Part shown: in pieces, positions 1-64,000 of the stretch | Position numbering within the stretch: the stretch's first letter is position 1 | Layout of the letters: every line of letters begins with the position of its first letter | Source of the DNA: a virus | IMG/VR virus record: IMGVR_UViG_3300043395_003277 | Location: 1 to 64,000 of that record | Length of the DNA stretch: 64,000 nt | Strand: one strand, 5' to 3' | Made by a program: the position numbers and the translations under genes | Notes under the pieces: model-generated | Told to the model about the DNA's origin: nothing | Database searches by the model: none | Seen by the model: only the letters and a program-made list of their open reading frames with translations

Positions 1-202
1 CTTCCCGAATGCGTTGTGCAGCACCGGGTTCCGGAGGCTTTGGGGCGCCTACAGGTGTTGCACCAGCAGCAGCCGTTTGTTCACCATAATAGGCACGAGG
101 ATCCATGCCAGCTTGCATTAATTGTTGCGGCGTCAGCGGCGGAGCAAAAGGCCTAGAGCCAGTAGGTAATCCTGGAATATTGCCAAACTGCGGCATTAAC
201 AT
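1..202 (-). CDS. hypothetical Pro/Ala-rich protein, 3' end outside window
   Basis: ATG at 202, open to window edge (MLMPQFGNIPGLPTGSRPFAPP...), co-oriented with adjacent virion-type genes. Confidence 0.6.
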   Translation of the reverse strand, partial: MLMPQFGNIPGLPTGSRPFAPPLTPQQLMQAGMDPRAYYGEQTAAAGATPVGAPKPPEPGAAQRIRE

Positions 203-234
203 ATGTATGGAAGTCTGGTATTAAATAGATTCTA

Positions 235-1197
235 TCACTGCATCATTTCATACTGAGCAGTTGTTGGCATGGTTTGTTCTGTTGCTCTTGATGCTAATAC
301 AGAGTTAGCCAAATTACCTGCAATAACACCAGCACCAGAACCCAGTGCCGCTCCAGCAAGGCCGCGACGGAATGCATTCTTAACAGTTGGTGCAGTACGA
401 ATGGCTACCGCTGCACCTGCAATACCGCCAGCCGCTGTTGTAACAGAAGGAATAGTAACTGGATAACCAAGGATTCGAGCTTCTGGTACACCTTGCAAGT
501 TCTCAGGTGTTGCTTTAACGAGACCCATGAACCCATGGTCTTGGTAGTAATTACGCAAATAATTACCGTAACGTTCCGGTGTTAAAGACGGAATATCTTC
601 TTTGGCTGTTTCGTAATTTAACGGACGGCCAGTGCGCCCCAGGAAGAAACGCTCAAACAATTCAGGAACAGGCTGTGAAGTTTGACGGCGATCTTCTGAA
701 CCTTCTTCTGCATATCCTTGAGCAAAACCTTTAGGTCGAAACATCTCCCCTGGGTTCAAGATGTCATATGCGCCAGTTAACGCAGTTGCGGGCAGTGCAA
801 CACCAGCGCCAACAATTAGACCTGTTTTAGTAGGACCAAGTTCTTTATATGCCTTTTCACCAATTGCAGCTTTAGCGCCTTCTTCCAACCATGCGAGGGG
901 GTGGTTATAACGCCAATAAATACCACGCGTACCGTCATTCGTAAGATCGGTCAAAAGACGAGTGCCAAAAGCACCCATTGCCTCGACGGGTGTTTCTTTA
1001 ATAGATACACCCAAGCGACGCAGCTCGTCATGGTAACGCCCACGCAAACCTGGGATGCTTTTAAGAATTGTTGGATTACGTTCAACGTCCTGTTTAATGC
1101 CTGCAGGTAAGTTTGGATCAAACTCAGAAGCAAGTTTTGTCGCTTCTGCACTTTTACGCGCACCCGTTGCAAGTTTGTTGAGAAATTGCTGGAACAT
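235..1197 (-). CDS. putative virion-associated/ejection protein with Gly/Ala-rich hydrophobic segments
   Basis: 320-aa ORF in tightly packed operon; two G/A-rich hydrophobic stretches; function inferred only. Confidence 0.55.
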   Translation of the reverse strand: MFQQFLNKLATGARKSAEATKLASEFDPNLPAGIKQDVERNPTILKSIPGLRGRYHDELRRLGVSIKETPVEAMGAFGTRLLTDLTNDGTRGIYWRYNHPLAWLEEGAKAAIGEKAYKELGPTKTGLIVGAGVALPATALTGAYDILNPGEMFRPKGFAQGYAEEGSEDRRQTSQPVPELFERFFLGRTGRPLNYETAKEDIPSLTPERYGNYLRNYYQDHGFMGLVKATPENLQGVPEARILGYPVTIPSVTTAAGGIAGAAVAIRTAPTVKNAFRRGLAGAALGSGAGVIAGNLANSVLASRATEQTMPTTAQYEMMQ

Positions 1198-1198
1198 A

Positions 1199-1738
1199 TT
1201 ACAGACGGGGTGAGATGACTCCAGAGAGTAAAGCCTGATCTTCTGGGCTTAAATACTGAGTCCAGTTGCCACGTTGATTAAGCAGTTGCTCGAATTGACT
1301 GGCATCTGGCAGCCCTGCCATTTGGAATTGAGTGCCAGGGGAAACAAGCTGTGCTTGAAGCGGAGCATTATTGACAAGTGCTCGTTGTTCAATTTGTTGT
1401 TGAACTTGTGGTGTTTGTGTGTATTGGTTTCCGTACAACATATTGGCAGTCAACATAGTACCGCCAAGTGAACCCGCTATATTTGCTCCCGCTTCTAAAC
1501 CACCCCTTACGGTTTCTGGCTTCATGCCAAGAACTGGATTTTTGATGCGCGAACCCAATGCTTTTGCCGCCAGTACTGCTGGGACGCTGCCAGCAATATC
1601 GCCTAAGCCGTACGCAACGGCGGCGGTCGGGCCTTCCAGAAGACCAAACCCTGCGGACAATAAAGTGCCAGGCGCAACTTCTGCTGCAGTTTTTGGCAAG
1701 TTACGGCCAACAAAATTTAGAAGACGTTGGAATGCCAC
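1199..1738 (-). CDS. putative virion-associated protein, Gly/Ala-rich
   Basis: 179-aa ORF abutting downstream gene; TATAAT about 25 nt upstream on minus strand. Confidence 0.55.
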   Translation of the reverse strand: MAFQRLLNFVGRNLPKTAAEVAPGTLLSAGFGLLEGPTAAVAYGLGDIAGSVPAVLAAKALGSRIKNPVLGMKPETVRGGLEAGANIAGSLGGTMLTANMLYGNQYTQTPQVQQQIEQRALVNNAPLQAQLVSPGTQFQMAGLPDASQFEQLLNQRGNWTQYLSPEDQALLSGVISPRL

Positions 1739-1783
1739 TTATATACTCGTTCTCTTTTTATTATAAAGTGTGGGTATTAAACC

Positions 1784-2377
1784 TTAAGCAGACTTTACTT
1801 CTGGCGCAGAGCGATAATCTGATTTTTCAGAAGGACCATCTGTGGTTTTTTCTTCTGGTTTTGAAGAAATAAGTTGTGAAACAGATTTGTTACCTTCCAG
1901 TTCATTCTTGGCTCTATTTTCAGCAGCTGCCATGATATAACCATTCGGATCCGGATTTGTTAATCGTGGCATTGGATTAGAAACCCGATCATCAGGACTA
2001 AGTGTTGGACTTAAGTTATAGGCATCCATCCACATAGGGTTGTAGCCAGGTTGTTCTTCTGGACGCAGGCGCGTCAGCGGTCGACCAGTATTGAAATCAT
2101 ATTTATCTCTACGAGTAAACCGACCAATATTTGCAAATACTTCGTATTCTTCCGGTTGATCACCAACAAAGTTAAGGCTGGGATTAAGCCTTAACTTGCG
2201 CGTTTGAATTTTTCGCAGAAGGTCTGAAGTCTCAAACCTACTTGGCATCCAAGGCGCAGCGCCTGTCGATGCTTTTGCCGAAAAGAGATCGTCAAAATTA
2301 AGTTGTTTTTTCTGCGCAAAGACATCTTTTGAGTAGTCGATATAACGACCAAGGTCTAAGCGATAATCTTTGGCCAT
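1784..2377 (-). CDS. hypothetical protein
   Basis: 197-aa ORF, start overlaps upstream stop (TGATG). Confidence 0.7.
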   Translation of the reverse strand: MAKDYRLDLGRYIDYSKDVFAQKKQLNFDDLFSAKASTGAAPWMPSRFETSDLLRKIQTRKLRLNPSLNFVGDQPEEYEVFANIGRFTRRDKYDFNTGRPLTRLRPEEQPGYNPMWMDAYNLSPTLSPDDRVSNPMPRLTNPDPNGYIMAAAENRAKNELEGNKSVSQLISSKPEEKTTDGPSEKSDYRSAPEVKSA

Positions 2378-2601
2378 CAGCTTTCAGGTTTGTTGTCTTT
2401 CTTCTTTTTTAACCCTACCAGTGTTTTGCGAAGCCGTGCTTGTTTTACCGTTTTTTCGTCATACTTTTCTGGATTAGACAAAACATTCTCCTGCAGCTGA
2501 GCAGAAGTAATACCTTTACGCCGAGCTTTAGCTGTGAAGGCACCCTCCTTCATCTCCATGCCCTGAATCCATTTTTTGTCTTTCTTTTTTTCTTCAGCCA
2601 T
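2377..2601 (-). CDS. small basic phage protein (KWIQ...GAFTAKA...KQARL.KTL type)
   Basis: 74 aa, Lys-rich, motif pattern common in aquatic phage late regions. Confidence 0.7.
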   Translation of the reverse strand: MAEEKKKDKKWIQGMEMKEGAFTAKARRKGITSAQLQENVLSNPEKYDEKTVKQARLRKTLVGLKKKKDNKPES

Positions 2602-2602
2602 G

Positions 2603-4228
2603 TCAGATAGAACCCCTTAAAGTCTGGACGTATTCGATAAGTTTTTGTTGTGCAACTTCTTTGGGATAGCTCTGCATGATTCTTGTCATATCACGAGAAA
2701 CATCGACAGAGCGGCGAGCTGCAAGTTGTTGCTGCATTGCTTTTGCTTGCGCAGGCGGTGCAGATTCACTAATACGAATTATATCCGCATCAGATAAACC
2801 GGAGAACGGATTACGTTTTTGTTGGCCGCGTGAGACGGCGGTAGGTTTACGATATGCCGCTTCAGAGTATTCGCCAGTAACTTTGCTTTGCGCTCCAGGT
2901 ACATACGCCGGCTCAATGCCGTAAACACCAATTCCAGGCGTTACTTCATTTGCCTCTGGACGAATACGATCCAGAGCGGAATACATGATTTCTTGTTTGG
3001 AAGGACCCGTCTCACCTTCTGGTAATGAATATGATTTACCCGCTGTTGCTTGCGATAACCACTCTGGAACATAACCACCTGTTGCCCTCTGACTACCAGG
3101 TACATCTGGGCCGAGTTCCGGGGGAATGTTTGCGGCGGTGGGCGATAACTGCCGTGGGCGATCTTCTGTCGTAAAGATTTGATAGCTGGGGGATGCACCA
3201 CGAATAGCACCTCCGGCAGCAGTTTTAGTAATCCGTGCTTCTGGCCCAATGTTTAAAGCAGTGCGTTCTGGAATGGGACCAAGAGCCTCTTCTTCGCTTA
3301 AAGCCATTAAACGATTAAAAGCATCCATCTGACCTTCGGTCATCTGAACGCGAAGCTCACCGCGTGTAGGGCCGTAACCTCGATTGATATTGTTTAAGCG
3401 TTGGCTAATAAAACTTGATGTAGCTTCCTCAACTTTTTCTTGGTCAGTCAAACGTTGTAACTGAAGATTCTCACGGTTAATGATTTGGTTTGTACCAGAT
3501 TCAACCGCGTTATTAAATTGGTTAAGATTGAGTGGTTTAGAAGCATTTTGAATAGAAGTTAAAGTATTTAGTCCAAGAGATAATTGTTCAGGTGCAATAG
3601 AAAGAGATCGAGAGGGTGCTTGATATTGCAGCTCGCCAGTAACAATATCTCCAGTTGTAACCCCTGGGTAACGCACACCCATCAAAGTTGGCTTAATATT
3701 TGGAATCTCCAGCTGATAAGGCATGCTGCGTTGTTGAGCAGCTTGAAGAAGATTTTGTGTTGCAGCTTGACGCCGTGCTTCGGCAACGTCACGACTAATA
3801 AATTCTTTTGGATCAGGTCTAAATGCTTGATATTCTTCATCAACCGCTACGGAAGGCGGCATTTTACTAGGAGCGGGTTGTGATGCTCCAGGGATAGTGG
3901 CAGCAGAAGCTTGGCGTACTGCTTCAACATTACCCAAATCAACTTGGCGTACTCCAGCGGTAGCAGAACGGCCCGTAGCTTTAGGGATCTGTCGCCCACG
4001 ACCAAGTAATCTGGCAGCACCAAACCCCAAACCAGCTAACGCACCCACAGCGGCTGCTGCAGTACCAAGAGCAGCCAGTGGGTTTGACTCTTGTTGGGAA
4101 GATTTTAATTGATTGCGGCGAAATTCAAGTACCTCTGGAGCTAACTGAGCCCTTTCTTCTGGATCTTCTGGTATTGAAACACCGGTGGCACGGCTATAAG
4201 CATAAAAGTCAGCTGGTGCTAAAGCCAT
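2603..4228 (-). CDS. putative virion-associated protein
   Basis: 541-aa ORF, N-terminal hydrophobic Ala/Gly helix followed by low-complexity region. Confidence 0.6.
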   Translation of the reverse strand: MALAPADFYAYSRATGVSIPEDPEERAQLAPEVLEFRRNQLKSSQQESNPLAALGTAAAAVGALAGLGFGAARLLGRGRQIPKATGRSATAGVRQVDLGNVEAVRQASAATIPGASQPAPSKMPPSVAVDEEYQAFRPDPKEFISRDVAEARRQAATQNLLQAAQQRSMPYQLEIPNIKPTLMGVRYPGVTTGDIVTGELQYQAPSRSLSIAPEQLSLGLNTLTSIQNASKPLNLNQFNNAVESGTNQIINRENLQLQRLTDQEKVEEATSSFISQRLNNINRGYGPTRGELRVQMTEGQMDAFNRLMALSEEEALGPIPERTALNIGPEARITKTAAGGAIRGASPSYQIFTTEDRPRQLSPTAANIPPELGPDVPGSQRATGGYVPEWLSQATAGKSYSLPEGETGPSKQEIMYSALDRIRPEANEVTPGIGVYGIEPAYVPGAQSKVTGEYSEAAYRKPTAVSRGQQKRNPFSGLSDADIIRISESAPPAQAKAMQQQLAARRSVDVSRDMTRIMQSYPKEVAQQKLIEYVQTLRGSI

Positions 4229-4339
4229 TTGATACCTTATTTGTAATTCTGCTTGCTATTTGCATTCTAAACGTAAAAAACCAGGAGAAAAATAAATACA
4301 GTAGACTGTTATCAGCAAAAGTGCTTTGATAACGGCAAA

Positions 4340-4552
4340 ATGGATCCTAAGAACCGGTTGGAAAGAGGCATTGCTCTAACCGCAATTGCAGACAAAGCCG
4401 AAGAAATGGAAAAAAAGGGTGTTGATAACCTTACAGTCACCAATTTTATTATTGGCGCACGCGATAAACTAAATCAAGAGCGTCCTGATTTGGAAAAAAG
4501 GGCAAAAGCTGCGACTGCAGCCGTGAAATGGGCTAGAACAAATATTGATTAA
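4340..4552 (+). CDS. hypothetical protein
   Basis: 70-aa ORF followed by an intrinsic terminator. Confidence 0.6.
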   Translation: MDPKNRLERGIALTAIADKAEEMEKKGVDNLTVTNFIIGARDKLNQERPDLEKRAKAATAAVKWARTNID

Positions 4553-4578
4553 GATCAAAAACTTAAAATTTGATAAAC

Positions 4579-4603
4579 GCCAGGGATAAAACCCTGGCTT
4601 TTT
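4579..4603 (+). terminator. intrinsic terminator
   Basis: GCCAGGG-ATAAAA-CCCTGGC followed by TTTTT. Confidence 0.8.
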
Positions 4604-4809
4604 GTTTAAAAATTAGGGCAAAACCCTAGATATACCGACACTTTTGTCAAAAAAACCGGCCTCATATAGCACCCAAAAAGGAAAATAAAATTTCTGGGCC
4701 TTCTCCAGACCCCTACGCGACACGTAATGTGTATAGAAAAAAAGAAAGGGGGTGATGGTCAAGGAAAGGATAGGGTGGGGTATAGTGGTGCGAATTTTGG
4801 ATAAATTAT

Positions 4810-4824
4810 TGAGAATGATTATCA
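4810..4824. promoter_or_regulatory. Fur/PerR-box-like 7-1-7 inverted repeat
   Basis: TGAGAAT-G-ATTATCA, 14/15 match to TGATAATnATTATCA, in the non-coding junction ahead of the early region. Confidence 0.35.
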
Positions 4825-4983
4825 ACAAGACGCGCAATTAACACGTAAATACATAACGATATCGTTATATGATCATATTATTATGTTGCGTATAGGACTC
4901 TGCTGCTCCGCCCTCTCCCCTTTGCCAGACAGGACAGTCACTCAACAGGAACTTAGATATCAATTGTGATTACATTGACTCAT

Positions 4984-5008
4984 CGTCGAGCTGGACGTTA
5001 AACGTAGC
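4984..5008 (+). ncRNA. mini-pseudoknot element, copy 1 (degenerate)
   Basis: CGTC-GA-GCTG-GACG-TTAAAC-G-TAGC. Confidence 0.5.
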
Positions 5009-5039
5009 AACTTCAACTCAACACCAACTCAACTGAATC

Positions 5040-5225
5040 ATGATTAAAGCTCAACTGTTTATCTTTGTTTTGTTCACTGCCATTACTGCTGGCGCAGCCA
5101 GTCAAGTCGGTATACATCTACTTGATAAAGCAACTGCTCGTCAGTGCCAGGCTAACGATTGGCCTGAAGAACTTGATCGCACTCACAAGGACTGGTGCGT
5201 AGACAACGGCTACAAGATTAACTGA
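5040..5225 (+). CDS. small membrane-anchored early protein
   Basis: 61 aa, N-terminal hydrophobic helix, two Cys; TCAAC-rich leader. Confidence 0.7.
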   Translation: MIKAQLFIFVLFTAITAGAASQVGIHLLDKATARQCQANDWPEELDRTHKDWCVDNGYKIN

Positions 5226-5274
5226 CTCCTGCTCTGGGGACTACGGTCCCCTCAACAGGACTCAACATCCTGTA
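5223..5274 (+). repeat. double-hairpin intergenic element A, copy 1
   Basis: TGACTCCTGCTCT-[GGGGAC TACG GTCCCC]-TCAA-CAGGA-CTCAACA-TCCTGTA. Confidence 0.85.
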
Positions 5275-5294
5275 TACATTATTACTACCACATC

Positions 5295-5492
5295 ATGGAC
5301 AAAGCATTCACTCAAGCTTGCATTGCAATGATCATGGGCACTGGCATTGGCATGCTGTTGTCTGTTGGCGGGCAGAAGATGCTTAACCAACATGCACTCA
5401 AGACATGTCCAAGTAAGTCAGGGCACCAACTTGTAATGCTCACCAGCTTTATTGGTGATGCATTCTATTGCGTTGATAAGCGTTACCTTTGA
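5295..5492 (+). CDS. small membrane-anchored early protein
   Basis: 65 aa, same architecture as 5040-5225 (TM helix, Cys pair). Confidence 0.7.
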   Translation: MDKAFTQACIAMIMGTGIGMLLSVGGQKMLNQHALKTCPSKSGHQLVMLTSFIGDAFYCVDKRYL

Positions 5493-5541
5493 CTCCTGCT
5501 CTGGGGCCACTTGGCCCCTCAACAGGACTCAACATCCTGTA
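5490..5541 (+). repeat. double-hairpin intergenic element A, copy 2
   Basis: TGACTCCTGCTCT-[GGGGCC ACTT GGCCCC]-TCAA-CAGGA-CTCAACA-TCCTGTA. Confidence 0.85.
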
Positions 5542-5561
5542 TTCACCAGCTCATCACAATC

Positions 5562-5801
5562 ATGTTCATTTATCAACCTTGCGAAGAAGCATGTGATCGC
5601 ATTGTCTGGTACGGTGGTGAATCAACTCAACTTCACTACGAAGTGTTCACCGAACGAAGCGAGTGGATCGAACTATCAGTTCGTACACTTGGCGGCGGTA
5701 TACCCATAGGTGTCGGTGCACTTCATGCAGAGATGGTTGATTACTACAACGACTGCAATGCAGGTATCACAATGCTTGCTGATGCATTTATGGAGGACTG
5801 A
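5562..5801 (+). CDS. hypothetical early protein
   Basis: ATG at 5562 after element A and a CA-rich leader (the track's TTG start lies inside the repeat). Confidence 0.7.
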   Translation: MFIYQPCEEACDRIVWYGGESTQLHYEVFTERSEWIELSVRTLGGGIPIGVGALHAEMVDYYNDCNAGITMLADAFMED

Positions 5802-5856
5802 CTTCTGCACTTTCCCATCCGCAAGGATGGGTTACTGCAGGACTCAACATCCTGTA
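5799..5856 (+). repeat. double-hairpin intergenic element A, copy 3
   Basis: TGACTTCTGCACT-TT-[CCCATCC GCAA GGATGGG]-TTACTG-CAGGA-CTCAACA-TCCTGTA. Confidence 0.85.
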
Positions 5857-5879
5857 CACATTCAACTCAACTCAGCACC

Positions 5880-6308
5880 ATGACATTCACACCTGCTACT
5901 GACACTGCTGAACTCAAGCAGTACGCAGACTCGCAACAAGTCCAGTTCTCTGGACGCATTGCGTTTATTAAGCAGTACACCAACGAAGCAGACAACTCTG
6001 TATTCGTTGCTATCAAACTAATTCATAATCTGAACTCCATGGTTCAGATCACTGTTACATTTACGAATAGCAACGGCCTTAACACTGCATACTCCAACGG
6101 CAATCTCGTTGTCGGTCAAGAGTTGCGTGTCTACGGACGTATCACTGGTATTCGTACGACATACCAAGATCAAGATGGACAGCTCCAGGTGCTCAAGCGA
6201 CCCGAGCTACAGCTGACTGTAAGGGATTACGAGTTCGGTCGTAAGCCTGCAGCAAAGACTGAAGCACCGGCCAAGGTTGAGCCAACCCTGGAAGAAATCC
6301 CATTCTGA
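5880..6308 (+). CDS. single-stranded DNA-binding protein-like (single OB fold)
   Basis: beta-rich pattern with G.EL.V.GRI motif and acidic C-terminal LEEIPF tail typical of SSBs. Confidence 0.6.
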   Translation: MTFTPATDTAELKQYADSQQVQFSGRIAFIKQYTNEADNSVFVAIKLIHNLNSMVQITVTFTNSNGLNTAYSNGNLVVGQELRVYGRITGIRTTYQDQDGQLQVLKRPELQLTVRDYEFGRKPAAKTEAPAKVEPTLEEIPF

Positions 6309-6310
6309 TC

Positions 6311-6387
6311 TGATTCCTGCACTTAACCCTTCCGTTGATGCAACCCTGTATCAGCGGTGGGTTTTCTGCAGGATTCAACATCCTGCA
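6311..6387 (+). repeat. double-hairpin intergenic element A, copy 4
   Basis: TGATTCCTGCACT-[longer hairpin CCGTTGATGCA ACCC TGTATCAGCGG]-TTTCTG-CAGGA-TTCAACA-TCCTGCA. Confidence 0.8.
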
Positions 6388-6412
6388 ATTCAATTACCCA
6401 ACATCTCAACAC

Positions 6413-6571
6413 ATGCGCAAATTCATTAACAAGATCTTCTATTCATTGGGATACGTCCCAATAGCAGAATACGAGAAGGTTTGTTACCACCGCCGTAATC
6501 TGCAACGTCTGGTACTTGATTACCAAGACGGCAAGATCAAGCCCGCTCCTAGTTTCGAAATCTACCGATGA
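6413..6571 (+). CDS. hypothetical early protein
   Basis: ATG at 6413 after TCTCAACAC leader. Confidence 0.6.
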   Translation: MRKFINKIFYSLGYVPIAEYEKVCYHRRNLQRLVLDYQDGKIKPAPSFEIYR

Positions 6572-6777
6572 AACATACCGTACGCCTCGGCAAAAACCAG
6601 TACATCAATCTGGATTCTTATGGTGAGTCTAATAAGACTCGACGGATCAACAACCTGATGGTCGCATTCCTTGCGGTACTCATCAGTGTTGTAACTGTAC
6701 CAGCCATGCTGGGCATCGACATCACATCACCTAACACCACAACTCAACATGAGCATCCACATCGCACTCGTCACTGA
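6568..6777 (+). CDS. small membrane protein
   Basis: ATGA overlap, single hydrophobic helix. Confidence 0.6.
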   Translation: MKHTVRLGKNQYINLDSYGESNKTRRINNLMVAFLAVLISVVTVPAMLGIDITSPNTTTQHEHPHRTRH

Positions 6778-6976
6778 CGCATCCGGTCGCTACGCCCACG
6801 TCTGGGGCGAAGCTCCAAGCTGGGGCAAGTTCCTTAATCAACTCGAAGACGTTGGCTGCGAGGTGATCGAGGAACAGACGGAAGACTGGGAAGACAGTAC
6901 TCAAGATGAGATTGCTGAAGACTGCCTGTCAGTCCATCAGCTGCTCAATGACACTGACTTCATACCCCACGACTAG
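6749..6976 (+). CDS. acidic hypothetical protein
   Basis: 75 aa, ACAACTCAAC leader. Confidence 0.7.
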   Translation: MSIHIALVTDASGRYAHVWGEAPSWGKFLNQLEDVGCEVIEEQTEDWEDSTQDEIAEDCLSVHQLLNDTDFIPHD

Positions 6977-7060
6977 TGTCCTGAATCTGAACAATAGCTA
7001 GTGGTGGTACTTGCCACTTGGCTTACCGCCGCTAGCCTGCATACGATTCCAATTCAACCC

Positions 7061-7486
7061 ATGGAAGCTCTCTCTCAACTCGACGTTCAATCACCTGATC
7101 ACGTCTCTGTGATTACCAGGGATGGCAAGGTCACAATCTCCGTCATCAAAGACGGAACATCAGTGACTCTTGGCTTCCCACTCAAGAACATAACCTTTGA
7201 TACAACTCCCCGTCCTCCCCTCCAACAGCCAGCGCCAAAGGTAATGGCTGTTAAGAGTGTTACCAAGACTTCAAGAGATAATGCTTCGACAGGTTATCGC
7301 TTTGCTCAGAAACTCACAGAAGATAAGGTGAAAGAACTCAAGCAAATCCTTGCAGATCCAGAGCTTATGTCCAAGTTCACAAGCAAGACCAAGGCTTATT
7401 ACGAACTTGGTCGCATCTATGGTGTCAGCCATTGTCGCATCTCACAGATTGCCAATGGTAACGGCTGGAACCACGTACAGCCTTGA
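7061..7486 (+). CDS. protein with C-terminal helix-turn-helix
   Basis: KLTEDKV...ELGRIYGVSHCRISQIANGNGWNHV matches the HTH tail seen on phage HNH proteins; ATG at 7061. Confidence 0.6.
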   Translation: MEALSQLDVQSPDHVSVITRDGKVTISVIKDGTSVTLGFPLKNITFDTTPRPPLQQPAPKVMAVKSVTKTSRDNASTGYRFAQKLTEDKVKELKQILADPELMSKFTSKTKAYYELGRIYGVSHCRISQIANGNGWNHVQP

Positions 7487-7515
7487 CACCGCAGTAGTAC
7501 ATAATTACTACGACT

Positions 7516-7605
7516 GGACCTGGACACACGCGGTGTGGATTCAATGAGATCAAAGAGTTATCTTTGTATTTCTTTGGATCCGCCTGCGGCGTCCTTAAAC
7601 TGTCC
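7516..7605 (+). ncRNA. mini-pseudoknot element, copy 2, carrying a 64-nt hairpin insert
   Basis: GGAC-CT-GGACA-[insert 7527-7590 folding as one long hairpin]-GTCC-TTAAAC-TGTCC. Confidence 0.7.
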
Positions 7606-7628
7606 ATTTACTTTATTCAATTCAACTC

Positions 7629-7820
7629 ATGAACGACCTTAATTTTATTGATGAACAACGCAGTGCTGACTTGCTGGATGCAATGGCCGACATTGCAGAC
7701 GAACAAGAGCAAGCCATGCGTGAATCACTTCAATCTGAATGGTCCCTCATCGAAGATGAAGATGGAACATTCATTGGATTTACTGTAACCAACACACATG
7801 AAGACGATGACCAAACTTAA
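7629..7820 (+). CDS. acidic hypothetical protein
   Basis: 63 aa, TTCAATTCAACTC leader. Confidence 0.65.
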   Translation: MNDLNFIDEQRSADLLDAMADIADEQEQAMRESLQSEWSLIEDEDGTFIGFTVTNTHEDDDQT

Positions 7821-8238
7821 TTACACACTGAAACAAGCATGGGATGACGGTGACATCATCGTCATCCTGATCACTATCATTTCAATCATCATTACGGAGT
7901 TTGCATCATGTCTTACATCTCAGAACTCAAGAAGTTCTACCCCAAAACCTACAAAGCTCGTTACGCAATCAACGCCTACGACACCCACAAGTACTTCGAA
8001 CACGAAGATCCAACGGTCATCACCATCCACGAAACCACGCTCAACTACGGTGGGCCTGAAGAAGGTGGATGGTGGTACCAAGCAGGATACCCAGTCCGAA
8101 GCCACTGTATCTTCTCCAAGAAGCAGGCGATCCAAACCTTCATCCAGTACTTCGAAGAGTACGAAATCGAAGGCCAGCCATCTCTTGGAGATTCAACAAC
8201 TTACTTCAACATCGAACTTGGTTTCTCAAACGGACTAG
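7807..8238 (+). CDS. possible membrane-anchored Ser/Thr/Lys-rich protein overprinted on next gene
   Basis: non-overlapped 5' part encodes an Ile-rich TM helix; frame stays open across 7908-8238. Confidence 0.35.
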   Translation: MTKLNYTLKQAWDDGDIIVILITIISIIITEFASCLTSQNSRSSTPKPTKLVTQSTPTTPTSTSNTKIQRSSPSTKPRSTTVGLKKVDGGTKQDTQSEATVSSPRSRRSKPSSSTSKSTKSKASHLLEIQQLTSTSNLVSQTD

Positions 8239-8276
8239 CTAAACGCTATCCTGCGGAGCGTCCACACTACTGCTGA
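7908..8276 (+). CDS. phage protein with YGGPEEGGWWY motif
   Basis: motif recurrent in phage early proteins of unknown function. Confidence 0.75.
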   Translation: MSYISELKKFYPKTYKARYAINAYDTHKYFEHEDPTVITIHETTLNYGGPEEGGWWYQAGYPVRSHCIFSKKQAIQTFIQYFEEYEIEGQPSLGDSTTYFNIELGFSNGLAKRYPAERPHYC

Positions 8277-8294
8277 ATTCAAACTCAACGCAAC

Positions 8295-8609
8295 ATGCCT
8301 TACACCAAGGAACAATTGCAGCATCCACCAAGTTTACGTCTTACCGTAAACCAACGGAACATTTACATGTATTACTTGAACTTCCGTGCGAAACACGGAG
8401 ATCAAACATGTTATGTACCACCAATGCCAATGCAATCCAGTCGCCTGAAGGAATATTTCCGTGCGTTGGAAGCATTGGAGGAGAAGAAGTTGTTATCTGT
8501 GGATCGAAGCAATGTTCCTTACACCAAGTGGATCCTGAAAGATCCAGGGCAAGTATTGGATAGCACACAGAATGTGCCAATACATGCCAATACTTCAACA
8601 ACAACTTGA
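8295..8609 (+). CDS. putative winged-helix DNA-binding protein
   Basis: LTVNQRNIY.Y...ALEALEEKKLL pattern resembles LexA/MarR-type wHTH. Confidence 0.4.
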   Translation: MPYTKEQLQHPPSLRLTVNQRNIYMYYLNFRAKHGDQTCYVPPMPMQSSRLKEYFRALEALEEKKLLSVDRSNVPYTKWILKDPGQVLDSTQNVPIHANTSTTT

Positions 8610-8698
8610 CGATAGCGTTATATCGTTATATCCCTTGAGGTATTGTCGGATAACTACTGACCTGCCAAAACAACACACACTCAACTCAACACAAATCC

Positions 8699-8965
8699 AT
8701 GGCAACAAACTACGTCAACGAGTACACAGTACTCAACAACATCCTTGCTGAACTCAAGGAGGTTACCAAGCGTGAGAACAAGCGTCATCAAATGGATCAA
8801 CATCTAACCTTCAGCATGCTTGCATTGCTGGAAGATGAGATCATTCCTCTACTTGAGAATGAACTTGATGTTGATTACGAACCAGATGAAACAGGTGAAC
8901 CACCCATGACTGCTGATGAAATGCACAGCGCAGCTTGGAAACAACACCAAGAATTACATCGATGA
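8699..8965 (+). CDS. hypothetical protein
   Basis: 88 aa, TCAACTCAAC leader, GEPP motif. Confidence 0.7.
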   Translation: MATNYVNEYTVLNNILAELKEVTKRENKRHQMDQHLTFSMLALLEDEIIPLLENELDVDYEPDETGEPPMTADEMHSAAWKQHQELHR

Positions 8966-9220
8966 GTCGATGCAAATTTATTAATACAGCACTACGTGCA
9001 TGGCGTCAGCACCAAGAGCTTCACTCATAACGTGAGTGGTACTACTCCAGATCTGAGTAGAAGAATCACCCCCTGCACCCCCGCAAAAGTACCAGGGGGA
9101 CATCTATATTTCTATTAATAATCCTTATGTATTACTTTTATTAATACATCATTCAACCCTTTACACACCTGGTAGACTTCACCTACTTAACAAAGTACCA
9201 ACCTTCAATTCACTTCAATC

Positions 9221-9424
9221 ATGTCTGACAACATCCGTATTCCTGATTCAACTGACATGCGACGACTAGCAGCAATGCGTCTCGTTGCACAAATGAAAGA
9301 ATCAGCTGATCGAAATGGAGTTGGATTCATCGGGGGCAATAAAGCCCCCGATGGACAAAAATTTGTAATGACAAATATGGAAGATGAGGACATGCAATGT
9401 ATGCTTCCGGAGGAACTTCAGTAA
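9221..9424 (+). CDS. hypothetical protein
   Basis: 67 aa, stop overlaps next start. Confidence 0.65.
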   Translation: MSDNIRIPDSTDMRRLAAMRLVAQMKESADRNGVGFIGGNKAPDGQKFVMTNMEDEDMQCMLPEELQ

Positions 9425-9762
9425 TGACTAATCAACATCCAATCACTCCACCACCGGAGCTGGTGAAGCAGTGGATAGAAAATTGGTATCGCAGCAAAGT
9501 TAAGCACACCGAAATCTATTCTTTCCTCGCCGCCTGTGGCGCTCAATGGGGCGCCGACCAGGAGCTGGAGGCGTGCTGTCATGAAGTCCAGAACATGTAT
9601 AGCGGTGGCAGCAGACTCCGCGCCGCCCGCCGCCCCAAGCCACCGAGCTTGAAGGAGCAGGCGCTGGAAGAGTTGAATCTCACTGCAGATCCAAATGGTG
9701 CAGAATTGTCCCGAACTCAAGTTGACCTTATCCGCCGCGCACTGGAGTCAATCAATGACTAA
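9424..9762 (+). CDS. GADQELEACC/RRPKPPSLKEQA family protein, paralog 1
   Basis: shares two conserved blocks with 9755-10093 and 17260-17628. Confidence 0.75.
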   Translation: MTNQHPITPPPELVKQWIENWYRSKVKHTEIYSFLAACGAQWGADQELEACCHEVQNMYSGGSRLRAARRPKPPSLKEQALEELNLTADPNGAELSRTQVDLIRRALESIND

Positions 9763-10093
9763 TCAACAACACCCGATCACCCCGCCGTATGAGCTGATTG
9801 AAGAGTGGATCGAACAGTTCAAAGGAGATCATCCTATCTACATTGCCACACAGGCAGCTCAATGGGGCGCAGACCAAGAGCTGGAGGCGTGCTGTGAGTG
9901 GTTTCAAGAGTTTTACAAAACTGAGTCGTGGGTCAAGCATGACTTAAAACACTTCCGCAACGCCAGGCGCCCCAAACCGCCGAGCTTAAAGCAGCAGGCG
10001 CTGATGGCAATTGACACCGCTGTTGCTGATAATCGCTTATCAGCAGATGTTGCCAACGTTGTCCGCCAAGCACTGGAGCAAATTAATGACTGA
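9755..10093 (+). CDS. GADQELEACC family protein, paralog 2
   Basis: tandem paralog of the preceding gene. Confidence 0.75.
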   Translation: MTNQQHPITPPYELIEEWIEQFKGDHPIYIATQAAQWGADQELEACCEWFQEFYKTESWVKHDLKHFRNARRPKPPSLKQQALMAIDTAVADNRLSADVANVVRQALEQIND

Positions 10094-10283
10094 CAAATCA
10101 CCAATCAATTTCGACAAGACAATTGCAGGATTTAACATCACTGAACATGGTGTTAAGTCCTACACTAAATCGGTTCAGCTAGGGCCTATCCAGTTTACGG
10201 TCAATGCCCGTAAGTCTGGATTGCTTGGATCAATTAGTATTCCAGGCACTGGCATTAGCAAACGAAACATTAAATTATTCTAA
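10086..10283 (+). CDS. DUF4236-like small protein
   Basis: KSVQLGP...SIPGTGISKR pattern. Confidence 0.5.
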   Translation: MTDKSPINFDKTIAGFNITEHGVKSYTKSVQLGPIQFTVNARKSGLLGSISIPGTGISKRNIKLF

Positions 10284-10323
10284 AGATCTGAGCATCAACA
10301 ACTGTTGTGTAAGTCCCAGATCT
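10284..10323 (+). ncRNA. TAAGTCC internal-loop hairpin element B, copy 1
   Basis: AGATCTG-AG-[CATCAAC AACT GTTGTG]-TAAGTCC-CAGATCT directly after a stop codon. Confidence 0.5.
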
Positions 10324-10345
10324 ATCAACTCAACTCAACTTAACC

Positions 10346-10546
10346 ATGTACGAAACCACACTGTCACTATTTGATCGTGTCAATATTGCAAGCTGTGCAG
10401 CTGAACGTGCACGCAACAATTTGATGAACGATGATCGATTCACTGGCGAGTACCAGACTGTCAAGTGCTGGACCAACTACCGATGCTATATCGGCAAACG
10501 TATCAACGGTGAACAGTTCCATTATGTGGAACCTAATGGTATTTGA
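10346..10546 (+). CDS. hypothetical protein
   Basis: 66 aa, (TCAAC)3 leader. Confidence 0.7.
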   Translation: MYETTLSLFDRVNIASCAAERARNNLMNDDRFTGEYQTVKCWTNYRCYIGKRINGEQFHYVEPNGI

Positions 10547-10565
10547 TCTGACCTAACTTAACACC

Positions 10566-10835
10566 ATGACTACAACACATTGCTCAGTTCTCGCAATCGA
10601 GGACACTTTCATCCAAGGAAACAATGTCACAGTTACTGCAGTTGTTGAAGACATGCGCCTGCTTTATCGGGCGTCATATCGAGACCCTGAAGAATGGGCT
10701 CCTGCACTGTGCACAGCAAGTTTCGAATTGGATGACGATGAACAAATCCCTACTGATGAAGATGGCTTCTGCTGTTATCTGCATCACCGGGATTTGGAAT
10801 GGCAACTTGTCGACGTAAGTGATTACGACGACTGA
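10566..10835 (+). CDS. acidic hypothetical protein
   Basis: 89 aa ORF. Confidence 0.7.
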   Translation: MTTTHCSVLAIEDTFIQGNNVTVTAVVEDMRLLYRASYRDPEEWAPALCTASFELDDDEQIPTDEDGFCCYLHHRDLEWQLVDVSDYDD

Positions 10836-10844
10836 TTAGTTGCA

Positions 10845-10871
10845 CGTCCTGAGCATGACGCTAAACTGCTC
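10845..10871 (+). ncRNA. mini-pseudoknot element, copy 3
   Basis: CGTC-CT-GAGCA-T-GACG-CTAAAC-TGCTC. Confidence 0.75.
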
Positions 10872-10909
10872 ACACCACACTACGAACTTAACTCCGAACC
10901 AACCATGCA

Positions 10910-11452
10910 ATGAAACCAAATCCACTTCCACCTCTTGATTATTTGCAACAGATGTTTTATTTAGATGCAACATCTCCGAGTGGTTTGCGCTGGCGTAAAG
11001 CGCCAAGCGCTTGGACCAAAGTAAATTCTGTTGCTGGTATTCAACGCACCAAAGATCATTACTGGCGTGTTCGTTGGAAGTACCAAGGTAAAGCAATGGA
11101 TTATATGGCTCATCGCATTGTATATGCACTGCAACATGGCCTCGATCCAGGGAATATGTTTGTAGATCATATGCACAATGATAAAGACAACAACAAGCCA
11201 TTGCGATTAGCTACTAAATTGCAAAACTCACACAATCGTAATGGTCGCAAAAATACAAGCAGCATTTACAAAGGTGTTTGTTTAATTAAAGCGACTGGTC
11301 GATGGCGTGCATGCATTCGTATTGATAAACAATTCAAACACATTGGTGTGTACGCCACGCAAGAAGAAGCGGCTTTGGCTTACAACGAGGCCGCTTTGCT
11401 ACATTTTGGTGAGTTTGCTCGCCTCAATCAAATCAACTCAACCCAAAACTAA
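10910..11452 (+). CDS. HNH homing endonuclease with AP2 domain
   Basis: AHRIVY...VDH..N..DN...LR; C-terminal YKGV...WRACI...HIGVY.T.EEAALAYN. Confidence 0.9.
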   Translation: MKPNPLPPLDYLQQMFYLDATSPSGLRWRKAPSAWTKVNSVAGIQRTKDHYWRVRWKYQGKAMDYMAHRIVYALQHGLDPGNMFVDHMHNDKDNNKPLRLATKLQNSHNRNGRKNTSSIYKGVCLIKATGRWRACIRIDKQFKHIGVYATQEEAALAYNEAALLHFGEFARLNQINSTQN

Positions 11453-11454
11453 TC

Positions 11455-13191
11455 ATGCAATTCGCTCTTTCCTCCAACCTGCAAACTGAACTGCTTGCTT
11501 ATGACCCCAAGCTCAAGGCATTGGTAGCAGAGCAGACCAAGCTCAACAAGAAGCCTGGTGCTAAGCCCAAGTATCCACTTGGTAACATCAATGACTTGAT
11601 CCCAGCTGATGTTGTTGCACCTTCACTGCAGCAACAAGCGATTGATCACATCAACTCTCAGCTGGCACCAGAGCGTCATCAAATCTTTACACACATCAAA
11701 GGTCAAGACATCAAAGTCAGTGCAATCATCTATCACTTTGAGCAATGCTGGGTAGCAGCATGGCTGCCGCCCAAAGGTAAGGAATCTGAGTATGTCTACG
11801 GTTATACCGTGGCATACAAGAATACTACCAGCGCACTCAAAGTTGTTACACATAAGATTGCACGTCAACGAGAGCAATATCAGCTCAAGAACTATGGACG
11901 GTCCGAAGTTTATTACTACCAGAAACTTGTAACCATCAAAGACATTCAAGATGGTTTAGATACATCTGAATGGCGACTACCTGGTATTACAAATTACGGT
12001 GCTAAGCCCAGGTTTATTAGTGCAACTATTGCCAGATTTGAACAAGAGCTGCGCACAACACTTCCCACATGGGAAGACTCACGCACCAGTATGTTCGACC
12101 GCATCAAATGCAAATGCATTGGCGAAGTTGTACTAGAAACCCAACAAGTGTACAAGCGTCATCTGGAGACAACGAATAAGTTACAGACATGGCAACCATC
12201 AGCTGCAACGTATCTTGAGATGACAGAACATTATGTTAACCAAGATAGAGGATTGTATTCACAGTACAAATATAGCAATCGAATCAAACATATTATTGAT
12301 ACACCATACTTCCGCAAGTGGATTCAAGCACAATGTGATCTATCATCTGCCGCATATAACTCGGCTGATAACCAACAGCGTGGCACTATAACGCAACCGT
12401 GGCGACGCATTGGTTTATTGTTCAATGCAATCAATTCTATTCATTACATTTGGCCTGATACACCAATCGATTACTTCCAGAACAACATTGATACCATGCT
12501 CACCATGGAAATGGATCGAGCAGGGATGCACATCAGTGTTGTTTACTGGTTGCGTCAACACATGCCTGTAGCTTCTTACTTTGCCATTGCACGTAAAGCA
12601 ATGGAAGAGAAGCTGCAAAATGATTCATCACATTATATGAATATTGAATATGGCATTAAGCGTTATAACTGCTACGAATGGAATGACACCATCTCCATGC
12701 TCAGCCGTATTGCTGCAGAAAGTGAAAACGAAACGCTAACTCTTGCACCGCCACGTCGTTGGCGCATCACTGAGTTCCATGATTATGTACAAGCAGAAAC
12801 ATGGAAGATTCGTAATAAGAACGAATCACTGCCTCAAGACTTGTTCCCTGAACCCATCAAGATTCATTATAACGACAAAGCATGGTCATTGTTCCAGCCA
12901 CTCGACACTCATCAGCTAGCAGCCTGGGGTCAGGCCGTACGTAACTGCGTCGGCTCTGCCAACAGCTACGCTGAAGGCGTCCGCAAGAAGCAACACTTCA
13001 TTGTTTTGTGTCTGCTGGATGGCAAGCCGCACTTCACCATTCAACTACGTGTTGAGCATGGTGTGATGTCTGTTGACCAAATCAAGGGCTATGCCAATTC
13101 CAGCCTCAACGACAGGGATCGTGAAGAATACACAGCTGTATTCAAGGAAGCATTGCGCATCCGTGATGAGCAGCTAAGCTCTAAGAGCTGA
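11455..13191 (+). CDS. PcfJ-like domain protein
   Basis: C-terminal FHD...L..WGQAVRNCVG...Y...FTIQL...QIKGYAN signature. Confidence 0.75.
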   Translation: MQFALSSNLQTELLAYDPKLKALVAEQTKLNKKPGAKPKYPLGNINDLIPADVVAPSLQQQAIDHINSQLAPERHQIFTHIKGQDIKVSAIIYHFEQCWVAAWLPPKGKESEYVYGYTVAYKNTTSALKVVTHKIARQREQYQLKNYGRSEVYYYQKLVTIKDIQDGLDTSEWRLPGITNYGAKPRFISATIARFEQELRTTLPTWEDSRTSMFDRIKCKCIGEVVLETQQVYKRHLETTNKLQTWQPSAATYLEMTEHYVNQDRGLYSQYKYSNRIKHIIDTPYFRKWIQAQCDLSSAAYNSADNQQRGTITQPWRRIGLLFNAINSIHYIWPDTPIDYFQNNIDTMLTMEMDRAGMHISVVYWLRQHMPVASYFAIARKAMEEKLQNDSSHYMNIEYGIKRYNCYEWNDTISMLSRIAAESENETLTLAPPRRWRITEFHDYVQAETWKIRNKNESLPQDLFPEPIKIHYNDKAWSLFQPLDTHQLAAWGQAVRNCVGSANSYAEGVRKKQHFIVLCLLDGKPHFTIQLRVEHGVMSVDQIKGYANSSLNDRDREEYTAVFKEALRIRDEQLSSKS

Positions 13192-13203
13192 AGCCACAGC
13201 AAG

Positions 13204-13241
13204 GGAAGGAGGCTGTCCTTGTTTTAGCCTTCTTCCTTTTT
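13204..13241 (+). terminator. intrinsic terminator
   Basis: GGAAGGAGGCT/AGCCTTCTTCC stem then T-tract. Confidence 0.75.
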
Positions 13242-13252
13242 ATTTTATTAAA

Positions 13253-13795
13253 ATGCGAAAACCACTTCCTCTTCCGGATTTAGAATTTTTAAATACTATT
13301 TTAAAGATTGATCCAACAAGTCCTTCTGGTCTTAGATGGAAAACAAATAGAAGAACTCATATTAAACCAGGAGATATTGCTGGTACTAATGATGGCAAAA
13401 AAGGTTGGTATGTCTATATAACTTTTAATTCGAATAGTAAACGTTATAAAACACATAGAATTGTGTATTTTATGGTAACTAAAACTGATCCAGGAGAATA
13501 CGATGTTGATCACATTGATGGAAATACCAGTAATAATCATATTGATAATTTAAGATTGGCTACGCGTTCTCAAAACTCAAGTAATAGGAACAAAGGCAAG
13601 AATAATTCATCTGGATTTAAAGGCGTCTATCAATTTAGGAATTCTTCAAAATGGTTTGCGCAAATTATGTGTAATTACAAAACAATTTATTTAGGAACTT
13701 TTACAACAAAAGAAGAAGCCGTAAATGCTTATAATGAGGCTTCAATTAGATTACATAAAGAGTTTAGTCGTCATAAAAAGAATTATGACAAATGA
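13253..13795 (+). CDS. HNH homing endonuclease with AP2 domain
   Basis: THRIVY...VDHIDGNTSNNHIDNLR; SGFKGV...W.AQI...YLGTF; visibly AT-richer than flanks. Confidence 0.92.
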   Translation: MRKPLPLPDLEFLNTILKIDPTSPSGLRWKTNRRTHIKPGDIAGTNDGKKGWYVYITFNSNSKRYKTHRIVYFMVTKTDPGEYDVDHIDGNTSNNHIDNLRLATRSQNSSNRNKGKNNSSGFKGVYQFRNSSKWFAQIMCNYKTIYLGTFTTKEEAVNAYNEASIRLHKEFSRHKKNYDK

Positions 13796-14024
13796 GTTGT
13801 CAGCTAAAAGTTTTAGTTACACTGATGAACAACTGCTTGCCATGGCAATGGCAAACATTGGTGAATACATCCATGACAATTCACCGCAGTACATTCTAAT
13901 AGAAGATGATCCTCGTAATGAGGATGATTACGATACATGGGAGGTAGGAATGGAACCTATACCAGGTGATCAAACCTGGAAGTCAACTGCTATTGATGTT
14001 GAATCATCTGAAGTCAATGACTGA
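13785..14024 (+). CDS. acidic hypothetical protein
   Basis: ATG at 13785. Confidence 0.6.
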   Translation: MTNELSAKSFSYTDEQLLAMAMANIGEYIHDNSPQYILIEDDPRNEDDYDTWEVGMEPIPGDQTWKSTAIDVESSEVND

Positions 14025-14457
14025 ATTCAAACCAATCCCATCTTGTCCTGGCTATCAAGTATCTGCTTGTGGCCAAATTAAAGGACCTAAGAAATTATTA
14101 AAGCTTTATCAAAACAAGAATGGTTATTTAATGTTTAAACCAGGTCGCAATAAATCTTCATACTATGTGCATAAAGCTGTAGCAGAAACTTGGAATATTA
14201 AAGGATCTGGTTCCTGGATCAATCACATTGATCATAACAAAACCAACAATCAAGTTTTTAATCTTGAGTGGTGTACAGCTAAACACAATCATGATGAGTG
14301 TGTAAAGTTTTTAGGTAAACATCCATCCCAAAAACTTACACCTGAAGACTATGAACTTGTATTTCAAATGTATACAGAAGGTTTTAGTCAACGTGATATA
14401 GCCAATTCAATTGGTTGTACCCAGACTCACGTTTGGCGTATATTAAAACAGTTTTAG
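14017..14457 (+). CDS. NUMOD4-type HNH endonuclease with C-terminal HTH
   Basis: PGYQVS..GQI; VHKAVA...INHIDHNKTNNQVFNLEW; SQRDIANSIGCTQTHV. Confidence 0.88.
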   Translation: MTEFKPIPSCPGYQVSACGQIKGPKKLLKLYQNKNGYLMFKPGRNKSSYYVHKAVAETWNIKGSGSWINHIDHNKTNNQVFNLEWCTAKHNHDECVKFLGKHPSQKLTPEDYELVFQMYTEGFSQRDIANSIGCTQTHVWRILKQF

Positions 14458-14481
14458 CACTGAGCCATTACCCCATGACCA

Positions 14482-14525
14482 CACTTGGCGTCGCACATCA
14501 GTTGATGTGAGTATAAGTCCAAGTG
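14482..14525 (+). ncRNA. TAAGTCC internal-loop hairpin element B, copy 2
   Basis: CACTT-GG-CGTCG-[CACATC AGTT GATGTG]-AGTA-TAAGTCC-AAGTG, ending 1 nt before tRNA-Leu. Confidence 0.45.
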
Positions 14526-14526
14526 A

Positions 14527-14602
14527 GCCCGAGTAGCCCAGCGGAAGAGGCAAGCGACTTAAAATCGCTCCAGCGTGAGTTCGAATCTCACCTCGGGTAC
14601 CA
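14527..14602 (+). tRNA. trnL: tRNA-Leu(TAA) with short variable loop and encoded CCA
   Basis: acceptor GCCCGAG/CTCGGGT, anticodon arm AGCGA-CTTAAAA-TCGCT, T arm GTGAG-TTCGAAT-CTCAC, ACCA end. Confidence 0.92.
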
Positions 14603-14625
14603 ACCTACACATTCAACTCAACACC

Positions 14626-14988
14626 ATGTCTATCTTCTCCTGCTTCAAACACATCATTCCTGAGTTCCATGCATACTCAGATGATGAGCAGCGCTACAAC
14701 CTTGGCGCCACATGGACGGCACCTGACGGTCTTCGTGATTATCATAACGTTGAGCTGCGGTACGTCCATAACTCAGAGCGCCTTGCTCTCCAGGGGGACC
14801 CGCAACCCGATGGCACATGGCGCTATGTAGAACCAAACGGTAACGTCCACACCATATCAGCGGAACGCGCTAAGCAATTCATGGAACAAACCCAGTCCCA
14901 TGCGACCATCATGATGGCCATGCTTGGCAAGTTACAAGATGCTGGCGTCTTGGATGCTGCTGTGGACACCACTGCTCAACCCGCCTAG
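14626..14988 (+). CDS. hypothetical protein
   Basis: ATG at 14626 after TTCAACTCAACACC leader. Confidence 0.75.
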   Translation: MSIFSCFKHIIPEFHAYSDDEQRYNLGATWTAPDGLRDYHNVELRYVHNSERLALQGDPQPDGTWRYVEPNGNVHTISAERAKQFMEQTQSHATIMMAMLGKLQDAGVLDAAVDTTAQPA

Positions 14989-15007
14989 TCTTAGTGCGCT
15001 AACACCC

Positions 15008-15034
15008 AGCCCCGGCTTTTGCTGGGGCTTTATT
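15008..15034 (+). terminator. intrinsic terminator-like hairpin
   Basis: AGCCCCGGC-TTTT-GCTGGGGCT-TTATT. Confidence 0.65.
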
Positions 15035-15035
15035 C

Positions 15036-15371
15036 ATGCCTGAACCAATTGATTTAAATCTTATTGATCAAATCATTAGTCACATCCCACACTGGACGTG
15101 GCCTGTTGTTAAAGATGAGCTCATTGAAATCATTGTCGATTCAATGACATCTGATATCCTTGAACGCTTAACAGGTTCACCAACTGATTTTGATAAGGCA
15201 GAACAAATACTGCATTGTCATTACATCATGCCTGGCATGGAACGTGACTTGCTTATTGATTCTACAAAAATCCTTGGTATAGATTGCGTTGTCTATACTT
15301 TGGATTCCTTGAAGCTTGATACCCTTGAACAATCTACTGATACAACACCTTATTCAGTTAATCCTGATTAA
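15036..15371 (+). CDS. hypothetical protein
   Basis: 111-aa ORF coupled to next gene. Confidence 0.7.
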   Translation: MPEPIDLNLIDQIISHIPHWTWPVVKDELIEIIVDSMTSDILERLTGSPTDFDKAEQILHCHYIMPGMERDLLIDSTKILGIDCVVYTLDSLKLDTLEQSTDTTPYSVNPD

Positions 15372-15736
15372 TGGCCTTTCCAAGGGTTATTCTTCCTGAT
15401 TGTCCTGCTTGTAAACAACCTGGTCTACGTGTTATCGAAAGTCGCAAGACTGGTTTATCAACACGTAGACGTAAAGGTTGTGAATGTTGTGGACACCGCT
15501 TTACAACACATGAAGTGTCTGCTGACTTCTTTGAACAAGCCAAACAAAACCAATGGCTTGTCGAACAATTGCAGTCATTACTTGGTAACTCATCTGCAAC
15601 AACTCAGCTACCACCAATAGTCACAGCAGAATCCAAGTGTTCTGACTGCGTTCACAATCAAAACGATCTATGTGTATTTGGGTTTCCTGAATACGACACT
15701 GACGAATCATTCGATTGCAATCACTTCGAATCATGA
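15371..15736 (+). CDS. NrdR-like zinc-ribbon protein lacking the ATP cone
   Basis: CPAC....RVIESR.....RRRKGCECCGHRFTTHE matches NrdR N-terminus; second Cys cluster at C-terminus. Confidence 0.7.
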   Translation: MAFPRVILPDCPACKQPGLRVIESRKTGLSTRRRKGCECCGHRFTTHEVSADFFEQAKQNQWLVEQLQSLLGNSSATTQLPPIVTAESKCSDCVHNQNDLCVFGFPEYDTDESFDCNHFES

Positions 15737-16032
15737 CCAAACCTCAACGTAAATTCGCTATTGGTGATCGTGTTGCTGAACGTCCCAAGCATCATGGTTT
15801 ATTTGCTGTACGCAAAGAAGTACAGGATGCTATTGCTAAATACAGATCTCAACGCTATGGAACAATTGTTAATATCAAATACAAAGCAGATGCCAGTGGC
15901 CGTAAGCGTTCCTTCCTGGTGATCCAGTGGGACCATTTGACAACGCCTTGTGAACATTCACAGATGCGTATCTGTCATATGGATGATTTTGAACGTATCA
16001 TGAACGAATCCTGCGCTGCCATTGGTGAATGA
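15733..16032 (+). CDS. hypothetical protein (SH3-like FxIGDRV start)
   Basis: ATGA overlap; KFAIGDRV...GTI...IQWD pattern. Confidence 0.6.
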   Translation: MTKPQRKFAIGDRVAERPKHHGLFAVRKEVQDAIAKYRSQRYGTIVNIKYKADASGRKRSFLVIQWDHLTTPCEHSQMRICHMDDFERIMNESCAAIGE

Positions 16033-16033
16033 T

Positions 16034-16678
16034 ATGACTGTTGATTTAATTTGGGCTACACCCAATGCAGAAGAATTAATTACCAAAATGGCACGGGTCA
16101 GTGCTCCAAAGAATCAAGACAATATGGAGACAGCACCACGCCTGCTCCGTTACTTGATTGAGCACTGCCACTTCTCTCCTTATGAGATGGCAAACATGTG
16201 TGTTGAAATCAACACAACACGTGCTATATCAGCACAGATCATTCGCCATCGTTCATTCAGTTTCCAGGAATTCAGTCAGCGCTACGCTGATGTCAACGAG
16301 CTGGGCTCTGCTGTTATCCCACACCTGCGTCGTCAAGACGTAAAGAACAGACAGAACAGTATCGATGACTTTCACCCAGAGGAGATCGGTAGTTTCTACC
16401 GCCGCATCAGTCAACTCTTTGAAGACTCGGAACATCTCTATCGCGAGATGGTCAGTCATGGTATCGCAAAAGAGTGCGCCAGGAACATCCTGCCGATGAG
16501 CACCCAGACTAAGATCTATATGAACGGTTCACTCCGTTCGTGGATTCATTACCTACAACTTCGTTGTGACCCAAGTACACAAATCGAACACAGACACATC
16601 GCAGAAGAAATCAAACGAATCTTCTGCCAACAATTCCCAGTCATTGCAGAAGCCGCCTTCCAATCAGAAGGCGGCTGA
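16034..16678 (+). CDS. thyX: flavin-dependent thymidylate synthase
   Basis: H.SPYE; QIIRHRSFSFQEFSQRY (RHRX7S); KECARNILP; TQIEHR. Confidence 0.97.
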   Translation: MTVDLIWATPNAEELITKMARVSAPKNQDNMETAPRLLRYLIEHCHFSPYEMANMCVEINTTRAISAQIIRHRSFSFQEFSQRYADVNELGSAVIPHLRRQDVKNRQNSIDDFHPEEIGSFYRRISQLFEDSEHLYREMVSHGIAKECARNILPMSTQTKIYMNGSLRSWIHYLQLRCDPSTQIEHRHIAEEIKRIFCQQFPVIAEAAFQSEGG

Positions 16679-16685
16679 TCAAACG

Positions 16686-16805
16686 TCAGACCAGCAATTC
16701 AGTCGGTTGTTTTTTTAATTCCTTGACAGCACGTTTGGACTCCACATCCTGACGTGTTTTCTTTTTCTTCTGGTTAACCAGATAAACAATCAATGCTTGA
16801 TTCAT
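16686..16805 (-). CDS. 39-aa basic peptide (not in ORF track)
   Basis: MNQALIVYLVNQKKKKTRQDVESKRAVKELKKQPTELLV; ATGA-coupled to the DUF4278 gene with GGAGG upstream. Confidence 0.6.
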   Translation of the reverse strand: MNQALIVYLVNQKKKKTRQDVESKRAVKELKKQPTELLV

Positions 16806-16954
16806 TTGATTTGACCTCCAGTGACCGATGGATCGTAGCAGATGTTACGGTATTTCAGCCGTAACCATGGGCGGTGGGCTAAGTTCCACCAGTCCCTGTC
16901 CTTTTTGACCTGCTCGTCTTTATCGTATTTGCAACCACGGTACGTTAATTGCAT
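16802..16954 (-). CDS. DUF4278-family small protein (not in ORF track)
   Basis: MQLTYRGCKY...LRLKYRNICY, the twin L.YRG..Y motif of cyanobacterial DUF4278. Confidence 0.75.
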   Translation of the reverse strand: MQLTYRGCKYDKDEQVKKDRDWWNLAHRPWLRLKYRNICYDPSVTGGQIK

Positions 16955-16962
16955 AGCATTCT

Positions 16963-16986
16963 GTATCTATTGATACGGAAAGTATA
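16963..16986 (-). promoter_or_regulatory. NtcA box overlapping the predicted start site of a -10 promoter
   Basis: GTA-TCTATTGA-TAC (GTA-N8-TAC) at 16963-16976; minus-strand TATACT at 16986-16981. Confidence 0.65.
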
Positions 16987-17027
16987 TGTCAATTGATGTA
17001 TTTAATGTCGTTCATTGTGTAACACAA

Positions 17028-17267
17028 ATGACTCCAATTGAATACAAACGCAATTCCAGGTTTGACTACCTAACGCAGTATGACCATCTTGCTAAGTCAG
17101 AAGACTTTGTTGAAGTGACCGAATGGCACAATGGTGAAGGTTTTGATGTGCACCTGAGTACCAGTGCAGGAGAACAGCGTATGTCATTCAGCTGGGGTGA
17201 ATATGCTGCACTGAAGACGATACTTGGCAACTGGACTGATGACAATTTGGAGGTGAAGAATGACTAA
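17028..17267 (+). CDS. hypothetical cyanophage protein
   Basis: DFVEVTEWHNGEGFDV motif. Confidence 0.7.
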   Translation: MTPIEYKRNSRFDYLTQYDHLAKSEDFVEVTEWHNGEGFDVHLSTSAGEQRMSFSWGEYAALKTILGNWTDDNLEVKND

Positions 17268-17628
17268 ACAAATCAATGGTGACAAGTTGTTTGTCATTGA
17301 CCATCACCCCGCAATCCCACCTTCTGATCAACTAAAGAAGTGGGAAGATCAATGGTTTGATGAAGAAGAGCATCCTGATGTTTTATTGATCCAAGCATTC
17401 CAGGCAGGGGCTGACCAAGAACTGGAGGCGTGCTGCGTTGAAGTTTCCTTCTGGGTAACCAAAGGTATGGCAGAGAAGATTCACAAAATCCGACGCCCCA
17501 AGCCGCCGAGCTTGAAGGAGCAGGCGCATGATGCTTACTGGGCTCTTCGTCACGGCTCTGACGGAGATAGAAACGAAAGCCAAAATTGGGACACCATCCG
17601 CCGCGCACTGGAGCAACTCGATGACTGA
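17260..17628 (+). CDS. GADQELEACC family protein, paralog 3
   Basis: GADQELEACC and RRPKPPSLKEQA blocks, C-terminal IRRALEQL. Confidence 0.75.
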   Translation: MTKQINGDKLFVIDHHPAIPPSDQLKKWEDQWFDEEEHPDVLLIQAFQAGADQELEACCVEVSFWVTKGMAEKIHKIRRPKPPSLKEQAHDAYWALRHGSDGDRNESQNWDTIRRALEQLDD

Positions 17629-17923
17629 CCCAAACACCGAAGTAATACTAAGTTCCGATTTGTTTGATGATGACCCTTGTCTTGAGAACATGTCAGCACC
17701 GGCTTTTGCTGTGTTGGACGCTTACATGACTGGATATGGGTGGCTAGATAGCCCTACGAAAAAAGATTGTCGTGGCGTCGCCGCCGCCCTGCAAGCTGCT
17801 GCGGATCAGGTGGTGCCGTCTGAAGCTTTGTACGCCAGGAGTTGTTGCGAGTTTGTGGGTGAGCAATGTCGCGCTCAACTCCTCGCCATTGCCGCCGAGC
17901 TGGAGGGTGTGACCTCACGGTGA
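17621..17923 (+). CDS. hypothetical protein (AAALQAAADQVVP...LLAIAAELE type)
   Basis: ATG at 17621 overlapping upstream gene end. Confidence 0.65.
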   Translation: MTDPNTEVILSSDLFDDDPCLENMSAPAFAVLDAYMTGYGWLDSPTKKDCRGVAAALQAAADQVVPSEALYARSCCEFVGEQCRAQLLAIAAELEGVTSR

Positions 17924-18024
17924 TCACTCCGCAAGGTCATTCACTTTCCAGCCAGGGGAAGCAGCAGAAACCCTGACTCCCTCGGGGTTGTCGCTGCTCT
18001 GCTTCGCCCCACATAATCATAGCC

Positions 18025-18051
18025 CGTCCTGAACATGACGTTAAACTGTTT
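18025..18051 (+). ncRNA. mini-pseudoknot element, copy 4
   Basis: CGTC-CT-GAACA-T-GACG-TTAAAC-TGTTT. Confidence 0.75.
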
Positions 18052-18074
18052 GTCACTCCAACTCAACTCAACCA

Positions 18075-18842
18075 ATGAAACTCCTCAAGTTTTCTACTGG
18101 TAACGGTAAGCTCAAAAATCGTTTGATCTTCTCACTACCAGCGGGGTATGCATGCCCTCATGCTGGTGTCTGCAAGACCTTTGCTGACCGTGTTACAGGT
18201 GCCATCACTGATCTGCCTCAGCACTCTGGTACAACTGCAGATGAGTACCGCTGCTTTGCTGCTATGGCAGAGGTCCGGCCAAACGTACGAGAAGCACGTT
18301 GGCATAACTGGGATCTATTGCGTGAAACCATTCACCTCAATGGGAACCAGGCTGTGCTACTGCGTGACCTGATCGACATGTCACTTAGCATGCAACCACC
18401 CAAGAAGCTGATACGCATCCATGAGTCGGGTGATTTCTGGACTGAGAACTACATGCGTGCATGGGCAATGGTTGCAGCGCAGCGGCCACAACAACAGTTC
18501 TATGCCTACACCAAATCTCTAGGCATGTGGTTAAATCTTAAAGATCAGATGCCATCCAACTTTTATCTCACTGCATCGCACGGCGGTACACTCGACTACT
18601 TGATTCCCAAATATCCCAATGTGTTCCAGCGTGTTGCTTACGTTGTGTACACAGAAGAACAAGCAGTGGAACGTGGTCTTGAAATTGACCATGACGACAG
18701 CCACTGCTTAGGAGACAAGCCTTTTGCGCTGCTGGTTCACGGTTCTCAACGTGCCGGTAGCGAGGCTTCTAAAGCCCTATCTCAACGCAAGAAGGATGGG
18801 GGATTTGTTGGATATGGCAAATCAATTCAGAAAACATTCTGA
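18075..18842 (+). CDS. GP88-family protein
   Basis: GNGKL..FSLPAG.ACP.AG.C...CFA; RIHESGDF; FYAYTK. Confidence 0.75.
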   Translation: MKLLKFSTGNGKLKNRLIFSLPAGYACPHAGVCKTFADRVTGAITDLPQHSGTTADEYRCFAAMAEVRPNVREARWHNWDLLRETIHLNGNQAVLLRDLIDMSLSMQPPKKLIRIHESGDFWTENYMRAWAMVAAQRPQQQFYAYTKSLGMWLNLKDQMPSNFYLTASHGGTLDYLIPKYPNVFQRVAYVVYTEEQAVERGLEIDHDDSHCLGDKPFALLVHGSQRAGSEASKALSQRKKDGGFVGYGKSIQKTF

Positions 18843-18897
18843 ATTCCTTGCTTCTATTGCTAGATCCGATATCATCTGACAGTCATATTTGTTTTCT

Positions 18898-19131
18898 ATG
18901 AGCTACGTCATTGTTACCTGGAAACTTGGGGCACCTCATGCCGTAAGTGCATGCAGTAAGACTAATTCTTTTCGCCTTGTTCCGTTAGACTCTGACGTAG
19001 CTCTTACCAAGATTTTTTCTCATCCCTATCGTGCGGGTGCGCAACAAATCTTGAATTGGATTAACAAGAATGACCATCAACTCGCCTGTCAAGAACTCGA
19101 CGTTTTCGATGAAGCCCAGTTCCGCCACTGA
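18898..19131 (+). CDS. hypothetical protein
   Basis: ATG at 18898; overlaps polymerase start. Confidence 0.6.
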   Translation: MSYVIVTWKLGAPHAVSACSKTNSFRLVPLDSDVALTKIFSHPYRAGAQQILNWINKNDHQLACQELDVFDEAQFRH

Positions 19132-20929
19132 AACTTGGCTTGTATTCGATTGTGAAACGGATGGGTTGTATGACAAGGCTAGTGTTATTCATTGTTTAGT
19201 CATCTATGACATCAATAGACAACAAACTTTTACTTATGGGCCTGATTGCATTGCTGATGCTATTGCTCATCTGGCAACCGCTGATGTACTCATTGGCCAT
19301 AACATAATTTTCTACGACATTCCAGTTCTACAAAAGCTGCATTCATTTGACTGCAAATCACGTATTGTTGACACTCTTGTATGCACACGTTTGATTTGGC
19401 CAAAGGAGCAACTCTATGATTGGGACGAAGAACAACATACGCAGGTTCCGCCGAACCTACGTGGATCCGCATCGCTTAAGGCCTGGGGATGGCGCTTGGC
19501 CTCAAATAAAATTAACTTCAAAGACTTCTCCGAGTATTCGCAAGAGATGCTCGACTACTGTGTCCAAGATGTTGTCGTTACTACCAAGCTTTGGCAACTT
19601 ATCTCAACGCAAAACTATCCACAATCAGCACTCAAGCTGGAGCATGACTTTGCCCTGGCGATTAACCGACAGATTAGAACAGGCTTTCCTTTTGATATGG
19701 ATGCATGTCTTGATCTTGTGGATGGTCTCAGAACAAAACAACAAGAACTCGAAGCTAATCTAAAAGAAATCTTTCCGCCTATTAAAGAAGAAACAATATT
19801 TATTCCAAAGGTTAATAACGCTAAAAGAGGCTACGTTAAAGGTCAGCCATTTACCAAAGTCACATACCAAGAATTTAATCCAGGCTCTCGCGATCAAATT
19901 GTGCAACGCCTTAAAGAAAAATACGGATGGAATCCAGAAACAACTACTGATAAGGGCAATCCAGTTCTTAATGATGACGTATTGGAAGCTTTGCCATATC
20001 CAGAGGCAAAGCCTTTGGCTGAATATATGCTGGTCAAAAAACGTCTTGGCCAGATAACTGATGGACGTAACGCCTGGACAAACTTGTACAACAATGACAC
20101 CAGCTGTATCCACGGGGATGTTGTTACTAACGGTTGCATTACTGGGCGCTGTGCACACCGGAATCCAAACATGGGCCAAGTACCAGCGGCTTACTCTCCC
20201 TATGGAAAGGAGTGTCGCAGTTTGTTCTCTGCTCCTCACGGCTGGAACCTCGTTGGTGTTGACGCTAAAGCACTTGAATTACGTTGCCTCGCTGGATATC
20301 TTGCCCTATGGGACCACGGGGAATACGCTTCTCTGGTAACAGATGATGAAGTTGATATCCATGAATACAACCGTCAGCAGTTTGGTGTGCCCACCAGGGA
20401 CATCAGTAAGCGTTTGCTGTATGGAATGTTGTACGGATGTGGTGCAATTAAAGCCGGTACAATCATTGATCCGAATGAAAAAAATGAAGTTGTTCTGAAA
20501 AGATTAGGAAGTAGCGCCATCAATTCATTCATGCGCGGTGTGCCAGCACTGCGTGAATTGAAAGAAAAACTTAGTGCAAACCTATCAGAACGTGGCGTGT
20601 TATTTGGTTTGGATAAACGCATTCTTTATTGCCGTTCAGATTTCAAGGCACTCAATGTTTTATTGCAATCAGCTGGCGCAATCATCATGAAACAAGTGGT
20701 TGTTAACTTACATAACAACATGCAGTCAACTGGTCTTATCTATGGTGTTGATTGGTTCCAGCACGCCATGGTCCATGACGAAATCCAGCTGTCCTGCAAG
20801 CCCCAGCACACTGAGCTGCTGAAGGAAAAAGCTTTGCTTTCCTTTCCCCAGGCTCAGCAATTTCTTAACTTTAAATGCGATATCGAAGGCAATGCCAAGG
20901 TTGGGCATTGCTGGTACGATACCCACTAA
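19070..20929 (+). CDS. polA: T7-type family A DNA polymerase with 3'-5' exonuclease
   Basis: ExoI FDCETDG, ExoII GHNIIFYD, ExoIII YCVQDV; motif A DAKALELR, motif B RDISKRLLYGMLYG, motif C VHDE; start may be 19109. Confidence 0.96.
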   Translation: MTINSPVKNSTFSMKPSSATETWLVFDCETDGLYDKASVIHCLVIYDINRQQTFTYGPDCIADAIAHLATADVLIGHNIIFYDIPVLQKLHSFDCKSRIVDTLVCTRLIWPKEQLYDWDEEQHTQVPPNLRGSASLKAWGWRLASNKINFKDFSEYSQEMLDYCVQDVVVTTKLWQLISTQNYPQSALKLEHDFALAINRQIRTGFPFDMDACLDLVDGLRTKQQELEANLKEIFPPIKEETIFIPKVNNAKRGYVKGQPFTKVTYQEFNPGSRDQIVQRLKEKYGWNPETTTDKGNPVLNDDVLEALPYPEAKPLAEYMLVKKRLGQITDGRNAWTNLYNNDTSCIHGDVVTNGCITGRCAHRNPNMGQVPAAYSPYGKECRSLFSAPHGWNLVGVDAKALELRCLAGYLALWDHGEYASLVTDDEVDIHEYNRQQFGVPTRDISKRLLYGMLYGCGAIKAGTIIDPNEKNEVVLKRLGSSAINSFMRGVPALRELKEKLSANLSERGVLFGLDKRILYCRSDFKALNVLLQSAGAIIMKQVVVNLHNNMQSTGLIYGVDWFQHAMVHDEIQLSCKPQHTELLKEKALLSFPQAQQFLNFKCDIEGNAKVGHCWYDTH

Positions 20930-20936
20930 TCAAACT

Positions 20937-20964
20937 CGTCCTCAGGTACGACGTTAAACTGCCT
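20937..20964 (+). ncRNA. mini-pseudoknot element, copy 5
   Basis: CGTC-CTC-AGGTA-C-GACG-TTAAAC-TGCCT. Confidence 0.75.
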
Positions 20965-20984
20965 TACCACCATCTACTACACAC

Positions 20985-21791
20985 ATGAACAACTTTGTTT
21001 CTGCTTATGCGCAAACCTTGGAAGAGCCAAGGGAAGTTTATATATCGGCAACCTCAACAGCAATCAGGTGTTTAGTTGGGTTGCCACCTGTTGGAAATAA
21101 AGCAGCAACACAAATCGAACTCAATGTCTACGGCAAAAACGCAGAGCGATTTGCACGTGCGCCAAAAGGAGCACACATCTACATTCACGGCGCCAAGCTA
21201 CGTCATGATCTCGAATCCAGAACGCACTCGCTCCATGGAGGATCTATTGCACCGGTTAATGACCAATTCCCAATCTTCAATGATGTCATCCTTGTTGGAC
21301 GATGCGTGAAAGATTTGGGAGATGATAATCGCGCCTTCCGTACAACCGAAGGTGGACTGATGATTTGCCAGCAAGCGCTTTCTGTCAGCACAGGTAAAAA
21401 CCAAGCTGATCTATTTAACTTTTATGCAATCAACTCAGCCACAGATAAATTAAACAACGCTGAATTGCTTTATAACTTTACACGTAAAGGTACTGGTATT
21501 ACGTTGCGTGGTCGTCTTGTTACAGATAGCTGGACTGATCAGACCACAAAAGAACGTAAGTCTCAAACCAAGATCCAACTGGTCAGCATGACGCTGGCAC
21601 CTAAGACAACATCAGGTGATACCAAACAACCACAAGCTCAACCCGTAGCAACCAATGCAGCGGAAGCGCCATCTCTTTGGAACAATCACAGTGCTCCTGT
21701 TGATCCTTGGAATGTGGCTTCTGGTGGTGGGCTTCCTGACCTCCCTGGTCATTACGGCCCTACACCTGATCTTGAAGAGCAACCTTTCTGA
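20985..21791 (+). CDS. ssb: single-stranded DNA-binding protein with tandem OB folds
   Basis: two SSB-like halves (KGAHIYIHG; KGTGITLRGRLVTDSWTD..T.ERKS) and acidic DLEEQPF tail. Confidence 0.8.
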   Translation: MNNFVSAYAQTLEEPREVYISATSTAIRCLVGLPPVGNKAATQIELNVYGKNAERFARAPKGAHIYIHGAKLRHDLESRTHSLHGGSIAPVNDQFPIFNDVILVGRCVKDLGDDNRAFRTTEGGLMICQQALSVSTGKNQADLFNFYAINSATDKLNNAELLYNFTRKGTGITLRGRLVTDSWTDQTTKERKSQTKIQLVSMTLAPKTTSGDTKQPQAQPVATNAAEAPSLWNNHSAPVDPWNVASGGGLPDLPGHYGPTPDLEEQPF

Positions 21792-22024
21792 TGGAACTGC
21801 GATCCTTGAGCTTCCTCTGCAAAGAGGAAGACTTCACCATCTCATTTGAGTCTCAAGGTGTTACTTCTGATGAGGTAATGCAACACTTTGTTCAGTTCAT
21901 GGTTGGCATTGGTTACACACGCGCCAGTGTTCATGACGCCATGCGGGAGATTGTTGAGGAACACGAAGATTACCTCAAGAGTTATGACGGTGCAAAAGCA
22001 GACCTCCCATTTGCAATAGAGTGA
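21791..22024 (+). CDS. hypothetical protein
   Basis: 77 aa, F.QFM.G.GY motif common in phage small proteins. Confidence 0.7.
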   Translation: MELRSLSFLCKEEDFTISFESQGVTSDEVMQHFVQFMVGIGYTRASVHDAMREIVEEHEDYLKSYDGAKADLPFAIE

Positions 22025-22029
22025 TGTTA

Positions 22030-22056
22030 CGTCCTGGGATGACGTTAAACTCATCC
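22030..22056 (+). ncRNA. mini-pseudoknot element, copy 6
   Basis: CGTC-CT-GGGA-T-GACG-TTAAAC-TCATCC (bulged P2). Confidence 0.65.
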
Positions 22057-22077
22057 ACTGTTCACTCTGAACAAACC

Positions 22078-23178
22078 ATGACACAAACACCGATTGATCC
22101 GCTAACTGATGAATGGATGGATAACATCCAAGCTGAAGAAATCACTCCTCCTTCTCTGAAAACTCTCAACAAAATGACTACGAAAAAAACCTCTGCTCTT
22201 GCTACACGCGGTCTGGAATCTTTCCAGATGTTCCAGTCCAAAGAATTTGTTTCGGGTTACCAGAACCTGGTCACTATTCAACCACTGAATAAGTCCAAGA
22301 CTCGTGGCTGGTTTGTCCGCAAGTCTGATCTAGATACTTGCAGTTGGTCCGCAACTGAAGATCAGTTTGCAAAAGGTTCTGTAATCTGGAACTACAAACA
22401 AACTTTTGGGATGGCTCCCAACACTTCAACAGAAGAAGGTCTTAACTTTACTGAGCCTCGTCTCCAAATTCTGTTGCGTTCTCCACTCATGGTGGAAGAA
22501 ACTACCGGTATGCGCCAAGTCATTGGCTCGTTTGATCACCCACAAGTCAAAGAACTTTTTGAGGCTGACAAGATTGCTTCTGATCTTGCCAACAGCAAAG
22601 GTGAAATGTACAAGCGTAAGTACAGCGTACGTACAAAATACTTGGTTTATATCCTGACCCAGGATAATAAACGTGCCCATAAGATCCCAATGGTGCTGAC
22701 TCTGAAGGGATTAAACGGTACCGATGTATCGGATAAGATCCGTATCTATGAAAAAGAGATGTCCAAGTGCTTGAGTAAAGCGCTGGATTCCGAGGTGCCT
22801 TTGGCATTCAACGAAAAGTTTTATGCCACTACAGTATTCTGCCCGGTACTTGCAAATGAAATGCGTGGTGCCAACAACGTTGAAATCTGCGCTATCGAAT
22901 CGTTTGACATCCCTGATTACAGCTCTCAAGAAGATGCAATTGAATCACTGAATCGTCTTTCTATTCCTGATGAAGATCGGGAATCCACATGGAAGATGCA
23001 AGAGATGTTCCAGGATTACATCAATATCCACGCAAAACAAGATGCTCAAAAGTTAAATGGTGCATATGGAATTAAAGAAGGAGTCGAAATCCTTCCTGCT
23101 TCACGCACTACAGAAACAGTAGATGTTAAATCTTTGCCCGCTCGGGATCCTCTTACTGGTGAAGATTCTGAACTTTGA
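22078..23178 (+). CDS. DUF5895-like cyanobacterial/phage protein
   Basis: GLNFTEPRLQIL.RSPL...TKYLVYIL..DNK..H..P..L.LKG..G pattern; next to SSB. Confidence 0.5.
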   Translation: MTQTPIDPLTDEWMDNIQAEEITPPSLKTLNKMTTKKTSALATRGLESFQMFQSKEFVSGYQNLVTIQPLNKSKTRGWFVRKSDLDTCSWSATEDQFAKGSVIWNYKQTFGMAPNTSTEEGLNFTEPRLQILLRSPLMVEETTGMRQVIGSFDHPQVKELFEADKIASDLANSKGEMYKRKYSVRTKYLVYILTQDNKRAHKIPMVLTLKGLNGTDVSDKIRIYEKEMSKCLSKALDSEVPLAFNEKFYATTVFCPVLANEMRGANNVEICAIESFDIPDYSSQEDAIESLNRLSIPDEDRESTWKMQEMFQDYINIHAKQDAQKLNGAYGIKEGVEILPASRTTETVDVKSLPARDPLTGEDSEL

Positions 23179-23184
23179 TTGGCA

Positions 23185-23607
23185 ATGCATCGATTTTTAT
23201 CTTTAATTGATGCAGAAGGAGGGCCAGCATCTTGCTGGCCTTTTCTTGGTTCTGCAATGGGTGCAGGTTATGGGCAAATGCCTCCGAATCCAGTAACACG
23301 TTTAGCACATCGTTGGTCTTACAACTTTTTTATCGGTCCAATTCCAAAAGGTAAAGTGGTTATGCATATTTGCGATAACCGCAAATGCTGTAATCCACTG
23401 CATTTAAAAATTGGAACCCAACAAGAAAATTTGTTGGACATGAATAAAAAACAAAGGCATGGCACCCATCCTAAAAAATGCACACCAGAACTTTTAAAAC
23501 AAATTATTACTATGAAACAACAAGGATTTACTGCAGTTCAAATTGGAAACGCTGTTGGTTACAACAAGCGTACTATTTTTCGTTTGTTAAGTGAGGCTAA
23601 GGAATAG
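23185..23607 (+). CDS. HNH endonuclease (Zn-binding loop type) with HTH
   Basis: CWPF.G...GYG...AHRWSY...VMHICDNRKCCNPLHL.IGT..EN. Confidence 0.9.
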   Translation: MHRFLSLIDAEGGPASCWPFLGSAMGAGYGQMPPNPVTRLAHRWSYNFFIGPIPKGKVVMHICDNRKCCNPLHLKIGTQQENLLDMNKKQRHGTHPKKCTPELLKQIITMKQQGFTAVQIGNAVGYNKRTIFRLLSEAKE

Positions 23608-23851
23608 GGGGATTGGCAATATCTTCCTCGTTAACAGAAACATTATTGAAGATGAACATGTCTTGAACTAATCCCCGAATTACTCCTTGCCTATTTGTTG
23701 CAATTTGTGCAAGCAAGGTCGCCATCTCTTTTAAAGTACTTATCGAATCACATTCATCAATGCTACGTTTAATTTTTTCTAACCAAAACTTATCCTCCAT
23801 GCTTGGTTCAATCTGAAATTTAGTTAACGGTACGTACTTAATTTCTTCCAT
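23597..23851 (-). CDS. NblA-like phycobilisome degradation protein (divergent)
   Basis: PSMEDKFWLEKIKRSI...LKEMATLLAQIATNRQGVIRGLV aligns by eye to the NblA LSLEQ.F helix-loop-helix. Confidence 0.5.
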   Translation of the reverse strand: MEEIKYVPLTKFQIEPSMEDKFWLEKIKRSIDECDSISTLKEMATLLAQIATNRQGVIRGLVQDMFIFNNVSVNEEDIANPPIP

Positions 23852-23930
23852 TTGTATTTAGTTGTTACAGTTATTTTACTCACACATTTAAACTGTAATC
23901 AAACCTTCTGATTGTGTTAACAATTACAAA

Positions 23931-24128
23931 ATGAAACCAGAAGAAAAAGCTGCACTCAAAGCGGGTGGTACCACAGCTCTTGTAGCTGGTGCCATTGCCG
24001 CAACCATTGCCAATCCTGTTGCGTGGGCTGCCGTTCTTTACGGTGCTTATCGAATGGGTAAGACGGCTTACCGTGCTGCCAAGGAGCGCGATACACTGGA
24101 GAAGCAGAGGGAAAGTCATTACCTCTGA
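23931..24128 (+). CDS. small membrane protein
   Basis: 65 aa, Ala-rich hydrophobic core. Confidence 0.65.
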   Translation: MKPEEKAALKAGGTTALVAGAIAATIANPVAWAAVLYGAYRMGKTAYRAAKERDTLEKQRESHYL

Positions 24129-24160
24129 CTTCAATCAACTCAACTCAATTCAACACAACA

Positions 24161-25099
24161 ATGGACATTACTCTTCAGCTGACATCTGATCAATCTCTGA
24201 TCTATAACCGCACCAACATCAGACGTGCATATGAAGGATTTGATGACACCGAAATCGCTGGGATTTTTGTGCGAGATGATGATTGTCTCGTGGTGCGTCG
24301 CGATGGTACTGAGCAAAGTTATGACAGGCAATTGATAAGAAATGCTTATGTCTCTTATACACATCGCCTTAAAGACTTTTTTGCTTACCTAGGTCCAAAC
24401 TATAGGGGTCCTAGTATTTGGCACAACAATGCCTATGTCCTTTTCAAAGGATGGAACTACACCCATGTCCTCGGACACACAACCCCTAACGCTAAGCTCC
24501 AAGCAAACTGGGCAGACAAATTTATCCACCTCTCAGACCCCAATAAACTTGTCACGTTACTACAGTCTGACCAAACGGACCTGGGCTATTTGGTGGCACC
24601 AGACGGGATGCGGCTTCCGGATCGGCCGCTTGATATGGACTCTTCACTGGATTACAGCCAAGAACAAAAGCCGATGTTTGGCGAACCTTACTGCTCGTGT
24701 GGGTCGTTTCAGCGTCAGCTCGGTGCTATACAAACTCTCCAAGAAGAAATCCAGGGATATAAGCCGTGGTGTATCCACCTGACTTGGTTCAATAAATACC
24801 GTGAGCTTCTGTGCAAACGCACTGAAGTACGTAATGCTGCGCCCTCTGGAACACCAGATAAATGTGTAGCTTGGTTTTATGCACCTCCAGCAGATCATAT
24901 CAGTGATGGTCGCTTTGTGCTTTTGCATACCAAACAAGGTGCTCAAGCCCCGCTCAGTCACTGGCGTACCTACAAATCTAAAGAAGTCCTGACGCAACAT
25001 GATGCGTGGGATCTTTTCTTTAATATGCTTGAGGCCGGTTACGTTCCATTCCCTGGTACCGCACTGCCTCAATTAAAACCAGCACTTAAGAAACAATGA
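24161..25099 (+). CDS. SWIM zinc-finger-containing protein
   Basis: YCSCGSF...WCIH (CxC-n-CxH). Confidence 0.7.
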   Translation: MDITLQLTSDQSLIYNRTNIRRAYEGFDDTEIAGIFVRDDDCLVVRRDGTEQSYDRQLIRNAYVSYTHRLKDFFAYLGPNYRGPSIWHNNAYVLFKGWNYTHVLGHTTPNAKLQANWADKFIHLSDPNKLVTLLQSDQTDLGYLVAPDGMRLPDRPLDMDSSLDYSQEQKPMFGEPYCSCGSFQRQLGAIQTLQEEIQGYKPWCIHLTWFNKYRELLCKRTEVRNAAPSGTPDKCVAWFYAPPADHISDGRFVLLHTKQGAQAPLSHWRTYKSKEVLTQHDAWDLFFNMLEAGYVPFPGTALPQLKPALKKQ

Positions 25100-25150
25100 C
25101 AACAACTCAAGAAATGCTTGAGTATACAAAAACAAATGCTTGGTGCACCA

Positions 25151-25393
25151 ATGAATAACACGCAAACCAAAACTAAAATGATTCGTTATGACTTAGAAGT
25201 TCCAGAAGAGTTCCATTGGAAACTTGTAGCATTAGGTGCTAAGCAAAAACTTCATTACGAAGATTATGCTGAACGCGTACTTCAAGAGTTTGCCGTTAAA
25301 GCCACTCAAAAAATCAACGATGATTTCAAACAATCCATCATTAACCAGTTGGGTCAGCAAGTTAAAACTCCAAGTAATGGAGGACAATCCTGA
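25151..25393 (+). CDS. putative ribbon-helix-helix protein
   Basis: RYDLEVPEEFHWKL...YAERVL pattern. Confidence 0.45.
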   Translation: MNNTQTKTKMIRYDLEVPEEFHWKLVALGAKQKLHYEDYAERVLQEFAVKATQKINDDFKQSIINQLGQQVKTPSNGGQS

Positions 25394-25541
25394 CGGCAGC
25401 TGTGACATCCACATCGAATGGGATGAAACAGATCCAGATCTTGCTCTGTGGAATTCATGGGGTGAAGAAGGACAGAAGCAATTTGTCCTTGATGCATTAA
25501 AAAACGCTTGCAACCACGCTCTTTCAACCGATGACAATTGA
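25377..25541 (+). CDS. hypothetical protein
   Basis: ATG at 25377, EDNPDGS motif; true start may be slightly upstream. Confidence 0.55.
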   Translation: MEDNPDGSCDIHIEWDETDPDLALWNSWGEEGQKQFVLDALKNACNHALSTDDN

Positions 25542-25914
25542 TGCTTACCAACTGCCAGAAGAGCAGTACACAAAGTTCTTTGAGAAGAACGCACGTCTTG
25601 CCTGTCAGCTTTATCTAAAGCTGCACAACATTGCAACAATTGAAGGTGTTGGCAACATTGATTTCCGCACCTTAATGGAGCTTTATAACGATTGCATCTA
25701 TGCATCGAATGAAGATTGCCGTCAGTACCAAAAACAACATGATCCAGAAGTTGTTGCTAAACAACAAGAAGATCTGTTTATTTATGGATCGCCATCTAGG
25801 GAAGAGATGATGGAAGAAATTAAATCTATCAATGCCAAAGTTGAATCTATAGTTGATTACATCACAGGACTAACAGATACATTAAAGACAGGATTTACTA
25901 AAATTCAATCCTGA
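25531..25914 (+). CDS. hypothetical protein
   Basis: 127-aa ORF. Confidence 0.7.
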   Translation: MTIDAYQLPEEQYTKFFEKNARLACQLYLKLHNIATIEGVGNIDFRTLMELYNDCIYASNEDCRQYQKQHDPEVVAKQQEDLFIYGSPSREEMMEEIKSINAKVESIVDYITGLTDTLKTGFTKIQS

Positions 25915-25919
25915 TTCAT

Positions 25920-25946
25920 AGTCCTGGTCACGACTTTAAACTGACC
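25920..25946 (+). ncRNA. mini-pseudoknot element, copy 7
   Basis: AGTC-CT-GGTCA-C-GACT-TTAAAC-TGACC. Confidence 0.78.
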
Positions 25947-25969
25947 AATCTATATCTTCAACTCAACTC

Positions 25970-26089
25970 ATGTTTGAATCTATTCTTGGTGCTGTTGTTC
26001 CAGTGTTTAAAGATTTGCTTTGGGCAGCAGCAGGCATGCTGCTGACCTATTGCATTAACAAATTTCAATCTCATTTCAACACCATCTGA
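25970..26089 (+). CDS. 39-aa membrane peptide (not in ORF track)
   Basis: MFESILGAVVPVFKDLLWAAAGMLLTYCINKFQSHFNTI after TTCAACTCAACTC leader. Confidence 0.65.
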   Translation: MFESILGAVVPVFKDLLWAAAGMLLTYCINKFQSHFNTI

Positions 26090-26092
26090 GCC

Positions 26093-26794
26093 ATGTCCCA
26101 GATCACTTCGACTAAACTTAACGAGCTAAACATCATTAAGTTATACGAGCACTACAATGCTCTTGAAAAATCACTGCCTTTACTTACTCCTGAGTCCCAG
26201 GACTTGGCAAAAGCAGAGCTTGAAAATTGCGCCAACTTACGGTCTGAAAAAATTGATCGTATTTATTACGCCATGGCGGCGCACGAAGACGCCTTGGAGC
26301 GCATCAAAAAAGAAGGTGAGCTCATTACGCAAGCCAAGCGTCACCACGAATCCCAACTGCGGCAACTCAAAAACTTGTTAAACTGGTTGAAGCGGTCGCT
26401 ACCTTTTAATACCAATAAGATTGTTGGCCGCAACTATCAGTTCACACTTGTTAAGAAAAAGGATTTAACAGTTGAAGTCTCGTCAGATCCGGAGCTTTGG
26501 AACCCTGAAGAAAGAGAGCGTTATTGCGTTGAAGAAGAAGTCACCACAACCAAACGAACCGTGCTACGTTCTATCTCAGGAGAAGTTCTTTCAGACAGAA
26601 CAGAACCTACAACCAAAACTAAAATCCTCCCAAACCTTGATGCCATACGTAATGCCTACCAAACAGGACAACACCTTCCGGCTGGAGTCAAAGTCACTCA
26701 AGAATATGGCATCCGATCAAAACGAATCTACATTGAACCAAAAGTGGAAATACCTGCATCCGAGTATCCAGGAGAGCTTTTACCAGAAGATTGA
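26093..26794 (+). CDS. Siphovirus Gp157-like protein
   Basis: coiled coil KIDRIY...IKKE...; C-terminal IRNAY..G..LPAGVKV. Confidence 0.7.
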   Translation: MSQITSTKLNELNIIKLYEHYNALEKSLPLLTPESQDLAKAELENCANLRSEKIDRIYYAMAAHEDALERIKKEGELITQAKRHHESQLRQLKNLLNWLKRSLPFNTNKIVGRNYQFTLVKKKDLTVEVSSDPELWNPEERERYCVEEEVTTTKRTVLRSISGEVLSDRTEPTTKTKILPNLDAIRNAYQTGQHLPAGVKVTQEYGIRSKRIYIEPKVEIPASEYPGELLPED

Positions 26795-26828
26795 TCCTCC
26801 TTTTTCCGTAGAGGATGCCAAGATCAAA

Positions 26829-27047
26829 ATGAACTGTCACCAACATGCAGTAAAAGATTTTGATCTACAAATTGAAATGAATGATCTTGAGCTTGAAATG
26901 CTTAAAGATCAAGGTGAGATTCTTCCATATAACGAATCACGTGCTGATGATCTTGAGCAGAAAAAGCTCAAGCTTTTACTTGGTAAACGGTTTCACCAAA
27001 ATGCCATGAATGCCTATTGGTATTACTTGGCCAAAATGGCTAAATAA
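26829..27047 (+). CDS. coiled-coil hypothetical protein
   Basis: non-overlapped part of the 26472-27047 frame; start uncertain. Confidence 0.55.
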   Translation: MNCHQHAVKDFDLQIEMNDLELEMLKDQGEILPYNESRADDLEQKKLKLLLGKRFHQNAMNAYWYYLAKMAK

Positions 27048-27082
27048 ACTGTCATACAATTAAAGAACAGCTGAGGTGTCCC

Positions 27083-27346
27083 ATGGGTGGCGATTCAATT
27101 CTTAATAAATTGATTGCTGGCTTTACCCAAGACGGGACACCTCTTACTGCTTTGCTTGGTTCAAAGCAAGAACTAGGTGTTGTTATCTTGACTGCTGCAA
27201 TGCTTTCAAATGAAAGTCTTGCTTCTCAAATGACAGCAGAAGAAATGGTTGATGGTGCTATTAACTATTACAACGTTATCCAAGAACGTCTTGGTTACTA
27301 TCAACAACACCAAGCTCATTCGCTTGAACGTCTTCTGGGAAGCTAA
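27083..27346 (+). CDS. hypothetical protein
   Basis: GAGG ribosome site, 87 aa. Confidence 0.75.
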   Translation: MGGDSILNKLIAGFTQDGTPLTALLGSKQELGVVILTAAMLSNESLASQMTAEEMVDGAINYYNVIQERLGYYQQHQAHSLERLLGS

Positions 27347-27351
27347 TACTA

Positions 27352-27741
27352 ATGTCTTTAATTCAACGTTATCCTCAATTCTTTTCAAGTGACACTTATA
27401 TCATTGGTAACTTGGCCAATGACTATAGTGCTGCACCAAGGCACAAGCAGAATTTTTTTGATATTGCAAGGGCTGGGTCTTCTATGCCAGCACAACCAGA
27501 CTATTACTACCCAATGCGTTTTGCTGCGCCTTACACCAGCCAATCACGTTACCTGCCATTTGAAGCAGTACAACCAACCATGGGGTTTGCTGCGCCAAGA
27601 AGCACTGCTCCACAAAGACTTGCTTACCGTCTAAACACAAGTCCAAATCCATTTACTGCAGCTGAAACAATTGCAAACATTCCTGGTAAGATCCAGGCCA
27701 ATGCACTGGCTGGTCGTTTTGTTGGCTCGTTATTTAACTGA
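27352..27741 (+). CDS. hypothetical protein
   Basis: 129-aa ORF. Confidence 0.6.
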   Translation: MSLIQRYPQFFSSDTYIIGNLANDYSAAPRHKQNFFDIARAGSSMPAQPDYYYPMRFAAPYTSQSRYLPFEAVQPTMGFAAPRSTAPQRLAYRLNTSPNPFTAAETIANIPGKIQANALAGRFVGSLFN

Positions 27742-27770
27742 TACACTATTGAGGTAATTAACTGTTCCCG

Positions 27771-27968
27771 ATGGAATCGGTTGTAGTGCCCAAACTTGTC
27801 GTATCATTTGCAGTGGACATCGAAGTAAACTACGATTCCTTTGGTGGTAAAACACCTCAGGATATTGCAATTGCTTTGCAAGATGAGATCGATGATCTCC
27901 TTTACGAAGCAAGTCCCTCCGTTTCTTCTGTCTACACATCTATTACTGCATTGGATTCCAATGACTGA
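27771..27968 (+). CDS. hypothetical protein
   Basis: 65-aa acidic ORF. Confidence 0.65.
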   Translation: MESVVVPKLVVSFAVDIEVNYDSFGGKTPQDIAIALQDEIDDLLYEASPSVSSVYTSITALDSND

Positions 27969-28287
27969 TGACCTCGTAAAGCGGCTTAATACTGCTGGGG
28001 GTTTTGATAGCCCCTGGTTGCGAGAGCAGCTGCTTGCCTGGAGCGCCCAGGAAGAACAGAAAAAAGCTGATTTCATGGAGCACATGTATAACTGCTCCGG
28101 ACGGCAAGACAAATCCCATCCAATGCATGCTCTCTACACGGGTTTGTGGCAAGACTTCTGCATCAAAGAAGCTGGGCCTTACTGCCGCCAAGAGTGGTTT
28201 GACATGGTTGAAGCTGTTCGTCTCTTTGAACAAGGCAACCTCCAAACAGTTTCTACTGATACAAAACAAACTGTTGAACTTTCTTAA
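27961..28287 (+). CDS. hypothetical cyanophage protein
   Basis: FMEHMY..SGR....HPMH.LYTGLWQ motif; ATG at 27961. Confidence 0.7.
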   Translation: MTDDLVKRLNTAGGFDSPWLREQLLAWSAQEEQKKADFMEHMYNCSGRQDKSHPMHALYTGLWQDFCIKEAGPYCRQEWFDMVEAVRLFEQGNLQTVSTDTKQTVELS

Positions 28288-28345
28288 GCTTTAGAATATT
28301 CCAAAGTTGGTTTGGCGCATCACACTGGGATGTGCCTTTTTATTT

Positions 28346-28717
28346 ATGGACATTAACGAAAAGCCAATGGAAACCATCCAGCAATGGCAGGATTGGTACC
28401 GATCACACAGAGGTCTTCCTTTGGAAAATGAAGATGTAGTCTCAAAAGACTCAGTAGAAAATCTTAATGAAACTTTTGCTGAAGCCAAACCTGAGACAGA
28501 CTTAGAAGTCGTTTACTTAAAGCAAAGGGCAAAGGGATTCTTTGCGGATACCATTGCCGAATTTCAAAATGAACTAACTGCACAAGAACTATTCCAGTCC
28601 TTTAAAGAAGCTGTCATTGAACAACATGAACTCAACAAACAACAATTCGAAAGAACCCAAGAACTCCTTGGCTACCTTCACGGGAGCAGTTGTAAAAAAG
28701 CCTGTGAAAAAAAGTAA
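28346..28717 (+). CDS. hypothetical protein
   Basis: ATG at 28346. Confidence 0.65.
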   Translation: MDINEKPMETIQQWQDWYRSHRGLPLENEDVVSKDSVENLNETFAEAKPETDLEVVYLKQRAKGFFADTIAEFQNELTAQELFQSFKEAVIEQHELNKQQFERTQELLGYLHGSSCKKACEKK

Positions 28718-28931
28718 ACGTTCCTATGGCCCTTCTTGGGTTTGTTATTCTTGTGGTATTAAACACGGTGCTTGGTACCAGGATGATGGTACATACATTG
28801 GACCTACACCAAGTTGCGCTACTTGTCACCACGGTAAATGTGATGTTTGCGGAACAACAAACATTGCTGTAACTGAGCCAAGGGATTATGGTTACCTTAC
28901 GCGTAACCTTGATGGCCTTTTGCTTAAGTAG
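28617..28931 (+). CDS. Cys-rich zinc-finger protein
   Basis: WVCYSCG...CDVCG...VTEPRDYGYL; start probably later than 28617. Confidence 0.6.
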   Translation: MNNMNSTNNNSKEPKNSLATFTGAVVKKPVKKSKRSYGPSWVCYSCGIKHGAWYQDDGTYIGPTPSCATCHHGKCDVCGTTNIAVTEPRDYGYLTRNLDGLLLK

Positions 28932-29211
28932 CAAACACACGCACTGGTGTTACTGGCGTCACCTCATGCTGCGTCCACCCATCCGGCAGCTCACCGATGT
29001 AATTGACGTGCCAGCCCGGCAGCAGCGTGGGCGGGGTGATGACTTCGCCAGTGTCGGGGTCGTAGACGCCGCCTTCGTAAATGAGACCGATCACATCCAG
29101 CGCGTGCGTGTGACTGGCGACGATGGGGTTACCGTCAGCATCCAGCAGCCCAGCAGCATCCAGAGCAGCCGTGCCGGTTGGCTCGTCGGGGAAGCGTAGG
29201 TATCGGGTCAT
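28924..29211 (-). CDS. tail-fibre-associated small protein
   Basis: MTRYLRFPDE...ALDVIG.I...GWHVN...P.TPVRVFA, a type found behind tail fibre genes; ATGA overlap at 29208-29211. Confidence 0.7.
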   Translation of the reverse strand: MTRYLRFPDEPTGTAALDAAGLLDADGNPIVASHTHALDVIGLIYEGGVYDPDTGEVITPPTLLPGWHVNYIGELPDGWTQHEVTPVTPVRVFAT

Positions 29212-29870
29212 TGGGTCAGGGTCTGAAGCGTGCTGTTGCTGAGGCGCTGGGGCCGACCAAGAAGAACTTCTTCGTCGGACCAACCACGCCTGATCCGTTT
29301 GTAAACTTGGGCATCTGTAAGGCCAAGTTCTGTTATCCAGTCGGCAGCTACCTGAGTCCTGCCGTTTAGCGTAAGCAGTTTGGTGTTTGACTTATTGCGG
29401 CTTTGCTCTGCGTAAGAAGCCCACCTGCAGTTGTCAGGGCTGTATCCCTTGCTGTTGTCAGCTCTTTCCAAAGTCAATCCATCTGGCGCCTCACCCATAT
29501 CAGCCACAAAGCCCTCAAAGGTTTGCCATGTTTTACACACGTTGATTCCAGCGCCTCCGTAACGCGAGTACATGGGGCAAGTTGGATTGCTTGTTCTTTG
29601 GATCATGTTTTTCCAGATCCGCATAGTCCGTGTTGGCTTGCGGCCTACGTAGCCCCCGTGCTTGGTCGCTGTCTCTGCTGCGCGTTCGGCGCGCAAGCAG
29701 CCACAGGAGCGTGTTTTGCCATTTCTCAAGAGTTGGCCAATGACCACCGTTGACTGCCCGCATTCACATCGGCACAGCCATCGAGTCTTGCCATTAGAAA
29801 AGGAATCACGCTCCAAGACGGTCAACCGTCCAAAGACTTGGCCCTGCATATCGGCTAAAGGCTTTCCCAT
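29208..29870 (-). CDS. homing endonuclease-like protein inserted in tail module
   Basis: DMQGQVFGRLTV...WLCRCECG...SCGC; YGGAGI.VC..W..FE.F..DMG; GYSPDNCRWA. Confidence 0.85.
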   Translation of the reverse strand: MGKPLADMQGQVFGRLTVLERDSFSNGKTRWLCRCECGQSTVVIGQLLRNGKTRSCGCLRAERAAETATKHGGYVGRKPTRTMRIWKNMIQRTSNPTCPMYSRYGGAGINVCKTWQTFEGFVADMGEAPDGLTLERADNSKGYSPDNCRWASYAEQSRNKSNTKLLTLNGRTQVAADWITELGLTDAQVYKRIRRGWSDEEVLLGRPQRLSNSTLQTLTQ

Positions 29871-29872
29871 GA

Positions 29873-31795
29873 TTACTGCGTGATCGTCTGCAAAACGCTA
29901 TTGGGCAAGCGCTGTCCCCAATATACTAGGCGGCGGATGGTGCCAGAAAGGAACTCAGTGCCCCCTGTCGCGCCGCCAATGTTTGCCTGGTTGATACCAA
30001 TAGGCATCGCACCACTGGTGTCTGATCCAGCCGTAGACGCACCTGTAGCCCATGACGCAAAGTCGTCAAGCTTGACAGCAGCTGCATATTTCCTAGTTGT
30101 TGTCCCAACAGCGGACCCGTTGCTACCAAATTGAGCAGTTGTTGCAGCGCCAGACCTGATTGTTAATTGATCGGCAGTTGTCGCTGATGTTATTGCACGG
30201 ATGTTAAAACGATTATTAGTTGAACCATCTGTTAGGTCAATTGTTGTCCGACTGCTGGTATTCGTGGCGCTACCCGCTGGCAGCTGCGTCTCAGCAAACA
30301 CCGTCCCCTCATCCTGCCGATACCAACTAGAAAAGTTAGTTCCGGTGATACTTGCCACGTCCGCACTGCGGGTGACCGTGGCGGTGGTGGTGGGGATGTA
30401 GCTGGTGGGGAAGGCACCGGCTTCTAACTGGGCGCCCCAGATGTACATGCCGCTGGTGCCGTCGCCGGTGTAAGAAATCGTTGAACCTGCCGAAACAATG
30501 TTTAAGTCGCAAAAAATGGCAGTGTTGGTCCCGCCAAGCGTCAAAGCGTAAGAACACCTGTACCAGCCGTCTCCGACATTTTGTATTGAAGCGACACCGC
30601 CAGTGGCGCCATTCAGGCCGGTGCTTGCGCTAAATATAGTGCCATTTGACAAATTAAAAACGGCATTGCCTTGCCTGGAAAAACCAGGAGAGTCAACAAT
30701 TCCAACATAGAATCTAGTGCGCTCTTTTGCTTTTACATACACCGACAGTGTATAAGCGTTGGTATTTACAGTGCCAGACACCGTTTGGTAAACTCTGTGC
30801 TGCCCTGTTGAGGTGTCTTCGGTTAAAAGATCAGCGGTAATAGATCCATTTGGAGCGGCTATTGCATTAGCAGTTGAGCCACTGCCAAATGCAATTAGAC
30901 CTGCCTTTATCCAACTCGCATTATCAAACTCCTCACTCCGCAGCATCAGGTTCGTCCTCTGCTCCTCCACCAGCAGCCCTAGGCTTTCGCCGGTTGTGGG
31001 GTTGTGGTCGAAGCGCGGGGCTGAGTTAATCGTGCTGGTGGTGGGGATGTATTCACCGACCGTGCTGGACTGCTCTAGTTGGGCGCCCCAGAGGTAAAAG
31101 TCGGTAGTCAGTGAGACGGAGCCAAAAGTATTGAGCCAGATTTGTGGTTGAACTAACGAAAAGGGAAGACTTGAAAAACTGCAGGAAGCCACAACTCGAT
31201 ACCAGCCCCCGCCAACATTTGCGATTGAGCCAGTTTGTCCAGATGCCGTTGTACCTTCGTTTGTAACGCTGACAGTGCCGTTACTAAGATTGGCGGAAAC
31301 CCTTAAGCCGTTTGCGCTACCTTCTGTGAGGCGAACAACGACTGAGCTTTCAGTGCCTGCCTTGAGATAAATGGAAAACGTATAAGCGCCAGTCTGCGTT
31401 GCCGAAATGTTTCTTGTTAAAAACTTGTTAGCGGAGCCAGCGCTACCAGTTACTTGGTCTGCAGTAACAGCTCCCGTTGGCGCTGCAATTTGATTAGCCG
31501 TGACGGTCGCTGTATTTGCCGTAAATGCCGCAGCAGCATCTTCGCTGTTGGTAGCAAGGTTCGTCGTTGCCGTCTTGATCAGCCCGTCGCTGCCCACAAA
31601 CGTGCCGCTGCTAGCGCGGGTGAACGTCACCAGGCTCTGCCCCGTAGTGGCGTCAACTAAACTTTTGTTTTCTGCAAAACGTAAATCTAAACTTGGAACT
31701 GCTTGTGCACTACGCCACAAAGCATTTTTTACCCAAGAAGGAGCTAACGCGCCGCCAGGTGTTACTCCGGTTCGAAACGCTGCAATGCCACGCAT
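29873..31795 (-). CDS. tail fibre/spike protein with duplicated carbohydrate-binding-like modules
   Basis: TFTRASSGT, APRFDHNPTTGESLGLLVEEQRTN, two WGAQLE....YIPTT repeats. Confidence 0.8.
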   Translation of the reverse strand: MRGIAAFRTGVTPGGALAPSWVKNALWRSAQAVPSLDLRFAENKSLVDATTGQSLVTFTRASSGTFVGSDGLIKTATTNLATNSEDAAAAFTANTATVTANQIAAPTGAVTADQVTGSAGSANKFLTRNISATQTGAYTFSIYLKAGTESSVVVRLTEGSANGLRVSANLSNGTVSVTNEGTTASGQTGSIANVGGGWYRVVASCSFSSLPFSLVQPQIWLNTFGSVSLTTDFYLWGAQLEQSSTVGEYIPTTSTINSAPRFDHNPTTGESLGLLVEEQRTNLMLRSEEFDNASWIKAGLIAFGSGSTANAIAAPNGSITADLLTEDTSTGQHRVYQTVSGTVNTNAYTLSVYVKAKERTRFYVGIVDSPGFSRQGNAVFNLSNGTIFSASTGLNGATGGVASIQNVGDGWYRCSYALTLGGTNTAIFCDLNIVSAGSTISYTGDGTSGMYIWGAQLEAGAFPTSYIPTTTATVTRSADVASITGTNFSSWYRQDEGTVFAETQLPAGSATNTSSRTTIDLTDGSTNNRFNIRAITSATTADQLTIRSGAATTAQFGSNGSAVGTTTRKYAAAVKLDDFASWATGASTAGSDTSGAMPIGINQANIGGATGGTEFLSGTIRRLVYWGQRLPNSVLQTITQ

Positions 31796-32385
31796 CAGAG
31801 ACCAGCCTCAAGTGTATTGATACGAAGAGTAACAGTACTTGCGCTAACAGGTGTATAAGCCCCACGGGTTTCAATCTCTACAAATAAACTGGTACTTGCA
31901 GTGTTTAATTTAATTAGGCGTCCTGGATAATCAACTTGTGTATATAAACTACTGCCAAAATCTTGTGGGGTTGGTAAATCAACGTATCCCATGTAAGCAC
32001 TGCGCTCACCGCTTGCTAAATCAAACGGTGCATTGTCTGCAATTGCAGTAGGACTAGCATTATAAAAGTGAATGCGAAATGCTGCCATACCAGCGGGAAC
32101 AGTGCTGTCACTAAACACAAGAGACAAGCTTTGTAAGAGCACAAAACCAGCGGTTGGCCCTGCGTTTGTTAACGTAATAATTGCACTGCCGCCTGTATCA
32201 CCAACAACATCGCCAGCGGTATAAGCAGTTGTATTGCTAGGACGTGTGATAGTTGCTGTAGTTCTATATGCTTTACCATCTACAGTAAGACTGCTATTGT
32301 TATCGCTTACGGTAACAGGTTGGCCGCTAACAGTGCTTACTTTAATGACTTCGAATAACTGTGAATTCTCTTTTACTAAAGGCAT
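31795..32385 (-). CDS. virion structural protein
   Basis: TRPSNTTAYTAGDVV motif, beta-rich; coupled to fibre gene. Confidence 0.65.
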   Translation of the reverse strand: MPLVKENSQLFEVIKVSTVSGQPVTVSDNNSSLTVDGKAYRTTATITRPSNTTAYTAGDVVGDTGGSAIITLTNAGPTAGFVLLQSLSLVFSDSTVPAGMAAFRIHFYNASPTAIADNAPFDLASGERSAYMGYVDLPTPQDFGSSLYTQVDYPGRLIKLNTASTSLFVEIETRGAYTPVSASTVTLRINTLEAGL

Positions 32386-32458
32386 GGCCTATCTCTGTTT
32401 TTTAAAATTCTAACAAAGGTTGTCGCAATTAAAATAAAAGAAATAGCCTTCTCTGGTC

Positions 32459-33796
32459 ATGGTTCTTATTAGGTATATCAACGATTACGGAGATGGCACC
32501 TCTGGTTATTTAGACTACGGTTCAGGTATTGTTGTTTCCACAGTAAGTGGACAACCAATCGAGGTTGTAACTCCGGCAACTGGTGTTGTTGCTGTTCAAG
32601 CTGGCGGTGTTGGCGCAGATGCTTTTGGGAGATTACGTTCTTCTACTCCGCTAACACTATTTGACTCAAGCCATCGTTACCGTGACAACGGTCTATGGGC
32701 AACAACCAGTGGTACTGGTGGCACAACATCTTTTAATGCAAACGCTGGACTTGTAGATCTCAACGTAACTACAACTTCTGGGTCGGAAATTGTAAGAGAA
32801 ACAACAAAAGTTTTTGCTTATCAGCCAGGTAAGTCCTTGTTGATAATGTCTACTTTTGTGATGAACGCAGCAAAAGAAAACTTACGTCAACGTATTGGCT
32901 ATTACGGCGCAAACAACGGCATCTATTTAGAAAAGAACGGGACCGCTGCTCCAGCTTTTGTTGAACGTAGCTACGTAACAGGAACCGTAACAGAAACTAG
33001 TGTTTCTCAGTCAAGCTGGAACATCGATAAACTAGATGGCACTGGTAGATCTGGATTAACACTTGATCTAACTAAAGCTCAAATCTTATTTATTGATGTT
33101 GAATGGTTGGGATTAGGCACGGTACGTGCCGGTTTTGTAATTGATGGAAAACTTATTCATTGCCATTCATTCCATCACGCAAATCTAATTACGTCTACAT
33201 ATATAACAACAGCGTCTTTACCTTTGCGTTATGAAATTAAAAACACAGGTACTACGGCAAGTAGCAGCACACTAAAACAAATTTGTTCAACCGTAATTTC
33301 TGAAGGTGGTTACGAGTTGCGTGGTAAACCGCAAGGAATTGGAACATCAATTACATCTCCTTACAGTTTGACAACTGCTGGTACGTTATATCCGGTAATT
33401 TCGTTACGTCTTAAAGCTGCTTCTCTTGATGCTATTGCCATTCTTAATGCTATATCAATCATGGCCGCAGGAGGTACTGCTAACTACACATGGCAACTAC
33501 TGGGAAACCCAACAACATCTGGTGGATCCTGGGTTAGTGCAGGAACCGAGTCTGCAATAGAATACAACTTGACAGGTACTTCTACCTCTGGTGGTAGTGT
33601 TCTTGCGCAAGGATATTTTGCCGCAACAAACCAGGCAACAAACTCTGTTGATGTTTTAAAAGAAGCTTTGTTTACGTTCCAGCTTGAACGGAATGGCTTA
33701 ACTGCAACACCGTATGAACTCTCTTTGGTTGCATCTGCAAGTGCAAACACATCTACATTGCATGCATCAATAAACTGGCAAGAAATTAGCCTTTGA
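32459..33796 (+). CDS. virion structural protein (DAFGRLR.S.P.TLFD type)
   Basis: DAFGRLR, YQPGKS, EWLGLGTVR.GF, LPLRYEI motifs; Thr/Ser-rich. Confidence 0.7.
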   Translation: MVLIRYINDYGDGTSGYLDYGSGIVVSTVSGQPIEVVTPATGVVAVQAGGVGADAFGRLRSSTPLTLFDSSHRYRDNGLWATTSGTGGTTSFNANAGLVDLNVTTTSGSEIVRETTKVFAYQPGKSLLIMSTFVMNAAKENLRQRIGYYGANNGIYLEKNGTAAPAFVERSYVTGTVTETSVSQSSWNIDKLDGTGRSGLTLDLTKAQILFIDVEWLGLGTVRAGFVIDGKLIHCHSFHHANLITSTYITTASLPLRYEIKNTGTTASSSTLKQICSTVISEGGYELRGKPQGIGTSITSPYSLTTAGTLYPVISLRLKAASLDAIAILNAISIMAAGGTANYTWQLLGNPTTSGGSWVSAGTESAIEYNLTGTSTSGGSVLAQGYFAATNQATNSVDVLKEALFTFQLERNGLTATPYELSLVASASANTSTLHASINWQEISL

Positions 33797-33832
33797 TATT
33801 TTTTGTTAAACTAGAATTACTGACAAAAACTT

Positions 33833-34375
33833 ATGTATAGCTCCGCACCTCAAGCCATTCAGCAACCTGTTCTTGAAGCTGTTCCAGAGCCTCAGGCAAA
33901 GCCCAAAGCACCAGGTAAATCAAAGAACGGTGATGTCGGGTCCTTCATCCAGCAGTGCATCTCCCTCTGTGCTTACATCAAGGAACTTGAGACACAATCC
34001 CATCTCATTCACCTGAACTACGAGGGGGCGAACTTCCTCGGGGTGCATGCCTTCCTTCGAGATCAATACGAAGCACATCTGGAACAGTTCGATACGTTAG
34101 CTGAGTTTGTTCGCTCGATGGATTATCTCATGCCTCAGTGTAGCTGTGGCCTCAAGGATGCTGCCCCTCCCATTCAAGTGGTAACTTCTTATAAAGGAAT
34201 TGAGATGCTTGGTGTGTACTACAAAAACCTTGAAGAACTGGGCATGAAAGCCAAGAAGCTGGAACCTCTTGCGGCCAAAGTGGGTGCAATTGATATCCAA
34301 AACTACATGGCTGATCTTGTTGGTCAGGCGTTTAAAGCAGCTTGGTTTGTTAAAGCTACATTAAGGAATGGGTGA
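33833..34375 (+). CDS. dps: Dps/ferritin-like DNA protection protein
   Basis: H..HLNYEG.NF..VH.FL..QY......D.LAE.VR and C-terminal KAAWF. Confidence 0.8.
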   Translation: MYSSAPQAIQQPVLEAVPEPQAKPKAPGKSKNGDVGSFIQQCISLCAYIKELETQSHLIHLNYEGANFLGVHAFLRDQYEAHLEQFDTLAEFVRSMDYLMPQCSCGLKDAAPPIQVVTSYKGIEMLGVYYKNLEELGMKAKKLEPLAAKVGAIDIQNYMADLVGQAFKAAWFVKATLRNG

Positions 34376-34388
34376 AAAAACAATTGTA

Positions 34389-34459
34389 AGCCCTACTCCG
34401 GTACCTCCCCGGATTCTCTGCGTTACAAAGGCAGCGCTTCAATTTAAAGCTTGCAGGGC
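34389..34459 (-). tRNA. atypical/degenerate tRNA-Thr(TGT)
   Basis: acceptor GCCCTGC/GTAGGGC, loop TT-TGT-AA, but T-loop GGAGGTA, a C-C mismatch in the anticodon stem and no D-loop GG. Confidence 0.55.
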
Positions 34460-34462
34460 GTA

Positions 34463-34538
34463 TCGGAGCGCTCAGATTTGAACTGAGATTATTCCTGTCC
34501 CCAAAACAGGTGCCATGACCAAGTTAGGCGACGCTCCG
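34463..34538 (-). tRNA. trnP: tRNA-Pro(TGG)
   Basis: CGGAGCG/CGCTCCG acceptor, CCTGT-TTTGGGG-ACAGG anticodon arm, CTCAG-TTCAAAT-CTGAG T arm. Confidence 0.9.
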
Positions 34539-34999
34539 AAACTGTTTACGTACTTTAACACCTTTTCTTCAATTAAAGCGCGATGTCTTGAGTGCCAAAT
34601 CCGATGGTGGTTTGGACATAAAGGTATTAAATTCAAAGGACTGTTATCTTTATTGTTTCCGTTTAAATGGTGCACCTCAATAATTAAATTAAAACCGCAA
34701 AGGCAACATTCTTTTTTGTGATATGCAAAACAAATTGTTCTGTAATTATTGCCTTGATAATTTGGATTGCATGTGCCTTTTCTAAAAAAACTGTTGTAAC
34801 AACTTGTGCTACATGTTTTTTGTTCAGGATGTTTTAAAACGCCGCACTTCGGGCAAGGCGTCCCAAAAGCTGGGTTTTGCGTGCAAGTTTTTAAATGACG
34901 AATAATAAAAGGTTTTTTAAATTCTTTTTTGCAAAAAATACAGCACACTAAAGGATCTTTGCGCCCTCGCAAAAGATTGTTTAAAGAATTTTTATGCAC
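34472..34999 (-). CDS. HNH endonuclease within tRNA cluster
   Basis: CCLCG...EVHHLNGNNKDNSPLNLIPLCPNHH; N-terminal Cys fingers; AT-rich; frame ends inside tRNA-Pro. Confidence 0.85.
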   Translation of the reverse strand: MHKNSLNNLLRGRKDPLVCCIFCKKEFKKPFIIRHLKTCTQNPAFGTPCPKCGVLKHPEQKTCSTSCYNSFFRKGTCNPNYQGNNYRTICFAYHKKECCLCGFNLIIEVHHLNGNNKDNSPLNLIPLCPNHHRIWHSRHRALIEEKVLKYVNSFGASPNLVMAPVLGTGIISVQI

Positions 35000-35041
35000 T
35001 CATATTAAAGTCTTTTAAAAGCTTAGCAATAAATATAAACC

Positions 35042-35123
35042 GGGGCGAGGATATCCGCCGACGATAATCTACGATGCGGCCTAGGGGATCCTTCGTTTAA
35101 TACAACATTCCTTGTTGTACCCC
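35042..35123 (-). ncRNA. unknown structured RNA (~82 nt)
   Basis: GGGGT/GCCCC closing stem, TACAAC-AAGGAAT-GTTGTA hairpin, AGGAT/ATCCT and CCGC/GCGG stems. Confidence 0.5.
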
Positions 35124-35124
35124 A

Positions 35125-35194
35125 GGGGTTGAGCTGGACTCGAACCAGCTACTGAATGTGTTATCCACGTGCCTTTCCCTTTGGCTTCCAACCC
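35125..35194 (-). ncRNA. tRNA-like RNA with a shrunken anticodon arm
   Basis: GGGTTGG/TCAACCC acceptor, GCC/GGC D arm, GCTGG-TTCGAGT-CCAGC T arm; anticodon arm only GTG-GATAA-CAC. Confidence 0.7.
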
Positions 35195-35197
35195 ATT

Positions 35198-35288
35198 GGG
35201 CCTCCTTCCAGGCTATCTGCCTGACGAGTAACCCCAGCCTTCGCGCTTGCCGAATGGGTCCCCGGCGCATCAGCGGCCAACTGAGCCC
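35198..35288 (-). ncRNA. unknown GC-rich structured RNA (~91 nt)
   Basis: GGGC/GCCC closing stem, CAGGC-AGATA-GCCTG hairpin, GCGC and CCGGG/TTCGG stems. Confidence 0.5.
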
Positions 35289-35314
35289 GATCAAAAGAGA
35301 GCGGGAACATAAAC

Positions 35315-35320
35315 ATTATA
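35315..35320 (-). promoter_or_regulatory. -10 box for the RNA operon
   Basis: perfect TATAAT about 27 nt upstream of the first structured RNA. Confidence 0.55.
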
Positions 35321-35323
35321 CAT

Positions 35324-35433
35324 AAAAAATCCCGGTTTCTCAGGCCGGGATCTGTCTTCCTTACCGCTGACGCGAGCACTTCAATAAACGAAGTGTCAGG
35401 GAGTTCGACTATTTCCCTGGAGCGTTAGTGCTC
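35324..35433 (-). ncRNA. candidate stand-alone sRNA with its own promoter and terminator
   Basis: TGnTATTGT at 35448-35440; GAGCACT/AGTGCTC and CAGGGA/TCCCTG stems; terminator ATCCCGG-N9-CCGGGAT-TTTTT at 35351-35324. Confidence 0.5.
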
Positions 35434-35445
35434 AGGAATACAATA

Positions 35446-35616
35446 TCATTTTTTCTTTGCTTTTTTGGCAGTCCTTGCGGATTCTTTAAAAGCCTTGGCG
35501 GTTGGTGCACCTTTTTCACCAGGTTTACGCATTTTTTCTCCGCTGCCAGCGGCAATGCGCTCACGTTTGGCATTGATATTAGCGTATAAACCAGGCTTAG
35601 ATTCCTTCTTTGCCAT
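35446..35616 (-). CDS. 56-aa basic protein (not in ORF track)
   Basis: MAKKESKPGLYANINAKRERIAAGSGEKMRKPGEKGAPTAKAFKESARTAKK, a recurrent phage family. Confidence 0.8.
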   Translation of the reverse strand: MAKKESKPGLYANINAKRERIAAGSGEKMRKPGEKGAPTAKAFKESARTAKKAKKK

Positions 35617-35803
35617 TGTTTTGTTTGCGTTCTTCTAATAGTTTAAGATACTTACATGGTTTTGCAGACTTAGCCCAATCTCTGGGAGGGTTTGGCATGA
35701 TCCTTTCCAGCTCCCAGAAATAACGCTCTAGTCTTTCGGCTTCGCTGGGAAGTTTAAACTTCTTTTCCTTGCGTTGCTTTGCCAAACTTTTGCATAATCT
35801 CAT
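35597..35803 (-). CDS. hypothetical protein
   Basis: ORF fills gap between two genes; start uncertain. Confidence 0.45.
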   Translation of the reverse strand: MRLCKSLAKQRKEKKFKLPSEAERLERYFWELERIMPNPPRDWAKSAKPCKYLKLLEERKQNNGKEGI

Positions 35804-35954
35804 CCATGCACTCTAGAGACTCCAGGCGCATCAAGATGTCTGTGATGGTGGAGATCGTGATTGGATGTTCAGCCCGCGCTGCAAACGCCAGGGCATCACG
35901 CAAATTAGCACTTGCTTGATCAATGGCATCTTTGACTTGATTAGATAAAGACAT
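35754..35954 (-). CDS. hypothetical cyanophage protein
   Basis: MSLSNQV...LRDALAFAARAEHP motif. Confidence 0.75.
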   Translation of the reverse strand: MSLSNQVKDAIDQASANLRDALAFAARAEHPITISTITDILMRLESLECMDEIMQKFGKATQGKEV

Positions 35955-36078
35955 CTGGGATTGTTTGGGTGCTTTAAGTATAAAAGAAAGTGTTTCCATG
36001 GCGACTATCCCGTACGTATTAATTATCAATCAAAGATAAAAATAATACGTACGGAATATACAACCTAGGGTGTACGGT

Positions 36079-36651
36079 TTACAGCTCGTACCACACCCAG
36101 CCAACTTGATATTCGTCCAGGAAGGGTTCAATACCAATCGCATCCATTAACTCATAAATCAATCGGCCTTTCCCCATTCGAACTCCATTTCTCTTGATGT
36201 TGTCATCGACAACAATCAAGGTTCCATCTTTTACCAGGTCTTTGGCAGCAAACAATTCTTTTAGATGGTGGGCCGCTGGTGCCCAATCATTTGCCCAGTT
36301 GTCAATGTTGTACGAATCCAGGTACAACAAATCGGCTTTCCCTTTGAGAGTGCTAAGAAGTTCGACAGAATCTGATTGAATAACTTCTGCATGTACAGTC
36401 GATACCCTCGCTAGCTCACAAGCTTTCTCATCAATATCAACAGAAATCAATGTGCCGCCACGGTAATGAACATAATTGTCAAAAAGAAGGGTTGAGCAAC
36501 CATCGCCACGATAGTTGTTTTCTTCTCGGTATGTGCCGGTTTCAATGATTGTGGGATTAGGGCGTTGGTCTAAATGCGCAAAGATCCTCTCGAAGCCGTG
36601 TGCGCGGGCTCCAAGATTGGACTTAACCTCAGCAAAGTACTCTTCCCACAT
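36079..36651 (-). CDS. class I SAM-dependent methyltransferase (Methyltransf_24-like)
   Basis: IIETGT, SVDID, DLLYLDS, LIVVDD. Confidence 0.8.
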   Translation of the reverse strand: MWEEYFAEVKSNLGARAHGFERIFAHLDQRPNPTIIETGTYREENNYRGDGCSTLLFDNYVHYRGGTLISVDIDEKACELARVSTVHAEVIQSDSVELLSTLKGKADLLYLDSYNIDNWANDWAPAAHHLKELFAAKDLVKDGTLIVVDDNIKRNGVRMGKGRLIYELMDAIGIEPFLDEYQVGWVWYEL

Positions 36652-36661
36652 GTTCGCCTAG

Positions 36662-36799
36662 TTATAAATCAACTCGAGTATAAGTGATATCCTGTTCGTC
36701 AAGCTTTTCTTCGTATTCGTCGGCTTCGATTGTTTCAATGTCTTCTACAACGGGCCAACCATCGATGTCGTAATAAAACCTGGTGAGATTACAGGACAT
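36662..36799 (-). CDS. 45-aa acidic peptide (not in ORF track)
   Basis: MSCNLTRFYYDIDGWPVVEDIETIEADEYEEKLDEQDITYTRVDL fills gap in operon. Confidence 0.5.
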   Translation of the reverse strand: MSCNLTRFYYDIDGWPVVEDIETIEADEYEEKLDEQDITYTRVDL

Positions 36800-37037
36800 G
36801 AACCAATTCCAAAATAGAAGTTTTTGTTAAGAATTCACAAAGAAAAATAATGAGGACTGCAATCATCGCGGTCCTACCATTAACGCGTTCTGCGTACCAA
36901 ATAAAATCATTTGGATGGTTTGGTGGATTCCAAAACGCCAGGTCCGGTAACCATTCCTTAATAATTGCTTGAGGTATCCAGGCCAAACAGGAGATCCAGC
37001 CCATGCACCAGTAACGTACTTTGCTAAGACCGTCCAT
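36789..37037 (-). CDS. hli: high-light-inducible protein
   Basis: AERVNGRTAMIA..I.FLCE chlorophyll-binding helix (ExxNxR). Confidence 0.8.
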   Translation of the reverse strand: MDGLSKVRYWCMGWISCLAWIPQAIIKEWLPDLAFWNPPNHPNDFIWYAERVNGRTAMIAVLIIFLCEFLTKTSILELVHVL

Positions 37038-37188
37038 TATTTGGCAGCAAAATTAAACACAAGATACACGTCGAGGAGTGTCACTGTCAACATTGCCATC
37101 AGAATGCTAGCAATCAAATACGTAAACTCCTTCATTCGCACCAAAACAAAAATTGTGATACCTTGAGGATAATATATAAAAACCTCAA

Positions 37189-38043
37189 GTGGTTGCTAAA
37201 ATAGATTTATCAAATCCTTGGATTAAGATCCAGGACAAGCAACCAGCTTTGATGCGGGACCTCAACAGGGCCGCAACCAGAATTACACTTAACGGCAAAA
37301 GGCATTACACCACTCCGTTACCATCTGGACCGGCGCCGTCCGTAACTACTATCATCTCAGAGACAGCTTCCGAAGCAAACAAACGGAAGCTCGAAATGTG
37401 GTCCAAAGCAAATCCAGGCGTTAAAGAAGCTGCTGCTGAACGGGGAACTGCCATCCACTACGGCATGGAACAGTACCTCAAAGGTAATAAACGGCCGGAG
37501 ATTGCAGATGATTATAAAGAATTTTGGCAAGGCATGCCATCAATTCTGGATCAATTTGAAGAAGTACTCTGGGCTGAAACCCCAGTACTTGATAAGTTTC
37601 AATTTACTGTTGGGGCTGATGACGTTGCTCGCGTTTGGGGTTGCGATCCTGATGGGCGTGCCTGGGCTGGTGCTCCCGACATTATCGGCGTGGTTAATAA
37701 TAAGCTTACTTTGGCTGATTTAAAAACCAGCGTTAAACCTTACAGTCGCAAATGGCCAAAAGACCTGGAAAAAGGTTCGCCTGAATGGCGAGATCTGCTG
37801 GGTGGTCACATGAAATTTAAAAAAACCTGCAAACAACTTGCAGCTTATGATTTAGCGATTACTCAAACGTTAGGCCTTAAGGTACAACAAGCTGCTATTC
37901 TGGTATCAACTCCAGTACGCACGCAAGTCTTTAAGATCTCCAGGAACTTCCTTAATGCTTTGCACGAAGATTGGTACAAAATTGTTGAGGAATACTATAG
38001 GCAGATCGAAGAATATGGTAGTGCTGATCCTGATTTGATTTGA
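37189..38043 (+). CDS. PD-(D/E)XK exonuclease
   Basis: PSVTTII, ERGTAIH, AGAPD, ADLKTS, QLAAY. Confidence 0.88.
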   Translation: MVAKIDLSNPWIKIQDKQPALMRDLNRAATRITLNGKRHYTTPLPSGPAPSVTTIISETASEANKRKLEMWSKANPGVKEAAAERGTAIHYGMEQYLKGNKRPEIADDYKEFWQGMPSILDQFEEVLWAETPVLDKFQFTVGADDVARVWGCDPDGRAWAGAPDIIGVVNNKLTLADLKTSVKPYSRKWPKDLEKGSPEWRDLLGGHMKFKKTCKQLAAYDLAITQTLGLKVQQAAILVSTPVRTQVFKISRNFLNALHEDWYKIVEEYYRQIEEYGSADPDLI

Positions 38044-38285
38044 GATGGTTTGGAATCCCGAAGATCCAATCGAAAAACAAAAGCGTATTGCATGGTCTGT
38101 AGCCACTTCGACTGCTATTCAAACAAAAGAAGATCCTGTCCTTATTTACGAAAGGTTAATGAAACAACCTGTTCTCATGAATGTCTCATTGTGCGACACA
38201 AATGATACCTAAAAATTTCAGGTTGCTCTAACGGCTTGTTGGTTTTCTGGCCGTAGGATAAAGAGACAATCAATACCACGCCCTC

Positions 38286-38474
38286 ATGGACATTCACGTC
38301 AACGTGGGTGAGTGGATAAATACTCTCCAAAGTCGCATGAGCAATGCGTCTGATGGGGATTGTTTTTATCTGCCCACCAGTATGCATCTCCATGCGTTTT
38401 CACTCTTAAAAGAGGGCTATTTCCCAGAGCGAGACTTTAAAGTAAAGCTTGACGATTCGACTTTTGTGAAATGA
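38286..38474 (+). CDS. hypothetical protein
   Basis: 62 aa, ATGA-coupled to primase. Confidence 0.6.
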   Translation: MDIHVNVGEWINTLQSRMSNASDGDCFYLPTSMHLHAFSLLKEGYFPERDFKVKLDDSTFVK

Positions 38475-41119
38475 ATACAAATCAATATTCCCTTAAGCCC
38501 GGCGAAATCCGTCTCGATTTCATCCCCGTTGATTGGCCTCTTACTCCACTTGGGGCCAATAAAGATCCTTACGTTATCGGCTGGCAGGCCAAGCCGTTTA
38601 GCGTTAAAGAAATAGAAGAGGAGCTGACAACTGGTAACTGTAAAGCAATCGGTGTGTTAGGTGGTCCGGTATACAATCACCCGTATGGACTTATTTGGGT
38701 TGATGTGGATGGTCCCAGTGTTTATGCACTGATTGAACAACTCTCCAACACAACTTTTGCTGAAGCACTTCCTGCCACTCTTACAGTATTCAGTGGTAAA
38801 GAGGGGCGTGAACGTCGCCTTTACAAACTTGATCGCGATTCACATAAACACCTCATCCGAAACAAATACACTTGGCATGCAGAAGAAAATAAAGAGAAGC
38901 TTGAAATCTTGTGGAAACGCCATCAAGGCGTGCTAATGGGACTGCATCCGGAAACGGATGGTTACTACACAATTGAAAAGCAAGGTTTTGAGTGGGCTCA
39001 CCAGTTGCCTGAATTTCCGGCCTGGCTACTTAACGCCATCATCAATAAAAACGTTAAACAGGGGAAACCGGCAAAAGAAACAACCAGGATGATCGGTGCC
39101 AACTTTGCCATGCAGGCAGAGATTGGTCTTGACCGTGACATTCAGGTTGCAAAAGAAGCAATGTGGGGCATGCCTCCAGATGCCGCTGATGATTACGACA
39201 TCTGGATCACGGTTGGACAATCGCTCCATTCGTTAGACGAATCCCTGCTTGATGAATGGGATAACTGGTCTAAACAATCAAAAAAGTACCGAGATGGTGA
39301 ATGCCATCGTCGTTGGCTTTCTTTTAGTCGTGGTGGTGGCAGGACTGTTGGTTCTCTCCTTCATGTAGCTCAAGAGAATGGCTGGCAGCCGTCCCAGGAG
39401 CACCGGGTACTGAACGTTGATGATGCGACACTTGAGCATGTGTCTGCATTAGTTGAAAAAATTGAAGCTGATCTAGGACTGTCTGCGATGGAAACTGTTG
39501 AAAAGACTCGCAATTCTCACACAACTGGTAGCTGGAACGCATCACGGCGCTTGAAGGCAAGCAGCAGCCAAGAGCAAGGAAAGCAAGAAGACAACCGTTC
39601 GCGTAACCCTTCATCTGATCGCGTTGCTGATACGGTGCTCACCATGTATACAGGTGATCTCAGGTACAGTCAACCCCATGGTCAGTTCTTCTTATACAAC
39701 AAACGCAAAGGGTTGTGGGAACCTTTAACAAAAATTGAGATGCTCGGTGATATCAGGGGCAAACTTAAAACTCTTGTGGAATCTGAATTCTTGCCTAAAG
39801 GATTTAGTACAAACTTGATGAATGACGTATACACCCAACTTCAATCAGAAGTACCTTTTGATGATTGGTATGACGGTGCAGACTATCTGCTGTTTACCAA
39901 TGGTGTGCTGGATGTTACGGCAAAAGAACTAATGCCGTTCGATCGAAATCTATATTTAATTCAACAAATGCCATATGAATATGACCCAGGGGCAACCTGT
40001 GAAGATATTGTTAAATGGCTGAAGCATACGCAGCACAACAACTGGAATCGCACCCAGGTGCTTAGGGCATGGCTGCGTGCAACACTGCTTGGTCGCTATG
40101 AAATTCAAAAGTTTGTTGAGATCGTAGGGCCAGGTAAATCAGGTAAATCAACTTATGCAAACCTGGCTGTTGCATTGGTTGGTAAACAAAATACATACTC
40201 AACTGATTTTGAGAACCTGGAGAAAAACAGGTTTGAAGCTGCTAGTTACATGGGTAAAAAGCTTCTGCTGTTCCAGGATGCTGATCGTTGGGGTGGTTCA
40301 GTTTCAAAACTGAAGGCAATCACGGGTAATGACTGGATTCGTTCTGAACGTAAATATCAGACTGAAAGTCAAGATCCATTTCAGTATCACGGGGTGGTCA
40401 TGATTACGGCAAATGAAGCCATCCAGTCCACTGATTACACTTCTGGTTTGGCACGTCGTCGACTTACTATTCCTTTTGATCGCCCCTTCGAGGGCGGTCA
40501 AGCAGAACAAAAAGAATTAATTAAATTTGATAACAAGGGTAATCCGCAAGGTGTATTTGCGCCACTGCTATCGGGATTGGTCAACTGGCTTCTGGACATG
40601 ACGGAAGAAGACATGCGTTCTTACCTCATGGAGACTGGTAAAAATGTCTTGTTCTTCCAGAAGTATGAGAAGACGCAGAGTCTCCGTTCTAATCCGTTGC
40701 TTGATTGGATGGATCACAAGATCGTATTTGATCCAGGTGTATCATCTCCTGTTGGTTTCTGCAAGGCTCAACCTAGCGGTGGCTCTGGTTACTACATGAA
40801 CTGGAGCGAATGGCTGTATGCAAGCTATGCAGAATTCTGCCGTAGCTGTAATGTTGGCATCATGTCGCGTGGTCGTTTTGAACCACTATTCCTGGACATC
40901 TGTAAGCACCAGCTGAAACTCAATGTCTATGGCATTAAGAGCAACCGGGGTATGCGCATCATCAATGCCGCAGTACGGGAATCAAACAAAACTAAATATG
41001 AGAATTATCCATCCATTGTTGAAGTGGCTGCCAAGCCTGATGAGTACCAACAGCTGTATGGTGCTGTGCTCACTGCGCCTACTGATGCCATAATGGATGA
41101 AAATGCTGTCGATATGTGA
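38471..41119 (+). CDS. primase-polymerase / PriCT-2 / D5-like SF3 helicase
   Basis: WVDVDG prim-pol motif; DYDIWITVGQSLH..WD.WS..S.KY (PriCT-2); FTNGVLD; Walker A GPGKSGKST; KLKAITGND. Confidence 0.92.
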   Translation: MNTNQYSLKPGEIRLDFIPVDWPLTPLGANKDPYVIGWQAKPFSVKEIEEELTTGNCKAIGVLGGPVYNHPYGLIWVDVDGPSVYALIEQLSNTTFAEALPATLTVFSGKEGRERRLYKLDRDSHKHLIRNKYTWHAEENKEKLEILWKRHQGVLMGLHPETDGYYTIEKQGFEWAHQLPEFPAWLLNAIINKNVKQGKPAKETTRMIGANFAMQAEIGLDRDIQVAKEAMWGMPPDAADDYDIWITVGQSLHSLDESLLDEWDNWSKQSKKYRDGECHRRWLSFSRGGGRTVGSLLHVAQENGWQPSQEHRVLNVDDATLEHVSALVEKIEADLGLSAMETVEKTRNSHTTGSWNASRRLKASSSQEQGKQEDNRSRNPSSDRVADTVLTMYTGDLRYSQPHGQFFLYNKRKGLWEPLTKIEMLGDIRGKLKTLVESEFLPKGFSTNLMNDVYTQLQSEVPFDDWYDGADYLLFTNGVLDVTAKELMPFDRNLYLIQQMPYEYDPGATCEDIVKWLKHTQHNNWNRTQVLRAWLRATLLGRYEIQKFVEIVGPGKSGKSTYANLAVALVGKQNTYSTDFENLEKNRFEAASYMGKKLLLFQDADRWGGSVSKLKAITGNDWIRSERKYQTESQDPFQYHGVVMITANEAIQSTDYTSGLARRRLTIPFDRPFEGGQAEQKELIKFDNKGNPQGVFAPLLSGLVNWLLDMTEEDMRSYLMETGKNVLFFQKYEKTQSLRSNPLLDWMDHKIVFDPGVSSPVGFCKAQPSGGSGYYMNWSEWLYASYAEFCRSCNVGIMSRGRFEPLFLDICKHQLKLNVYGIKSNRGMRIINAAVRESNKTKYENYPSIVEVAAKPDEYQQLYGAVLTAPTDAIMDENAVDM

Positions 41120-41469
41120 GCAATGGTCGCCACTTAATCCTTGATCTTTACGATTGCGATCGGGAAATCCTGGATGATTACGCAGAACTACAGCGGTTGC
41201 TGGAAGCTTCTCTTGTTATGGCTAAAGCAACAATTCTCCGCATCTTTGGAGAAAAGTTCCAGCCACAAGGGGTTACGCTTCTGGCACTGCTGGCTGAATC
41301 CCACGCATCTCTGCATTCATGGCCTGAGTTGGGATATTGCGCAATCGATCTCTACACATGTGGCGAAACTACGGAAACACATCGTGCTGCTGAGTTCTTA
41401 AAGAAAAAACTGCACGCAAAAACAGTAGAACAAAAAGAACTTGTACGGTCTGTAACGCCACAGAATTAG
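41116..41469 (+). CDS. speD: S-adenosylmethionine decarboxylase proenzyme family
   Basis: GRHLILDLY, FQPQGVT, LLAESH.S.HSWPE.GY.AIDLYTCG. Confidence 0.93.
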   Translation: MSNGRHLILDLYDCDREILDDYAELQRLLEASLVMAKATILRIFGEKFQPQGVTLLALLAESHASLHSWPELGYCAIDLYTCGETTETHRAAEFLKKKLHAKTVEQKELVRSVTPQN

Positions 41470-41498
41470 ATATACTAAGGCGAGCAATCACTTAATAA

Positions 41499-42779
41499 AT
41501 GACTAAAAAACCTAAGCTCCTTTGGTGTGGTGACATTGTTGCCATGACGGGTTTTGCGCGGGTAACCGAAAACGTACTGAGCCGCATCAAGGATGATTTC
41601 GATATTGTTGTCCTTGGTCATAACTGGTGGGGTGATCCAAGCCCGCTGCAGGCTGAGTATTTAATGTACCCTTCGTCCAATCGATTCCAGCAGGCGCCGT
41701 TTGGTGAAGAACGCATTCGAGAAATTATTGAAAAAGAAAAGCCGGACGTTGTTTTTACCATTAATGATATGTGGATCATTAATGAGCAATACCGTCGTAT
41801 TGAAGACCTTCACAAAGAAGGTCGGTTTAAATTTGTGGGTTATGCGCCCATGGATTCTTATGCATGGACCGGCTGCCTTGCCGAAACAGCCAACAATTGG
41901 GATGCGGTCATCTCTTATACGGAATTTGGCGCTCACGAATTTATTCGTGGTGGTATCAATAAACCAATCGCTGTCGTGCCCCATGGTGTGACTTCTGGTC
42001 AGTTCCAACCCATGGATAAGCTGGAGGCTCGTAAGCGTCTTGGGTTGGATCCAGATACTTTTATTGTGTTTAACGGTAATCGCAATCAATTCCGTAAACG
42101 GATTGATATCACCATTGATGCTTTTGCCAAGTTTGCTGTCGATAAACCTGACACTCGCCTTTACCTACACATGGGTATGAAGGACCAGGGCTGGGACATT
42201 ATGGCGGTGTTTGCTCGTGCCATGCATCGTGTGGGACTTGATCCCAACAATCGCATCATCCTTTCAACGAATACAGCGCAGCCGCCAAACGTATCTGTTG
42301 AAATGCTGAATGGCATTTATAACGCTGTTGATGTTGGCGTCAACACCTGCAAAGGAGAAGGCTGGGGTCTGGTTAACTTTGAACACGCTGCCTGTCGTGT
42401 AGCCCAGGTGGTGCCTGACCATACTTCCTGTAAGGAAATCTTTGATGGGTATGGTGAATTGATTCGTTGTGACCACGTTGATGTGGATACCAACTACTCC
42501 AGGGAGATGCCCTGTCCATCTATCGACCACCTGGCGGAGATCCTTACAGACCTCTACAACGATCGGGAACGCCTCGACCAGGTCGCTCAGAAGTGCTACG
42601 ACCGTGTGACCAGCCCGCAATACGACTGGAGTACGGTTGCTTCCCAGTTCGCTGGAATCTTTGAAGAAGTCCTGAAGGAACCTTCTCTGGTTGATACGCA
42701 AGTTGAGACTCAGGAGAAAAAGAAGAACAAGAAGAAAAAAGAACGTAAGGAGCGTCGGCTGGTAGGTGCCGTAAGCTAA
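41499..42779 (+). CDS. glycosyltransferase (GT-B, family 4-like)
   Basis: TGFARV, HGV, NRNQFRKRID, YNAVDV..NT..GEGWGL..FE.AAC. Confidence 0.9.
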   Translation: MTKKPKLLWCGDIVAMTGFARVTENVLSRIKDDFDIVVLGHNWWGDPSPLQAEYLMYPSSNRFQQAPFGEERIREIIEKEKPDVVFTINDMWIINEQYRRIEDLHKEGRFKFVGYAPMDSYAWTGCLAETANNWDAVISYTEFGAHEFIRGGINKPIAVVPHGVTSGQFQPMDKLEARKRLGLDPDTFIVFNGNRNQFRKRIDITIDAFAKFAVDKPDTRLYLHMGMKDQGWDIMAVFARAMHRVGLDPNNRIILSTNTAQPPNVSVEMLNGIYNAVDVGVNTCKGEGWGLVNFEHAACRVAQVVPDHTSCKEIFDGYGELIRCDHVDVDTNYSREMPCPSIDHLAEILTDLYNDRERLDQVAQKCYDRVTSPQYDWSTVASQFAGIFEEVLKEPSLVDTQVETQEKKKNKKKKERKERRLVGAVS

Positions 42780-42802
42780 GGCGCGATGATCGCATGGGGA
42801 AT

Positions 42803-42828
42803 AGCCTCCGCTCTGCGGGGGCTTTTTT
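42803..42828 (+). terminator. intrinsic terminator
   Basis: AGCCTCCGC-TCT-GCGGGGGCT-TTTTT. Confidence 0.8.
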
Positions 42829-42949
42829 CGTGCCCTTTTAGTCTCACCAGCACCACCTGAGACGCGTAATGGCTGCGGCATGCAGGTATCATCAGAAACT
42901 GACGCATGAAAAGTGATGATACGTCGTCTCTAAACCCCTATATGACGCA

Positions 42950-43086
42950 AATTACACTTTGAATGTAAAGTGTATGAAATTGCTTCACGTCGATAGAATG
43001 AGTCTCAAGTTGAGATACGTATTCTCAGGTTGATCTCATTTGAGAATCTCTGACAAATCAATACACTTTACATACAAAGTGTAATT
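42950..43086. repeat. 26-bp inverted repeat enclosing TCTCA/TGAGA palindromes; candidate replication origin
   Basis: arms 42950-42975 and 43061-43086 match 25/26 as reverse complements; function is inference. Confidence 0.7.
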
Positions 43087-43140
43087 AGGCTCTAGTAAAA
43101 GAATAAACCATACGTATGATCAGTTTTTGGCGTTCCAGGG

Positions 43141-43506
43141 ATGCCTCGCACCTATGAGCCACTACCACCCCTCTGGTACGTGGAGGAGCATCTTGCGTTA
43201 TCTGATCGGTACCCAACGGGCTTGGAGTGGCGTCAAACCACAGGCAGGCATGGTGTTGGCGAAATGGCTGGGAAACGCATGACAGGGAAGTCTTTTTATT
43301 TGGTCTCACTTTTCTCGCGTCGATACCAAGCGCATCGCCTGGTGTACTACCTGCGTTCCGGAACTGATCCCGGTAGTGCAGATGTACTTCATGGTGATGA
43401 CAACCCGGAGAAGGACAACCGCAAGGAACTGGTCTTATTCCACAGGAAAGATCAGTCTCATACAAGACGATCTAAATACCGATCGGATTACTGTTCTTTA
43501 TTTTGA
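43141..43506 (+). CDS. truncated/degenerate HNH protein
   Basis: PLPPL...PTGLEW N-terminus shared with HNH-AP2 genes; AHRLVY...VLHGDDNPEKDN; no AP2 domain. Confidence 0.65.
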   Translation: MPRTYEPLPPLWYVEEHLALSDRYPTGLEWRQTTGRHGVGEMAGKRMTGKSFYLVSLFSRRYQAHRLVYYLRSGTDPGSADVLHGDDNPEKDNRKELVLFHRKDQSHTRRSKYRSDYCSLF

Positions 43507-43527
43507 CTTCAACTGACACTTTGTTAC

Positions 43528-44244
43528 ATGGCAAACCTTCCACAAAAAACAATCAAACTTGCCCAGACCATTCCTTCTTTTTCTCATATTCCAAATATCG
43601 ATTCTTTCTCCGATGAAGTTCTTGAACGACATGGTTACTACAAAGGATTTCCCTGCGCACATGACCATGTCATCCGTAACGCAACAGACCACTGGTGCTA
43701 TCACTGCGCTGCAAAAATACGTGACAATATCTGTGGCTTTGATGTGAACTATATGAATGCAAACTACAAACACAAATATGCTGACCTCTGGAGCAAAATA
43801 CCTGTTGGCTATCTTGAAGACTGCTGGGAGGCCCCAAAACTCACAAAGAAACGTTTGTGCATGCCTTCGTATCGTTCTGCATATGCAACGCAAAATTCAG
43901 CAAACGTCACTGTTCACAAGATTGTTTATCAATGCGCATGGGGCGATATTGGCGCTATGTTCGTAACACGCGTTTGTGGCAACAAAGATTGTTTAAATCC
44001 CCTACACTTAATCTCAAGCTGGAATAGGACGTTTCCTCCGGGTGTTATCAGTCCTTTTGACTATGAATTTAAACCAGAAAAACTGATGCAGTTTGCCAAG
44101 ATTAAAAAATCAAAAGAGTTAAAAATTCTTCGAGAACGCAGTTATAAACAGACGATTCAACATCCATTGGTGCATCGGAATTGTCCCGATTATGATGAGG
44201 AGTACAGGCAGTATTACAAAATAGAATGTCAAGACCAACCGTAG
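43528..44244 (+). CDS. Zn-binding HNH-like protein, probably inactive
   Basis: DCWE...VHKIVY...VTRVCGNKDCLNPLHL (Arg where active members have His). Confidence 0.6.
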   Translation: MANLPQKTIKLAQTIPSFSHIPNIDSFSDEVLERHGYYKGFPCAHDHVIRNATDHWCYHCAAKIRDNICGFDVNYMNANYKHKYADLWSKIPVGYLEDCWEAPKLTKKRLCMPSYRSAYATQNSANVTVHKIVYQCAWGDIGAMFVTRVCGNKDCLNPLHLISSWNRTFPPGVISPFDYEFKPEKLMQFAKIKKSKELKILRERSYKQTIQHPLVHRNCPDYDEEYRQYYKIECQDQP

Positions 44245-44972
44245 TTCAATCTCAACGTACTCAAAAGAACCCATTAATGCTGGGATCTTTTAGTGCTACA
44301 GCGATTCGTTATCTACGTGGCTCTTTAGGTCCCAAGAATCAATTGGTTGGTTCTGCAGATACATGGGATCAATCTCGCGGTGGTTACGGTGGAGGTACAT
44401 ATAATCATTGGTTTAAAGTTAATATCACAACACCTGGTTGGATCATTGTTGCAAACGATTCACCCAGGCCTAACTATATCCAATTGTCTGCATATGACTT
44501 AAACCTGAAGCCGATTGAAAGCAGGGCAATTATTGATGAAGATTCAATCAAGGTGCAAAATGGAACCAGTGTCTATTATCCATATTTAAACGATATTTCT
44601 GCATCGCAAGCAAATCTGTACAACATATTTTCTTCCTTCCGATTGGACCGGGGAGATTCTCGCTATTACCCTTTGCCTGCAGGCAATTACTTGATCTGTG
44701 TTTCTAGCACCAGGAATGAACCGATTGATTACGCATTTGCTCTTGTTATTGAGTTTCCAGCAAATGAAGGCTATTTCCAGGTTGAAGACTTTGAAGGCGG
44801 TTTGTTTTTAGCAGAAGACGGAACTAGGATTCTTTTGGATCCTGCCGATCCCTTTTACTTTGATTCCAATCACGATCATTCTCTGTCAGAATGGAAGGAA
44901 GTGTGGAGCGCCTCTCACCAGGATACCGATAAATTCCCCAGTGTTTTAGTTCCTTTAGCTAACCGAGCATGA
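44226..44972 (+). CDS. hypothetical beta-sandwich protein (PPC-like)
   Basis: HWFKV.I..PG.I...LPAGNYLICVS pattern. Confidence 0.5.
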   Translation: MSRPTVVQSQRTQKNPLMLGSFSATAIRYLRGSLGPKNQLVGSADTWDQSRGGYGGGTYNHWFKVNITTPGWIIVANDSPRPNYIQLSAYDLNLKPIESRAIIDEDSIKVQNGTSVYYPYLNDISASQANLYNIFSSFRLDRGDSRYYPLPAGNYLICVSSTRNEPIDYAFALVIEFPANEGYFQVEDFEGGLFLAEDGTRILLDPADPFYFDSNHDHSLSEWKEVWSASHQDTDKFPSVLVPLANRA

Positions 44973-45135
44973 TCAAATTTATCTTAAGACTGTTCTCTCG
45001 TACGTCTTCTCATAAAAAGTTTAACTGGAACGAGTATTGCTCCAAGCATCCGCACGAATGCGGTTGTCGTATTTACGATCTTTAAAGGTTTAAATATTAC
45101 GTTTAACCCTAGAATATAAGAAAAGGATAAATCCA

Positions 45136-45300
45136 ATGGCCCACTTAAATCAGTATTTTGAAGTTGCGCTTGCAATTCATGCAGCCTGCTCTGCTATTTG
45201 CGCACTTACTCCCACGCCTAAAGATGACTTGTTTGCTCGCAAACTCTACCGTCTGATTGAGATTGGCGGCTTGGTGATTGGTCGTGCCAAAGAGCGCTGA
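45136..45300 (+). CDS. putative holin-like small protein (not in ORF track)
   Basis: MAHLNQYFEVALAIHAACSAICALTPTPKDD...; TPTPKDD family, near endolysin. Confidence 0.6.
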   Translation: MAHLNQYFEVALAIHAACSAICALTPTPKDDLFARKLYRLIEIGGLVIGRAKER

Positions 45301-45462
45301 TTAATTAGGTAACGCTTGGAACCAAAATACGGTTCCATCATTTTTTTCTACCCATTCCCTTGTTGCGTAAGCCTGTTCTTTTGACAGGGTTACGCATTTT
45401 TTTTCGTCGCCTACTTCCCAGCAAATATTGACGCGTATATAAGGTTCTTTATACTTTTTCAT
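45301..45462 (-). CDS. 53-aa hypothetical protein (not in ORF track)
   Basis: MKKYKEPYIRVNICWEVGDEKKCVTL... directly downstream of endolysin. Confidence 0.55.
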   Translation of the reverse strand: MKKYKEPYIRVNICWEVGDEKKCVTLSKEQAYATREWVEKNDGTVFWFQALPN

Positions 45463-45463
45463 C

Positions 45464-46489
45464 TTAATAATCCCATCTGACTTTTGGCCTTCCTGCTCTC
45501 ATGCCAATATGAACAAATCCTTTTGGAGCGCCATAACCAAGAGAGTATGGCCAATTTTTGTCACACCATTCTTGCAATGTCCAGATATTGACACCTTCAA
45601 TATAAAAATCAACTGCCCCCACATTTGGCGCTGAGTATAAATGCTCAGAATTTGTTGCGCCCCCAACGGATGCATTAATCTTTGGAGGACGGTGTGCACT
45701 TGTAATAATTACAGGTTTATTGCCAAAATATGCACGTGCTTTTTCAATAAAACCACAAAGCTCTAATGCTGCATCACATTGGTACTGTTTGTTAAAGCGA
45801 CGACCTTCTTGGTTGAGAGTTAATTCTCCATAGGAAATATGAGGAGTAATTTTATAGAAAAATGGGCTCCAGGGATTGAATTTACTGACGGGTGCTGGTG
45901 TTGGTTGTGGTACTGGTGGCTTGTTTAGCACAAGCTCTCGATCCATGATCTGCATTAGTTTTGATGCATAATCTGGATCAGTGGCATATCCTTCTACAAC
46001 AAGAAGACGTGCGCATTCATTGCGATCTTTTGCACGATTCACACCCTTGAATTGACCAAAGTCTTTATACCAACGCTCAACCAGGTAACAAACACAGGTA
46101 TAAAGATCAGGAAAATCAATAAATCCTGCTTTGATTGTGATCCACTTTCCGTTTAGAAATTCTTGTGTATTGACATTGGATCCATTTCCTTTTAATCCAA
46201 AATAGTTGTGTGTACCAGAAGTTGCCTTGCCCCAGCCTGATTCAAGCGCCCACTGTGCAGCAACAACTTCTGGAAATTTAGCTCCTGCTGCTTTGCCAGC
46301 TGATAGGACTCCGTTCCATGTATTGGTAAAAGTCTGTGTTTGAGGAGGTGTTTTTTCTTGATTACGATACTTTTTAGCAAAAAGATCCAGGTCTTCTTTT
46401 GTTATCTTTGACTGCAGCCAATTGAACGCATCGATTTGATGTGGTAATCCCTTGTAGTACTCAGCCGCCTCTACAAGCCTTATTGCCAT
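45464..46489 (-). CDS. endolysin: GH73 glucosaminidase plus M15A peptidase
   Basis: AQWALESGWG, NYFGLKG, GYATDPDY; ITSAHR...N..VGGA..SEH....AVDF...FVHIG. Confidence 0.9.
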   Translation of the reverse strand: MAIRLVEAAEYYKGLPHQIDAFNWLQSKITKEDLDLFAKKYRNQEKTPPQTQTFTNTWNGVLSAGKAAGAKFPEVVAAQWALESGWGKATSGTHNYFGLKGNGSNVNTQEFLNGKWITIKAGFIDFPDLYTCVCYLVERWYKDFGQFKGVNRAKDRNECARLLVVEGYATDPDYASKLMQIMDRELVLNKPPVPQPTPAPVSKFNPWSPFFYKITPHISYGELTLNQEGRRFNKQYQCDAALELCGFIEKARAYFGNKPVIITSAHRPPKINASVGGATNSEHLYSAPNVGAVDFYIEGVNIWTLQEWCDKNWPYSLGYGAPKGFVHIGMRAGRPKVRWDY

Positions 46490-46535
46490 TACTTTAGAGC
46501 TGTTGTACTAACTCTAAATCAGGTCTATTAAATGT

Positions 46536-47021
46536 TTATTGGACGGTTAATTTGTAAACTTTGTCAAGACTGCCGGCTGCCATTACGGATTCAAGTTCGG
46601 ACGTTTCTTCTGTTGTTAGTGTTAACGCAATCATTAAAAGTGTAATACACGCTTGGATTGCATTTTTGTTTGCCCTACCAGCTTTTGCATCTGATATGGC
46701 GGCAATAAATTCTGTACAACAAGTGTTCACGTTTAAGCTTTGAATTGCTTGTGCACGAATTGTTTGGTATACATTACTGATCAGAAGCGCGTCCCAAAAA
46801 GCGTAGTAATTGCATTGTGCCAACAGTTCTTCTTCTGTTGGAGTATGTTCAATTACAACTTCAATCCATTTATTTAGTTGATTGTCATATTGATAGGTTT
46901 TGCCGACTGCAAGTGCCTGCGGAACTGCAATGCAATTAGCTGGTGGTTGCCATTCTGACTGCCCATCCCACTTCGTAATGTTAATACAAACGTTGCTGCT
47001 ATCAAGGATCGAATAAATCAT
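46536..47021 (-). CDS. tail fibre assembly-associated protein
   Basis: WDGQSEWQPP motif, directly downstream of fibre gene. Confidence 0.6.
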   Translation of the reverse strand: MIYSILDSSNVCINITKWDGQSEWQPPANCIAVPQALAVGKTYQYDNQLNKWIEVVIEHTPTEEELLAQCNYYAFWDALLISNVYQTIRAQAIQSLNVNTCCTEFIAAISDAKAGRANKNAIQACITLLMIALTLTTEETSELESVMAAGSLDKVYKLTVQ

Positions 47022-47026
47022 TTTAA

Positions 47027-49360
47027 TTACCAAGAAGTAACACGAACAAAGCCATCGGTACCGTTACCGCCAGCACCAGAGTTAAAACCGTTTGGAGAAG
47101 CTCCGCCGCCACCACCACCAGCTCCAATGCCGGAACCATTAGCGCCTGCTTCTCCGCTTGAAGCGTAAGCTGTCCATGTTAGTGCACCAGACCAAGTAAG
47201 ACCGTCTGTAGAGCCGTTGCCGATTGACGTAATGCCAGAGGATGGCGATCCTGTTACTGTTGCTGAAGCAAAGAAATCAGTACCGTTATAAACCACCCCA
47301 TCCCATCCTTGTGTTGTACCTGTAATACGTGCAGTCCATGTAATGCCATCTGTACTACTTGAAATATATCCAGAGCCAACATGGATAAACTTAGATTCAG
47401 CGTAGATAATCTGTCCACCCTTAGTAGTTGAAATAGTGCCACTTACGGTAACACCTGTAGAACTCCAAGTTGTTCCTGTGTCTGTGCTATAACGAATGGA
47501 ATTGTTATATGCCGCAACAATAGTACCTGCATTGTTTGATGCAATTCTGTAAAAAAGAAAACCAGTAGCATTGCCTCCTGATGTCCAAGTTGATGCATTA
47601 GTAGACGTATAGACTACTCCTGCGGATCCCCCTGTAGTAGTTCCGCCAGCAATCCAACGGGAACCATCGTAGATGATATCGTTAAAATTCCCTGCTGCTG
47701 TTCTTGCAGTCCAATTAACCAAGTCTGTTGATGTAACAATATAACTATTGTTCCCAACAACAACGTACGTTCCTCCGTTATAGGCTAATCTAATTGGCCC
47801 GCTAGCACCTAAATTTGTTTGTAATGTCCAATCAGAAAGATTGGTAGAAGTCCAAATTCCGTTACTAACAACATCATCTTCACTGTCGTAACCCTGAGCT
47901 AATGCAACCCACTTGGTGCCATCAAAAAGAATTGTTTTAAACTCAATGATTGACCTGGTTGCATATACTGTCCAGGTGCTTAAATTTGTGCTAGCAATCA
48001 AATAACCAGCTGAACCTTGCATGACATACGTACTATTTCCATACGCCAATGCTCTATAACCACCGTTAGCGCTTACACCACCATAAGATAAAACATTTAA
48101 CTCTCGACAAAGACCACCGCGACCTCCTGTTGCAAATAAAGACTTACCTCCGCTACGCGTATAACCAAATACAGCACTACTGGTGCCAGTAGTTGTACTT
48201 CCTCCCCCCGCGCCACCTGGTCCTCCATACAAACTAAAGCCACCTGTAACGCCAGCAAGGTTAGAATTAATATTAATCTCCGAGCCTCCTCCGGCGCCGC
48301 CGTTGTAATCGTATTGGCCGGCTGCAGAAAAAAGAGCCCACGCAAGGCCGCCTGTGGCTTGGGATGCGCCACCTCCACTAGCTCCGGCGTTCCCTCCTCC
48401 ACCTCCATTCCCTGTGATATACGTACCAAAAAGACTAGTACCGCCGGATGTTCCTGTATTACCACTGGTATCATTGACAGTTATTGCAGTTCCGCCTGCT
48501 CCGCCGGCGCCAACAGTAACGCTTACTGTTGAAGTTAATCCGGTTGCCATAAATGTTTGTTGTAAATATCCACCACCACCGCCGCCGCCGCCTGCACTAC
48601 GAGCAGTGTTGGTAGCACCTCGCCTGCCGCTTCCGCCACCACCGCCACCACCCCAAATTTCGACTAAAACATACGTAACACCAGTAGGTTTATTCCATGT
48701 TCCATTAGATGTGAACTGCTGAACATTTACCGCTGTAGTACCATTTTGCCAACTTGGAGCACCGTTTGGACCATTGCTAGTAAACACTTGGCCGCTAGTA
48801 CCATAATTTGCACCAGAAATACCAACAGCACCACTGGAATTAATACGTAGTTTTTCTGTGCCGCTTGTACTAATTGCTAACTCATTGGCAGCAGAACTAT
48901 ATAAACCTGTATCAACATCATTGCCTGCAATAATTGCTGGAGCACCGGCGGATCCTGCTCCGAGAACACGAACTTGACCAACTGAATCAACGACAACACG
49001 ACTACTACCGCCAGTACTAATACCTAATTCATCAGTACCAGCCCCATATAAACCAGGCGAAACACTTGCGCCTGTTCCAACTTGAAGCGAAGGAATTCCT
49101 GCTGTGCCAGCTGGTGATTTAACAATGGCACCAGAAACTTGAGTACTGAAATTTCCAGATGTAAAGTTTGCCGTTGTACCTGTTACTGTTACACCGGAAA
49201 TAGTTGTACCGCCACGAATAACGTCACCAGAAATTGTGCCAGTAGCAGTGACGTTTCCAGTGAAGGTAGGATTTTTAACAAGACCAGAAATCGAAATATC
49301 TTTATCCGCTCCACCGTCTGTAAAGCTGATATTGTCAACTTTGATCCTACCGTATGGCAT
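47027..49360 (-). CDS. tail fibre protein with glycine-rich domain and inserted propeller-like repeats
   Basis: DTGLY...ELAIST.G.E.LRI; FTSNGTW.KP...GGGGGGG; repeated S.DG.TWT. Confidence 0.8.
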   Translation of the reverse strand: MPYGRIKVDNISFTDGGADKDISISGLVKNPTFTGNVTATGTISGDVIRGGTTISGVTVTGTTANFTSGNFSTQVSGAIVKSPAGTAGIPSLQVGTGASVSPGLYGAGTDELGISTGGSSRVVVDSVGQVRVLGAGSAGAPAIIAGNDVDTGLYSSAANELAISTSGTEKLRINSSGAVGISGANYGTSGQVFTSNGPNGAPSWQNGTTAVNVQQFTSNGTWNKPTGVTYVLVEIWGGGGGGGSGRRGATNTARSAGGGGGGGGYLQQTFMATGLTSTVSVTVGAGGAGGTAITVNDTSGNTGTSGGTSLFGTYITGNGGGGGNAGASGGGASQATGGLAWALFSAAGQYDYNGGAGGGSEININSNLAGVTGGFSLYGGPGGAGGGSTTTGTSSAVFGYTRSGGKSLFATGGRGGLCRELNVLSYGGVSANGGYRALAYGNSTYVMQGSAGYLIASTNLSTWTVYATRSIIEFKTILFDGTKWVALAQGYDSEDDVVSNGIWTSTNLSDWTLQTNLGASGPIRLAYNGGTYVVVGNNSYIVTSTDLVNWTARTAAGNFNDIIYDGSRWIAGGTTTGGSAGVVYTSTNASTWTSGGNATGFLFYRIASNNAGTIVAAYNNSIRYSTDTGTTWSSTGVTVSGTISTTKGGQIIYAESKFIHVGSGYISSSTDGITWTARITGTTQGWDGVVYNGTDFFASATVTGSPSSGITSIGNGSTDGLTWSGALTWTAYASSGEAGANGSGIGAGGGGGGASPNGFNSGAGGNGTDGFVRVTSW

Positions 49361-49400
49361 TGCTGTTACTCTTTGTCTTTGTTAATTTTAACTCAAAAAA

Positions 49401-51194
49401 TTAAGCCAAAATGATCAATGGCCCCTGGATCACAAAACCAGAGGTTCCACCAGAGACCACACCAGAACAAACAATGGCAGGTGTTGCTCCAGATGGAGTT
49501 GTTACTGCAAGCGTACTTCCAGTAACACTTGTAAAAGCACCTGTTGCACCGGTGACAGTTACGCCAGAAACAACAGTGCTGAAATTACCTGTTACAAAGT
49601 TGGCAGTAGTGCCTGTAACAGTAATTCCCGTTAAAGAAGTAAAGGCGCCCGATGCACCTGTTACCGTAACAAACTGAGCAGTTGTACCGGTAACCGTTGC
49701 GCCGGACAACAGTGTTGTATAAACACCTGTAACAAAGTTGGCGGTAGTACCTGTTGTTGTTGTACCGGTTAATGATGTAAACGTACCGGTTGTAGCACTG
49801 ACGGTAATAAAACGACCGTTCGTACCTGTGATCGTGGTACCACTAAGTGTCCCAGTAACCGTAACACCAGATTGGAATTGAGCATTGCCAATGGTGTTAG
49901 TATCACCAGAGAAGGTCAGTCCTCCACCGAATACCTGGTTAACAGCGGTGAGGTTGTCGAAAACACCACTGATCGCTCGAATAATATTGCCTGTAATTGT
50001 GGCGCCAGAAAGCTGAGTCGTGTAAACGCCTGATGCAAAATTAGCCGTTGTACCAGTGACGGTGACACCTGTAATGACGGTAAAGCTGCCACTAATGCCT
50101 GTATATGTTGTGAATTGGGCTGTGGTGCCGGTTACGGTTGCACCCGTAATAACGGTAAAGCCGCCGCTGATTCCGGTATAGGTAGTAAATTGAGCCGTCG
50201 TTCCTGTTACGGTTGCACCAGAAACTCGGGTTGTAAATACACCAGAAACACCTGTTACGTTACTGAATCTTCCGGCATCTCCGGTAATAATTGCGCCAGA
50301 GACCTGGGCTGTGAAGACTCCGGTTACACCTGTTAAAGATGTAAAAACACCCGTAGCACCTGTAACTGTAGTGCCACTGATTGTTCCAGTTACCGTTAAA
50401 CCGGAGCTAATAGTACCTGAACCACCAACAACTAAGTTCCCACTGGAATTAAGCGTACCCGTTGCTGTGATATTTCCACCAGCAATGATTGCGCCAGTAA
50501 CAGTGAGATTGTTTTGTACTGACTGAGAAGTTGCCGTTAATGTGCTAAAAACACCAGTTGCACCGCTAACTGTTTGTCCTGTTACTGACGTAAAACGACC
50601 AATGTCTCCGGTGATGGTTGCACCAGACAAAGCAGTGGTAAAAACGCCAGACACACCGCTGATGTTTGCGCCTGAAATGCTCTGTCCTGTGATTGTTGTA
50701 AACCGTGCTGTTGTACCAGTGACGGTTGCACCAGATAACAACGTTGTGAAAACACCTGTTACACCGGTAACTGATTGAAAATTACCTGTTGTTGCATTGA
50801 CTGTATTGCCTGTAACCGTTGCACCAGATACAACAGAACTAAAAGTACCCGTTGCAAATTGCGCAATACCTCCGCTTGCAGTACCGGTGACCGTCAGATT
50901 GTTTTGAACAGTGACACCACTGAAGGTAGCGCTGCCACTGGCAATGATTGCATTAAATGAGCTGGTACCGGAAGCAGTTAAGTTGCCTTGGACAGTGACA
51001 TTGCCACTGAACGTAGCGTTCCCGCTGGGACTGACGTAGTAAAGATCTAAATAGTTTTTGAATTCTGTAAACGTAATTTTTTTGTTACGTAACGCTGGGT
51101 CAGCCTCAAAGACGTGAACCAGCGTCAGTACATCCGCTTCGTCAATAGAAGCGCCGTCAATTGACGGAAATTCAGTAATCTTTCTATTCGACAC
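49401..51194 (-). CDS. repetitive Thr/Gly-rich tail fibre protein
   Basis: many SGATVTGTTA.F / TG.TG.FT repeats; GTG start. Confidence 0.75.
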   Translation of the reverse strand: MSNRKITEFPSIDGASIDEADVLTLVHVFEADPALRNKKITFTEFKNYLDLYYVSPSGNATFSGNVTVQGNLTASGTSSFNAIIASGSATFSGVTVQNNLTVTGTASGGIAQFATGTFSSVVSGATVTGNTVNATTGNFQSVTGVTGVFTTLLSGATVTGTTARFTTITGQSISGANISGVSGVFTTALSGATITGDIGRFTSVTGQTVSGATGVFSTLTATSQSVQNNLTVTGAIIAGGNITATGTLNSSGNLVVGGSGTISSGLTVTGTISGTTVTGATGVFTSLTGVTGVFTAQVSGAIITGDAGRFSNVTGVSGVFTTRVSGATVTGTTAQFTTYTGISGGFTVITGATVTGTTAQFTTYTGISGSFTVITGVTVTGTTANFASGVYTTQLSGATITGNIIRAISGVFDNLTAVNQVFGGGLTFSGDTNTIGNAQFQSGVTVTGTLSGTTITGTNGRFITVSATTGTFTSLTGTTTTGTTANFVTGVYTTLLSGATVTGTTAQFVTVTGASGAFTSLTGITVTGTTANFVTGNFSTVVSGVTVTGATGAFTSVTGSTLAVTTPSGATPAIVCSGVVSGGTSGFVIQGPLIILA

Positions 51195-51238
51195 CTATGC
51201 TAACAGCGCATTCTATCCCTTTATTATAAAGGGCTTAC

Positions 51239-51550
51239 TCACCGGAATTTTACTTCAACTTTTGGTAATGCGTTAGAAATAAAACTCCAAGACCATTGAA
51301 TTCCTGTTACAATTCCGCAAGAGAGTAAAAGGACTAACAGTAATTCTGCAACCGTCAGGTTTCTCCGCACATAAACAACTTGTGGAGGCTGGATTGCAGG
51401 GGGAGCAAAAGCGGCTGTCTGTTGCGCCAGGGCTTGTTGCATCGCAATCTCCTTTGCCCTTGCCTTTAGTTCTGCCAGTTGCTCAGGAGTGATCTGATTC
51501 ACCGGATACGGCGCAACCGGCTGACTGGGCGGCACTTGTTGTTCTTCCAT
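51239..51550 (-). CDS. membrane-anchored hypothetical protein
   Basis: Gln/Pro-rich N-terminus, C-terminal TM helix. Confidence 0.7.
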   Translation of the reverse strand: MEEQQVPPSQPVAPYPVNQITPEQLAELKARAKEIAMQQALAQQTAAFAPPAIQPPQVVYVRRNLTVAELLLVLLLSCGIVTGIQWSWSFISNALPKVEVKFR

Positions 51551-51599
51551 GTTCTTGAACTGTTTTCTCACACATTAGCACTTCGAAAACGTTGTTGGC

Positions 51600-52025
51600 A
51601 TGCAGTACGGAATTCGAAAAGGATTTGAAGATGTTGCCTATGAACTAAAGGGCATTAAAAATGTCCTTTCGTCTCTATGGCATAGCCGGTACGCCGATGG
51701 CGAAACGGATGCACTCAACCCCGAGGCATATGCTGATGAATACATCTCCACGGAAGAATGTGGTCGGCGCCTGGGGGTATCAGATCAAACCATCCGAAAC
51801 TGGATTGCAATTGGACGAAAAGCTCCGGAAAAAGGCTGGGTTGAAGGCATTCATTATGTCAACATCTCACCTGATCACAAACGTAAGGCTTTGATTCGCA
51901 TTCCTTGGACCGCATTGATTCAGTCGTTTGCCAAAAACCGTGAGATTGAATTTAAAGATATGTCAGGAAAAGAAAACATAAATACCGAGCTTTACCAAAC
52001 AAGGACATTTGGGCGGCTGGAGTGA
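51600..52025 (+). CDS. excisionase/MerR-like HTH DNA-binding protein
   Basis: YISTEECGRRLGVSDQTIRNWI...EGIHY. Confidence 0.75.
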   Translation: MQYGIRKGFEDVAYELKGIKNVLSSLWHSRYADGETDALNPEAYADEYISTEECGRRLGVSDQTIRNWIAIGRKAPEKGWVEGIHYVNISPDHKRKALIRIPWTALIQSFAKNREIEFKDMSGKENINTELYQTRTFGRLE

Positions 52026-52483
52026 TGGCACATCGCTTTCAAGGTATTGATATTTCGCAAGTTACTATTGATAACCATTGTGATTTGCTGCCAAAATCAC
52101 TGGTCAATCAAGTAGAAACCTTTCTTCCTCCAGGGGGTTCATTTGATGACGGCTGCTTGCAGCGGTATCTAGAGAACCTAAAAGCTTTTGAGGAAGAAGA
52201 CGAGAATTCCGGTATGACGTTGGCAAATCGTTTACGACTGGCCTTCAAGGACATGCAACCAGATACAATCTGCGGGAAATTTCCGCAAGCTGAGCTGCCT
52301 TTAAAGCGTAGGTTGCGTTGCGTAGCTGAGTATTTGATCAGATCTGGCGAATTTAATAAGATGAGAGATGATCAAGGCAAGCTTTTAAAAAAACGTGGGG
52401 CACTTGGCAAGCTTGTTGTCATGTACCAGCCAACGTTTAAACTACTTGAAGCATTACAAAAACAAGGATTAGTTGAACGATGA
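52025..52483 (+). CDS. hypothetical protein
   Basis: coupled ORF in operon. Confidence 0.7.
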   Translation: MAHRFQGIDISQVTIDNHCDLLPKSLVNQVETFLPPGGSFDDGCLQRYLENLKAFEEEDENSGMTLANRLRLAFKDMQPDTICGKFPQAELPLKRRLRCVAEYLIRSGEFNKMRDDQGKLLKKRGALGKLVVMYQPTFKLLEALQKQGLVER

Positions 52484-52869
52484 GCAGGCGCGAAAAATTG
52501 ATTGCATCCATCATTGGTCCCAAGATGGATAAAACAAAAGCAAAGATGCTTGATGCCACAGTCAAGCTTGTGCTTGGCGACATGGGCCAGCAATACTGTA
52601 GATTCTGGGAGGCTGAGGGTCCAGGCGTCATGGTGTTTCAGCCTGAAGCTGGGGAACGCTCCATGTTTTTCCTAACACTCAAAGAATTGCATGCTGCGCA
52701 AGAACAGTGCGAAAGAAATAATGACGGTGATATGGCAGAAAGCTTTAGGCGTATTTTGGGCGCAGCCCAAAAGATTGATCCAGAGGAAAAAGCTGGATAT
52801 GTTATTAACGATTCTGACGGCATCCGTTATTTTGAGGTTGACTATAACAAGGTAGATGACAGTATTTAG
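52480..52869 (+). CDS. hypothetical protein
   Basis: ATGA-coupled; GPGVMVF motif. Confidence 0.7.
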   Translation: MSRREKLIASIIGPKMDKTKAKMLDATVKLVLGDMGQQYCRFWEAEGPGVMVFQPEAGERSMFFLTLKELHAAQEQCERNNDGDMAESFRRILGAAQKIDPEEKAGYVINDSDGIRYFEVDYNKVDDSI

Positions 52870-53443
52870 CCCTGGACTTCGCAAAGAAGATTCCGAATTA
52901 ATCACAAGCCAAGATCTTGTGACATCTGCCCATGCCCTGCTGGAAGGTATTGATTTGGATGTTGCCAGCTCTACTCTTGCCAATCAATACGTTGATGCAA
53001 AACATTTCTATACACCATTGGATGATGGCTTAAACAGCCAACAGTGGTACGGTAAGGTTTATTTATTTCCTCCCAGCGGTTGTTATTTTTGGGAGGAAAA
53101 AAACCAACGCTGGAAGATGACCAGGGCTTCTTCCAAGACGCTTACCTCATCGCACGCGGTGTGGTTTAGGAGAATGTACCGCGCGTGGATGGCCAATGAA
53201 ATTGAGCAGGGTCTTTATTTTTCCAACTGTCCTGACATGATTCGTTATGAACAAAAAATTTTTGACCTGCCCATGTGCATCCTTCGGACTGCTCCAATTT
53301 TGATGCGACGTGTCGAAAACCAAGTAAAAACACATAAAACCTGCACGTCTTTTTTGGTATACTTGCCGCCAACAAACAATACGGCAAACGCCATTGATCG
53401 ATTTGTAGACATTTACTCAGCAAAGGGTCGTGTTCTTTGCTGA
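52856..53443 (+). CDS. phage Dam-like DNA methyltransferase homolog with variant catalytic motif
   Basis: IDLDVASS..AN..V.A..FYT..DDGL...W.GKVYLFPPS (NPPY in typical members). Confidence 0.7.
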   Translation: MTVFSPGLRKEDSELITSQDLVTSAHALLEGIDLDVASSTLANQYVDAKHFYTPLDDGLNSQQWYGKVYLFPPSGCYFWEEKNQRWKMTRASSKTLTSSHAVWFRRMYRAWMANEIEQGLYFSNCPDMIRYEQKIFDLPMCILRTAPILMRRVENQVKTHKTCTSFLVYLPPTNNTANAIDRFVDIYSAKGRVLC

Positions 53444-53476
53444 TTTCTGTATACTGAAGGACGATTACAAGGGCTT

Positions 53477-54064
53477 ATGAGCGTCCTGGCAGATTGGGAA
53501 ATTCGTCAACTGGCTGAACAGGAGCAGATGATTGCTCCATTCGTTGATCATCTTGTCAACGAAGATCAGGGACGCAAGATGCTGAGCTACGGACTTAGCT
53601 CGTACGGTTACGACATCCGCCTTTCTCCTAAGCAATGCTTAATTTTTGGTCGCATTTCAGAGGGTGAGTGCGATCCCAAGGAATTTAAGCCTGAGATTCT
53701 TAAACCTGCTGATTTACTTTTCGATGAAAAAGGAGAATATTTTCTTCTGCCTCCTTATGGTTATTGTTTAGGCGTAGCCCAAGAACGTTTAAAGCTTCCG
53801 CGTGACGTAACTGTTGTTGCTGTTGGCAAATCAACTTATGCACGCTCTGGGATCTTGGTCAATATCACTCCAGCAGAGTCCGGCTGGGAAGGATATTTGA
53901 CCCTGGAAATCAGTAATTGTACGGGGTTATTTAACCGCATTTACGCCAATGAAGGCATTACACAATTACTGTTTTACCGTGGTAATCCTTGCGAAGTAAC
54001 GTACCAAGATCGTAAGGGCAAGTACCAGGGCCAGCCTAATAGTGTGGTGTTTTCCCAGGTTTAA
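53477..54064 (+). CDS. dcd: dCTP deaminase
   Basis: SYGLSSYGYDIRL, GKSTYARSG, TP.E.GWEG.LTLE, YANEGI.Q, Y.DRKGKYQGQ. Confidence 0.96.
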   Translation: MSVLADWEIRQLAEQEQMIAPFVDHLVNEDQGRKMLSYGLSSYGYDIRLSPKQCLIFGRISEGECDPKEFKPEILKPADLLFDEKGEYFLLPPYGYCLGVAQERLKLPRDVTVVAVGKSTYARSGILVNITPAESGWEGYLTLEISNCTGLFNRIYANEGITQLLFYRGNPCEVTYQDRKGKYQGQPNSVVFSQV

Positions 54065-54435
54065 ACGAACTGCTTACCAAACTGGGACTTAGGAGTACGG
54101 GCGTAACCGACACTGCCGGTGCGCCCACCTGAATCCCCTGTGGTTGGCAGCTCAACACCATTGATGTTGGCACCAGCGCGTGGAGTACGGCCACGAATCA
54201 TGGGTTCAGCAATGCTGGCACGCTGCCTGTAGGCACCTGCTGTCCGTGCTGCACGCATAAAACGTCCTACACGCTCCTGGTTCTGGTTCAGTGAGGCAGC
54301 AGCGGGACGTTCTTCTGGTTCGACACGACGTAAATCAGTGTCATACGCCTGCTCTGGGCGCAAATCTGATATCTCAGCGCCGGAGGTACCAGCGTTGATA
54401 CGTGGGTCGTAATTGGAACTATATATGTTTGCCAT
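54061..54435 (-). CDS. hypothetical Arg-rich protein
   Basis: ATG at 54435 with TACAAT upstream. Confidence 0.65.
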   Translation of the reverse strand: MANIYSSNYDPRINAGTSGAEISDLRPEQAYDTDLRRVEPEERPAAASLNQNQERVGRFMRAARTAGAYRQRASIAEPMIRGRTPRAGANINGVELPTTGDSGGRTGSVGYARTPKSQFGKQFV

Positions 54436-54471
54436 CTTATTATTGTAGAAGCAATAAATCATGCGCTAACT

Positions 54472-54822
54472 GTGATGCATTCCGCTGCTGGATTTTTAGA
54501 TAGCTTTGTACAAGACGAAATTGATTGTCGTTGTCTGACAGAAGAGGACTTTGGTGCACCTCTTGATAACGCAGAAAATGACGTACCCTTGTACGATATG
54601 TATAACCGTGGGTTAGCTGCATGCGAACAAGGCTTGAATCGGAATCCGTTGCATCTAGAGGGGCAACGGCCCGGAATGACGGGTTACATTCCTTCGATGG
54701 AAGAAGCGCTGGAGAAGTACCCAGCTTCCTCGCCACGACCGAAGAGCTTAGTGCTGGAACTGGAGGGGCCATCGGAGAAGGAGAGACTTCTGTCGGCAAA
54801 ACGTCGTGGTTTGCTCCAGTAG
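54472..54822 (+). CDS. hypothetical protein
   Basis: 116-aa ORF divergent from previous gene. Confidence 0.55.
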   Translation: MMHSAAGFLDSFVQDEIDCRCLTEEDFGAPLDNAENDVPLYDMYNRGLAACEQGLNRNPLHLEGQRPGMTGYIPSMEEALEKYPASSPRPKSLVLELEGPSEKERLLSAKRRGLLQ

Positions 54823-54827
54823 AAGCA

Positions 54828-55127
54828 GTGGATGAGATCCATGATTGCCCTGGAGGCGTCTGCCCTGTACCCTGGGCAGTGAAAGAGGAGCCTGTCATTT
54901 TGTCCCAGGACACGGTTAATCATCCATCGCATTACACCGATGGTGAAATCGAGTGCATTGAAGCAATTGAAGCTTCTTTAACTGCAGACGAATATCGTGG
55001 TTACCTGAAAGGCAACATACAAAAGTATGTCTGGCGCGAACGCCTTAAAGGAGGTACTGAATCACTGCGCAAAGCACAGTGGTATATTGAGCGCCTAATT
55101 CGATTAGACGAAGCTCAAAAAGGCTGA
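54828..55127 (+). CDS. DUF3310 family protein
   Basis: DTVNHPSHY..GEIECIEAI...YLKGN..KY.WR...KGG.ESLRKAQWY; start uncertain (frame open from 54621). Confidence 0.85.
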   Translation: MDEIHDCPGGVCPVPWAVKEEPVILSQDTVNHPSHYTDGEIECIEAIEASLTADEYRGYLKGNIQKYVWRERLKGGTESLRKAQWYIERLIRLDEAQKG

Positions 55128-55411
55128 AGGTCGTCTTCTTCATCATCGTACTCGTCGTCGTCATAAACACATGCGGCGGCGAGTTCTGCTAGTTCAATAT
55201 CTGTTGGAATATCAAATTCAATCGAAACGTTTTCGTCTTCCATCAAAGACTTGAGTGCATACCACTCCATCAATCTTTGGTGATATAAATTAAGAAGAGC
55301 GTAATACAGCTCTTCCCACGTCATCTCCTTGGCGGCAAGCTCTGCTTTGCGCATGGAAAATTGCAGCTCCAAGGGAAGCTCAAATTCCTTGGGTTCAACT
55401 GAACGTTCCAT
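55115..55411 (-). CDS. nblA: NblA-like phycobilisome degradation protein with acidic tail
   Basis: LPLELQFSMRK.E...KEMT.EE....LLNLYHQ.L......KSLM matches the NblA consensus pattern. Confidence 0.7.
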   Translation of the reverse strand: MERSVEPKEFELPLELQFSMRKAELAAKEMTWEELYYALLNLYHQRLMEWYALKSLMEDENVSIEFDIPTDIELAELAAACVYDDDEYDDEEDDLQPF

Positions 55412-55447
55412 TCCGCTCTGCATATTCTCAATGCAATTATTCTAAGC

Positions 55448-56107
55448 CTAGCCGCCAAATACAAGATCTGTGTCTTCGTGGCTGTACTCGCACCAGATAT
55501 TGTCATCAATCTGGAAGTCGTTAGCAAATTGCGACAGGATGTAAGGACTGATGTTTTCTTCCAGGCGCCTGATTGCACGCACCTCATGTGGCGCAGCAGT
55601 GTAATTCCTAAAAGCTTTCAAAAGGATTTCTGTTGACGACCAAGGATTGGCATCTATTTCTGTTAAAAATAAATTGATTTCTTCTCTGCGTCGATCCAGC
55701 AAACCTCCTACAACCTTGTGGTACACATCAAAGATCCAGTGCCCCATTTCCTCTGTTGCACTGCAGAAATCTTCCCTTTCAATTGCGTCAACAATACCGC
55801 TGTAAAGAAAAGGTTCCCATCCTACCGAATGGATAAATGAAATCAAGGCCTGGCGCATGTGATCATCCAGTCCAAGATTAAGCTTTAACAGTTGAGTGTC
55901 GATTACACCCACCTCGTGGAAGAGGTATTCCAGGGCTTTTTCTCGACTACAACGTTGCCCTTGTTTGACTGGTGAGCCATCTGGGTAATATTGGGTGCCG
56001 AAACCAATAGTGTAGGGTTCGACACCCGTGGCGGGATCTGCGTACGCCTTTTCGCTAAACCCTTCGTATTTACGAATTAGGTTAATGGCATGCGTAAAAT
56101 CCGCCAT
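55448..56107 (-). CDS. GH24 phage lysozyme
   Basis: IRKYEGF...AYAD......TIGFG; ALISF..SVG; GLLDRRREE. Confidence 0.88.
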   Translation of the reverse strand: MADFTHAINLIRKYEGFSEKAYADPATGVEPYTIGFGTQYYPDGSPVKQGQRCSREKALEYLFHEVGVIDTQLLKLNLGLDDHMRQALISFIHSVGWEPFLYSGIVDAIEREDFCSATEEMGHWIFDVYHKVVGGLLDRRREEINLFLTEIDANPWSSTEILLKAFRNYTAAPHEVRAIRRLEENISPYILSQFANDFQIDDNIWCEYSHEDTDLVFGG

Positions 56108-56202
56108 GGTAATAATAAATAGTTATCACCAATATACACAATTTTAAAAGCGACGGCCGCATTGCGATGCTACCCTGGCATTGACATGTCAATAAGCTTA
56201 CA

Positions 56203-56754
56203 ATGAAAGTCAAATCACTTCCGTCTTTTGAGGTATTATCGGAACATTTTGAACTTGCTGGTAACGATGTTGTATGGAAAAAGAACTATTTTAAAGCACG
56301 TGTCGGGAAGCGTGCAGGGTACAAACGGTCCGATGGATATGTTGAAATTAAATTTCAACATCAAAAAATGCTAGCCCATCGAGTTGCGTATGTTTTACAT
56401 AACAAAAAAGATCCTGGCGACTTTTTTATTGACCATATAGACAACAATCCGTCAAACAACAATCCAGATAATTTAAGGATTGCAACGCACTGTCAAAATC
56501 TTGTTAATTCAAGAAGACTAAGACGCAATAATACATCGGGCAAGCACGGTGTCAATAAAGCTATTGTTAATGGAATTGAATATTGGAAAGCGACAATCAG
56601 CATTGAAAACAAAAACTATTTTATTGGAGCATATGCAACAAAAGAGGCGGCAATTGCCGCCCGTGAAGTTGCCGAAAAATTCGCTTATGGAGAATTTTCA
56701 CCACTAACGGCCTTGCCCGCGCCACGGCTTTTTCCCCTTGCGCCTGGGTCTTGA
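56203..56754 (+). CDS. HNH homing endonuclease with AP2-like domain
   Basis: AHRVAY...IDHIDNNPSNNNPDNLR; NTSG.HGV...W.A.I...IGAY.TKEAAI.AR. Confidence 0.9.
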   Translation: MKVKSLPSFEVLSEHFELAGNDVVWKKNYFKARVGKRAGYKRSDGYVEIKFQHQKMLAHRVAYVLHNKKDPGDFFIDHIDNNPSNNNPDNLRIATHCQNLVNSRRLRRNNTSGKHGVNKAIVNGIEYWKATISIENKNYFIGAYATKEAAIAAREVAEKFAYGEFSPLTALPAPRLFPLAPGS

Positions 56755-56829
56755 ATTTGCTCCTTGTCCAATTGATGTTGTCTTGGGCTTGCCTTCGACA
56801 TGAGCAGTGTTGGATTTGGGTTTTGCCAT
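56704..56829 (-). CDS. 41-aa basic peptide (not in ORF track)
   Basis: MAKPKSN...KPKTTSIGQG.NSRP...KPWRGQGR, recurrent phage RGQGR family. Confidence 0.65.
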   Translation of the reverse strand: MAKPKSNTAHVEGKPKTTSIGQGANSRPRRKGKKPWRGQGR

Positions 56830-56834
56830 AAAAG

Positions 56835-57122
56835 TTACCAGTTGTAATTACAGGCCCACCACCCAGGAGTCAGTTTGTTTTTCTTCTCCGAGCAGTTGTG
56901 CCTGGCCTTGAAGTTAGCACGTCTATCCTCGTCTTGATGCTGAAGATAATCTTGATATCCCCTGGCACCAAAACGTACTATTGCTTCCTTGCCATCTTGA
57001 CAAGCCTTGACAACATACTTGTGCTTATCCCCCTTTGGAGCACGCTGCGGCTTATTACATTCCATCTTATCCTTCTGATATCTCTTAGCAGCTTTAGCTG
57101 CTTTTTTCCTTTGTTCAGACAT
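56835..57122 (-). CDS. basic phage protein (VRFGA.GY.DY...RR.NF.ARH.C family)
   Basis: motif pattern; coupled to large upstream gene. Confidence 0.75.
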   Translation of the reverse strand: MSEQRKKAAKAAKRYQKDKMECNKPQRAPKGDKHKYVVKACQDGKEAIVRFGARGYQDYLQHQDEDRRANFKARHNCSEKKNKLTPGWWACNYNW

Positions 57123-59944
57123 TAACTAAATCCTTTAAATAAAGATGTGAATTCGCCAAGGATTTTCTTTCCTGTAGTGGATTTGTAGTCCTCGTCTGTT
57201 TTATCTTCTTCAAATAGTTTAAAATAGCTAGGCGCACTTTCTTCCTCTTCTGTTGGTGCGGCTTCTTGATCAGAGAATAAATTCTCAACAGATGCCAGAC
57301 TTTCAAAGGGATCTTTACTAGTAAGACCAGCGTAGCTGCCACCAAGGGTCAGCCCGCCCGGCTTGGTGCCTTGCGTCACAAGTTCCATTTCACCTCGATC
57401 AATATCCGTCATAAAACTTCCGTAAAATTCATCTTCCGATCCTTGATAACCAGCATTTTTAAAGATCTGGTAAAGTTGCGTTTCTTCTCCTGTTCCTGTT
57501 GTAATAGGTTTTGCATCTTCTGGGCGTTCAATATATTCAACACCTAAACGTTCTTGTGTTGGCGTTAACCGTTTTTCGTTTAAGTATTGTATGGATTGAC
57601 GAATCTGCTGAGCAGCATTCGTGCGGAAAGAATTAATAATATAATTTCGTACTTCATCGACGCCAGCGTCAGTACCAGAGAGTCCTTGAGATTCAAGCAA
57701 TTTATCCCACTCAGCTTTGTCTGTTGTTGGATCAATCCCTTGCAGCATGGTATCTGCAAAGGTTTCTGGGGTAATGAAATTCATAAATGTCATGTCCCCC
57801 AGATCATTCTTCTCTGTTGCAATAGCAGGTATTAAGTTGTTGTCAATATAGTCATTTGCATCTTTAAACGTCAGAACATCTTCTGCAGCATCGAAACCAT
57901 AAGTGGTACCGCCAAGCACCTCGTAGTGTAGTTTTGCAAACTGCTGGGGGTCGTTAATATCCAATCCGTAATAATATGACCAATAAGCCCAGGTTTTTCC
58001 TGTGTCACCTACCAAGGAATTTGGATCGCTTTTGGCTGCTGCATAATCAGCGGCAATAGTTTCCTTTTGAGTTTGATATTTAGCAATCTTTGGATCATCC
58101 GGAGTGAAATTGCCAGTTGGATTAAGATAAAACTCTGGATCAAAAGCTTTGGCACTTGTGCTGTAAATCTGATTTAGATAACTGCGTGCCCTCAAATCTG
58201 CAATATCTTTCAATGCATCAAGTGCGCTTTGTGTTTGGAAAATATTCTGCTCTGCTTTTTCAACATCCATATAACTGGCAAACTCTGACATTGATTTTGA
58301 ACTATCAAAGCGTGGTACCAAGTAATCCTTAATGTATTTTTCCGCAAATTTAGCATCAAGAGTATATGTTTTTGTGGGATCTTCAATGTCCTGAAATGTT
58401 GCTCCTTCTTTATAACGTTGCGTGAGCTGCTCGTCAAACCATTTCTGCCAGTTGTAGACCGCTGTACTCCTAGAGGGCACTCCGGTAACTTTCTCTAGTG
58501 CGGATTTAAATTTATCTGCAGCACCTTCTTGTCCTCCCATCCAGCCCATCATGCCACCGGCGCTAAAATCGCCCATGATGGAATTAGTTAAATCACTGCT
58601 AAGCGAAAAAACTTCCTTAAAACCTTCTAACTGAGAGTACGTTTCAAATTGTTGTTCTTCTTGTTTTGCATTTTGCAATGCTTTAAGAGATTCCCGAAGC
58701 GTATCTAGGGTCATTGCCCCAAACATTCGTTCTTTTTCTCTTTCTGCTTCGCTGGCAAGCTGTGAAACCTTCTCGCCAAGAATGGCGCCTTCGCCTACGC
58801 CTAAAACTCTATCTCGATAAAGCTGATAATCAGCATCTGTCAGGTACTCTGTGTATTTTTGAACAAGTGCTGCGTTCTGTTCTTGATTGCCACGTGCCCC
58901 TTGGTCTTTACCAATGGTGGTGTAGTGGTAATGAGAATAAAGATTCCTATCAAAACGACCAAGGATATCAAGATCGTCTGTTTCAACAGCATTGTTAAAA
59001 CGCTGATCAGCTTGACTTCCTAAAGCGCCTGTCTGCGTGCGGTAATAAAGCGAGTCAAAGGGGCCAATCGGTGGTTGAGCACCTTCTGAGTCGTCCCAGG
59101 GCTGGAGGCGGTCTTTTAAATAGTATCCTTTGTAAGAACTTTTAGCTGCGTCAATAAAATAATCTTTTTCTTCTTCTGTTATATAACCACTATCGACGGC
59201 ATCTTCTAGTTCTTGTCGTGGAAGTCCATCGCGATTACTTAAATACTTGGGATCTTCCGGTGTTCCTGTTGCCGTCTTCTGATAATAATCTGCAACCTTA
59301 TTACTCCAATCATTTAATATTGAGTTTCTTGTATTTGTCCATTGATTATCTTTGTTATCAGCAACATATTGCTCCCTAAGTGCATCTTGCTCTTTGTTAT
59401 ATTCAACAGAAAGTTCTTCGCGTAAGCGATCTTGTTCTTGATTGTATTGAACAGCACGTTGCTCTCTAAGGGCATCTTGCTGTTGGTTATAAGCAGTTAC
59501 CTCTGCTTGAGCAGTTGTATTGTTTGTATTTAACTCAGTAATTTTTGTCCTAAGGCTGTCTTTTTGTTGTGTAGACAGTGAATCTAGGAAACCGCTATTA
59601 AATTGTTCAGATAGTTTTTTGTCGTAAGTTAATGCTTTTTCGTTCCAGCCGGATCCAGTGGGTTGCGTCCAGCTGATCTTTTTGCTTCCGTCTGCTAACG
59701 TTTTAACCCAAAACGTTGTGGTTGTTGGGTACTGTGTTGCGTAATCTGCTTGTGTTTTATATGGAAATTGATCTACAAAATCAACAGCAGTTGAATAAGG
59801 TAGTTGATCAATAAAGTCTTGAGCTGTTTTGTAAGGATAAATAACCTCTGGCTTTATAGTGCTATAAAATTCTGTATGATGCACCCCGTAATCAGTTGGC
59901 AGCGCAAAAGATTGCCAACCTGTTTTTTCATTCCATACAGCCAT
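57122..59944 (-). CDS. large acidic putative virion protein
   Basis: 940 aa; three YN.EQD.LRE repeats; two FD..YY/FY...HY modules. Confidence 0.65.
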   Translation of the reverse strand: MAVWNEKTGWQSFALPTDYGVHHTEFYSTIKPEVIYPYKTAQDFIDQLPYSTAVDFVDQFPYKTQADYATQYPTTTTFWVKTLADGSKKISWTQPTGSGWNEKALTYDKKLSEQFNSGFLDSLSTQQKDSLRTKITELNTNNTTAQAEVTAYNQQQDALREQRAVQYNQEQDRLREELSVEYNKEQDALREQYVADNKDNQWTNTRNSILNDWSNKVADYYQKTATGTPEDPKYLSNRDGLPRQELEDAVDSGYITEEEKDYFIDAAKSSYKGYYLKDRLQPWDDSEGAQPPIGPFDSLYYRTQTGALGSQADQRFNNAVETDDLDILGRFDRNLYSHYHYTTIGKDQGARGNQEQNAALVQKYTEYLTDADYQLYRDRVLGVGEGAILGEKVSQLASEAEREKERMFGAMTLDTLRESLKALQNAKQEEQQFETYSQLEGFKEVFSLSSDLTNSIMGDFSAGGMMGWMGGQEGAADKFKSALEKVTGVPSRSTAVYNWQKWFDEQLTQRYKEGATFQDIEDPTKTYTLDAKFAEKYIKDYLVPRFDSSKSMSEFASYMDVEKAEQNIFQTQSALDALKDIADLRARSYLNQIYSTSAKAFDPEFYLNPTGNFTPDDPKIAKYQTQKETIAADYAAAKSDPNSLVGDTGKTWAYWSYYYGLDINDPQQFAKLHYEVLGGTTYGFDAAEDVLTFKDANDYIDNNLIPAIATEKNDLGDMTFMNFITPETFADTMLQGIDPTTDKAEWDKLLESQGLSGTDAGVDEVRNYIINSFRTNAAQQIRQSIQYLNEKRLTPTQERLGVEYIERPEDAKPITTGTGEETQLYQIFKNAGYQGSEDEFYGSFMTDIDRGEMELVTQGTKPGGLTLGGSYAGLTSKDPFESLASVENLFSDQEAAPTEEEESAPSYFKLFEEDKTDEDYKSTTGKKILGEFTSLFKGFS

Positions 59945-60282
59945 TAAAAATCACCAAAGATAAAAACAGATTTTTGATTAGTCCAGGCTTCAATCCTATC
60001 AAGGTTTTCAAGTGAAAAAAACTCTTGTTTCTGGAACCAGGTCTTCATGTCTTCCGATCCCTTGTTGGCATTGCAACGCCGACAGCAAGGAAGTAAATTA
60101 TGGCGATTAGAAGATCCAGATTTAAACCGTGGGACAATATGATCCAAGCTTGTTGCTTTATCTAAGCAATATCCGCATTTATGATTCCAGGCTTCGTATA
60201 TACTTTCGCGAAATTTCTTTTTTGCCAATTTAGGAGTTAATTCAACTAGCAGGGCGAGGGGCTCATGCTCGTTGCAGTACAT
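59944..60282 (-). CDS. small HNH endonuclease
   Basis: CGYC....SLDHIVP..K.G....NL.PCC.RCN..KG. Confidence 0.9.
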   Translation of the reverse strand: MYCNEHEPLALLVELTPKLAKKKFRESIYEAWNHKCGYCLDKATSLDHIVPRFKSGSSNRHNLLPCCRRCNANKGSEDMKTWFQKQEFFSLENLDRIEAWTNQKSVFIFGDF

Positions 60283-60366
60283 ACTCTTTGATTGCCGTTA
60301 ATTTATTCTAATTTCCACACACGTATAAAGAACTGCTACTGACACATGAAGTTTAGATTAAGACTC

Positions 60367-60394
60367 TTGACGCAACACATGAGATGGGTATGCT
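60367..60394 (+). promoter_or_regulatory. sigma70-type promoter
   Basis: TTGACG-N16-TATGCT upstream of HTH gene. Confidence 0.5.
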
Positions 60395-60418
60395 GCGATG
60401 GCAAGCGTTACACGCGCC

Positions 60419-60640
60419 ATGTCACAGAGCACCGGATGGGTGTCCGTCCAAAAAGCAGAAGAGATGCTTGGGCTGGACCGCAAAACTCTCTTCAAGTACC
60501 GCGATGACGGCACCCTGAAGCTTGGTCCTCATTACGCAGCTTTTCCTGAGACCCGCTCCAGGGATGGTTACCGCTGGAACGTAAACGCAGTCAGGAAACA
60601 GCTGCGAAAGCTCGAGCGTGTTGCTGAGGTTGCTGCTTAG
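60419..60640 (+). CDS. excisionase-like HTH protein
   Basis: WVSVQKAEEMLGLDRKTLFKYRDDG.LK.GPHY...YRWNV. Confidence 0.75.
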   Translation: MSQSTGWVSVQKAEEMLGLDRKTLFKYRDDGTLKLGPHYAAFPETRSRDGYRWNVNAVRKQLRKLERVAEVAA

Positions 60641-61019
60641 GCTTATGGTAAAAGCTTTTGCGTAAACGATGCGCCAAGATTAAGTCAGTCACATTTAATG
60701 TGACCTCTTGATATGCCATCGTTCGATACAAGGACGAACAAAGGGGACCTAAGCAGCTCTGAATGTTTCGGGGCTGCTTTTCTTTTAGTTGAAACAGTGC
60801 AACCCACTGTGGGTGTAGTGGTCGAATCGATCTTTTCTTGTCGTCAAAAAGAATACAGTCTTCTTGCCAGGTCCACTGTTTATCACGAAACTGATCTGGG
60901 GTAATTCCAAATGTGGCAACCATTCCATAAAGCCAGGCCACGGATTTGGTTGCACGTTTCGCATCGAGGTTGAAGTAGTCATCCACGATGCGCTGATCAA
61001 GCGGTGGAGCGTGTCTCAT
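60591..61019 (-). CDS. degenerate tyrosine-recombinase-like protein
   Basis: WLYGMVATFGITPDQ and PLHPQWV..F.L resemble cyanobacterial integrase W.YGM.ATYGLRPHE / P.HPEWV; catalytic residues missing. Confidence 0.55.
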   Translation of the reverse strand: MRHAPPLDQRIVDDYFNLDAKRATKSVAWLYGMVATFGITPDQFRDKQWTWQEDCILFDDKKRSIRPLHPQWVALFQLKEKQPRNIQSCLGPLCSSLYRTMAYQEVTLNVTDLILAHRLRKSFYHKPKQQPQQHARAFAAVS

Positions 61020-61140
61020 GATTGTAATGAATTGAAGTACACCCAACCTATCACCACAGGCGCACTGGCAGCAGGATTGAAAGGAAACCTTAACGAGTCT
61101 ATTTAGACTCACTATAAGTTTACCTTATGGGTGTTTTTAC

Positions 61141-61371
61141 TTAGTCGGTGGGTCCTACCCCGCTGGCGAAAGCGGCCCAAGCCAATCCAATCGCTTCAAT
61201 AGTCGAGGTTTCGTTGTTTTCATACGGAAGATAAACAACATCTCCGGCGTGATACGTCACTGGTGTGCCCTCGTAACTAATCGGACTAAAGCCTCGCTTT
61301 CGTACTTCTTGTTGCTCTGGGGATGGAAGTGTAGTTGTGTCTACAACATCACCAAATTTAGGCTCAGACAT
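61141..61371 (-). CDS. hypothetical protein
   Basis: ATG at 61371 overlapping upstream gene end. Confidence 0.6.
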   Translation of the reverse strand: MSEPKFGDVVDTTTLPSPEQQEVRKRGFSPISYEGTPVTYHAGDVVYLPYENNETSTIEAIGLAWAAFASGVGPTD

Positions 61372-62974
61372 TTTTGAATACCAAAAGATTTTGAACAAAC
61401 CAACCCATGTGATAACCCTGCATCATTTCATTGCGAAGGTCTTCGGCCAAACGCGTGTCTTCACTCAAACCTTTTGAAACAAACAGAGAACGCCAATACT
61501 CTTTTTCTTGGCAGTTGATGTGTCCAACACCGCCTTGTCCAGGTTTTGCTGCTGTCCAAATTAAAGTACCACCTGGCTCAATTAAATTATAAACAGCATC
61601 TACAATTTCATAGTTTCTGATTGATTCAATGTGTTCTGCAACTTCCAGGCAGATTACTGTATCAGCGGAATCTGTAACGCTGAATAAGTCCTGGCAATAT
61701 AAGTGTAATTTATTTTTTACACGCTCATCTATGTCATATCCAATTGCTTCAACGCCCCGCTCTCGCAAGGAGTGGACATACATTCCTGGCCCACACCCAA
61801 CATCAATAACTTTTTGTGGTTTAAGTTCAGTATGTATCCAGTGCGCAAGTCGGTCAGCAAACGGTTTTTCTTCCTCCTCTAATTCTGCGTAATCAATATT
61901 CCTTAATTGATACCAGCCCTTATCATTTAAGTTCGCAATATCTTTAAAGATCTTGTCGTATTTTTTGCCACAAGATTCCAGGCCATATCGGCTTCTTGTC
62001 ATATCTGCAACGGCATGACGATCAAGTATATCAACTTGTTCTACGGCATCCATCCAATCTTGAAGAGTGTGACAACGAAATCCCGTGACCCCATCAATGA
62101 TGGTTTCTGTAAATGCGCCATAATCTACAGCAATTAATGGCGTACCACACAACATTGCTTCTACACCACTACCTCCGAATGGCTCCGTGAAATTCGTTGG
62201 CATTAATGCAGCTTTTGCATGACGCAAGAAATGAGAACGTTCTTTACCAACTAGTGGACCTCTGTAAATAATGTTTGGATGTTCCCAGGGGGATGGGTCT
62301 CCTTGTCCTGCAATTACAACCGGGATTGAACTGCGTGCGGCAATTTCTTTAACGGTGTCCATTCCTTTGACCGAACAAATGCGCCCAAGGAAAGCAAGGT
62401 AGCCACCCTTCTCGTACCGTGGATCCCACTCATCAAGATCAAAGTAATTAGGCACCACCCATTCATAGTTTTTGCCCTGTCTGTCTTCTTTGCCCTGGTG
62501 GTAATGCATCCAGGCATATGACTCAAAGATCCGAAAACTATTCGGCATCAAAGTCGGATATCCAATCCCAGTTTCGACATGGTGATGCGTGGGGAACTTC
62601 TCCATGAGGATTTGGTGAGCATGGCCAAAGGGATGACAAATAATGTCCCCTGGCTCCAGGCGTTTACGCATCTCAACGATCAAACGTTCTTCAAATGCTT
62701 GATGCCCTTCACTACCAACAGTTGCGTCATCCCCATGAAAATCGGTTTTCTTTCGATCTCCATAGAATTTTTTGAATTCTTGCCTGGTCAAGATCGGTAC
62801 GTGTTCTGTTGCACCTGCTTCGCTACCTTCGTTACTGTATTCAATCACGTCATAACCATATGCCTGCATCATTTTAGGAAAGCGTAAAGCTTTGCCGGTA
62901 AAAGCACAGTGGGAATATTCACTGGTTGCTTGTGTATGAAAAATACCGACCAGGTGCAAGCGAGGTTTTGCCAT
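61364..62974 (-). CDS. glycosyltransferase (GT4-like) fused to SAM-dependent methyltransferase
   Basis: FLGRI...KG; EPFGG..VEAM.CGTP.I; C-terminal IDVGCGPG...CLEVAEH...PGQGG.GHINCQ. Confidence 0.88.
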   Translation of the reverse strand: MAKPRLHLVGIFHTQATSEYSHCAFTGKALRFPKMMQAYGYDVIEYSNEGSEAGATEHVPILTRQEFKKFYGDRKKTDFHGDDATVGSEGHQAFEERLIVEMRKRLEPGDIICHPFGHAHQILMEKFPTHHHVETGIGYPTLMPNSFRIFESYAWMHYHQGKEDRQGKNYEWVVPNYFDLDEWDPRYEKGGYLAFLGRICSVKGMDTVKEIAARSSIPVVIAGQGDPSPWEHPNIIYRGPLVGKERSHFLRHAKAALMPTNFTEPFGGSGVEAMLCGTPLIAVDYGAFTETIIDGVTGFRCHTLQDWMDAVEQVDILDRHAVADMTRSRYGLESCGKKYDKIFKDIANLNDKGWYQLRNIDYAELEEEEKPFADRLAHWIHTELKPQKVIDVGCGPGMYVHSLRERGVEAIGYDIDERVKNKLHLYCQDLFSVTDSADTVICLEVAEHIESIRNYEIVDAVYNLIEPGGTLIWTAAKPGQGGVGHINCQEKEYWRSLFVSKGLSEDTRLAEDLRNEMMQGYHMGWFVQNLLVFKNV

Positions 62975-63037
62975 GGTTGATAAACGTTTTGACAGTATCT
63001 ATCAAGGATAGATCAAAACCAAACTAAAATACAGTCT

Positions 63038-64000
63038 TTATGCAAGTCTTGTAAGTTGCATGGTAGAACCAATTTGAAGAGTTATCGCCGAAGCGTTTAT
63101 TTCACTGGCAAATCGAATTTGGAAGTTACCCGCATTAGCGCCATTCTTAATGATGCCGCTAATGCGTGCAGTGTGGTTACTGTTGATAAGCGACACACCA
63201 GTGCCAAGAACGTTGCCTGTTGTGGTTGATCCAGCACTCGGAAACGTCGTGCGAAGCGCTGAAGCGACAGCAGTAGACGCAATTGGTACCACAACCTCAA
63301 CCATTGGAATGCAGTTAGTAGGCGATGTAAATCCTAAGTTCAAACCAGTTGTAGTTGCAGCGCTTTGGAATGTGACAAAACAATCCACTTGATACGTAGC
63401 GTTCGCAGCCAAAGAAACAACTAATTGAGTTACGTCAGCAAGTGCTGTAGAAGTGCTTTGCTGAGTTGAAGTTAAGCTGACTATCTGTGCAGAGGCGGCA
63501 GTTGGAGCAGCCCACGTTCCATCTGCTCGCAGGAAGTTTGAAGTGCCGCCACCTGATAATGGAGCCAATCCATTTAAAGTGGCGGTAAAAGTATTAAGTA
63601 ATGCAGTTGCCTCTGTTGCCGTTAAATCTTCAGGCGCTCCAGTGCCTGCTGTTTTTCTTCCTTTGAAAGTTGCAGTAGCAACTTGAGATAACATCGTATT
63701 AGTAACTGTTGCGGAATCTCCTGTAGTTACAACAGTGCCGGTTGTATCTGGAATTGTTAACGTCCTGTCAGCACTTAAGATGCCAGGCTTCAAGGTTGCC
63801 TCAAAAGAACTTGTGCCACCAGCACGGCCGGCAAGAACAATACCATCTTGCGTGGCAGTATTAGATACACGCACGGATCCAATAATATCCAGTGCATACG
63901 TTGTTGATGGGCTTGCGCCAATACCAACTTGACCAGTAGATAAAACCCAGAGCCTGTTGGTATTGTTGGTGCCAATACGAAAATCGTCAGCGCCGAGTGT
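63038..64000 (-). CDS. tail fibre-like protein, 5' end outside window
   Basis: frame open to 64000 (IGTNNTNRL...GQVGIG...P...LD), ADRTLTIPD.TGT and FLRADGTW fibre motifs. Confidence 0.75.
   Translation of the reverse strand, partial: TLGADDFRIGTNNTNRLWVLSTGQVGIGASPSTTYALDIIGSVRVSNTATQDGIVLAGRAGGTSSFEATLKPGILSADRTLTIPDTTGTVVTTGDSATVTNTMLSQVATATFKGRKTAGTGAPEDLTATEATALLNTFTATLNGLAPLSGGGTSNFLRADGTWAAPTAASAQIVSLTSTQQSTSTALADVTQLVVSLAANATYQVDCFVTFQSAATTTGLNLGFTSPTNCIPMVEVVVPIASTAVASALRTTFPSAGSTTTGNVLGTGVSLINSNHTARISGIIKNGANAGNFQIRFASEINASAITLQIGSTMQLTRLA

Follow-up and report, generated by a model that had tools for sequence, protein, structure and literature searches.

The 64,000-nucleotide stretch of DNA analysed here (the window) belongs to the 85,449 bp genome of a lake cyanophage related to Synechococcus phage S-EIV1. 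The initial annotation placed a recurrent sequence pattern at seven positions within it, and on re-reading the window all seven carry the described sequences on the + strand, which is also the strand of every feature given below; five copies are canonical, one has an insert and one is degenerate. The five canonical copies (at 10845, 18025, 20937, 22030 and 25920) are H-type pseudoknots of 27-28 nt, hereafter the knot, with a consensus of a 4 bp P1, L1 of CU, a 5 bp P2, a 1 nt L2 and L3 of YUAAAC.

The copy at 10845-10871 (P1 CGTC/GACG, L1 CT, P2 GAGCA/TGCTC, L2 T, L3 CTAAAC) begins 9 nt after the stop codon at 10835 and is followed by a G-poor leader lacking a Shine-Dalgarno sequence (10872-10909), such that P2' lies 38 nt from ATG 10910 of an HNH-AP2 gene and 32 nt from an older ATG at 10904, the remnant start of a PcfJ-like gene. 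The copy at 18025-18051 (P1 CGTC/GACG, P2 GAACA/TGTTT with one G.U pair, L3 TTAAAC) is 101 nt past the last ORF of at least 35 aa, with a TAA 8 nt upstream, and a 23-nt CA-rich leader (18052-18074) separates it from ATG 18075 of a GP88-family gene. At 20937-20964 the copy has a 3-nt L1 (CTC) and P2 of AGGTA/TGCCT with one U.G pair. The stop codon of the DNA polymerase gene precedes its start by 7 nt, and a 20-nt G-free leader (20965-20984) runs to ATG 20985 of an SSB gene. The copy at 22030-22056 belongs to a GGGAT subclass, found again in relatives, in which the register of P2 is shifted (GGAT/ATCC or GGATG/CATCC); its L3 is extended to TTAAACTC, it begins 5 nt after the stop codon at 22024, and its leader (22057-22077) places P2' 21-22 nt from ATG 22078 of a DUF5895 gene. 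The fifth, at 25920-25946, has a covarying P1 (AGTC/GACT) and P2 (GGTCA/TGACC), lies 5 nt after the stop codon at 25914 and is separated by a 23-nt leader (25947-25969) from ATG 25970 of a 39-aa ORF starting MFESI.

A more elaborate arrangement is seen at 7516-7606 (GGAC-CT-GGACA ... GTCC-TTAAAC-TGTCC), where a 64-nt hairpin is inserted at the one-base L2 and the insert region has a folding energy of -45.8 kcal/mol (z -7.4). P1 and P2 share GGAC, so a nested fold is equally possible. This P1 begins 29 nt past a stop codon, and a 22-nt leader follows to ATG 7629. The degenerate copy (4984-5008), with which the gene block on the + strand opens, keeps P1 (CGTC/GACG) and TTAAAC, but lacks the CT and has a P2 of at most 3 bp.

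These copies are well in excess of chance. The string GWCNYTAAACT occurs six times on the + strand and never on the - strand in the window and genome controls, against 0.54 expected from shuffles, and GTCCT-N5-8-GACNYTAAAC is found five times forward and not in reverse across the whole 85,449 bp genome, where the reversed-pattern control gives 0/0. A covariance model, which the initial annotation had proposed as a check, was trained on 62 distinct copies and, run on the genome, picks out precisely the five canonical copies, with E-values from 1.7e-9 to 3.4e-6 (10845, 44.7 bits, E 1.7e-9; 18025, 44.3 bits; 25920, 39.5 bits; 20937, 32.2 bits; 22030, 32.1 bits); the degenerate 4984 copy is not detected, and the sole additional match is a junk one at E 6. 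Among relatives (about 600 kb from 30 sources) all 100 model matches are on the gene strand. The TAAAC described as invariant is so within the window, but not in relatives, which also show UAAAAC, UUAAAA and UUAAAG.

The covariation and strand asymmetry strongly support the earlier proposal of a covarying H-type RNA pseudoknot, present as a repeated module on the + strand. Between 96.5 and 97.3% of cells are paired, both helices covary, six of the nine pairs have changes on both sides, and the observed covariation score was reached by none of 500 shuffles; slid registers are only 20-52% paired. When copies were sampled by anchoring on P2 only, all four P1 pairs formed in 41 of the 44 distinct copies and three of the four in the remaining three, and no copy was on the - strand. 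The stems are variable and the loop nucleotides almost invariant, and, taken singly, the helices are weak (-3.3 to -7.4 kcal/mol, z -0.1 to -1.7). A plausible role for the AAA strand of L3, following general pseudoknot rules, is in A-minor contacts. G.U pairs are consistent with the structure on the + strand only, as had been claimed, and there they far outnumber A.C cells in both viral (57 and 4) and bacterial (50 and 16) instances. This asymmetry also weighs against a signal acting in DNA, whether TAAACT as a -10-like box or a promoter formed by structured single-stranded DNA and used by a phage polymerase. TAAACT does agree with TANNNT, the elements stand at a fixed distance before genes, and a sigma-70-like match ends 7 nt before P1 of the 18025 copy. 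However, recognition of duplex DNA cannot explain covariation between segments upstream and downstream of the box, sets of 83, 162 or 110 copies show no conserved -35 or -10 at a fixed distance, the gene block has 20 promoter-like matches where 36.6 were expected and these do not follow the positions of the copies, and several bacterial 5' UTRs have an ordinary promoter upstream of the knot. No RNA polymerase was found among 19 large ORFs scanned, a subset of the genes, and we regard a DNA-level signal as very improbable.

Placement of the knot between genes is constrained on both sides. Spacing was compiled for 110 copies, which include a few chance hits and are not independent, since copies at orthologous positions have common descent. 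The distance from stop codon to P1 has a mode of exactly 5 nt (37/110), is 5-7 nt in 55 and is shorter in only one; a T-R-A signal at -8 to -6 is likewise present in 162 other viral copies, and the stop codon is the only conserved feature upstream of the knot. From P2' to the ATG there are 20-23 nt in 69 of the 110 copies and 20-36 nt in 96, with only four shorter. The intervening leaders contain 8% G compared with 21% overall, and no Shine-Dalgarno sequence is present in them. The luteovirus and retrovirus recoding pseudoknots, which stimulate frameshifting or readthrough, are similar in size and have the same 5-7 nt spacer from the A-site codon, but the knot follows ordinary stops of all three kinds, a new start codon lies downstream, and no conserved slippery sequence was found upstream of it.

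A possible scenario, which we favour tentatively and rate somewhat below an even chance, is that the knot stays folded constitutively and serves as a boundary module, setting and protecting the 5' edge of the translation unit that lies downstream. It would act in cis and fold autonomously, marking such boundaries inside long phage transcripts. In this S-EIV1-like cyanophage it would sit as near to both flanking ribosomes as sterics should permit, with P1 at stop + 5 nt just outside the mRNA entry of the terminating ribosome and the end of P2', 20-23 nt before the AUG, just outside the initiating 30S; being clear of both, it could therefore remain folded permanently. The folded knot may then act as a 5' cap that resists nucleases and insulates the downstream cistron, halting 5'-to-3' decay (by RNase J or 5'-end-dependent RNase E) that enters from upstream or from a spacer cut. 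It would also ensure that ribosomes load on a G-poor leader that lacks a Shine-Dalgarno sequence, is single-stranded and has a set length. Expression of each cistron would thus be uncoupled from that of its neighbour.

Small pseudoknots are described as exonuclease shields in engineered guide RNAs, and known viral xrRNAs are larger, ring-forming folds. The knot resembles both in being a compact pseudoknot that, in the role we infer for it, would block exonucleases mechanically; no xrRNA family of Rfam matches it. A plain hairpin would, however, suffice for protection, and the near-invariance of the loops across phyla (the C of L1, the A-U pair and UAAA) suggests instead a specific tertiary fold or partner.

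The spacing lends itself to a second reading, that in the absence of Shine-Dalgarno pairing the knot acts mainly in translation initiation, abutting the mRNA exit or platform of the 30S (or binding S1) and thereby registering an AUG 20-23 nt downstream in the P site. The limit is sharp, with 21 copies at 23 nt and one at 24 nt, which fits a spacing optimum better than a simple lower bound and weighs against the cap, and the spacing is conserved across at least seven downstream gene families. The leaders are G-poor and lack Shine-Dalgarno sequences, a tRNA in the same position is 23 nt from its ATG and double-hairpin cassettes are about 22-25 nt from theirs, and late genes of the same phage have neither CA-rich leader nor knot. 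Some genes in the block nevertheless have a CA-rich leader with no preceding structure (for example 24129-24160), and outside the S-EIV1-like clade the distance from knot to start ranges from about 13 to 61 nt with an ordinary Shine-Dalgarno present, so that this cannot be the general role of the motif; we consider it unlikely.

The tRNA in question, a tRNA-Leu(UAA), occupies 14527-14625 together with a 23-nt CA-rich leader of the same kind that runs to ATG 14626, and fills a slot held elsewhere by the knot. In relatives the equivalent slot is filled either by a tRNA or by another conserved hairpin element, and a sub-clade without the knot has that hairpin element upstream of SSB, which suggests that knot, tRNA and hairpin are interchangeable modules. 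Intercistronic punctuation is familiar from the RNase III sites of T7 and from tRNAs that punctuate polycistronic transcripts, and the knot is likewise a structured element between cistrons of long phage transcripts in a slot equivalent to that of a tRNA, although it is neither a long duplex nor a tRNA. It might direct cleavage of the long transcript into separate units, through RNase P recognising a coaxial stack that resembles a tRNA, through RNase E, J or Z, or as a minimal ribozyme cleaving at its own 5' edge. The exchange of the knot for a true tRNA in an orthologous slot, the conservation of nothing but a stop codon upstream, and the start of the knot at stop + 5 nt, terminator hairpin + 1-11 nt or tRNA + 13 nt (the last in one phage lineage, past the final tRNA of an array) all agree with this, as does a spread across phyla that suits a universal enzyme or self-catalysis; pistol ribozyme and RAGATH-5 RNA share contigs with the knot in 2 of 20 other viral loci scanned. 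Against it, no Rfam ribozyme family overlaps any copy, aligned rows inspected by eye have no conserved RCCA-like tail after P2', the coaxial stack is only 9-10 bp, and no natural self-cleaving ribozyme is known to be as small as 27-28 nt. We judge such processing to be rather unlikely.

The modular character given to the element in the initial annotation holds for a repeated + strand module, but the framing was too narrow. An exact-pattern scan finds the motif in many other viral contigs, including unrelated ones (P2 paired in 84 of 96 instances), and in bacterial genomes of several phyla (56 of 85), so the motif is specific neither to this phage nor to cyanophages, a breadth new here. In Firmicutes (pro)phages the knot directly follows terminator-like hairpins and precedes scaffold genes of PF06810 (GP20/scaffold family) and of PF14265, and some 5' UTRs have a sigma-A-like promoter upstream of it; these positions, like that past the tRNA array, indicate that it belongs to the downstream unit. 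Two further contexts sit less easily with a permanently folded cap. In Omnitrophota and Desulfobacterota a small ORF terminates at or within the knot, such that ribosomes must melt it there, and in one group of Firmicutes the knot is enclosed by a helix that pairs with the Shine-Dalgarno region and looks more like a switch.

That helix, reminiscent of riboswitch expression platforms, is among the features expected if the knot were an operator or aptamer for a trans-acting factor, either a protein of phage or host origin comparable to T4 gp32 or RegA, or a small ligand, through which the downstream genes would be coordinated. The nearly invariant loops on variable stems, the presence of five to eight copies in each phage, before replication genes such as SSB, tandem copies in some contigs, and a different element at the same slot in a sister clade, as co-evolution with a partner would produce, are consistent with this. 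The downstream genes are, however, so diverse (HNH/PcfJ-like, GP88, SSB, DUF5895, scaffold proteins and Rrf2) that a metabolite switch does not fit, and nor does a single phage protein; the broad distribution weakens any phage-specific regulator or partner, and in this phage the start is at least 20 nt away in an unstructured leader, leaving the knot nothing to sequester. We think this role improbable. The closest ligand-binding fold is the preQ1-I riboswitch aptamer (RF00522), also of near 30 nt in a 5' leader and H-type; its P1 loop likewise contains the 5' strand of P2, and an A-rich L3 comes straight after P1'. The knot differs in having an L2 of one base, probably with little room for a preQ1-I-type pocket, a 5-bp P2 that does not overlap the ribosome-binding site, no queuosine genes downstream and several copies per genome, and the RF00522 covariance model does not match it even at E up to 10. 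Nor does any other family in Rfam 15 at that threshold, in line with the earlier statement that no family could be named. The T4 gene 32 mRNA leader pseudoknot, which PMC10690425 also mentions, is similarly small. It is an autoregulatory operator and lies where an unstructured leader begins, before a start codon, and the 20937 copy of the knot precedes the phage SSB gene; the knot, however, has a CA-rich leader and stands ahead of at least six other gene families and of bacterial genes.

Among the RNAs reported from phage scaffold genes, GP20-a and GP20-b (RF02991 and RF03003) match none of the Firmicutes loci, whether the cutoff is the gathering score or is relaxed to E 10. Beyond these, PMC10690425 gives six further candidate RNAs upstream of GP20 genes, with one of which the knot may be identical. 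The knot shares with these RNAs its location in the leaders of scaffold genes of Firmicutes (pro)phages.

A 27-28-nt H-type RNA pseudoknot recurs on the + strand of the window. In the canonical layout the 5' strand of helix P1 (NGWC) is followed by loop L1 (CU, or CUC in one copy), the 5' strand of helix P2 (NNNYA) and a one-base loop L2, and the 3' half consists of P1' (GWCN), loop L3 (YUAAAC) and P2' (URNNN). The initial annotation listed seven copies, at 4984, 7516, 10845, 18025, 20937, 22030 and 25920, and the sequences match its description at all seven sites; five of these are canonical, the sixth carries an insert, and the seventh is degenerate and is not seen by R1, a covariance model from 62 distinct copies that treats P2 as paired and all remaining positions as plain sequence. 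An R1 scan of the genome finds exactly the five canonical copies. The short core pattern occurs six times on the + strand and never on the - strand, against 0.54 expected, and a longer pattern gives five forward and no reverse matches in the whole genome, with none in either orientation for a reversed control. The degenerate copy at 4984 keeps P1 and UUAAAC, lacks the CU linker as had been noted, and has a P2 of at most 3 bp. At 7516-7606 the two halves are split by a 64-nt insert in the one-base loop L2, and because GGAC is present in both P1 and P2 a nested fold competes with the pseudoknot. The insert itself (7527-7590) is a long, near-perfect hairpin (-45.8 kcal/mol for the region, z -7.4) for which no homologue is found in related loci. 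A look-alike at 33690 on the - strand lies inside a + strand ORF (32459-33796) and is attributed to chance, as are six further insert-type matches that lack CT, GWC or a proper leader, the stretch between P2' and the next start codon.

The virus record is 85,449 bp long in IMG/VR and has direct terminal repeats, the window covering bases 1-64000. The nearest isolate in a protein search is Synechococcus phage S-EIV1 (KJ410740), whose family-A DNA polymerase shares 70.5% identity with the one encoded at 19070-20929, all other isolates being far off; a megablast search of a phage collection with 16 kb gave no match. The sequencing runs found to match the stretch (24, all DNA) are mostly labelled freshwater metagenome, and none of them is an RNA run. 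The knots belong to a + strand gene block from about 5040 to 29200, whose products include an HNH-AP2 endonuclease, a PcfJ-like protein, GP88, the DNA polymerase, SSB, DUF5895 and a Gp157-like protein. In S-EIV1 itself, a polar freshwater cyanophage, there are six places where copies stand immediately ahead of annotated genes.

A polymerase search yielded 35 related loci in IMG/VR, with amino-acid identities of 34-79% (59-79% in 31 of them). A regular expression matched 106 times on the gene strand; its 13 matches on the opposite strand look unrelated. The 62 distinct cores taken from the regex matches, a set selected by demanding P1 pairing, align with 97.3% of positions paired and both-sided changes in six of the nine pairs; they score 0.474 for covariation, compared with 0.200 for shuffled alignments, none of 500 shuffles equalling the observed value, and slid partner registers are 20-52% paired. 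When the sampling was repeated on P2 alone, P1 was paired at four of four positions in 41 of 44 distinct copies and at three of four in the other three, and no copy lay on the - strand. R1 run over both strands of 30 sources (~600 kb) gave 100 matches at E<=1, and 96.5% of the cells in their alignment are paired, a figure biased upward for P2, whose pairing the model rewards, while P1 pairing goes unrewarded. In this alignment the first P1 pair is CG in 72 copies, AU in 8, GC in 7 and UA in 7, the third is UA in 89 and AU in 8 with no unpaired cell, and four of the five P2 pairs show both-sided changes. P2 also contains 47 G.U or U.G cells on the + strand, which would be A.C mismatches if read on the opposite strand. 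The claim that the structure is one of RNA, on the sense strand, is thus borne out by the excess of G.U over A.C and by the strand of the model matches, all 100 of which are on the + strand; homologues were checked for occurrence on both strands, and none of the model matches is on the - strand.

Single-helix folds do not have significant energies, so that support for the fold rests on covariation. There are two helices, both of which covary, with an L1 of 2 nt over the 5-bp P2 and an L3 of 6 nt over the 4-bp P1, lengths within the classical groove-spanning limits of H-type pseudoknots, and a GGGAU subclass has the same topology with a shifted register and a longer L3. The invariant C, the A-U pair and UAAA suggest base triples, with L1 in the major groove and L3 in the minor groove. 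As far as comparative data permit, a pseudoknot on the RNA-sense strand is strongly supported. A promoter acting at the DNA level, the fifth and last of the readings we ranked, is very improbable and is rejected: covariation spans the supposed -10 box, the G.U cells are asymmetric between strands, and no sigma-70-type -35/-10 hexamers are found at a fixed distance from the element.

Among 110 context-distinct regex matches from the window genome and related loci, a few of them chance hits, P1 begins 5 nt after a stop codon in 37, 6 nt in 12, 7 nt in 6 and closer than this in 1; the distance is 14-58 nt in 27 others, and for 18 no ORF ends within 60 nt. On the downstream side, with the start taken as the first ATG opening an ORF of at least 30 aa, the end of P2' lies 20, 21, 22 or 23 nt before the ATG in 14, 14, 20 and 21 copies, respectively, and 24 nt before it in one; a smaller cluster is seen at 27-36 nt, four copies are nearer than 20 nt, eight are farther than 36 nt, and two have no such ATG. 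This spacing is held before at least seven downstream gene families, as judged by ORF lengths and leader families, and the knot is a member of the downstream unit. The leaders contain 8% G against 21% overall, repeats resembling CAACTCAAC are frequent in them, and a Shine-Dalgarno sequence is absent from those of this clade. Upstream of late and other genes of this phage the sequence is of the ordinary A-rich kind (G 19-20%, C 16-17%), and no knot is present.

With a 5-nt spacer past the A-site codon, P1 has its first base at the ribosome mRNA entry, and the edge of the 30S footprint lies about 20 nt upstream of the AUG. Since the observed spacings match this geometry, the knot is packed maximally tight yet stays clear of both ribosomes. 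Frameshift stimulators use the same 5-nt spacing from the A-site codon. Recoding stimulators are marked by an extended frame downstream and, 5-9 nt upstream, by a slippery heptamer or a leaky stop; the knot is commonly placed 5 nt after stops, and a conserved slippery sequence is not seen upstream of it. The sharp 20-23-nt window in this clade is what would be expected of a device that sets the spacing for initiation where no Shine-Dalgarno sequence is present; the variable distances elsewhere exclude this as the general role, and we place it second as an unlikely reading.

What the knot does, beyond its fold, placement and spread, we infer. Our first choice, held tentatively and with less than even confidence, is that it is a constitutively folded boundary or cap, which would shield the 5' edge of the downstream cistron against 5'-end-dependent decay and would insulate the unstructured leader. 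Against such a cap, each helix is weak on its own, and a plain hairpin would be enough.

The same slot is occupied by other structured RNAs. A tRNA-Leu(UAA) gene with encoded CCA (14527-14602) is followed by a 23-nt CA-rich leader (to 14625) and the ATG at 14626; the arrangement is kept in most relatives, from which it follows that the tRNA doubles as a structured module before the gene. Orthologues of gene 14626 in relatives have upstream of them either the tRNA or a different conserved element, in which an outer helix (CYGGG/CCCRG) is combined with CAU, an inner hairpin that varies, and GUAAGY with a look resembling a T-loop. Among the loci fetched from related phages, this second element is found upstream of 14626 orthologues in L011, L027, L019, L028 and L034, upstream of 8699 orthologues in L006, L007, L035, L038 and L041, and at 5800-5835 and 11864-11893 of L021, and it lies about 24-31 nt before ATGs, in the slot of the pseudoknot or tRNA. 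In one sub-clade (L017, L021-L024 and L026) the R1 scan finds no pseudoknot, and the second element stands upstream of SSB at stop and start distances comparable to those of the knot. A third cassette separates the first early genes of the window (5223-5295, 5490-5563, 5799-5880 and 6311-6400); it consists of TGA, YYCCTGC, a variable GC-rich hairpin and CAGGAYTCAACATCCTG, its CAGGA can pair with either flanking TCCTG, and a leader of about 22-25 nt follows. The sharing of one slot makes the pseudoknot one of several interchangeable structured modules, tRNA and hairpins among them, ahead of a 20-26-nt unstructured leader. The early region of L021 also has three dispersed 74-nt repeats (772-845, 1043-1116 and 1363-1436; 64-74% identity) with covarying GC-rich stems, probably another structured RNA family, and similar sequences precede a gene in L020, L022 and L023.

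Equivalence to a tRNA, together with the flush position after the preceding unit and an upstream sequence that is not conserved, points to a processing signal or minimal ribozyme, which we rank third and consider improbable. Boundary or cap, spacing device and processing signal overlap as readings, and a cut in the spacer with protection of the resulting 5' end would fit both the first and the last of them.

The initial annotation had assigned the element to no named family and proposed a scan of Rfam, and no family of Rfam 15 (4227 models, judged by the curated gathering score over the element) matches any copy. At the gathering score only a tRNA matched in the whole window; no match overlaps a copy in region 4900-26100 at E<=10, in 20 other viral and 18 bacterial loci, or in 8 bacterial loci at E<=10. 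This lack of a match rules out preQ1, GP20-a/b, ribozyme families and xrRNA families as catalogued, and no model of a self-cleaving ribozyme (pistol, HDV-like, hatchet, twister or hammerhead) overlaps a copy. Exoribonuclease-resistant RNAs are defined by stalling a 5'-to-3' exonuclease in vitro and in vivo. The preQ1-I architecture has a multi-nucleotide L2 holding the ligand-pairing C, a P2' over the ribosome-binding site and queuosine genes downstream, whereas the L2 of the knot is 1 nt in nearly all of 100 aligned copies, the knot lies at least 20 nt before the start without a Shine-Dalgarno sequence, and its downstream genes are unrelated to queuosine. In a T4 gene-32-type operator the cognate SSB binds specifically and cooperatively, with a pseudoknot as the nucleation site; the knot at the SSB gene has the architecture of such an operator. 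The knot is not restricted to SSB genes. The GP20/scaffold context of GP20-a and GP20-b is shared by the knot in three loci (L163, L164 and L159), although the GP20 models are unmatched. The motif is a real and strongly supported RNA that is uncatalogued in Rfam 15, and it amounts to a new RNA family whose structural kind is familiar and whose modular use is unusual. No description of it was found in the literature searched; the motif may already be among the 8,495 candidate RNAs from IMG/VR, six of them upstream of GP20 genes, that PMC10690425 describes. Two unrelated viral contigs have Rfam gathering-score matches, to a pistol ribozyme (L062, 369-435) and a RAGATH-5 RNA (L081, 2617-2669, - strand), each about 0.6-1 kb from the pseudoknot of the same contig.

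The scope of the motif is far wider than was first seen. An exact scan of IMG/VR for GTCCT-N6-GACGTTAAACT returned at least 117 stretches, and in the 80 loci examined the matches listed comprise 96 instances, among which P2 takes 20 distinct sequences. Pairing of P2 is complete (5/5 positions) in 84 of the 96 (82 of 94 under a stricter flank requirement) and at 4/5 in nine, and shifted registers reach 5/5 in only 0-1 of the 96; the matches listed have 57 G.U cells against 4 A.C cells, in agreement with the earlier claim that G.U pairs work on the + strand only. Many of these contigs are not S-EIV1-like: their flanks are GC-rich, Shine-Dalgarno sequences are present, and the next ORF lies at a variable distance. 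Two of 47 viral copies examined are inside long ORFs, one lineage has the knot 13 nt after the last tRNA of an array, and some contigs carry tandem knots. The same pattern in one genome per prokaryotic species gave at least 120 stretches, with 85 instances among the matches listed for 80 loci examined; P2 pairs at 5/5 in 56 and at 4/5 in 15, against 0-2 at 5/5 in shifted registers, and the remaining instances have the appearance of chance matches. The phyla represented among the paired instances are Firmicutes, Omnitrophota, Desulfobacterota, Saccharibacteria, Chloroflexi and Planctomycetes, along with single cases elsewhere, and none among the matches listed is from Gammaproteobacteria. A phage-specific regulator is set aside, since the motif occurs in unrelated phages and in bacteria. 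One MAG contig (L212; RFNU01000091, 'bacterium isolate LLD_282') has S-EIV1-type leaders behind its three pseudoknots, together with SSB- and DUF5895-like starts, and is most likely a mis-binned phage contig.

The knot of Enterococcus, Desulfosporosinus and related (pro)phages is part of a scaffold-gene leader (PF06810, PF14265), often with a terminator-like hairpin and T-run 1-11 nt before it and a second small hairpin and Shine-Dalgarno sequence after it. An Erysipelotrichales-type group has a sigma-A-like promoter upstream of the knot and poorer P2 pairing, and in it the Shine-Dalgarno region of a 74-aa gene is paired in a helix that encloses the knot. An operator or aptamer would fit the invariant loops, the tandem copies and one switch-like architecture, while the diverse downstream genes speak against it; we regard this fourth-ranked reading as doubtful.

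Omnitrophota, Desulfobacterota and Planctomycetes have a conserved small ORF of 18-27 aa with the core ...R[FY]M[IL]..VAHC..GC..., found in loci between L160 and L237 (for example L200:3860-3943, - strand), for which neither Pfam nor NCBIfam gives a match. The end of this ORF coincides with the first base of P1, a UGA within P1 or the UAA of L3; the next gene, most commonly an Rrf2 regulator, lies 19-37 nt on, and copper/redox genes are nearby. The peptide tail is dispensable, the nucleotides are kept and P2 still covaries, which makes the RNA the conserved entity, and the small ORF may encode a Cys/His leader peptide coupled to the knot. Ribosomes have to unfold the knot at these loci, a further point against the cap.

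A bolder reading makes the knot a new class of minimal autonomous RNA that spans phyla: at 27-28 nt it would either be a bacterial or phage RNA resistant to exoribonucleases, or serve as self-cleaving or RNase-P-directing punctuation, and phages would employ it interchangeably with tRNA to cut and cap the cistrons of long transcripts; this we think rather unlikely. If the fold acts as its placement suggests, it would be a very small, portable natural part that insulates neighbouring genes within an operon; phages of cyanobacteria and Firmicutes, as well as several bacterial phyla, appear to use it. It would then bear on the choice of start codons where Shine-Dalgarno sequences are absent, on how phages obtain differing protein levels from a single long transcript, and on the minimum size of an RNA that resists or directs a ribonuclease. 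With 27 bases and dozens of natural compensatory variants it is a good object for structure determination and reporter assays, and in S-EIV1-like cyanophages, most of whose genes are hypothetical, a motif model would flag the true gene starts.

Among the arrangements in the window, we note that the HNH-AP2 endonuclease gene (10910-11452) lies directly behind a knot and leader (region 10904-11457). The corresponding leader in relatives serves a PcfJ-like gene whose protein starts with MQF; in the window it is followed by ATGCA and then immediately by the HNH ATG, with the PcfJ-like ORF starting again at 11455 (MQFALS...). HNH-AP2 looks like a homing endonuclease inserted at the extreme start of its target gene and using that gene's initiation region.

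Follow-up and report, generated by a model that had tools for sequence, protein, structure and literature searches.

The RNase III sites of the T7 early genes are R0.3, R0.5, R1, R1.1 and R1.3. In trp and erm leader attenuators, the position of a ribosome on a short upstream frame picks between two mutually exclusive helices, and a fourth strand either makes a terminator or masks a ribosome-binding site. According to the available part of PMC1540722, RNase III substrates must span about two helical turns, internal loops restrict the enzyme to single-strand cuts that leave protective 3' hairpins, and a U.C pair adjoins the scissile bond at T7 R1.1. The PeSL of T4-type myoviruses is given in the accessible text of PMC2839356 as a strong sigma-70-like promoter combined with a terminator stem-loop.

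The window analysed here, a stretch of 64,000 nucleotides, comes from the 85,449-bp genome of a freshwater (lake) cyanophage, which was placed in the S-EIV1 lineage via its DNA polymerase. Like the T7 signals, the element described below occurs in several related copies between consecutive early genes on the coding strand. It also shares with them, as far as the available part of PMC1540722 describes these signals, the form of an irregular hairpin that spans some two helical turns and is broken by internal loops or mismatches, in which a pyrimidine-pyrimidine pair is kept and a single-strand cut would leave a protective 3' hairpin. However, the two have no sequence relation and the host here is cyanobacterial; unlike the T7 signals, the element is anchored to a stop codon and has a covarying third strand, X3. 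It resembles the PeSL, in the portions of PMC2839356 and PMC4122927 at hand, as a conserved intergenic stem-loop motif that flanks small orphan early genes and contains the indel or replacement junctions between relatives. In contrast to the PeSL, it is conserved as an RNA with alternative helices, and it belongs to a phage of the S-EIV1 lineage rather than the T4 type. The sequence-only reading had likened the repeats to PeSL elements, but a promoter is absent from all of them, and because there is no promoter inside, the element is not a PeSL. With the trp and erm attenuators it has mutually exclusive helices in common, but it has three strands only, its downstream leader is open and the 'leader peptide' is the full upstream gene. 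Judged by three-strand covariation, the element is a conserved, portable RNA module which starts at a stop codon and keeps two helices, and it probably marks the sites of message cutting and of gene swapping.

Four copies between the early genes

From 5' to 3', the element consists of strand X1, a variable hairpin P2, strand X', a loop and strand X3. The consensus strands are UGA-Y-UYCUGCA for X1, starting from the upstream stop codon, UGCAGGA-Y-UCA for X' and UCCUGYA for X3; X1 and X' form the helix P1, and X' and X3 form P3. The copies and the genes that flank them are as follows (F numbers denote flanking families in relatives).

5040..5225, plus strand: early gene 1, 61 aa, no Pfam or PHROG match, family F6
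5223..5274, plus strand: copy 1, covariance model 52.6 bits, TGA 5223-5225 being the stop of ORF 5040-5225; P1 5223-5225 with 5262-5264 and 5227-5231 with 5256-5260, C.C mismatch 5226/5261; P2 5236-5241 with 5246-5251, loop UACG; alternative P3 5255-5260 with 5268-5273; long fold -22.8 versus P2+P3 -17.4 kcal/mol
5295..5492, plus strand: early gene 2, 65 aa, no family match, family F4
5490..5541, plus strand: copy 2, 48.5 bits, TGA 5490-5492 being the stop of ORF 5295-5492; P1 5490-5492 with 5529-5531 and 5494-5498 with 5523-5527; P2 5503-5508 with 5513-5518, loop ACUU; P3 5522-5527 with 5535-5540; long fold -23.6 versus P2+P3 -18.2 kcal/mol
5562..5801, plus strand: early gene 3, 79 aa from ATG 5562 (ORF 5511/5562..5801), no family match, family F1
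5799..5856, plus strand: copy 3, 55.1 bits, TGA 5799-5801 being the stop of ORF 5562-5801; P1 5799-5801 with 5844-5846 and 5803-5809 with 5836-5842 (one U-G pair); P2 5814-5820 with 5825-5831, loop GCAA; P3 5836-5842 with 5850-5856; long fold -25.4 versus P2+P3 -17.1 kcal/mol
5880..6308, plus strand: early gene 4, 142 aa, sub-threshold matches only, family F2
6311..6387, plus strand: copy 4, 62.8 bits, upstream ORF 5880-6308 ending at TGA 6306-6308; P1 6311-6313 with 6375-6377 and 6315-6321 with 6367-6373, U.U mismatch 6314/6374; two-tier P2 6325-6329 with 6359-6363 and 6332-6342 with 6347-6357; P3 6367-6374 with 6380-6387; long fold -39.3 versus P2+P3 -28.7 kcal/mol
6413..6571, plus strand: early gene 5, 52 aa, no family match, family F11

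Three copies had been described as starting with the upstream gene's own TGA, and the ORFs 5040..5225, 5295..5492 and 5511/5562..5801 do end there; the TGA at 6306-6308 begins 5 nt ahead of copy 4's own TGA (6311). Genes 3' of early gene 5 overlap or abut, without elements between them.

The element occurs nowhere else in the 85,449-bp genome. The 17-mer CAGGAYTCAACATCCTG is present exactly at 5256, 5523, 5838 and 6369 on the plus strand, compared to a mean of 0.35 matches in shuffles, of which 0/100 reached 5; with up to 2 mismatches allowed, the genome holds four forward matches and no reverse one. A covariance model, built from relatives with the 3' arm left out, found exactly the same four sites in the whole genome (48.5-62.8 bits, E 1e-11 to 1e-15), and the minus-strand reading of these sites scored 8.5-17.8 bits, 30-45 bits below the plus strand. 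The four repeats first noticed between the early genes are thus confirmed. The decayed copy suggested at 4896-4950 is not supported: this segment has no fold (z +1.79; 195/200 shuffles fold as well), gives no model match at E<=10 and has just a 10-nt word, CTCAACAGGA, in common with copies 1 and 2.

A search of Rfam 15 returned one tRNA at gathering score in the window and nothing else, with no match at E<=1 in 4800-6600; the element is absent from Rfam and is an uncatalogued RNA signal. The region had no BLAST match among 50,697 phage records in near mode, nor did copy 3 in distant mode, and the isolate S-EIVl was found only through its DNA polymerase and the covariance model. A search for host copies among genome contigs, limited to exact matches of the 20-mer CTGCAGGAYTCAACATCCTG, returned three matches, none with the element structure. 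The element is undescribed in the literature searched, which did not include the S-EIV1 genome paper.

One long hairpin and a second conserved helix

Minimum-free-energy folding gave one long two-part hairpin for all four copies (z -4.2 to -7.2), in which the 5' strand pairs with CAGGA and the middle hairpin is enclosed, and not the double, side-by-side hairpins of the sequence-only reading. RNAalifold independently predicted the P1 core and the base of P2. The predicted ground state is one long irregular hairpin, with P1 stacked on P2 over about two helical turns. The earlier account of the middle hairpin as variable yet paired was accurate (GGGGAC-UACG-GUCCCC, GGGGCC-ACUU-GGCCCC, CCCAUCC-GCAA-GGAUGGG and a 39-nt two-tier hairpin), as was that of cUACGg and GCAA tetraloops in two copies. 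The long fold is 5.4-10.6 kcal/mol better than the P2+P3 alternative, which has a probability below 1% at equilibrium. This single dominant fold argues against a freely balanced switch, and for the second fold to arise something must occupy or remove the 5' strand; P3 forms only with X1 unavailable. When the 3' fragment was folded alone, P3 was predicted at -6.7 to -11.2 kcal/mol, 0-1 nt from the 5' end of the fragment.

From relatives, 82 of 85 elements were kept, L019, L030 and L039 being dropped as chance hits, and from a larger listing of 175 the last 10 were excluded (three antisense echoes, six partial elements at 26.7 bits and one cut at a locus end). Over the 82 distinct elements, 93.7% of cells are paired, compared to 81.3% in shuffles and 31-48% with slid partners, and double changes are found in 8/16 pairs. 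The strands X1, X' and X3 change in concert. The X' classes, each with matching X1 and X3, are UGCAGGA (62), UGCAGAC (13), UACAGGA (9), UGCAGGG (7), UGUAGUC (3) and UGCAGCC (1), and the isolate S-EIVl, one of the relatives compared, has a copy at KJ410740.1 42668-42719, minus strand, which sits on the TGA of AHV82199.1 and combines X' CAGAGC with the 3' arm GCUCUG. With their own partners, 6.06 of 7 positions are paired in P1 and 6.47 of 7 in P3, compared to 5.04 and 4.24 with partners from another class, the P1 counts of four small X' classes being too low because these are out of register. By this three-strand covariation, the X':X3 helix is also under selection. Both of the exclusive pairings first proposed for the central strand are kept by compensating changes, with the long fold dominant.

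Changes in X1 are C-to-U opposite G, with 27 and 11 G-U cells at two positions and no A.C cells, and 46 of 103 distinct hairpins have UNCG or GNRA apical loops. Together with the strand-asymmetric model scores, these features point to an element that acts as RNA on the plus strand. An integron attC-like site, i.e. folded single-stranded DNA, was rejected on the G-U-only variation of the plus strand and the minus-strand score 30-45 bits lower.

The P1 and P3 sequences are very strongly conserved, with ten invariant columns in 80 sequences, and a Y.Y mismatch is kept at s4 in 80/82 and at s12 in 82/82 elements, beside pairs that covary. Such mismatches kept among covarying neighbours would suit an operator, P1 with its two Y.Y mismatches or else P3, bound by a phage or host RNA-binding protein which co-regulates the early genes. 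We regard this as very unlikely, given that the P3 loop is unconserved between classes (CUCAACA, CUCAA, UUA, AAC and UUCU) and that no RNA-binding domain was found among 23 genome ORFs scanned against Pfam and PHROGs.

The element in the early message

By analogy with the T7 RNase III sites, the reading we favour, though only tentatively, is that the elements punctuate the polycistronic early mRNA as candidate cut or exonuclease-block sites. Each element would be a cis-acting signal on the plus-strand early mRNA, whose long hairpin would be cut by a host RNase III-type endonuclease close to the pyrimidine-pyrimidine mismatch conserved at the upper end of P1 or, as an alternative to cutting, would block 3' exonucleases. 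After a cut, the upstream message would end in the P2 hairpin, and the freed X' would snap onto X3, so that the downstream message would start with a flush 5' hairpin. This flush P3 may keep RNase E and RNase J off the 5'-monophosphate end created by the cut. Terminating ribosomes would melt P1 in every round, with P3 then parking X' briefly, and as a by-product the conserved strands could serve as short homology for recombination that moves single genes.

The predicted arm has a median length of 22 nt, with at least 18 nt in 99% and at least 20 nt in 88% of 103 distinct hairpins. In the accessible text of PMC10939160, endonucleolytic products carry the 5'-P that RNase E and RNase J prefer, both enzymes are present in cyanobacteria, and the hosts of S-EIV1-type phages rely on the two. 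Ribonucleas_3_3 and dsrm domains were not found in the phage genome; both were matched in the control genome of Synechococcus elongatus, a species of the putative host genus, which would supply RNase III. The RNase III rules come from E. coli and may not be those of cyanobacterial enzymes, which counts against the punctuation reading. So does the length of P2, anywhere from 6 to more than 16 pairs, because a cut set by its distance from the apical loop would land at different positions. In one metatranscriptome run, which contained 5% of the sampled words, contigs covered 6073-6223, 6613-6645 and 6837-6982, none over an element.

In related cyanophages, a tRNA-like, stop-anchored element occupies equivalent junctions of the same early regions, with the TGA built in (40/41), and of 24 downstream gene families, 7 follow a tRNA-like element in some cases and an X1-P2-X'-X3 element in others. 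The tRNA-like element, which the window phage's genome lacks, has a weak, sub-threshold match to RF02435 (25.7 bits, where the gathering score is 52), the aligned parts being an acceptor-like stem and a T-arm-like hairpin, and its fold differs from that of the X1-P2-X'-X3 element. We count the two as interchangeable punctuation, in favour of the punctuation reading.

Some P2 hairpins followed by a U-rich run could be terminators, which is a further point against punctuation. Many P2 hairpins are GC-rich and precede UUUUCUG, UUUCUUG or UUUACUG, and 6332-6357 plus TGGGTTTTCT in copy 4 was flagged as terminator-like. It is nevertheless highly unlikely that the element is a transcription terminator or attenuator, in which P2 and the U-rich run would end or dampen early transcription and P1 and P3 would modulate it. 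Only one of the four window copies was flagged, as a putative terminating stem-loop of the kind that a PeSL carries; in copies 1 and 2, P2 is followed by UCAAC and the U run is absent. Moreover, X' and X3 would lie downstream of the termination decision and could not control it, and the elements have no promoter to restart transcription. A sigma-70 promoter scan of 4200-9000 found three promoter-like sites compared to 7.0 expected, none of them in an element, and the sequence 3' of X3 is not conserved in relatives. An N4-type hairpin promoter or T7-type phage promoter was rejected on this lack of conservation, the lack of any ORF above 1058 aa and the lack of an RNA_pol match, the last of which is weak because the control of that search matched nothing anywhere.

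Every element comes after an ORF whose stop codon it contains or adjoins: the upstream stop is the element's own UGA in 96/125 contexts and lies at most 10 nt away in 122/125, while the downstream start codon floats 8-53 nt past the element. To our knowledge, tight stop-codon anchoring is not a feature of the T7 RNase III sites, and the anchoring in 96/125 contexts is better explained by involvement of the ribosome, again counting against punctuation. A ribosome with a stop codon in the A site covers about UGA plus 8 nt, the extent of X1; P2 would remain folded. With the stop codon inside the 5' strand, a terminating ribosome must melt that strand. A switch actuated by the ribosome without cleavage is conceivable, though we think it rather unlikely: the ribosome terminating on the UGA would cover X1 and release X' to X3, and P1 would re-form once upstream translation stops. 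Covariation in both P1 and P3 fits such a switch as well as it does punctuation, and the conserved UCA in the P3 loop could seed the return of X1. We are similarly doubtful that the state of the element reports upstream translation and thereby sets a property of the downstream message, for instance its decay, the loading of ribosomes or re-initiation. The next start region is exposed in both folds, and the downstream leaders (6.3% G) are unpaired in both states, so that the output of a translational switch is not visible; GGA falls within -20..-4 in just 24/123 leaders. S-EIV1-type phage hosts use few Shine-Dalgarno sites. In eight contexts the stop lies 7-10 nt upstream of the element, where little of P1 would be opened, and the preference for P1 by 5.4-10.6 kcal/mol would let P3 last only during the ribosome's stay. 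If, against our expectation, the element were a translation-termination sensor, a three-strand toggle (X1:X' to X':X3) built on the stop codon and flipped by the terminating ribosome, the fate of the downstream early message (cutting, decay, loading) would be tied to translation of the preceding gene by a portable module that moves together with its gene cassette.

Stop-codon read-through or recoding, or gene fusion, was rejected: over 125 contexts the three frames are used 45, 37 and 43 times, and no more than 19 of the 45 in-frame cases have an open frame. All four element UGAs in the window do share the frame of the following ATG, which lies 72, 72, 81 and 102 nt away, and because the family has no frame bias, this pattern is treated as chance.

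We know of nothing on early-message handling in S-EIV1-type cyanophages. The module would offer a compact model for phage cutting and stabilising of polycistronic mRNA in cyanobacteria, for ribosome remodelling of RNA at the end of a gene and for conserved RNA signals that double as swap joints of orphan genes, and it could find use as an insulator or processing part in synthetic operons of cyanobacteria. One copy resides in the cultured phage S-EIVl, which opens the question to experiment.

Exchange of gene cassettes

In relatives, the 23 flanking gene families make 41 adjacency pairs; of 18 upstream families, 7 occur with two or more downstream families, and of 15 downstream families, 8 occur with two or more upstream ones. 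The flanking genes belong to no Pfam or PHROG family. Comparison of gene orders indicates that gene cassettes are exchanged at the elements. Gain or loss of single genes exactly between elements, the check proposed from the sequence, was found, with the junctions inside elements: both F2-E-F5 and F2-E-F9-E-F5 (E, element) occur, and the indel junction between L005 and L066 places the crossover within X'-loop-X3. The P2 type is linked to neither the upstream nor the downstream gene (on either side, 15% of pairs agree in type, background 12%).

All of this would also be expected if the elements served mainly at the DNA level, as linkers for homologous recombination of single-gene cassettes with RNA folds secondary, a role proposed likewise for the PeSLs of T4-type phages in the available parts of PMC2839356 and PMC4122927. 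We consider that primary role improbable, since recombination needs identity and not pairing, which leaves the three-strand compensation, G-U-only variation, tetraloops and strand asymmetry unexplained, and the shuffling may merely follow from conserved RNA signals at each gene boundary. Tandem partial duplications of X1, present at some junctions, would accord with the DNA-level role. So would the comparison of the window phage with L015, in which the elements align at 85-100% and the genes between them have no nucleotide alignment; these genes are too diverged, and the crossover was therefore mapped on L005 and L066. The one exception is a stretch of 47 nt at the 3' end of gene 1, which aligns at 81%.

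Stop-anchored element copies in a freshwater cyanophage

The window derives from an 85,449-bp IMG/VR virus with direct terminal repeats of 127 bp. Its family-A DNA polymerase shares 70.5% identity over 100% of its length with that of Synechococcus phage S-EIVl (KJ410740.1; high-arctic lake origin, host Synechococcus sp. PCCC-A2c), and this match places the window phage among the freshwater cyanophages of the S-EIV1 lineage. The 17-mer CAGGAYTCAACATCCTG was found on the + strand at 5256, 5523, 5838 and 6369 (0.35 matches in shuffled sequences), with no further copies at ≤2 mismatches in the rest of the genome. These lie in four intergenic elements:

5223-5274, + strand, element copy 1
5490-5541, + strand, element copy 2
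5799-5856, + strand, element copy 3
6311-6387, + strand, element copy 4

Each consists, 5' to 3', of strand X1 (starting at UGA), a variable hairpin (P2), strand X' (CAGGA, then UCA), a loop and strand X3. Three of the four begin on the upstream ORF's own terminal TGA, and the fourth begins 5 nt past the start of that TGA. The element is a real, widespread and uncatalogued cyanophage RNA element, with no family match in Rfam and no description found in the literature searched, which did not take in the S-EIV1 genome paper. The anatomy proposed in the sequence-only reading was right overall, except for its ground-state fold, which is one long hairpin and not a double one, and for a decayed fifth copy at 4896-4950; this stretch has no fold (z +1.79), was missed by the covariance model and holds only a 10-nt word common to copies 1 and 2. 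No copy precedes the first early gene of the window. A clean terminator-like hairpin, GCCAGGG-ATAAAA-CCCTGGC then TTTTTG (4579-4598), closes a small + strand ORF (4340-4552) directly ahead of the early-region leader, and a tRNA gene at 14527-14599 (56.5 bits) is the sole Rfam match in the window.

Two alternative helices in a gene-sense RNA

An exact-match scan of IMG/VR returned 85 stretches, among which single matches outside 30-86-kb contigs were mostly due to chance; the remaining stretches showed the same architecture, directly 3' of a stop codon and 20-35 nt ahead of the next ATG. After removal of three chance hits from 85 distinct candidate elements, the resulting 82-element alignment supported long-hairpin pairing in 93.7% of cells, compared to 81.3% with shuffled and 31-48% with slid partners, with both-sided changes at 8 of 16 pairs, and RNAalifold independently predicted the same core. 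Where the 5' strand varies, U replaces C across from a G, which gives G-U in 27 and 11 cells of two positions and no A.C cells there. At one pair of P2, 44 of the 82 elements have G-U. UNCG or GNRA apical loops occur in 46 of 103 cases, and the covariance model scored the + strand 30-45 bits above the - strand. From the G-U variation, loop types, strand-asymmetric scores and pairing, it follows that the element is an RNA read in the gene sense.

In all four window copies the minimum-energy and centroid structure is one long hairpin (z -4.2 to -7.2). At its base UGA pairs with UCA, followed by a pyrimidine-pyrimidine mismatch, 5-7 pairs of YUYCUG(CA) with (UG)CAGGA (X1:X', helix P1), a small internal loop and the variable hairpin on top, giving an arm of about two turns (family median 22 nt). 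The two pyrimidine-pyrimidine mismatches flanking the 7-pair core are conserved in 80/82 and 82/82 elements. The alternative, in which P2 stands beside a CAGGA:UCCUG hairpin (X':X3, helix P3), is less stable by 5.4, 5.4, 8.3 and 10.6 kcal/mol in copies 1-4, with an ensemble probability of X' pairing downstream below 1%, and the term "double hairpin" thus names a minor state. P3 formation was shown to need X1 out of the way, and in 3' fragments lacking the 5' strand the alternative hairpin folds (-6.7 to -11.2 kcal/mol) 0-1 nt from the 5' end.

Since the covariance model was built on elements truncated ahead of the 3' arm, it carried no bias toward that arm. The search gave 175 hits at E≤0.001 from 86 sources, and in the more diverged new copies all three strands change together, as in these examples (strands in order):

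UGACGUUUGCA ... UGCAGACCUCA ... GUCUGCA
UGAUCUCUGCA ... UGCAGGGCUUA-GCUCUGCA
UGACGACUACA ... UGUAGUCCUCAACGAGGGCUAC
UGACGGUUGCA ... GCAGCCCUCAUGGCUGC

Each of the X' classes among the 122 distinct elements tabulated comes with an X1 and an X3 that match it. P1 pairs at 6.06 of 7 positions with its own partners and at 5.04 with those of another class; the corresponding values for P3 are 6.47 and 4.24. Judged from this covariation, the second helix is also under selection, which supports the two mutually exclusive pairings of the switch originally proposed, although one of them is a minor state at equilibrium. The P3 loop is not conserved between X' classes. S-EIVl carries a single copy, on the TGA of AHV82199.1, with CAGAGC as X', GCUCUG as 3' arm and C at the matching X1 position; the 328-nt stretch at KJ410740.1 42387-42714 (loci L094, L095) has no annotated gene and holds an ATG and open frame downstream of the element. 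Opposite X', X1 often uses G-U where X3 uses G-C (UUCUGCA or UCUUGCA vs UCCUG; GUUUGCA vs GUCUGCA), and the two strands are thereby kept slightly unlike, a difference that could tune the fold balance or avoid a perfect direct DNA repeat.

Exchange of gene cassettes

ORFs on either side of the elements were grouped into 23 families (F-numbers) forming 41 distinct neighbour pairs. More than one downstream family was found for 7 of 18 upstream families, and more than one upstream family for 8 of 15 downstream families. Gene orders differing by one gene and one element (E) include F2-E-F5 vs F2-E-F9-E-F5, and F4-E-F1 (window) vs F4-E-F0-E-F1. At the position where locus L005 carries two elements and an intervening gene, L066 carries a single element, and the two nucleotide alignments overlap inside X'-loop-X3, the outcome predicted by recombination between conserved 3' parts. 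P2 type is linked to neither the upstream nor the downstream gene, and, besides a 47-nt piece at the end of gene 1, nothing but the elements still aligns between the window phage and locus L015. The suggestion that single genes shuffle between elements was borne out by such presence and absence in relatives and by the L005/L066 junction; genome comparison thus showed that cassette exchange occurs at the elements. A linker for recombination as their primary role is nevertheless improbable.

Tandem partial X1 duplications (TGACT...TGACT) just 5' of some elements, with the true stop displaced 7-10 nt upstream, look like recombination scars:

L028:1240-1270, tandem X1 duplication
L063:1425-1450, tandem X1 duplication
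L028:440-460, tandem X1 duplication
L080:5755-5775, tandem X1 duplication

Stop-codon anchoring and candidate functions

Position was assessed in 169 hits (165 of the 175 model rows and four window hits), representing 125 distinct contexts. In 96 of these the upstream ORF ends on the UGA that opens the element, and another 26 have the stop 2-10 nt upstream; the other three, without an upstream ORF of 25 codons, comprise two at locus edges and one with an extra inserted hairpin. The start codon of the next gene lies 8-53 nt past UCA (median 34). Because the leaders are G-poor (6.3% vs 22.3% in the genome) and only 24 of 123 have GGA within -20..-4 of the start, start regions are open in both folds, with no sign of either hiding them. 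In the window, all four stretches from UGA to the next ATG are in frame:

5223-5297, + strand, copy 1, 72 nt
5490-5564, + strand, copy 2, 72 nt
5799-5882, + strand, copy 3, 81 nt
6311-6415, + strand, copy 4, 102 nt

No stop was seen by eye in copies 1-3, and read-through would fuse neighbouring small proteins. However, the three frames occur in 45, 37 and 43 of the 125 contexts; a read-through signal was rejected for this lack of bias, and the window pattern is taken as chance.

We tentatively favour, by analogy, the elements as RNase III-like punctuation of early mRNA, predicted to be cut and then to refold. A ribosome with UGA in the A site should cover X1, with P2 staying folded, and a ribosome-driven switch accounts for stop-codon anchoring better than RNase III punctuation does; it is for this reason the main rival, if an unlikely one, and the two can coexist. 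Less likely still are a protein operator, which we consider very improbable, and a terminator, the least probable of these readings. An attenuator of the trp/erm type was rejected, as the element has neither a fourth strand nor a hidden start site, and so was PeSL (the promoter-early stem-loop of T4-type phages), which carries a promoter where the element holds none.

For RNase III-like punctuation, the closest working model is provided by the T7 RNase III signals between early genes. RNase III substrates are described as extending about two helical turns, with internal loops limiting cutting to one strand and the 3' hairpins left behind shielding against exonucleases; in T7 R1.1, a U.C pair adjoins the scissile bond (PMC1540722). 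A cut near the upper pyrimidine-pyrimidine mismatch would end the upstream message in P2, and the freed X' would pair with X3, so that a flush hairpin would open the downstream message. Such a hairpin would matter because endonucleolytic products carry 5'-monophosphate ends, described as favoured by RNase E and RNase J, both present in cyanobacteria (PMC10939160). A domain search of the phage genome found neither an RNase III nor a dsRNA-binding domain. No T7-type RNA polymerase match was found in the phage, a weak absence given that the control matched nothing anywhere.

A second stop-anchored intergenic element, tRNA-like (TGATCCGT..AAGCGGG..CAGGTGCAAACCCTG..ATTGCC-hairpin), occurs in relatives, for example at the two loci below, and was not found in the window phage's genome:

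L083:3370-3459, tRNA-like element
L017 near 5088, tRNA-like element

It aligns weakly with RF02435 (25.7 bits; gathering score 52) and stands on TGA in 40 of 41 cases. It occupies equivalent early-gene junctions, with 7 of 24 downstream families common to both elements, which by analogy would fit a shared punctuation role.

Follow-up and report, generated by a model that had tools for sequence, protein, structure and literature searches.

A UAAAC-type H-type mini-pseudoknot of phages and a probable natural variant with a 64-nt hairpin at loop 2

Copies of a small RNA pseudoknot are dispersed through the analysed window, a stretch of 64,000 nt of viral DNA (positions 1 to 64,000 of IMG/VR record IMGVR_UViG_3300043395_003277; Table 1). 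The copy at 7516-7605 is very probably a genuine member of this pseudoknot family that carries an inherited hairpin in loop 2. The canonical element is a 27-nt H-type pseudoknot with a 4-bp stem 1, loop 1 CU, a 5-bp stem 2, a 1-nt loop 2 and loop 3 YUAAAC. As a sequence-only reading had pointed out, the two halves GGAC-CT-GGACA and GTCC-TTAAAC-TGTCC are here split by 7527-7590, which can be read directly from the letters. The compensatory changes that it described in both core stems are real when set against the window copies: stem 1 is GGAC/GUCC at 7516 and CGUC/GACG or AGUC/GACU elsewhere, and stem 2 is GGACA/UGUCC at 7516 and GAGCA/UGCUC, GAACA/UGUUU or GGUCA/UGACC elsewhere. Apart from loop 2 (64 nt, where the family has 1 or sometimes 2), this copy shows the traits of the family: a stem 1 of 3-4 bp with a C-G end beside loop 1, loop 1 CU with a stem 2 of the form G-N-N-C-A/U-G-N-N-C, UUAAAC as its YUAAAC loop 3, and a plus-strand, intergenic position after a stop codon with a G-poor leader next. 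It is not a chance match, as it has every conserved loop letter (C-CU-G..CA and G...UUAAAC-UG). Taken as a whole, the explanation preferred here, which combines this structure with a barrier role for the family, is on balance probable.

Table 1. Features of the insert-bearing copy, its surroundings and its sister copies in the window
Feature	Position	Strand	Remarks
Whole element (stem 1, loop 1, stem 2, insert, loop 3)	7516-7605	+	Read from sequence
Stem 1, 5' strand GGAC	7516-7519	+	Partner 7591-7594; covaries with CGUC/GACG in insert-bearing orthologues
Loop 1 CU	7520-7521	+	Letters fixed by A1 search pattern
Stem 2, 5' strand GGACA	7522-7526	+	Partner 7601-7605; covaries in A1 and A2
Insert at loop 2, 64 nt (usually 1 nt)	7527-7590	+	26-bp hairpin
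Stem 1, 3' strand GUCC	7591-7594	+	Read from sequence
Loop 3 UUAAAC, family signature	7595-7600	+	Read from sequence
Stem 2, 3' strand UGUCC	7601-7605	+	Read from sequence
G-free leader	7606-7628	+	Reaches ATG of next gene; unpaired in fold
Downstream gene, 63 aa	7629-7820	+	ATG follows leader
Upstream ORF, 140 aa	7064-7486	+	Stop codon 7484-7486
Small hairpin GUAGUA-CAUAAU-UACUAC	7494-7511	+	Between stop codon and knot; in MFE fold
Weak variant copy that retains stem 1 and UUAAAC, with a short stem 2	4984-5010	+	By eye; membership uncertain
Canonical sister copy CGUC-CU-GAGCA-U-GACG-CUAAAC-UGCUC	10845-10871	+	9 nt past stop codon, ahead of HNH endonuclease gene
Canonical sister copy	18025-18051	+	Pattern match
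Sister copy, 3-nt loop 1	20937-20964	+	7 nt past DNA polymerase stop codon, before SSB gene
Variant sister copy lacking loop 2, with a stem 2 of 4 bp	22030-22057	+	5 nt past stop codon; by eye
Canonical sister copy	25920-25946	+	5 nt past stop codon

The family, referred to here as the phage UAAAC-type H-type mini-pseudoknot, is defined by alignment A1, which demonstrates the core fold and its covariation. The pattern matched 128 times in viral contigs (93 matches with all six free pairs, 119 with at least five). At the 105 distinct sites, 94.6% of cells are paired, compared with 75.4% after shuffling (0/500 shuffles as high) and 27-42% with the partners slid. Among the free cells, G.U occurs 43 times and A.C eight times, which places the fold on the sense strand. 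As the letters of loop 1 and part of stem 2 were fixed by the search pattern, A1 overstates their conservation and cannot measure that of the loop 1 CU; the copies at 20937 and 22030 and that of phage phiJB depart from the pattern, and loop 1 is CU in five of the seven window copies (4984 and 20937 deviate). The loop 2 base at the 105 sites is U (56), A (33), C (14) or G (2), and loop 2 has 2 nt at 25 distinct sites. Downstream of the knot, G makes up only about 5-9% of the first eight positions family-wide.

This RNA element is real, widespread among phages and uncatalogued. It is present in cyanophages and in phages of Staphylococcus, Mycobacterium, Vibrio, Arthrobacter, Lactobacillus and Paracoccus, and contigs of many bacterial phyla have it too. 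Its cultivable carriers include Synechococcus phage S-EIVl and a Staphylococcus Phietavirus, where the knot lies ahead of the scaffold and capsid genes. A search of the whole window against Rfam 15 at gathering score returned one tRNA and no knot, and a search of 7440-7680 and three canonical copies at E <= 10 returned nothing overlapping any knot. The phage element is not described in any paper found by literature searches. The accessible text of PMC10690425 (10,006 candidate viral RNAs) does not describe it, nor does that of the Minerva preprint, and it may sit unnamed in the supplements of either. Of the small phage RNA structures for which neither a catalogue entry nor a paper was found, the family is one of the most widespread.

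Folded alone, the 7516 insert forms a hairpin of 26 bp in runs of 5, 10, 5 and 6 pairs (7529-7533/7584-7588, 7535-7544/7574-7583, 7546-7550/7568-7572 and 7551-7556/7561-7566) with a GUUA loop (7557-7560). With a minimum free energy (MFE) of -34.1 kcal/mol (z -7.46), it is more stable than all 200 shuffles, whose values are -13.5 +/- 2.8; the earlier statement that the insert folds on itself is well borne out. In its sequence context, the basal stem of the insert has a partition-function pair probability of 0.99-1.0. A competing CACCGC/GCGGUG pairing, which had been named as the structure that could overturn the proposed fold, has a probability of about 0 in the partition function computed for 7470-7640.

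The insert is inherited, and loop 2 tolerates it. Five distinct insert versions are present in 10 contigs, all at one gene junction: those of this genome (G000), L124, L129, L445 and L447. They comprise two hairpin types, A and B, with unrelated tops on a common base; L129, L445 and L447 are of type B, and the basal seven pairs of the G000 insert are common to the type-B hairpins. In the alignment of the five versions (A2), all nine knot pairs are kept in 5/5, with two-sided changes in two pairs of each stem. The same hairpin is found with stem 1 GGAC/GUCC in L445 and with CGUC/GACG in L129. The inserts of G000 and the L124 group are 89% identical over 64 nt; read against the G000 insert fold, the differences (7/64) are classed as one change on both sides of a pair, two G.U pairs that became A-U, two breaks and an altered bulge. 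A knot with a 1-nt loop 2 occupies the orthologous junction in 16 of 39 distinct relatives, among them L176, whose stems are identical to those of the 7516 copy. The insert probably arose within a small group of related cyanophages, and it has been kept as a helix while the distal sequence was exchanged.

Homologues of the upstream ORF product were found in nine viral contigs (48-55% identity). Pfam has no family for this ORF, a search of four flanking ORFs having found nothing, and a weak PHROG match links it to HNH endonucleases through their C-terminal part (E-value: 3e-4). In a tree built from 25 of the 28 rows for the upstream protein (three fragments of <130 aa being left out; motif labels imperfect), the L124 and L129 lineages group together (96/95), and G000 lies on a long, unreliable branch. 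A minus-strand ORF at 7425-7607 was rejected as a gene, as it is interrupted by stops in L124.

The sequence-only reading had also suggested a search for homologs with other inserts at this position, and these exist: besides the two hairpin types described above, other phages have unrelated hairpins at the same loop. A full-signature scan of about 1.4 Mb of DNA with loop 2 of up to 200 nt found 130 sites with a 1-nt loop and five with a loop 2 of more than 10 nt, compared with two in the reversed-sequence control. Of these five, the 7516 copy, L124 and L129 represent one junction in relatives, L118 consists of two neighbouring copies joined, and the L083 match is taken as chance. Among loci unselected for inserts, there are 134 sites with a 1-nt loop, and credible long inserts occur only at the 7516-type junction. 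With stem 2 fixed and loop 2 set to 6-63 nt, 21 distinct matches were obtained, nine with all three free stem-1 pairs, where about 1.1 of the 21 would be expected by chance; two of the nine are tandem-copy artefacts and one is ambiguous. The evidence for long inserts is limited to full-signature matches, as a structure-only scan for long loop 2 with relaxed loop letters stayed at chance level (50 versus 40 in reversed sequence).

Such insert variants offer structural evidence on elements of this kind at the lowest cost. Stems 1 and 2 still covary at a separation of 64-67 nt, and the junction loop appears to point outward and to be permissive. The insert thereby shows where the knot tolerates additions and marks loop 2 as a graft site for tags, aptamers or crystallisation modules. 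In addition, the 7516 and L176 copies, with identical stems at one junction with and without the insert, form a matched natural pair for tests of function.

The 7516 copy by itself is unfit as proof of the knot. Its two stems share one sequence (GGAC/GUCC twice), so the 5' strand of stem 1 can pair with the 3' strand of stem 2, and the 5' strand of stem 2 with the 3' strand of stem 1, to give a long nested hairpin. The earlier claim that the variant supports the fold thus does not hold for this copy alone and is upheld through its orthologues L129, L445 and L447, which retain 100% of the pseudoknot pairs while the nested pairs are broken; only these three type-B versions rule out the nested form. 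By model folding, the 7516 copy may not fold as a knot. The nested alternative, which we consider rather unlikely, would pair 7516-7519 with 7602-7605 and 7522-7525 with 7591-7594, followed by the insert helix, leaving CU and UUAAACU as an asymmetric internal loop. It is the MFE choice of RNAfold (-54.0 kcal/mol; pair probabilities 0.997-0.999 for the inner and 0.90-0.91 for the outer helix), although this energy comparison is one-sided, as the nearest-neighbour model cannot score pseudoknots. The L124 version also permits it, and relatives have a similarly laid-out nested motif, CCUGGG-CA-(hairpin)-GUAAGU-CCCAGG, at the same junction. Judging from L176, only 2 nt would be left for the inner helix to close if the insert were absent, so the nested form should be possible only with the insert, which, by enabling a closed inner helix, may have made the knot a rod or a switch between the two forms. 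However, the nested pairs are broken in three of the five insert versions, with only 75% and 65% of cells paired and covariation absent, and all of the knot-family loop letters are unchanged, which a plain rod would not need.

A bolder version of the same idea is that the hairpin makes the knot, otherwise passive, a boundary element that is two-state or cleavable: given the insert and identical stems 1 and 2, the copies of G000 and the L124 group would toggle between barrier pseudoknot and nested rod, and RNase III would perhaps split the message inside the knot. All of this is distinctly unlikely. If the two-state reading were true, the insert copy would be a living intermediate between two RNA architectures with the same job. 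The rod, made up of an outer helix, a 2-nt/7-nt internal loop with UAAA and an inner hairpin, is laid out like the GUAAGU motif, whose hairpin is variable. The GUAAGU family, which has no match in Rfam, takes the place of the knot at the same junction in other relatives. UAGUAC..GUACUA, as in the small hairpin upstream of 7516, is found again at the orthologous junction in relatives, ahead of either motif type.

Judging from the accessible passages of PMC10520033 and PMC10321173, the closest known relative of the phage knot appears to be the coremin (xrRNA-C) motif of plant RNA viruses. As described there, coremin is carried by beet necrotic yellow vein virus and other plant and fungal RNA viruses (with a Watson-Crick variant, xrRNA-WCC) and is a 20-nt motif with an hp1/loop/spacer layout, for which an H-type pseudoknot pairing the loop with the spacer has been proposed. 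Its knot dimensions have been compared with those of the BWYV knot, and it tolerates larger loops (6, 7 or 8 nt). It is intergenic, stalls ribosomes and stimulates -1 frameshifting, and its resistance to Xrn1 requires a second hairpin (hp2) directly after the spacer (PMC10520033, PMC10321173). PMC11702639 was dropped as a comparator, as its accessible part is about xrRNAs of another class. In vitro, a flaviviral xrRNA is able to block the bacterial RNase J1.

As far as those passages go, coremin and the knot family have in common a short 5' hairpin GUC/GAC, a loop starting with C and then G-UUAAAC-U; GUC, C, GAC and GUUAAACU of the 20-nt motif are also found in the copies at 10845 and 18025. 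In coremin the loop reads YGAD or YGNNAD and contacts the spacer non-canonically or by 3 bp, whereas the phage stem 2 is a 5-bp Watson-Crick helix and the corresponding "loop" has 8 nt (CU, the strand of the 5-bp stem 2 and 1 nt). The 7516 copy has C-U-G-G-A-C-A plus 64 nt at this position, and its sisters have CUGAGCAU and the like. Where coremin has the spacer G-UUAAAC-UAC, the 7516 copy has UUAAAC-U, the essential CUAC becoming C-UGUCC, which pairs canonically; its stem 1 is GGAC/GUCC rather than GUC/GAC; and in place of hp2 it has 7606-7628, which is G-free and unpaired in the fold. The passages describe no long helix within the coremin loop, unlike that of the 7516 copy, and coremin hosts are eukaryotes with Xrn1, whereas those of the phage knot are bacteria. 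Literature searches on coremin in combination with phage returned nothing relevant.

Several other RNA systems resemble parts of the element. Luteovirus-type frameshift pseudoknots, e.g. that of BWYV, are compact H-type knots of <30 nt. The phage knot resembles them in its short loop 1, whose first base is C, in a junction of one nucleotide and in an A-rich loop 3 that suits minor-groove contacts. Frameshift signals of this type have a slippery heptamer X XXY YYZ 5-8 nt upstream, within overlapping frames, but no such heptamer precedes any window copy, and the knots lie after stop codons. Upstream of 7516 the sequence is ..UACUACGACU, and the upstream ORF has already ended at 7486. The core of the Pistol ribozyme (its P1 pseudoknot) and the preQ1-I aptamer are likewise H-type knots in which an A-rich strand follows stem 1, as in the phage knot. 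The latter is without P2/P3, the cleavage-site module and the conserved loop 2 C, and neither the preQ1-I model (RF00522) nor the Pistol model (RF02679) matched any copy at E <= 10. A riboswitch was rejected because the knot occurs in multiple copies before unrelated genes and its loop 2 is variable. The gene 32 leader pseudoknot of phages T4 and T2 is a single-copy autoregulatory site for one protein. It is also an H-type knot located in mRNA just 5' of an unstructured leader, and the 20937 copy similarly precedes an SSB gene, but its sequence and loop lengths differ, and the phage knot is dispersed behind many genes.

Knots most often start 5 nt after the upstream stop codon (21 sites); the spacing is 5-9 nt at 51 of 165 sites and 0-4 nt at only three. 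The orientation of the flanking ORFs does not distinguish between 3'-UTR and 5'-UTR roles, and a sigma-70 and terminator scan found nothing at knot copies. A look-up of public sequencing runs with 7001-17000 of the window listed no RNA run. The proposed model for the function of the element is as follows. It lies between cistrons and would be transcribed along with the genes, with the knot just beyond the footprint of the terminating ribosome. From this placement and the likeness to coremin/xrRNA-C, we tentatively propose that the family marks the boundaries of cistrons as a compact mechanical barrier, or punctuation mark, which would stop exonucleases, and perhaps sliding ribosomes, at defined points beside processing sites. 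To our knowledge, several hosts of knot-bearing phages, such as Vibrio, are without RNase J, so a block to 5'-3' exonucleases cannot be the universal role. Two further observations stand against the model. The 7516 copy starts 29 nt after the stop codon, outside the range of 5-9 nt and far from the family mode of 5, and coremin, in the passages cited above, requires a downstream hairpin, whereas the phage knots precede G-poor, unstructured sequence.

In the 7516 copy, the hairpin would replace the single nucleotide at the point where two stacked stems meet. Because its ends lie side by side, each 2 unpaired nt from the knot, it can take the place of a 1-nt linker and project sideways, which would make the knot a three-helix junction. 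The insert most likely leaves the role of the knot intact and adds a long double-stranded arm. This arm may be a site for RNase III or another dsRNA-binding protein, a folding clamp, or nothing at all.

The last of these possibilities, a neutral or selfish palindromic insertion at the one harmless spot of the knot, is rather improbable as the explanation. It would account for an insert that is rare and confined to one junction of one phage group, in a loop that varies freely across the family. However, no further copies of either hairpin type were found in G000 or any collected locus, which argues against a dispersed mobile repeat, and the pairing of the helix has survived both substitutions and distal replacement.

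It is unlikely that the knot is a scaffold displaying the insert as cargo, namely an RNase III site at which early polycistronic RNA is cut at a gene boundary, as the sequence-only reading had proposed. RNase III substrates are about two turns long (roughly 20 bp or more) and consist mostly of continuous dsRNA, and the predicted geometry of the insert fits, with 26 pairs and only single-nucleotide interruptions. The early genes of phage T7 have RNase III processing hairpins in between. Like these, the insert would be a long imperfect hairpin between genes of a polycistronic phage early transcript, spanning at least about two helical turns, but it is embedded in a pseudoknot loop. Two unrelated distal sequences both form long stable helices (-34.1, -27.2, -32.1 and -31.1 kcal/mol), and this kept stability is consistent with selection for double-strandedness rather than sequence. 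Identity between genomes is also 89% for the insert and about 55% for the flanking protein. On the other side, most relatives are without the insert at that junction, and any stable helix in a selected element could persist as a neutral passenger.

It is highly improbable that the element acts as DNA, with TAAACT (which matches TAnnnT) as the -10 box of a promoter, as the "putative promoter P5R" label on the knot region in the record of Staphylococcus phage phiJB would suggest, since this leaves the covariation of two interleaved stems and the one-strand G.U excess unexplained, no conserved -35 lies upstream (where stop codons are 5-9 nt away), the sigma-70 scan was empty at 7516 and 10845, and a 64-nt insert splits the two halves in the 7516 copy.

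Some copies of the knot lie next to other structured RNAs. At five sites, it is found 7-11 nt upstream of tRNA 5' ends predicted by ARAGORN, and the same arrangement occurs in L006 with a tRNA predicted by Rfam. In L388, a sub-threshold type III hammerhead starts within the last 2 nt of the knot; this adjacency is the sole hint of a ribozyme.

Positions 7516-7605 hold a new natural variant, probably of three helices, of a widespread, unpublished phage pseudoknot. The record concerned (85,449 bp with direct terminal repeats, of which the window is the initial 64 kb) has Synechococcus phages such as S-EIVl as its nearest isolates by DNA comparison. The letters of the element read as the layout of an H-type pseudoknot, hereafter the knot, in which a 64-nt insert replaces loop 2. 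The sequence-only reading had described both knot halves, the 64-nt gap, the self-folding insert and compensatory changes in both core stems relative to other copies, and was right in all particulars. Folded on its own, the insert is a 26-bp hairpin of -34.1 kcal/mol; shuffled inserts average -13.5 +/- 2.8 kcal/mol (z = -7.46), and 0/200 are as stable as the real one.

Features of the window and insert types found in it and in related loci (G000, this genome; L numbers, other viral loci)
Feature	Position	Strand	Description
Insert-bearing knot	7516-7605	+	Between ORF 7064-7486 and ORF 7629-7820; GGAC CT GGACA + 64 nt + GTCC TTAAAC TGTCC
Stem 1	7516-7519 with 7591-7594	+	Knot layout
Loop 1		+	CU; knot layout
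Stem 2	7522-7526 with 7601-7605	+	Knot layout
Loop 2	7527-7590	+	Stem 1/stem 2 junction; usually a single nucleotide
Loop 3		+	UUAAAC; knot layout
Canonical knot	10845	+	Intergenic; 9 nt past stop codon, ahead of HNH endonuclease gene (window gene map)
Canonical knot	18025	+	Intergenic
Canonical knot	25920	+	Intergenic; 5 nt past a stop codon (window gene map)
Knot, variant loops	4984	+	Intergenic
Knot, variant loops	20937	+	Intergenic; 7 nt past DNA polymerase stop codon, ahead of SSB gene (window gene map)
Knot, variant loops	22030	+	Intergenic; 5 nt past a stop codon (window gene map)
Insert type A			64 nt; G000 and L124 group
Insert type B			67 nt; L129, L445, L447
tRNA-Leu(UAA)	14527-14602	+	Window annotation
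tRNA-Pro(UGG)	34462-34539	-	Window annotation

The knot family is real and widespread. The pattern used to scan IMG/VR (CCTGNNCANGNNNYTAAACTG) fixes the loop letters and two stem-2 pairs only, leaving six pairs free, and gave at least 120 matches. Among the matches listed, all six free pairs are formed in 93 of 128 sites and at least five in 119 of 128. The 105 distinct 27-nt sites among the matches listed have 94.6% of cells paired under the pseudoknot bracket string (shuffles: 75.4%, with 0/500 reaching the observed value; slid partners: 27-42%) and carry 190 two-sided changes. Because G.U exceeds A.C at the free pairs (43 vs 8), the fold is assigned to the sense strand. The same pattern in prokaryotes (one genome per species) is perfect at 23 of 119 sites, and the remainder are chance-like. 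When isolated phages were searched by BLAST with one knot copy, the element turned up in 83 Staphylococcus records, in phages of Vibrio, Paracoccus, Arthrobacter, Lactobacillus, Moorella, Nostoc and Microcystis, and in Synechococcus phages S-EIVl and S-H35; Mycobacterium phage Labelle carries it with AAAAAC as loop 3. In Staphylococcus phage phiJB (L441:1490-1530), a knot with a variant stem 2 and a U-run after it separates a small ORF from the scaffold gene, just ahead of the scaffold and major capsid genes, and the record's sole label for this region is 'putative promoter P5R'. No Rfam 15 family matches the element, and no description of this phage knot was found in the published literature searched.

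Comparison with relatives indicates that the insert is inherited and that the knot pairs hold across it. The junction was surveyed on the 5' side of genes homologous to the downstream one (57 loci, 39 distinct upstream regions). A plain knot with a 1-nt loop 2 is present in 16 of the 39 regions, another hairpin motif in 14, a variant of that motif in 2 and no recognisable motif in 6; the homologous insert is found in one, a version present in 5 loci. One relative (L176) has stems exactly as in the window copy and a single U where the insert would be. Searching with a pattern built on the insert's base gave 9 contigs, which with G000 make five distinct sequences in 10 contigs. The two insert types have the basal seven pairs in common and a wholly different distal part, and the hairpins are stable in all versions (-34.1, -27.2, -32.1 and -31.1 kcal/mol). 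In the insert-bearing alignment, 9/9 knot pairs are retained in 5/5 sequences, 98.8% of cells are paired (34-55% with slid partners) and two-sided changes occur at two pairs of stem 1 and two of stem 2. Stem 1 covaries over the 67-nt gap, since L445 and L129, whose type-B hairpins are the same except at 1 of 67 nt, differ in stem 1 (GGAC/GUCC vs CGUC/GACG). The G000 and L124 inserts differ at 7 of 64 positions (89% identity, the flanking upstream protein being ~55% identical); read on the insert-alone fold, the differences include one two-sided change (7547/7571, A-U to G-C), two changes from G.U to A-U, two breaks and one bulge change. A dispersed repeat is ruled out because neither hairpin type has a further copy elsewhere in G000 or in the other loci compared.

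In this copy, a nested hairpin is predicted to be a strong competitor to the knot. Stems 1 and 2 consist of the same four letters, so RNAfold of 7480-7635 gives the nested form, pairing 7516-7519 with 7602-7605 and 7522-7525 with 7591-7594, the latter helix stacking under that of the insert. Partition-function probabilities are 0.90-0.91 for the outer pairs and 0.997-0.999 for the inner ones; as the energy model cannot score pseudoknots, this is no argument against the knot. The competitor would exist solely because the insert supplies the inner helix with a proper loop. Of the five insert-bearing versions, only G000 and L124 keep the nested pairs; over all five, 75% and 65% of the cells of those pairs are formed, and no covariation is seen. 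For the orthologues, as distinct from this copy's own fold, the aligned sequences show the insert to be compatible with the knot and the knot to be the fold under selection. The sequence-only claim that the variant supports the knot thus holds in so far as orthologues retain the knot pairs, but the stems of this copy equally allow the nested hairpin. The alternative CACCGC/GCGGUG pairing, named there as a threat to the knot, has a partition-function probability of ~0; by eye, L124 shows mismatches in it and type B offers no upstream partner.

Homologues with other inserts at loop 2 were looked for by keeping stem 2 at its most frequent sequence and setting loop 2 to 2-32 nt or 33-63 nt (the latter scan complete, with 12 loci). 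A 2-nt loop 2 is common (at least 25 distinct sites). For a loop 2 of 6-63 nt, 3/3 free stem-1 pairs are formed in 9 of 21 distinct hits among the matches listed, where ~1.1 would be expected by chance. These nine include two tandem-copy artefacts (L309 and L314) and one insert that could be in loop 2 or loop 3 (L313). Six, of 15 to 60 nt, are clean among the matches listed (L298, L194, L261, L222, L317 and L316), and three of them have energies of -10.4, -19.3 and -2.5 kcal/mol. In loci not picked for inserts, 134 sites have a 1-nt loop 2 and credible long inserts occur at this junction only. Loop 2 is permissive beyond this junction as well: inserts in it are rare, yet recurrent and independent. 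At L192:2748 and in L193 (minus strand), loop 2 is a single nucleotide, stem 1 closes in the normal way and a hairpin-forming stretch of ~20 nt precedes UUAAAC; the insert there seems to be in loop 3, not in loop 2.

The ends of the insert hairpin would lie side by side, each tied to the knot by two unpaired bases, so that the hairpin could take the place of the single junction nucleotide and stick out from the stacked stems. Both unrelated distal sequences retain a helix of ~26 pairs, which suggests selection for double-strandedness. This long helix, kept in both distal types, fits a putative target of RNase III or of some other dsRNA binder; a folding clamp fits equally well, as does a tolerated passenger. 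The majority of relatives lack the insert at the junction. The earlier interpretation is partly supported: the family copy, the inherited insert and the loop-2 inserts elsewhere speak for it, and the competing nested fold of this copy qualifies it. A scaffold displaying a cargo helix may be one reading of the insert. The chief worth of the copy is as structural evidence and an experimental handle, with a warning of that competitor.

Placement is the best clue to the role of the family. The stop-to-knot distance, counted up to the knot's first base from the closest upstream ORF of 60 aa or more, has its mode at 5 nt (21 sites), followed by 6 (11) and 7 (10); 51 of 165 sites have a distance of 5-9 nt, and just 3 one of 0-4 nt. 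Several window knots sit close behind replication-module genes. With a stop codon in the A site, the edge of the ribosomal mRNA channel lies ~5-9 nt beyond. Because the spacing matches this edge, the knot would be as near as possible without being unwound. The ten bases 3' of the knot are G-poor, and a T-run follows at just 37 of 173 sites, which argues against a general terminator role. By ARAGORN, five sites have a knot 7-11 nt upstream of a tRNA 5' end, to which Rfam adds L006; in L075 the knot directly adjoins a tRNA 3' end. We infer that the knot may punctuate cistron boundaries, or act there as a mechanical barrier. It could protect the 3' end of the upstream RNA after a cut at an adjacent processing site, shield the downstream RNA from 5'-3' exonuclease or block ribosomes.

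Knots also occur inside phage tRNA arrays (L075:1418-1516, L006, L028, L216, L247 and L248), with the knot 7-8 nt ahead of a tRNA 5' end in five or six cases other than L075, and L248 has a tmRNA match as well (71.8 bits). A contig labelled Polynucleobacter MAG (L388) carries two type III hammerheads on the minus strand, ~215 nt apart (7271-7325 and 7541-7595). The second (41.2 bits, E-value: 1.2e-7, under the Rfam gathering score) has its start in the final 2 nt of a knot. Its cleavage site, read from the alignment, is ~6 nt past the knot, so self-cleavage would put the knot ~6 nt from a 3' end.

Two reports (PMC10520033, PMC10321173) describe the coremin motif of plant RNA viruses as a short hairpin followed by a spacer, with a proposed H-type knot the size of that of BWYV. 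Loops of 6-8 nt are tolerated, both Xrn1 and scanning ribosomes stall at the motif, and it promotes -1 frameshifting. The 20-nt motif printed there has GUC, C, GAC and GUUAAACU in common with window knots 10845 and 18025. Relative to that description, the phage knot is without the YGAD loop, CUAC and the second hairpin, and belongs to another host kingdom. It is therefore filed as an element that would work like coremin, not as a member. Bacterial RNase J1 is blocked by a flaviviral xrRNA in vitro.

A further RNA motif, CCUGGG-C-N-(one of several hairpin types, 12 to ~40 nt)-GUAAGU-CCCAGG, is also dispersed, with 49 distinct sites in loci L133-L188 and others (e.g. L155:1681, 2430 and 3427) and none in G000; Rfam has no match for it. 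It lies ~25-35 nt upstream of start codons, takes the same junction where other relatives have the knot and has the 5' letters CCUGGGCA in common with it. Between the stop codon and the insert-bearing knot is a small hairpin (7494-7511) with the palindromic core UAGUAC..GUACUA, which may be either a hairpin in the RNA or a palindrome in the DNA that binds a protein; its letters reappear at the same junction in relatives, ahead of both motif types.

Elsewhere in the early region, an intergenic hairpin, CAGGAYUCAACAUCCUG, is repeated at 5223-5278, 5490-5545, 5838-5862 and 6360-6385 (repeat families D13, D18 and D20), with a GC hairpin ahead of it in two copies. Three paralogous coding stretches (9541-9760, 9857-10091 and 17398-17626; D8-D11), with 69-95% identity over blocks of 30-50 nt, suggest a small duplicated gene family of the early region. 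Dense degenerate repeats at 49100-51000, spaced by multiples of 3 (D1-D7 and D12), look like a repetitive structural protein, perhaps fibre-like and possibly on the minus strand.
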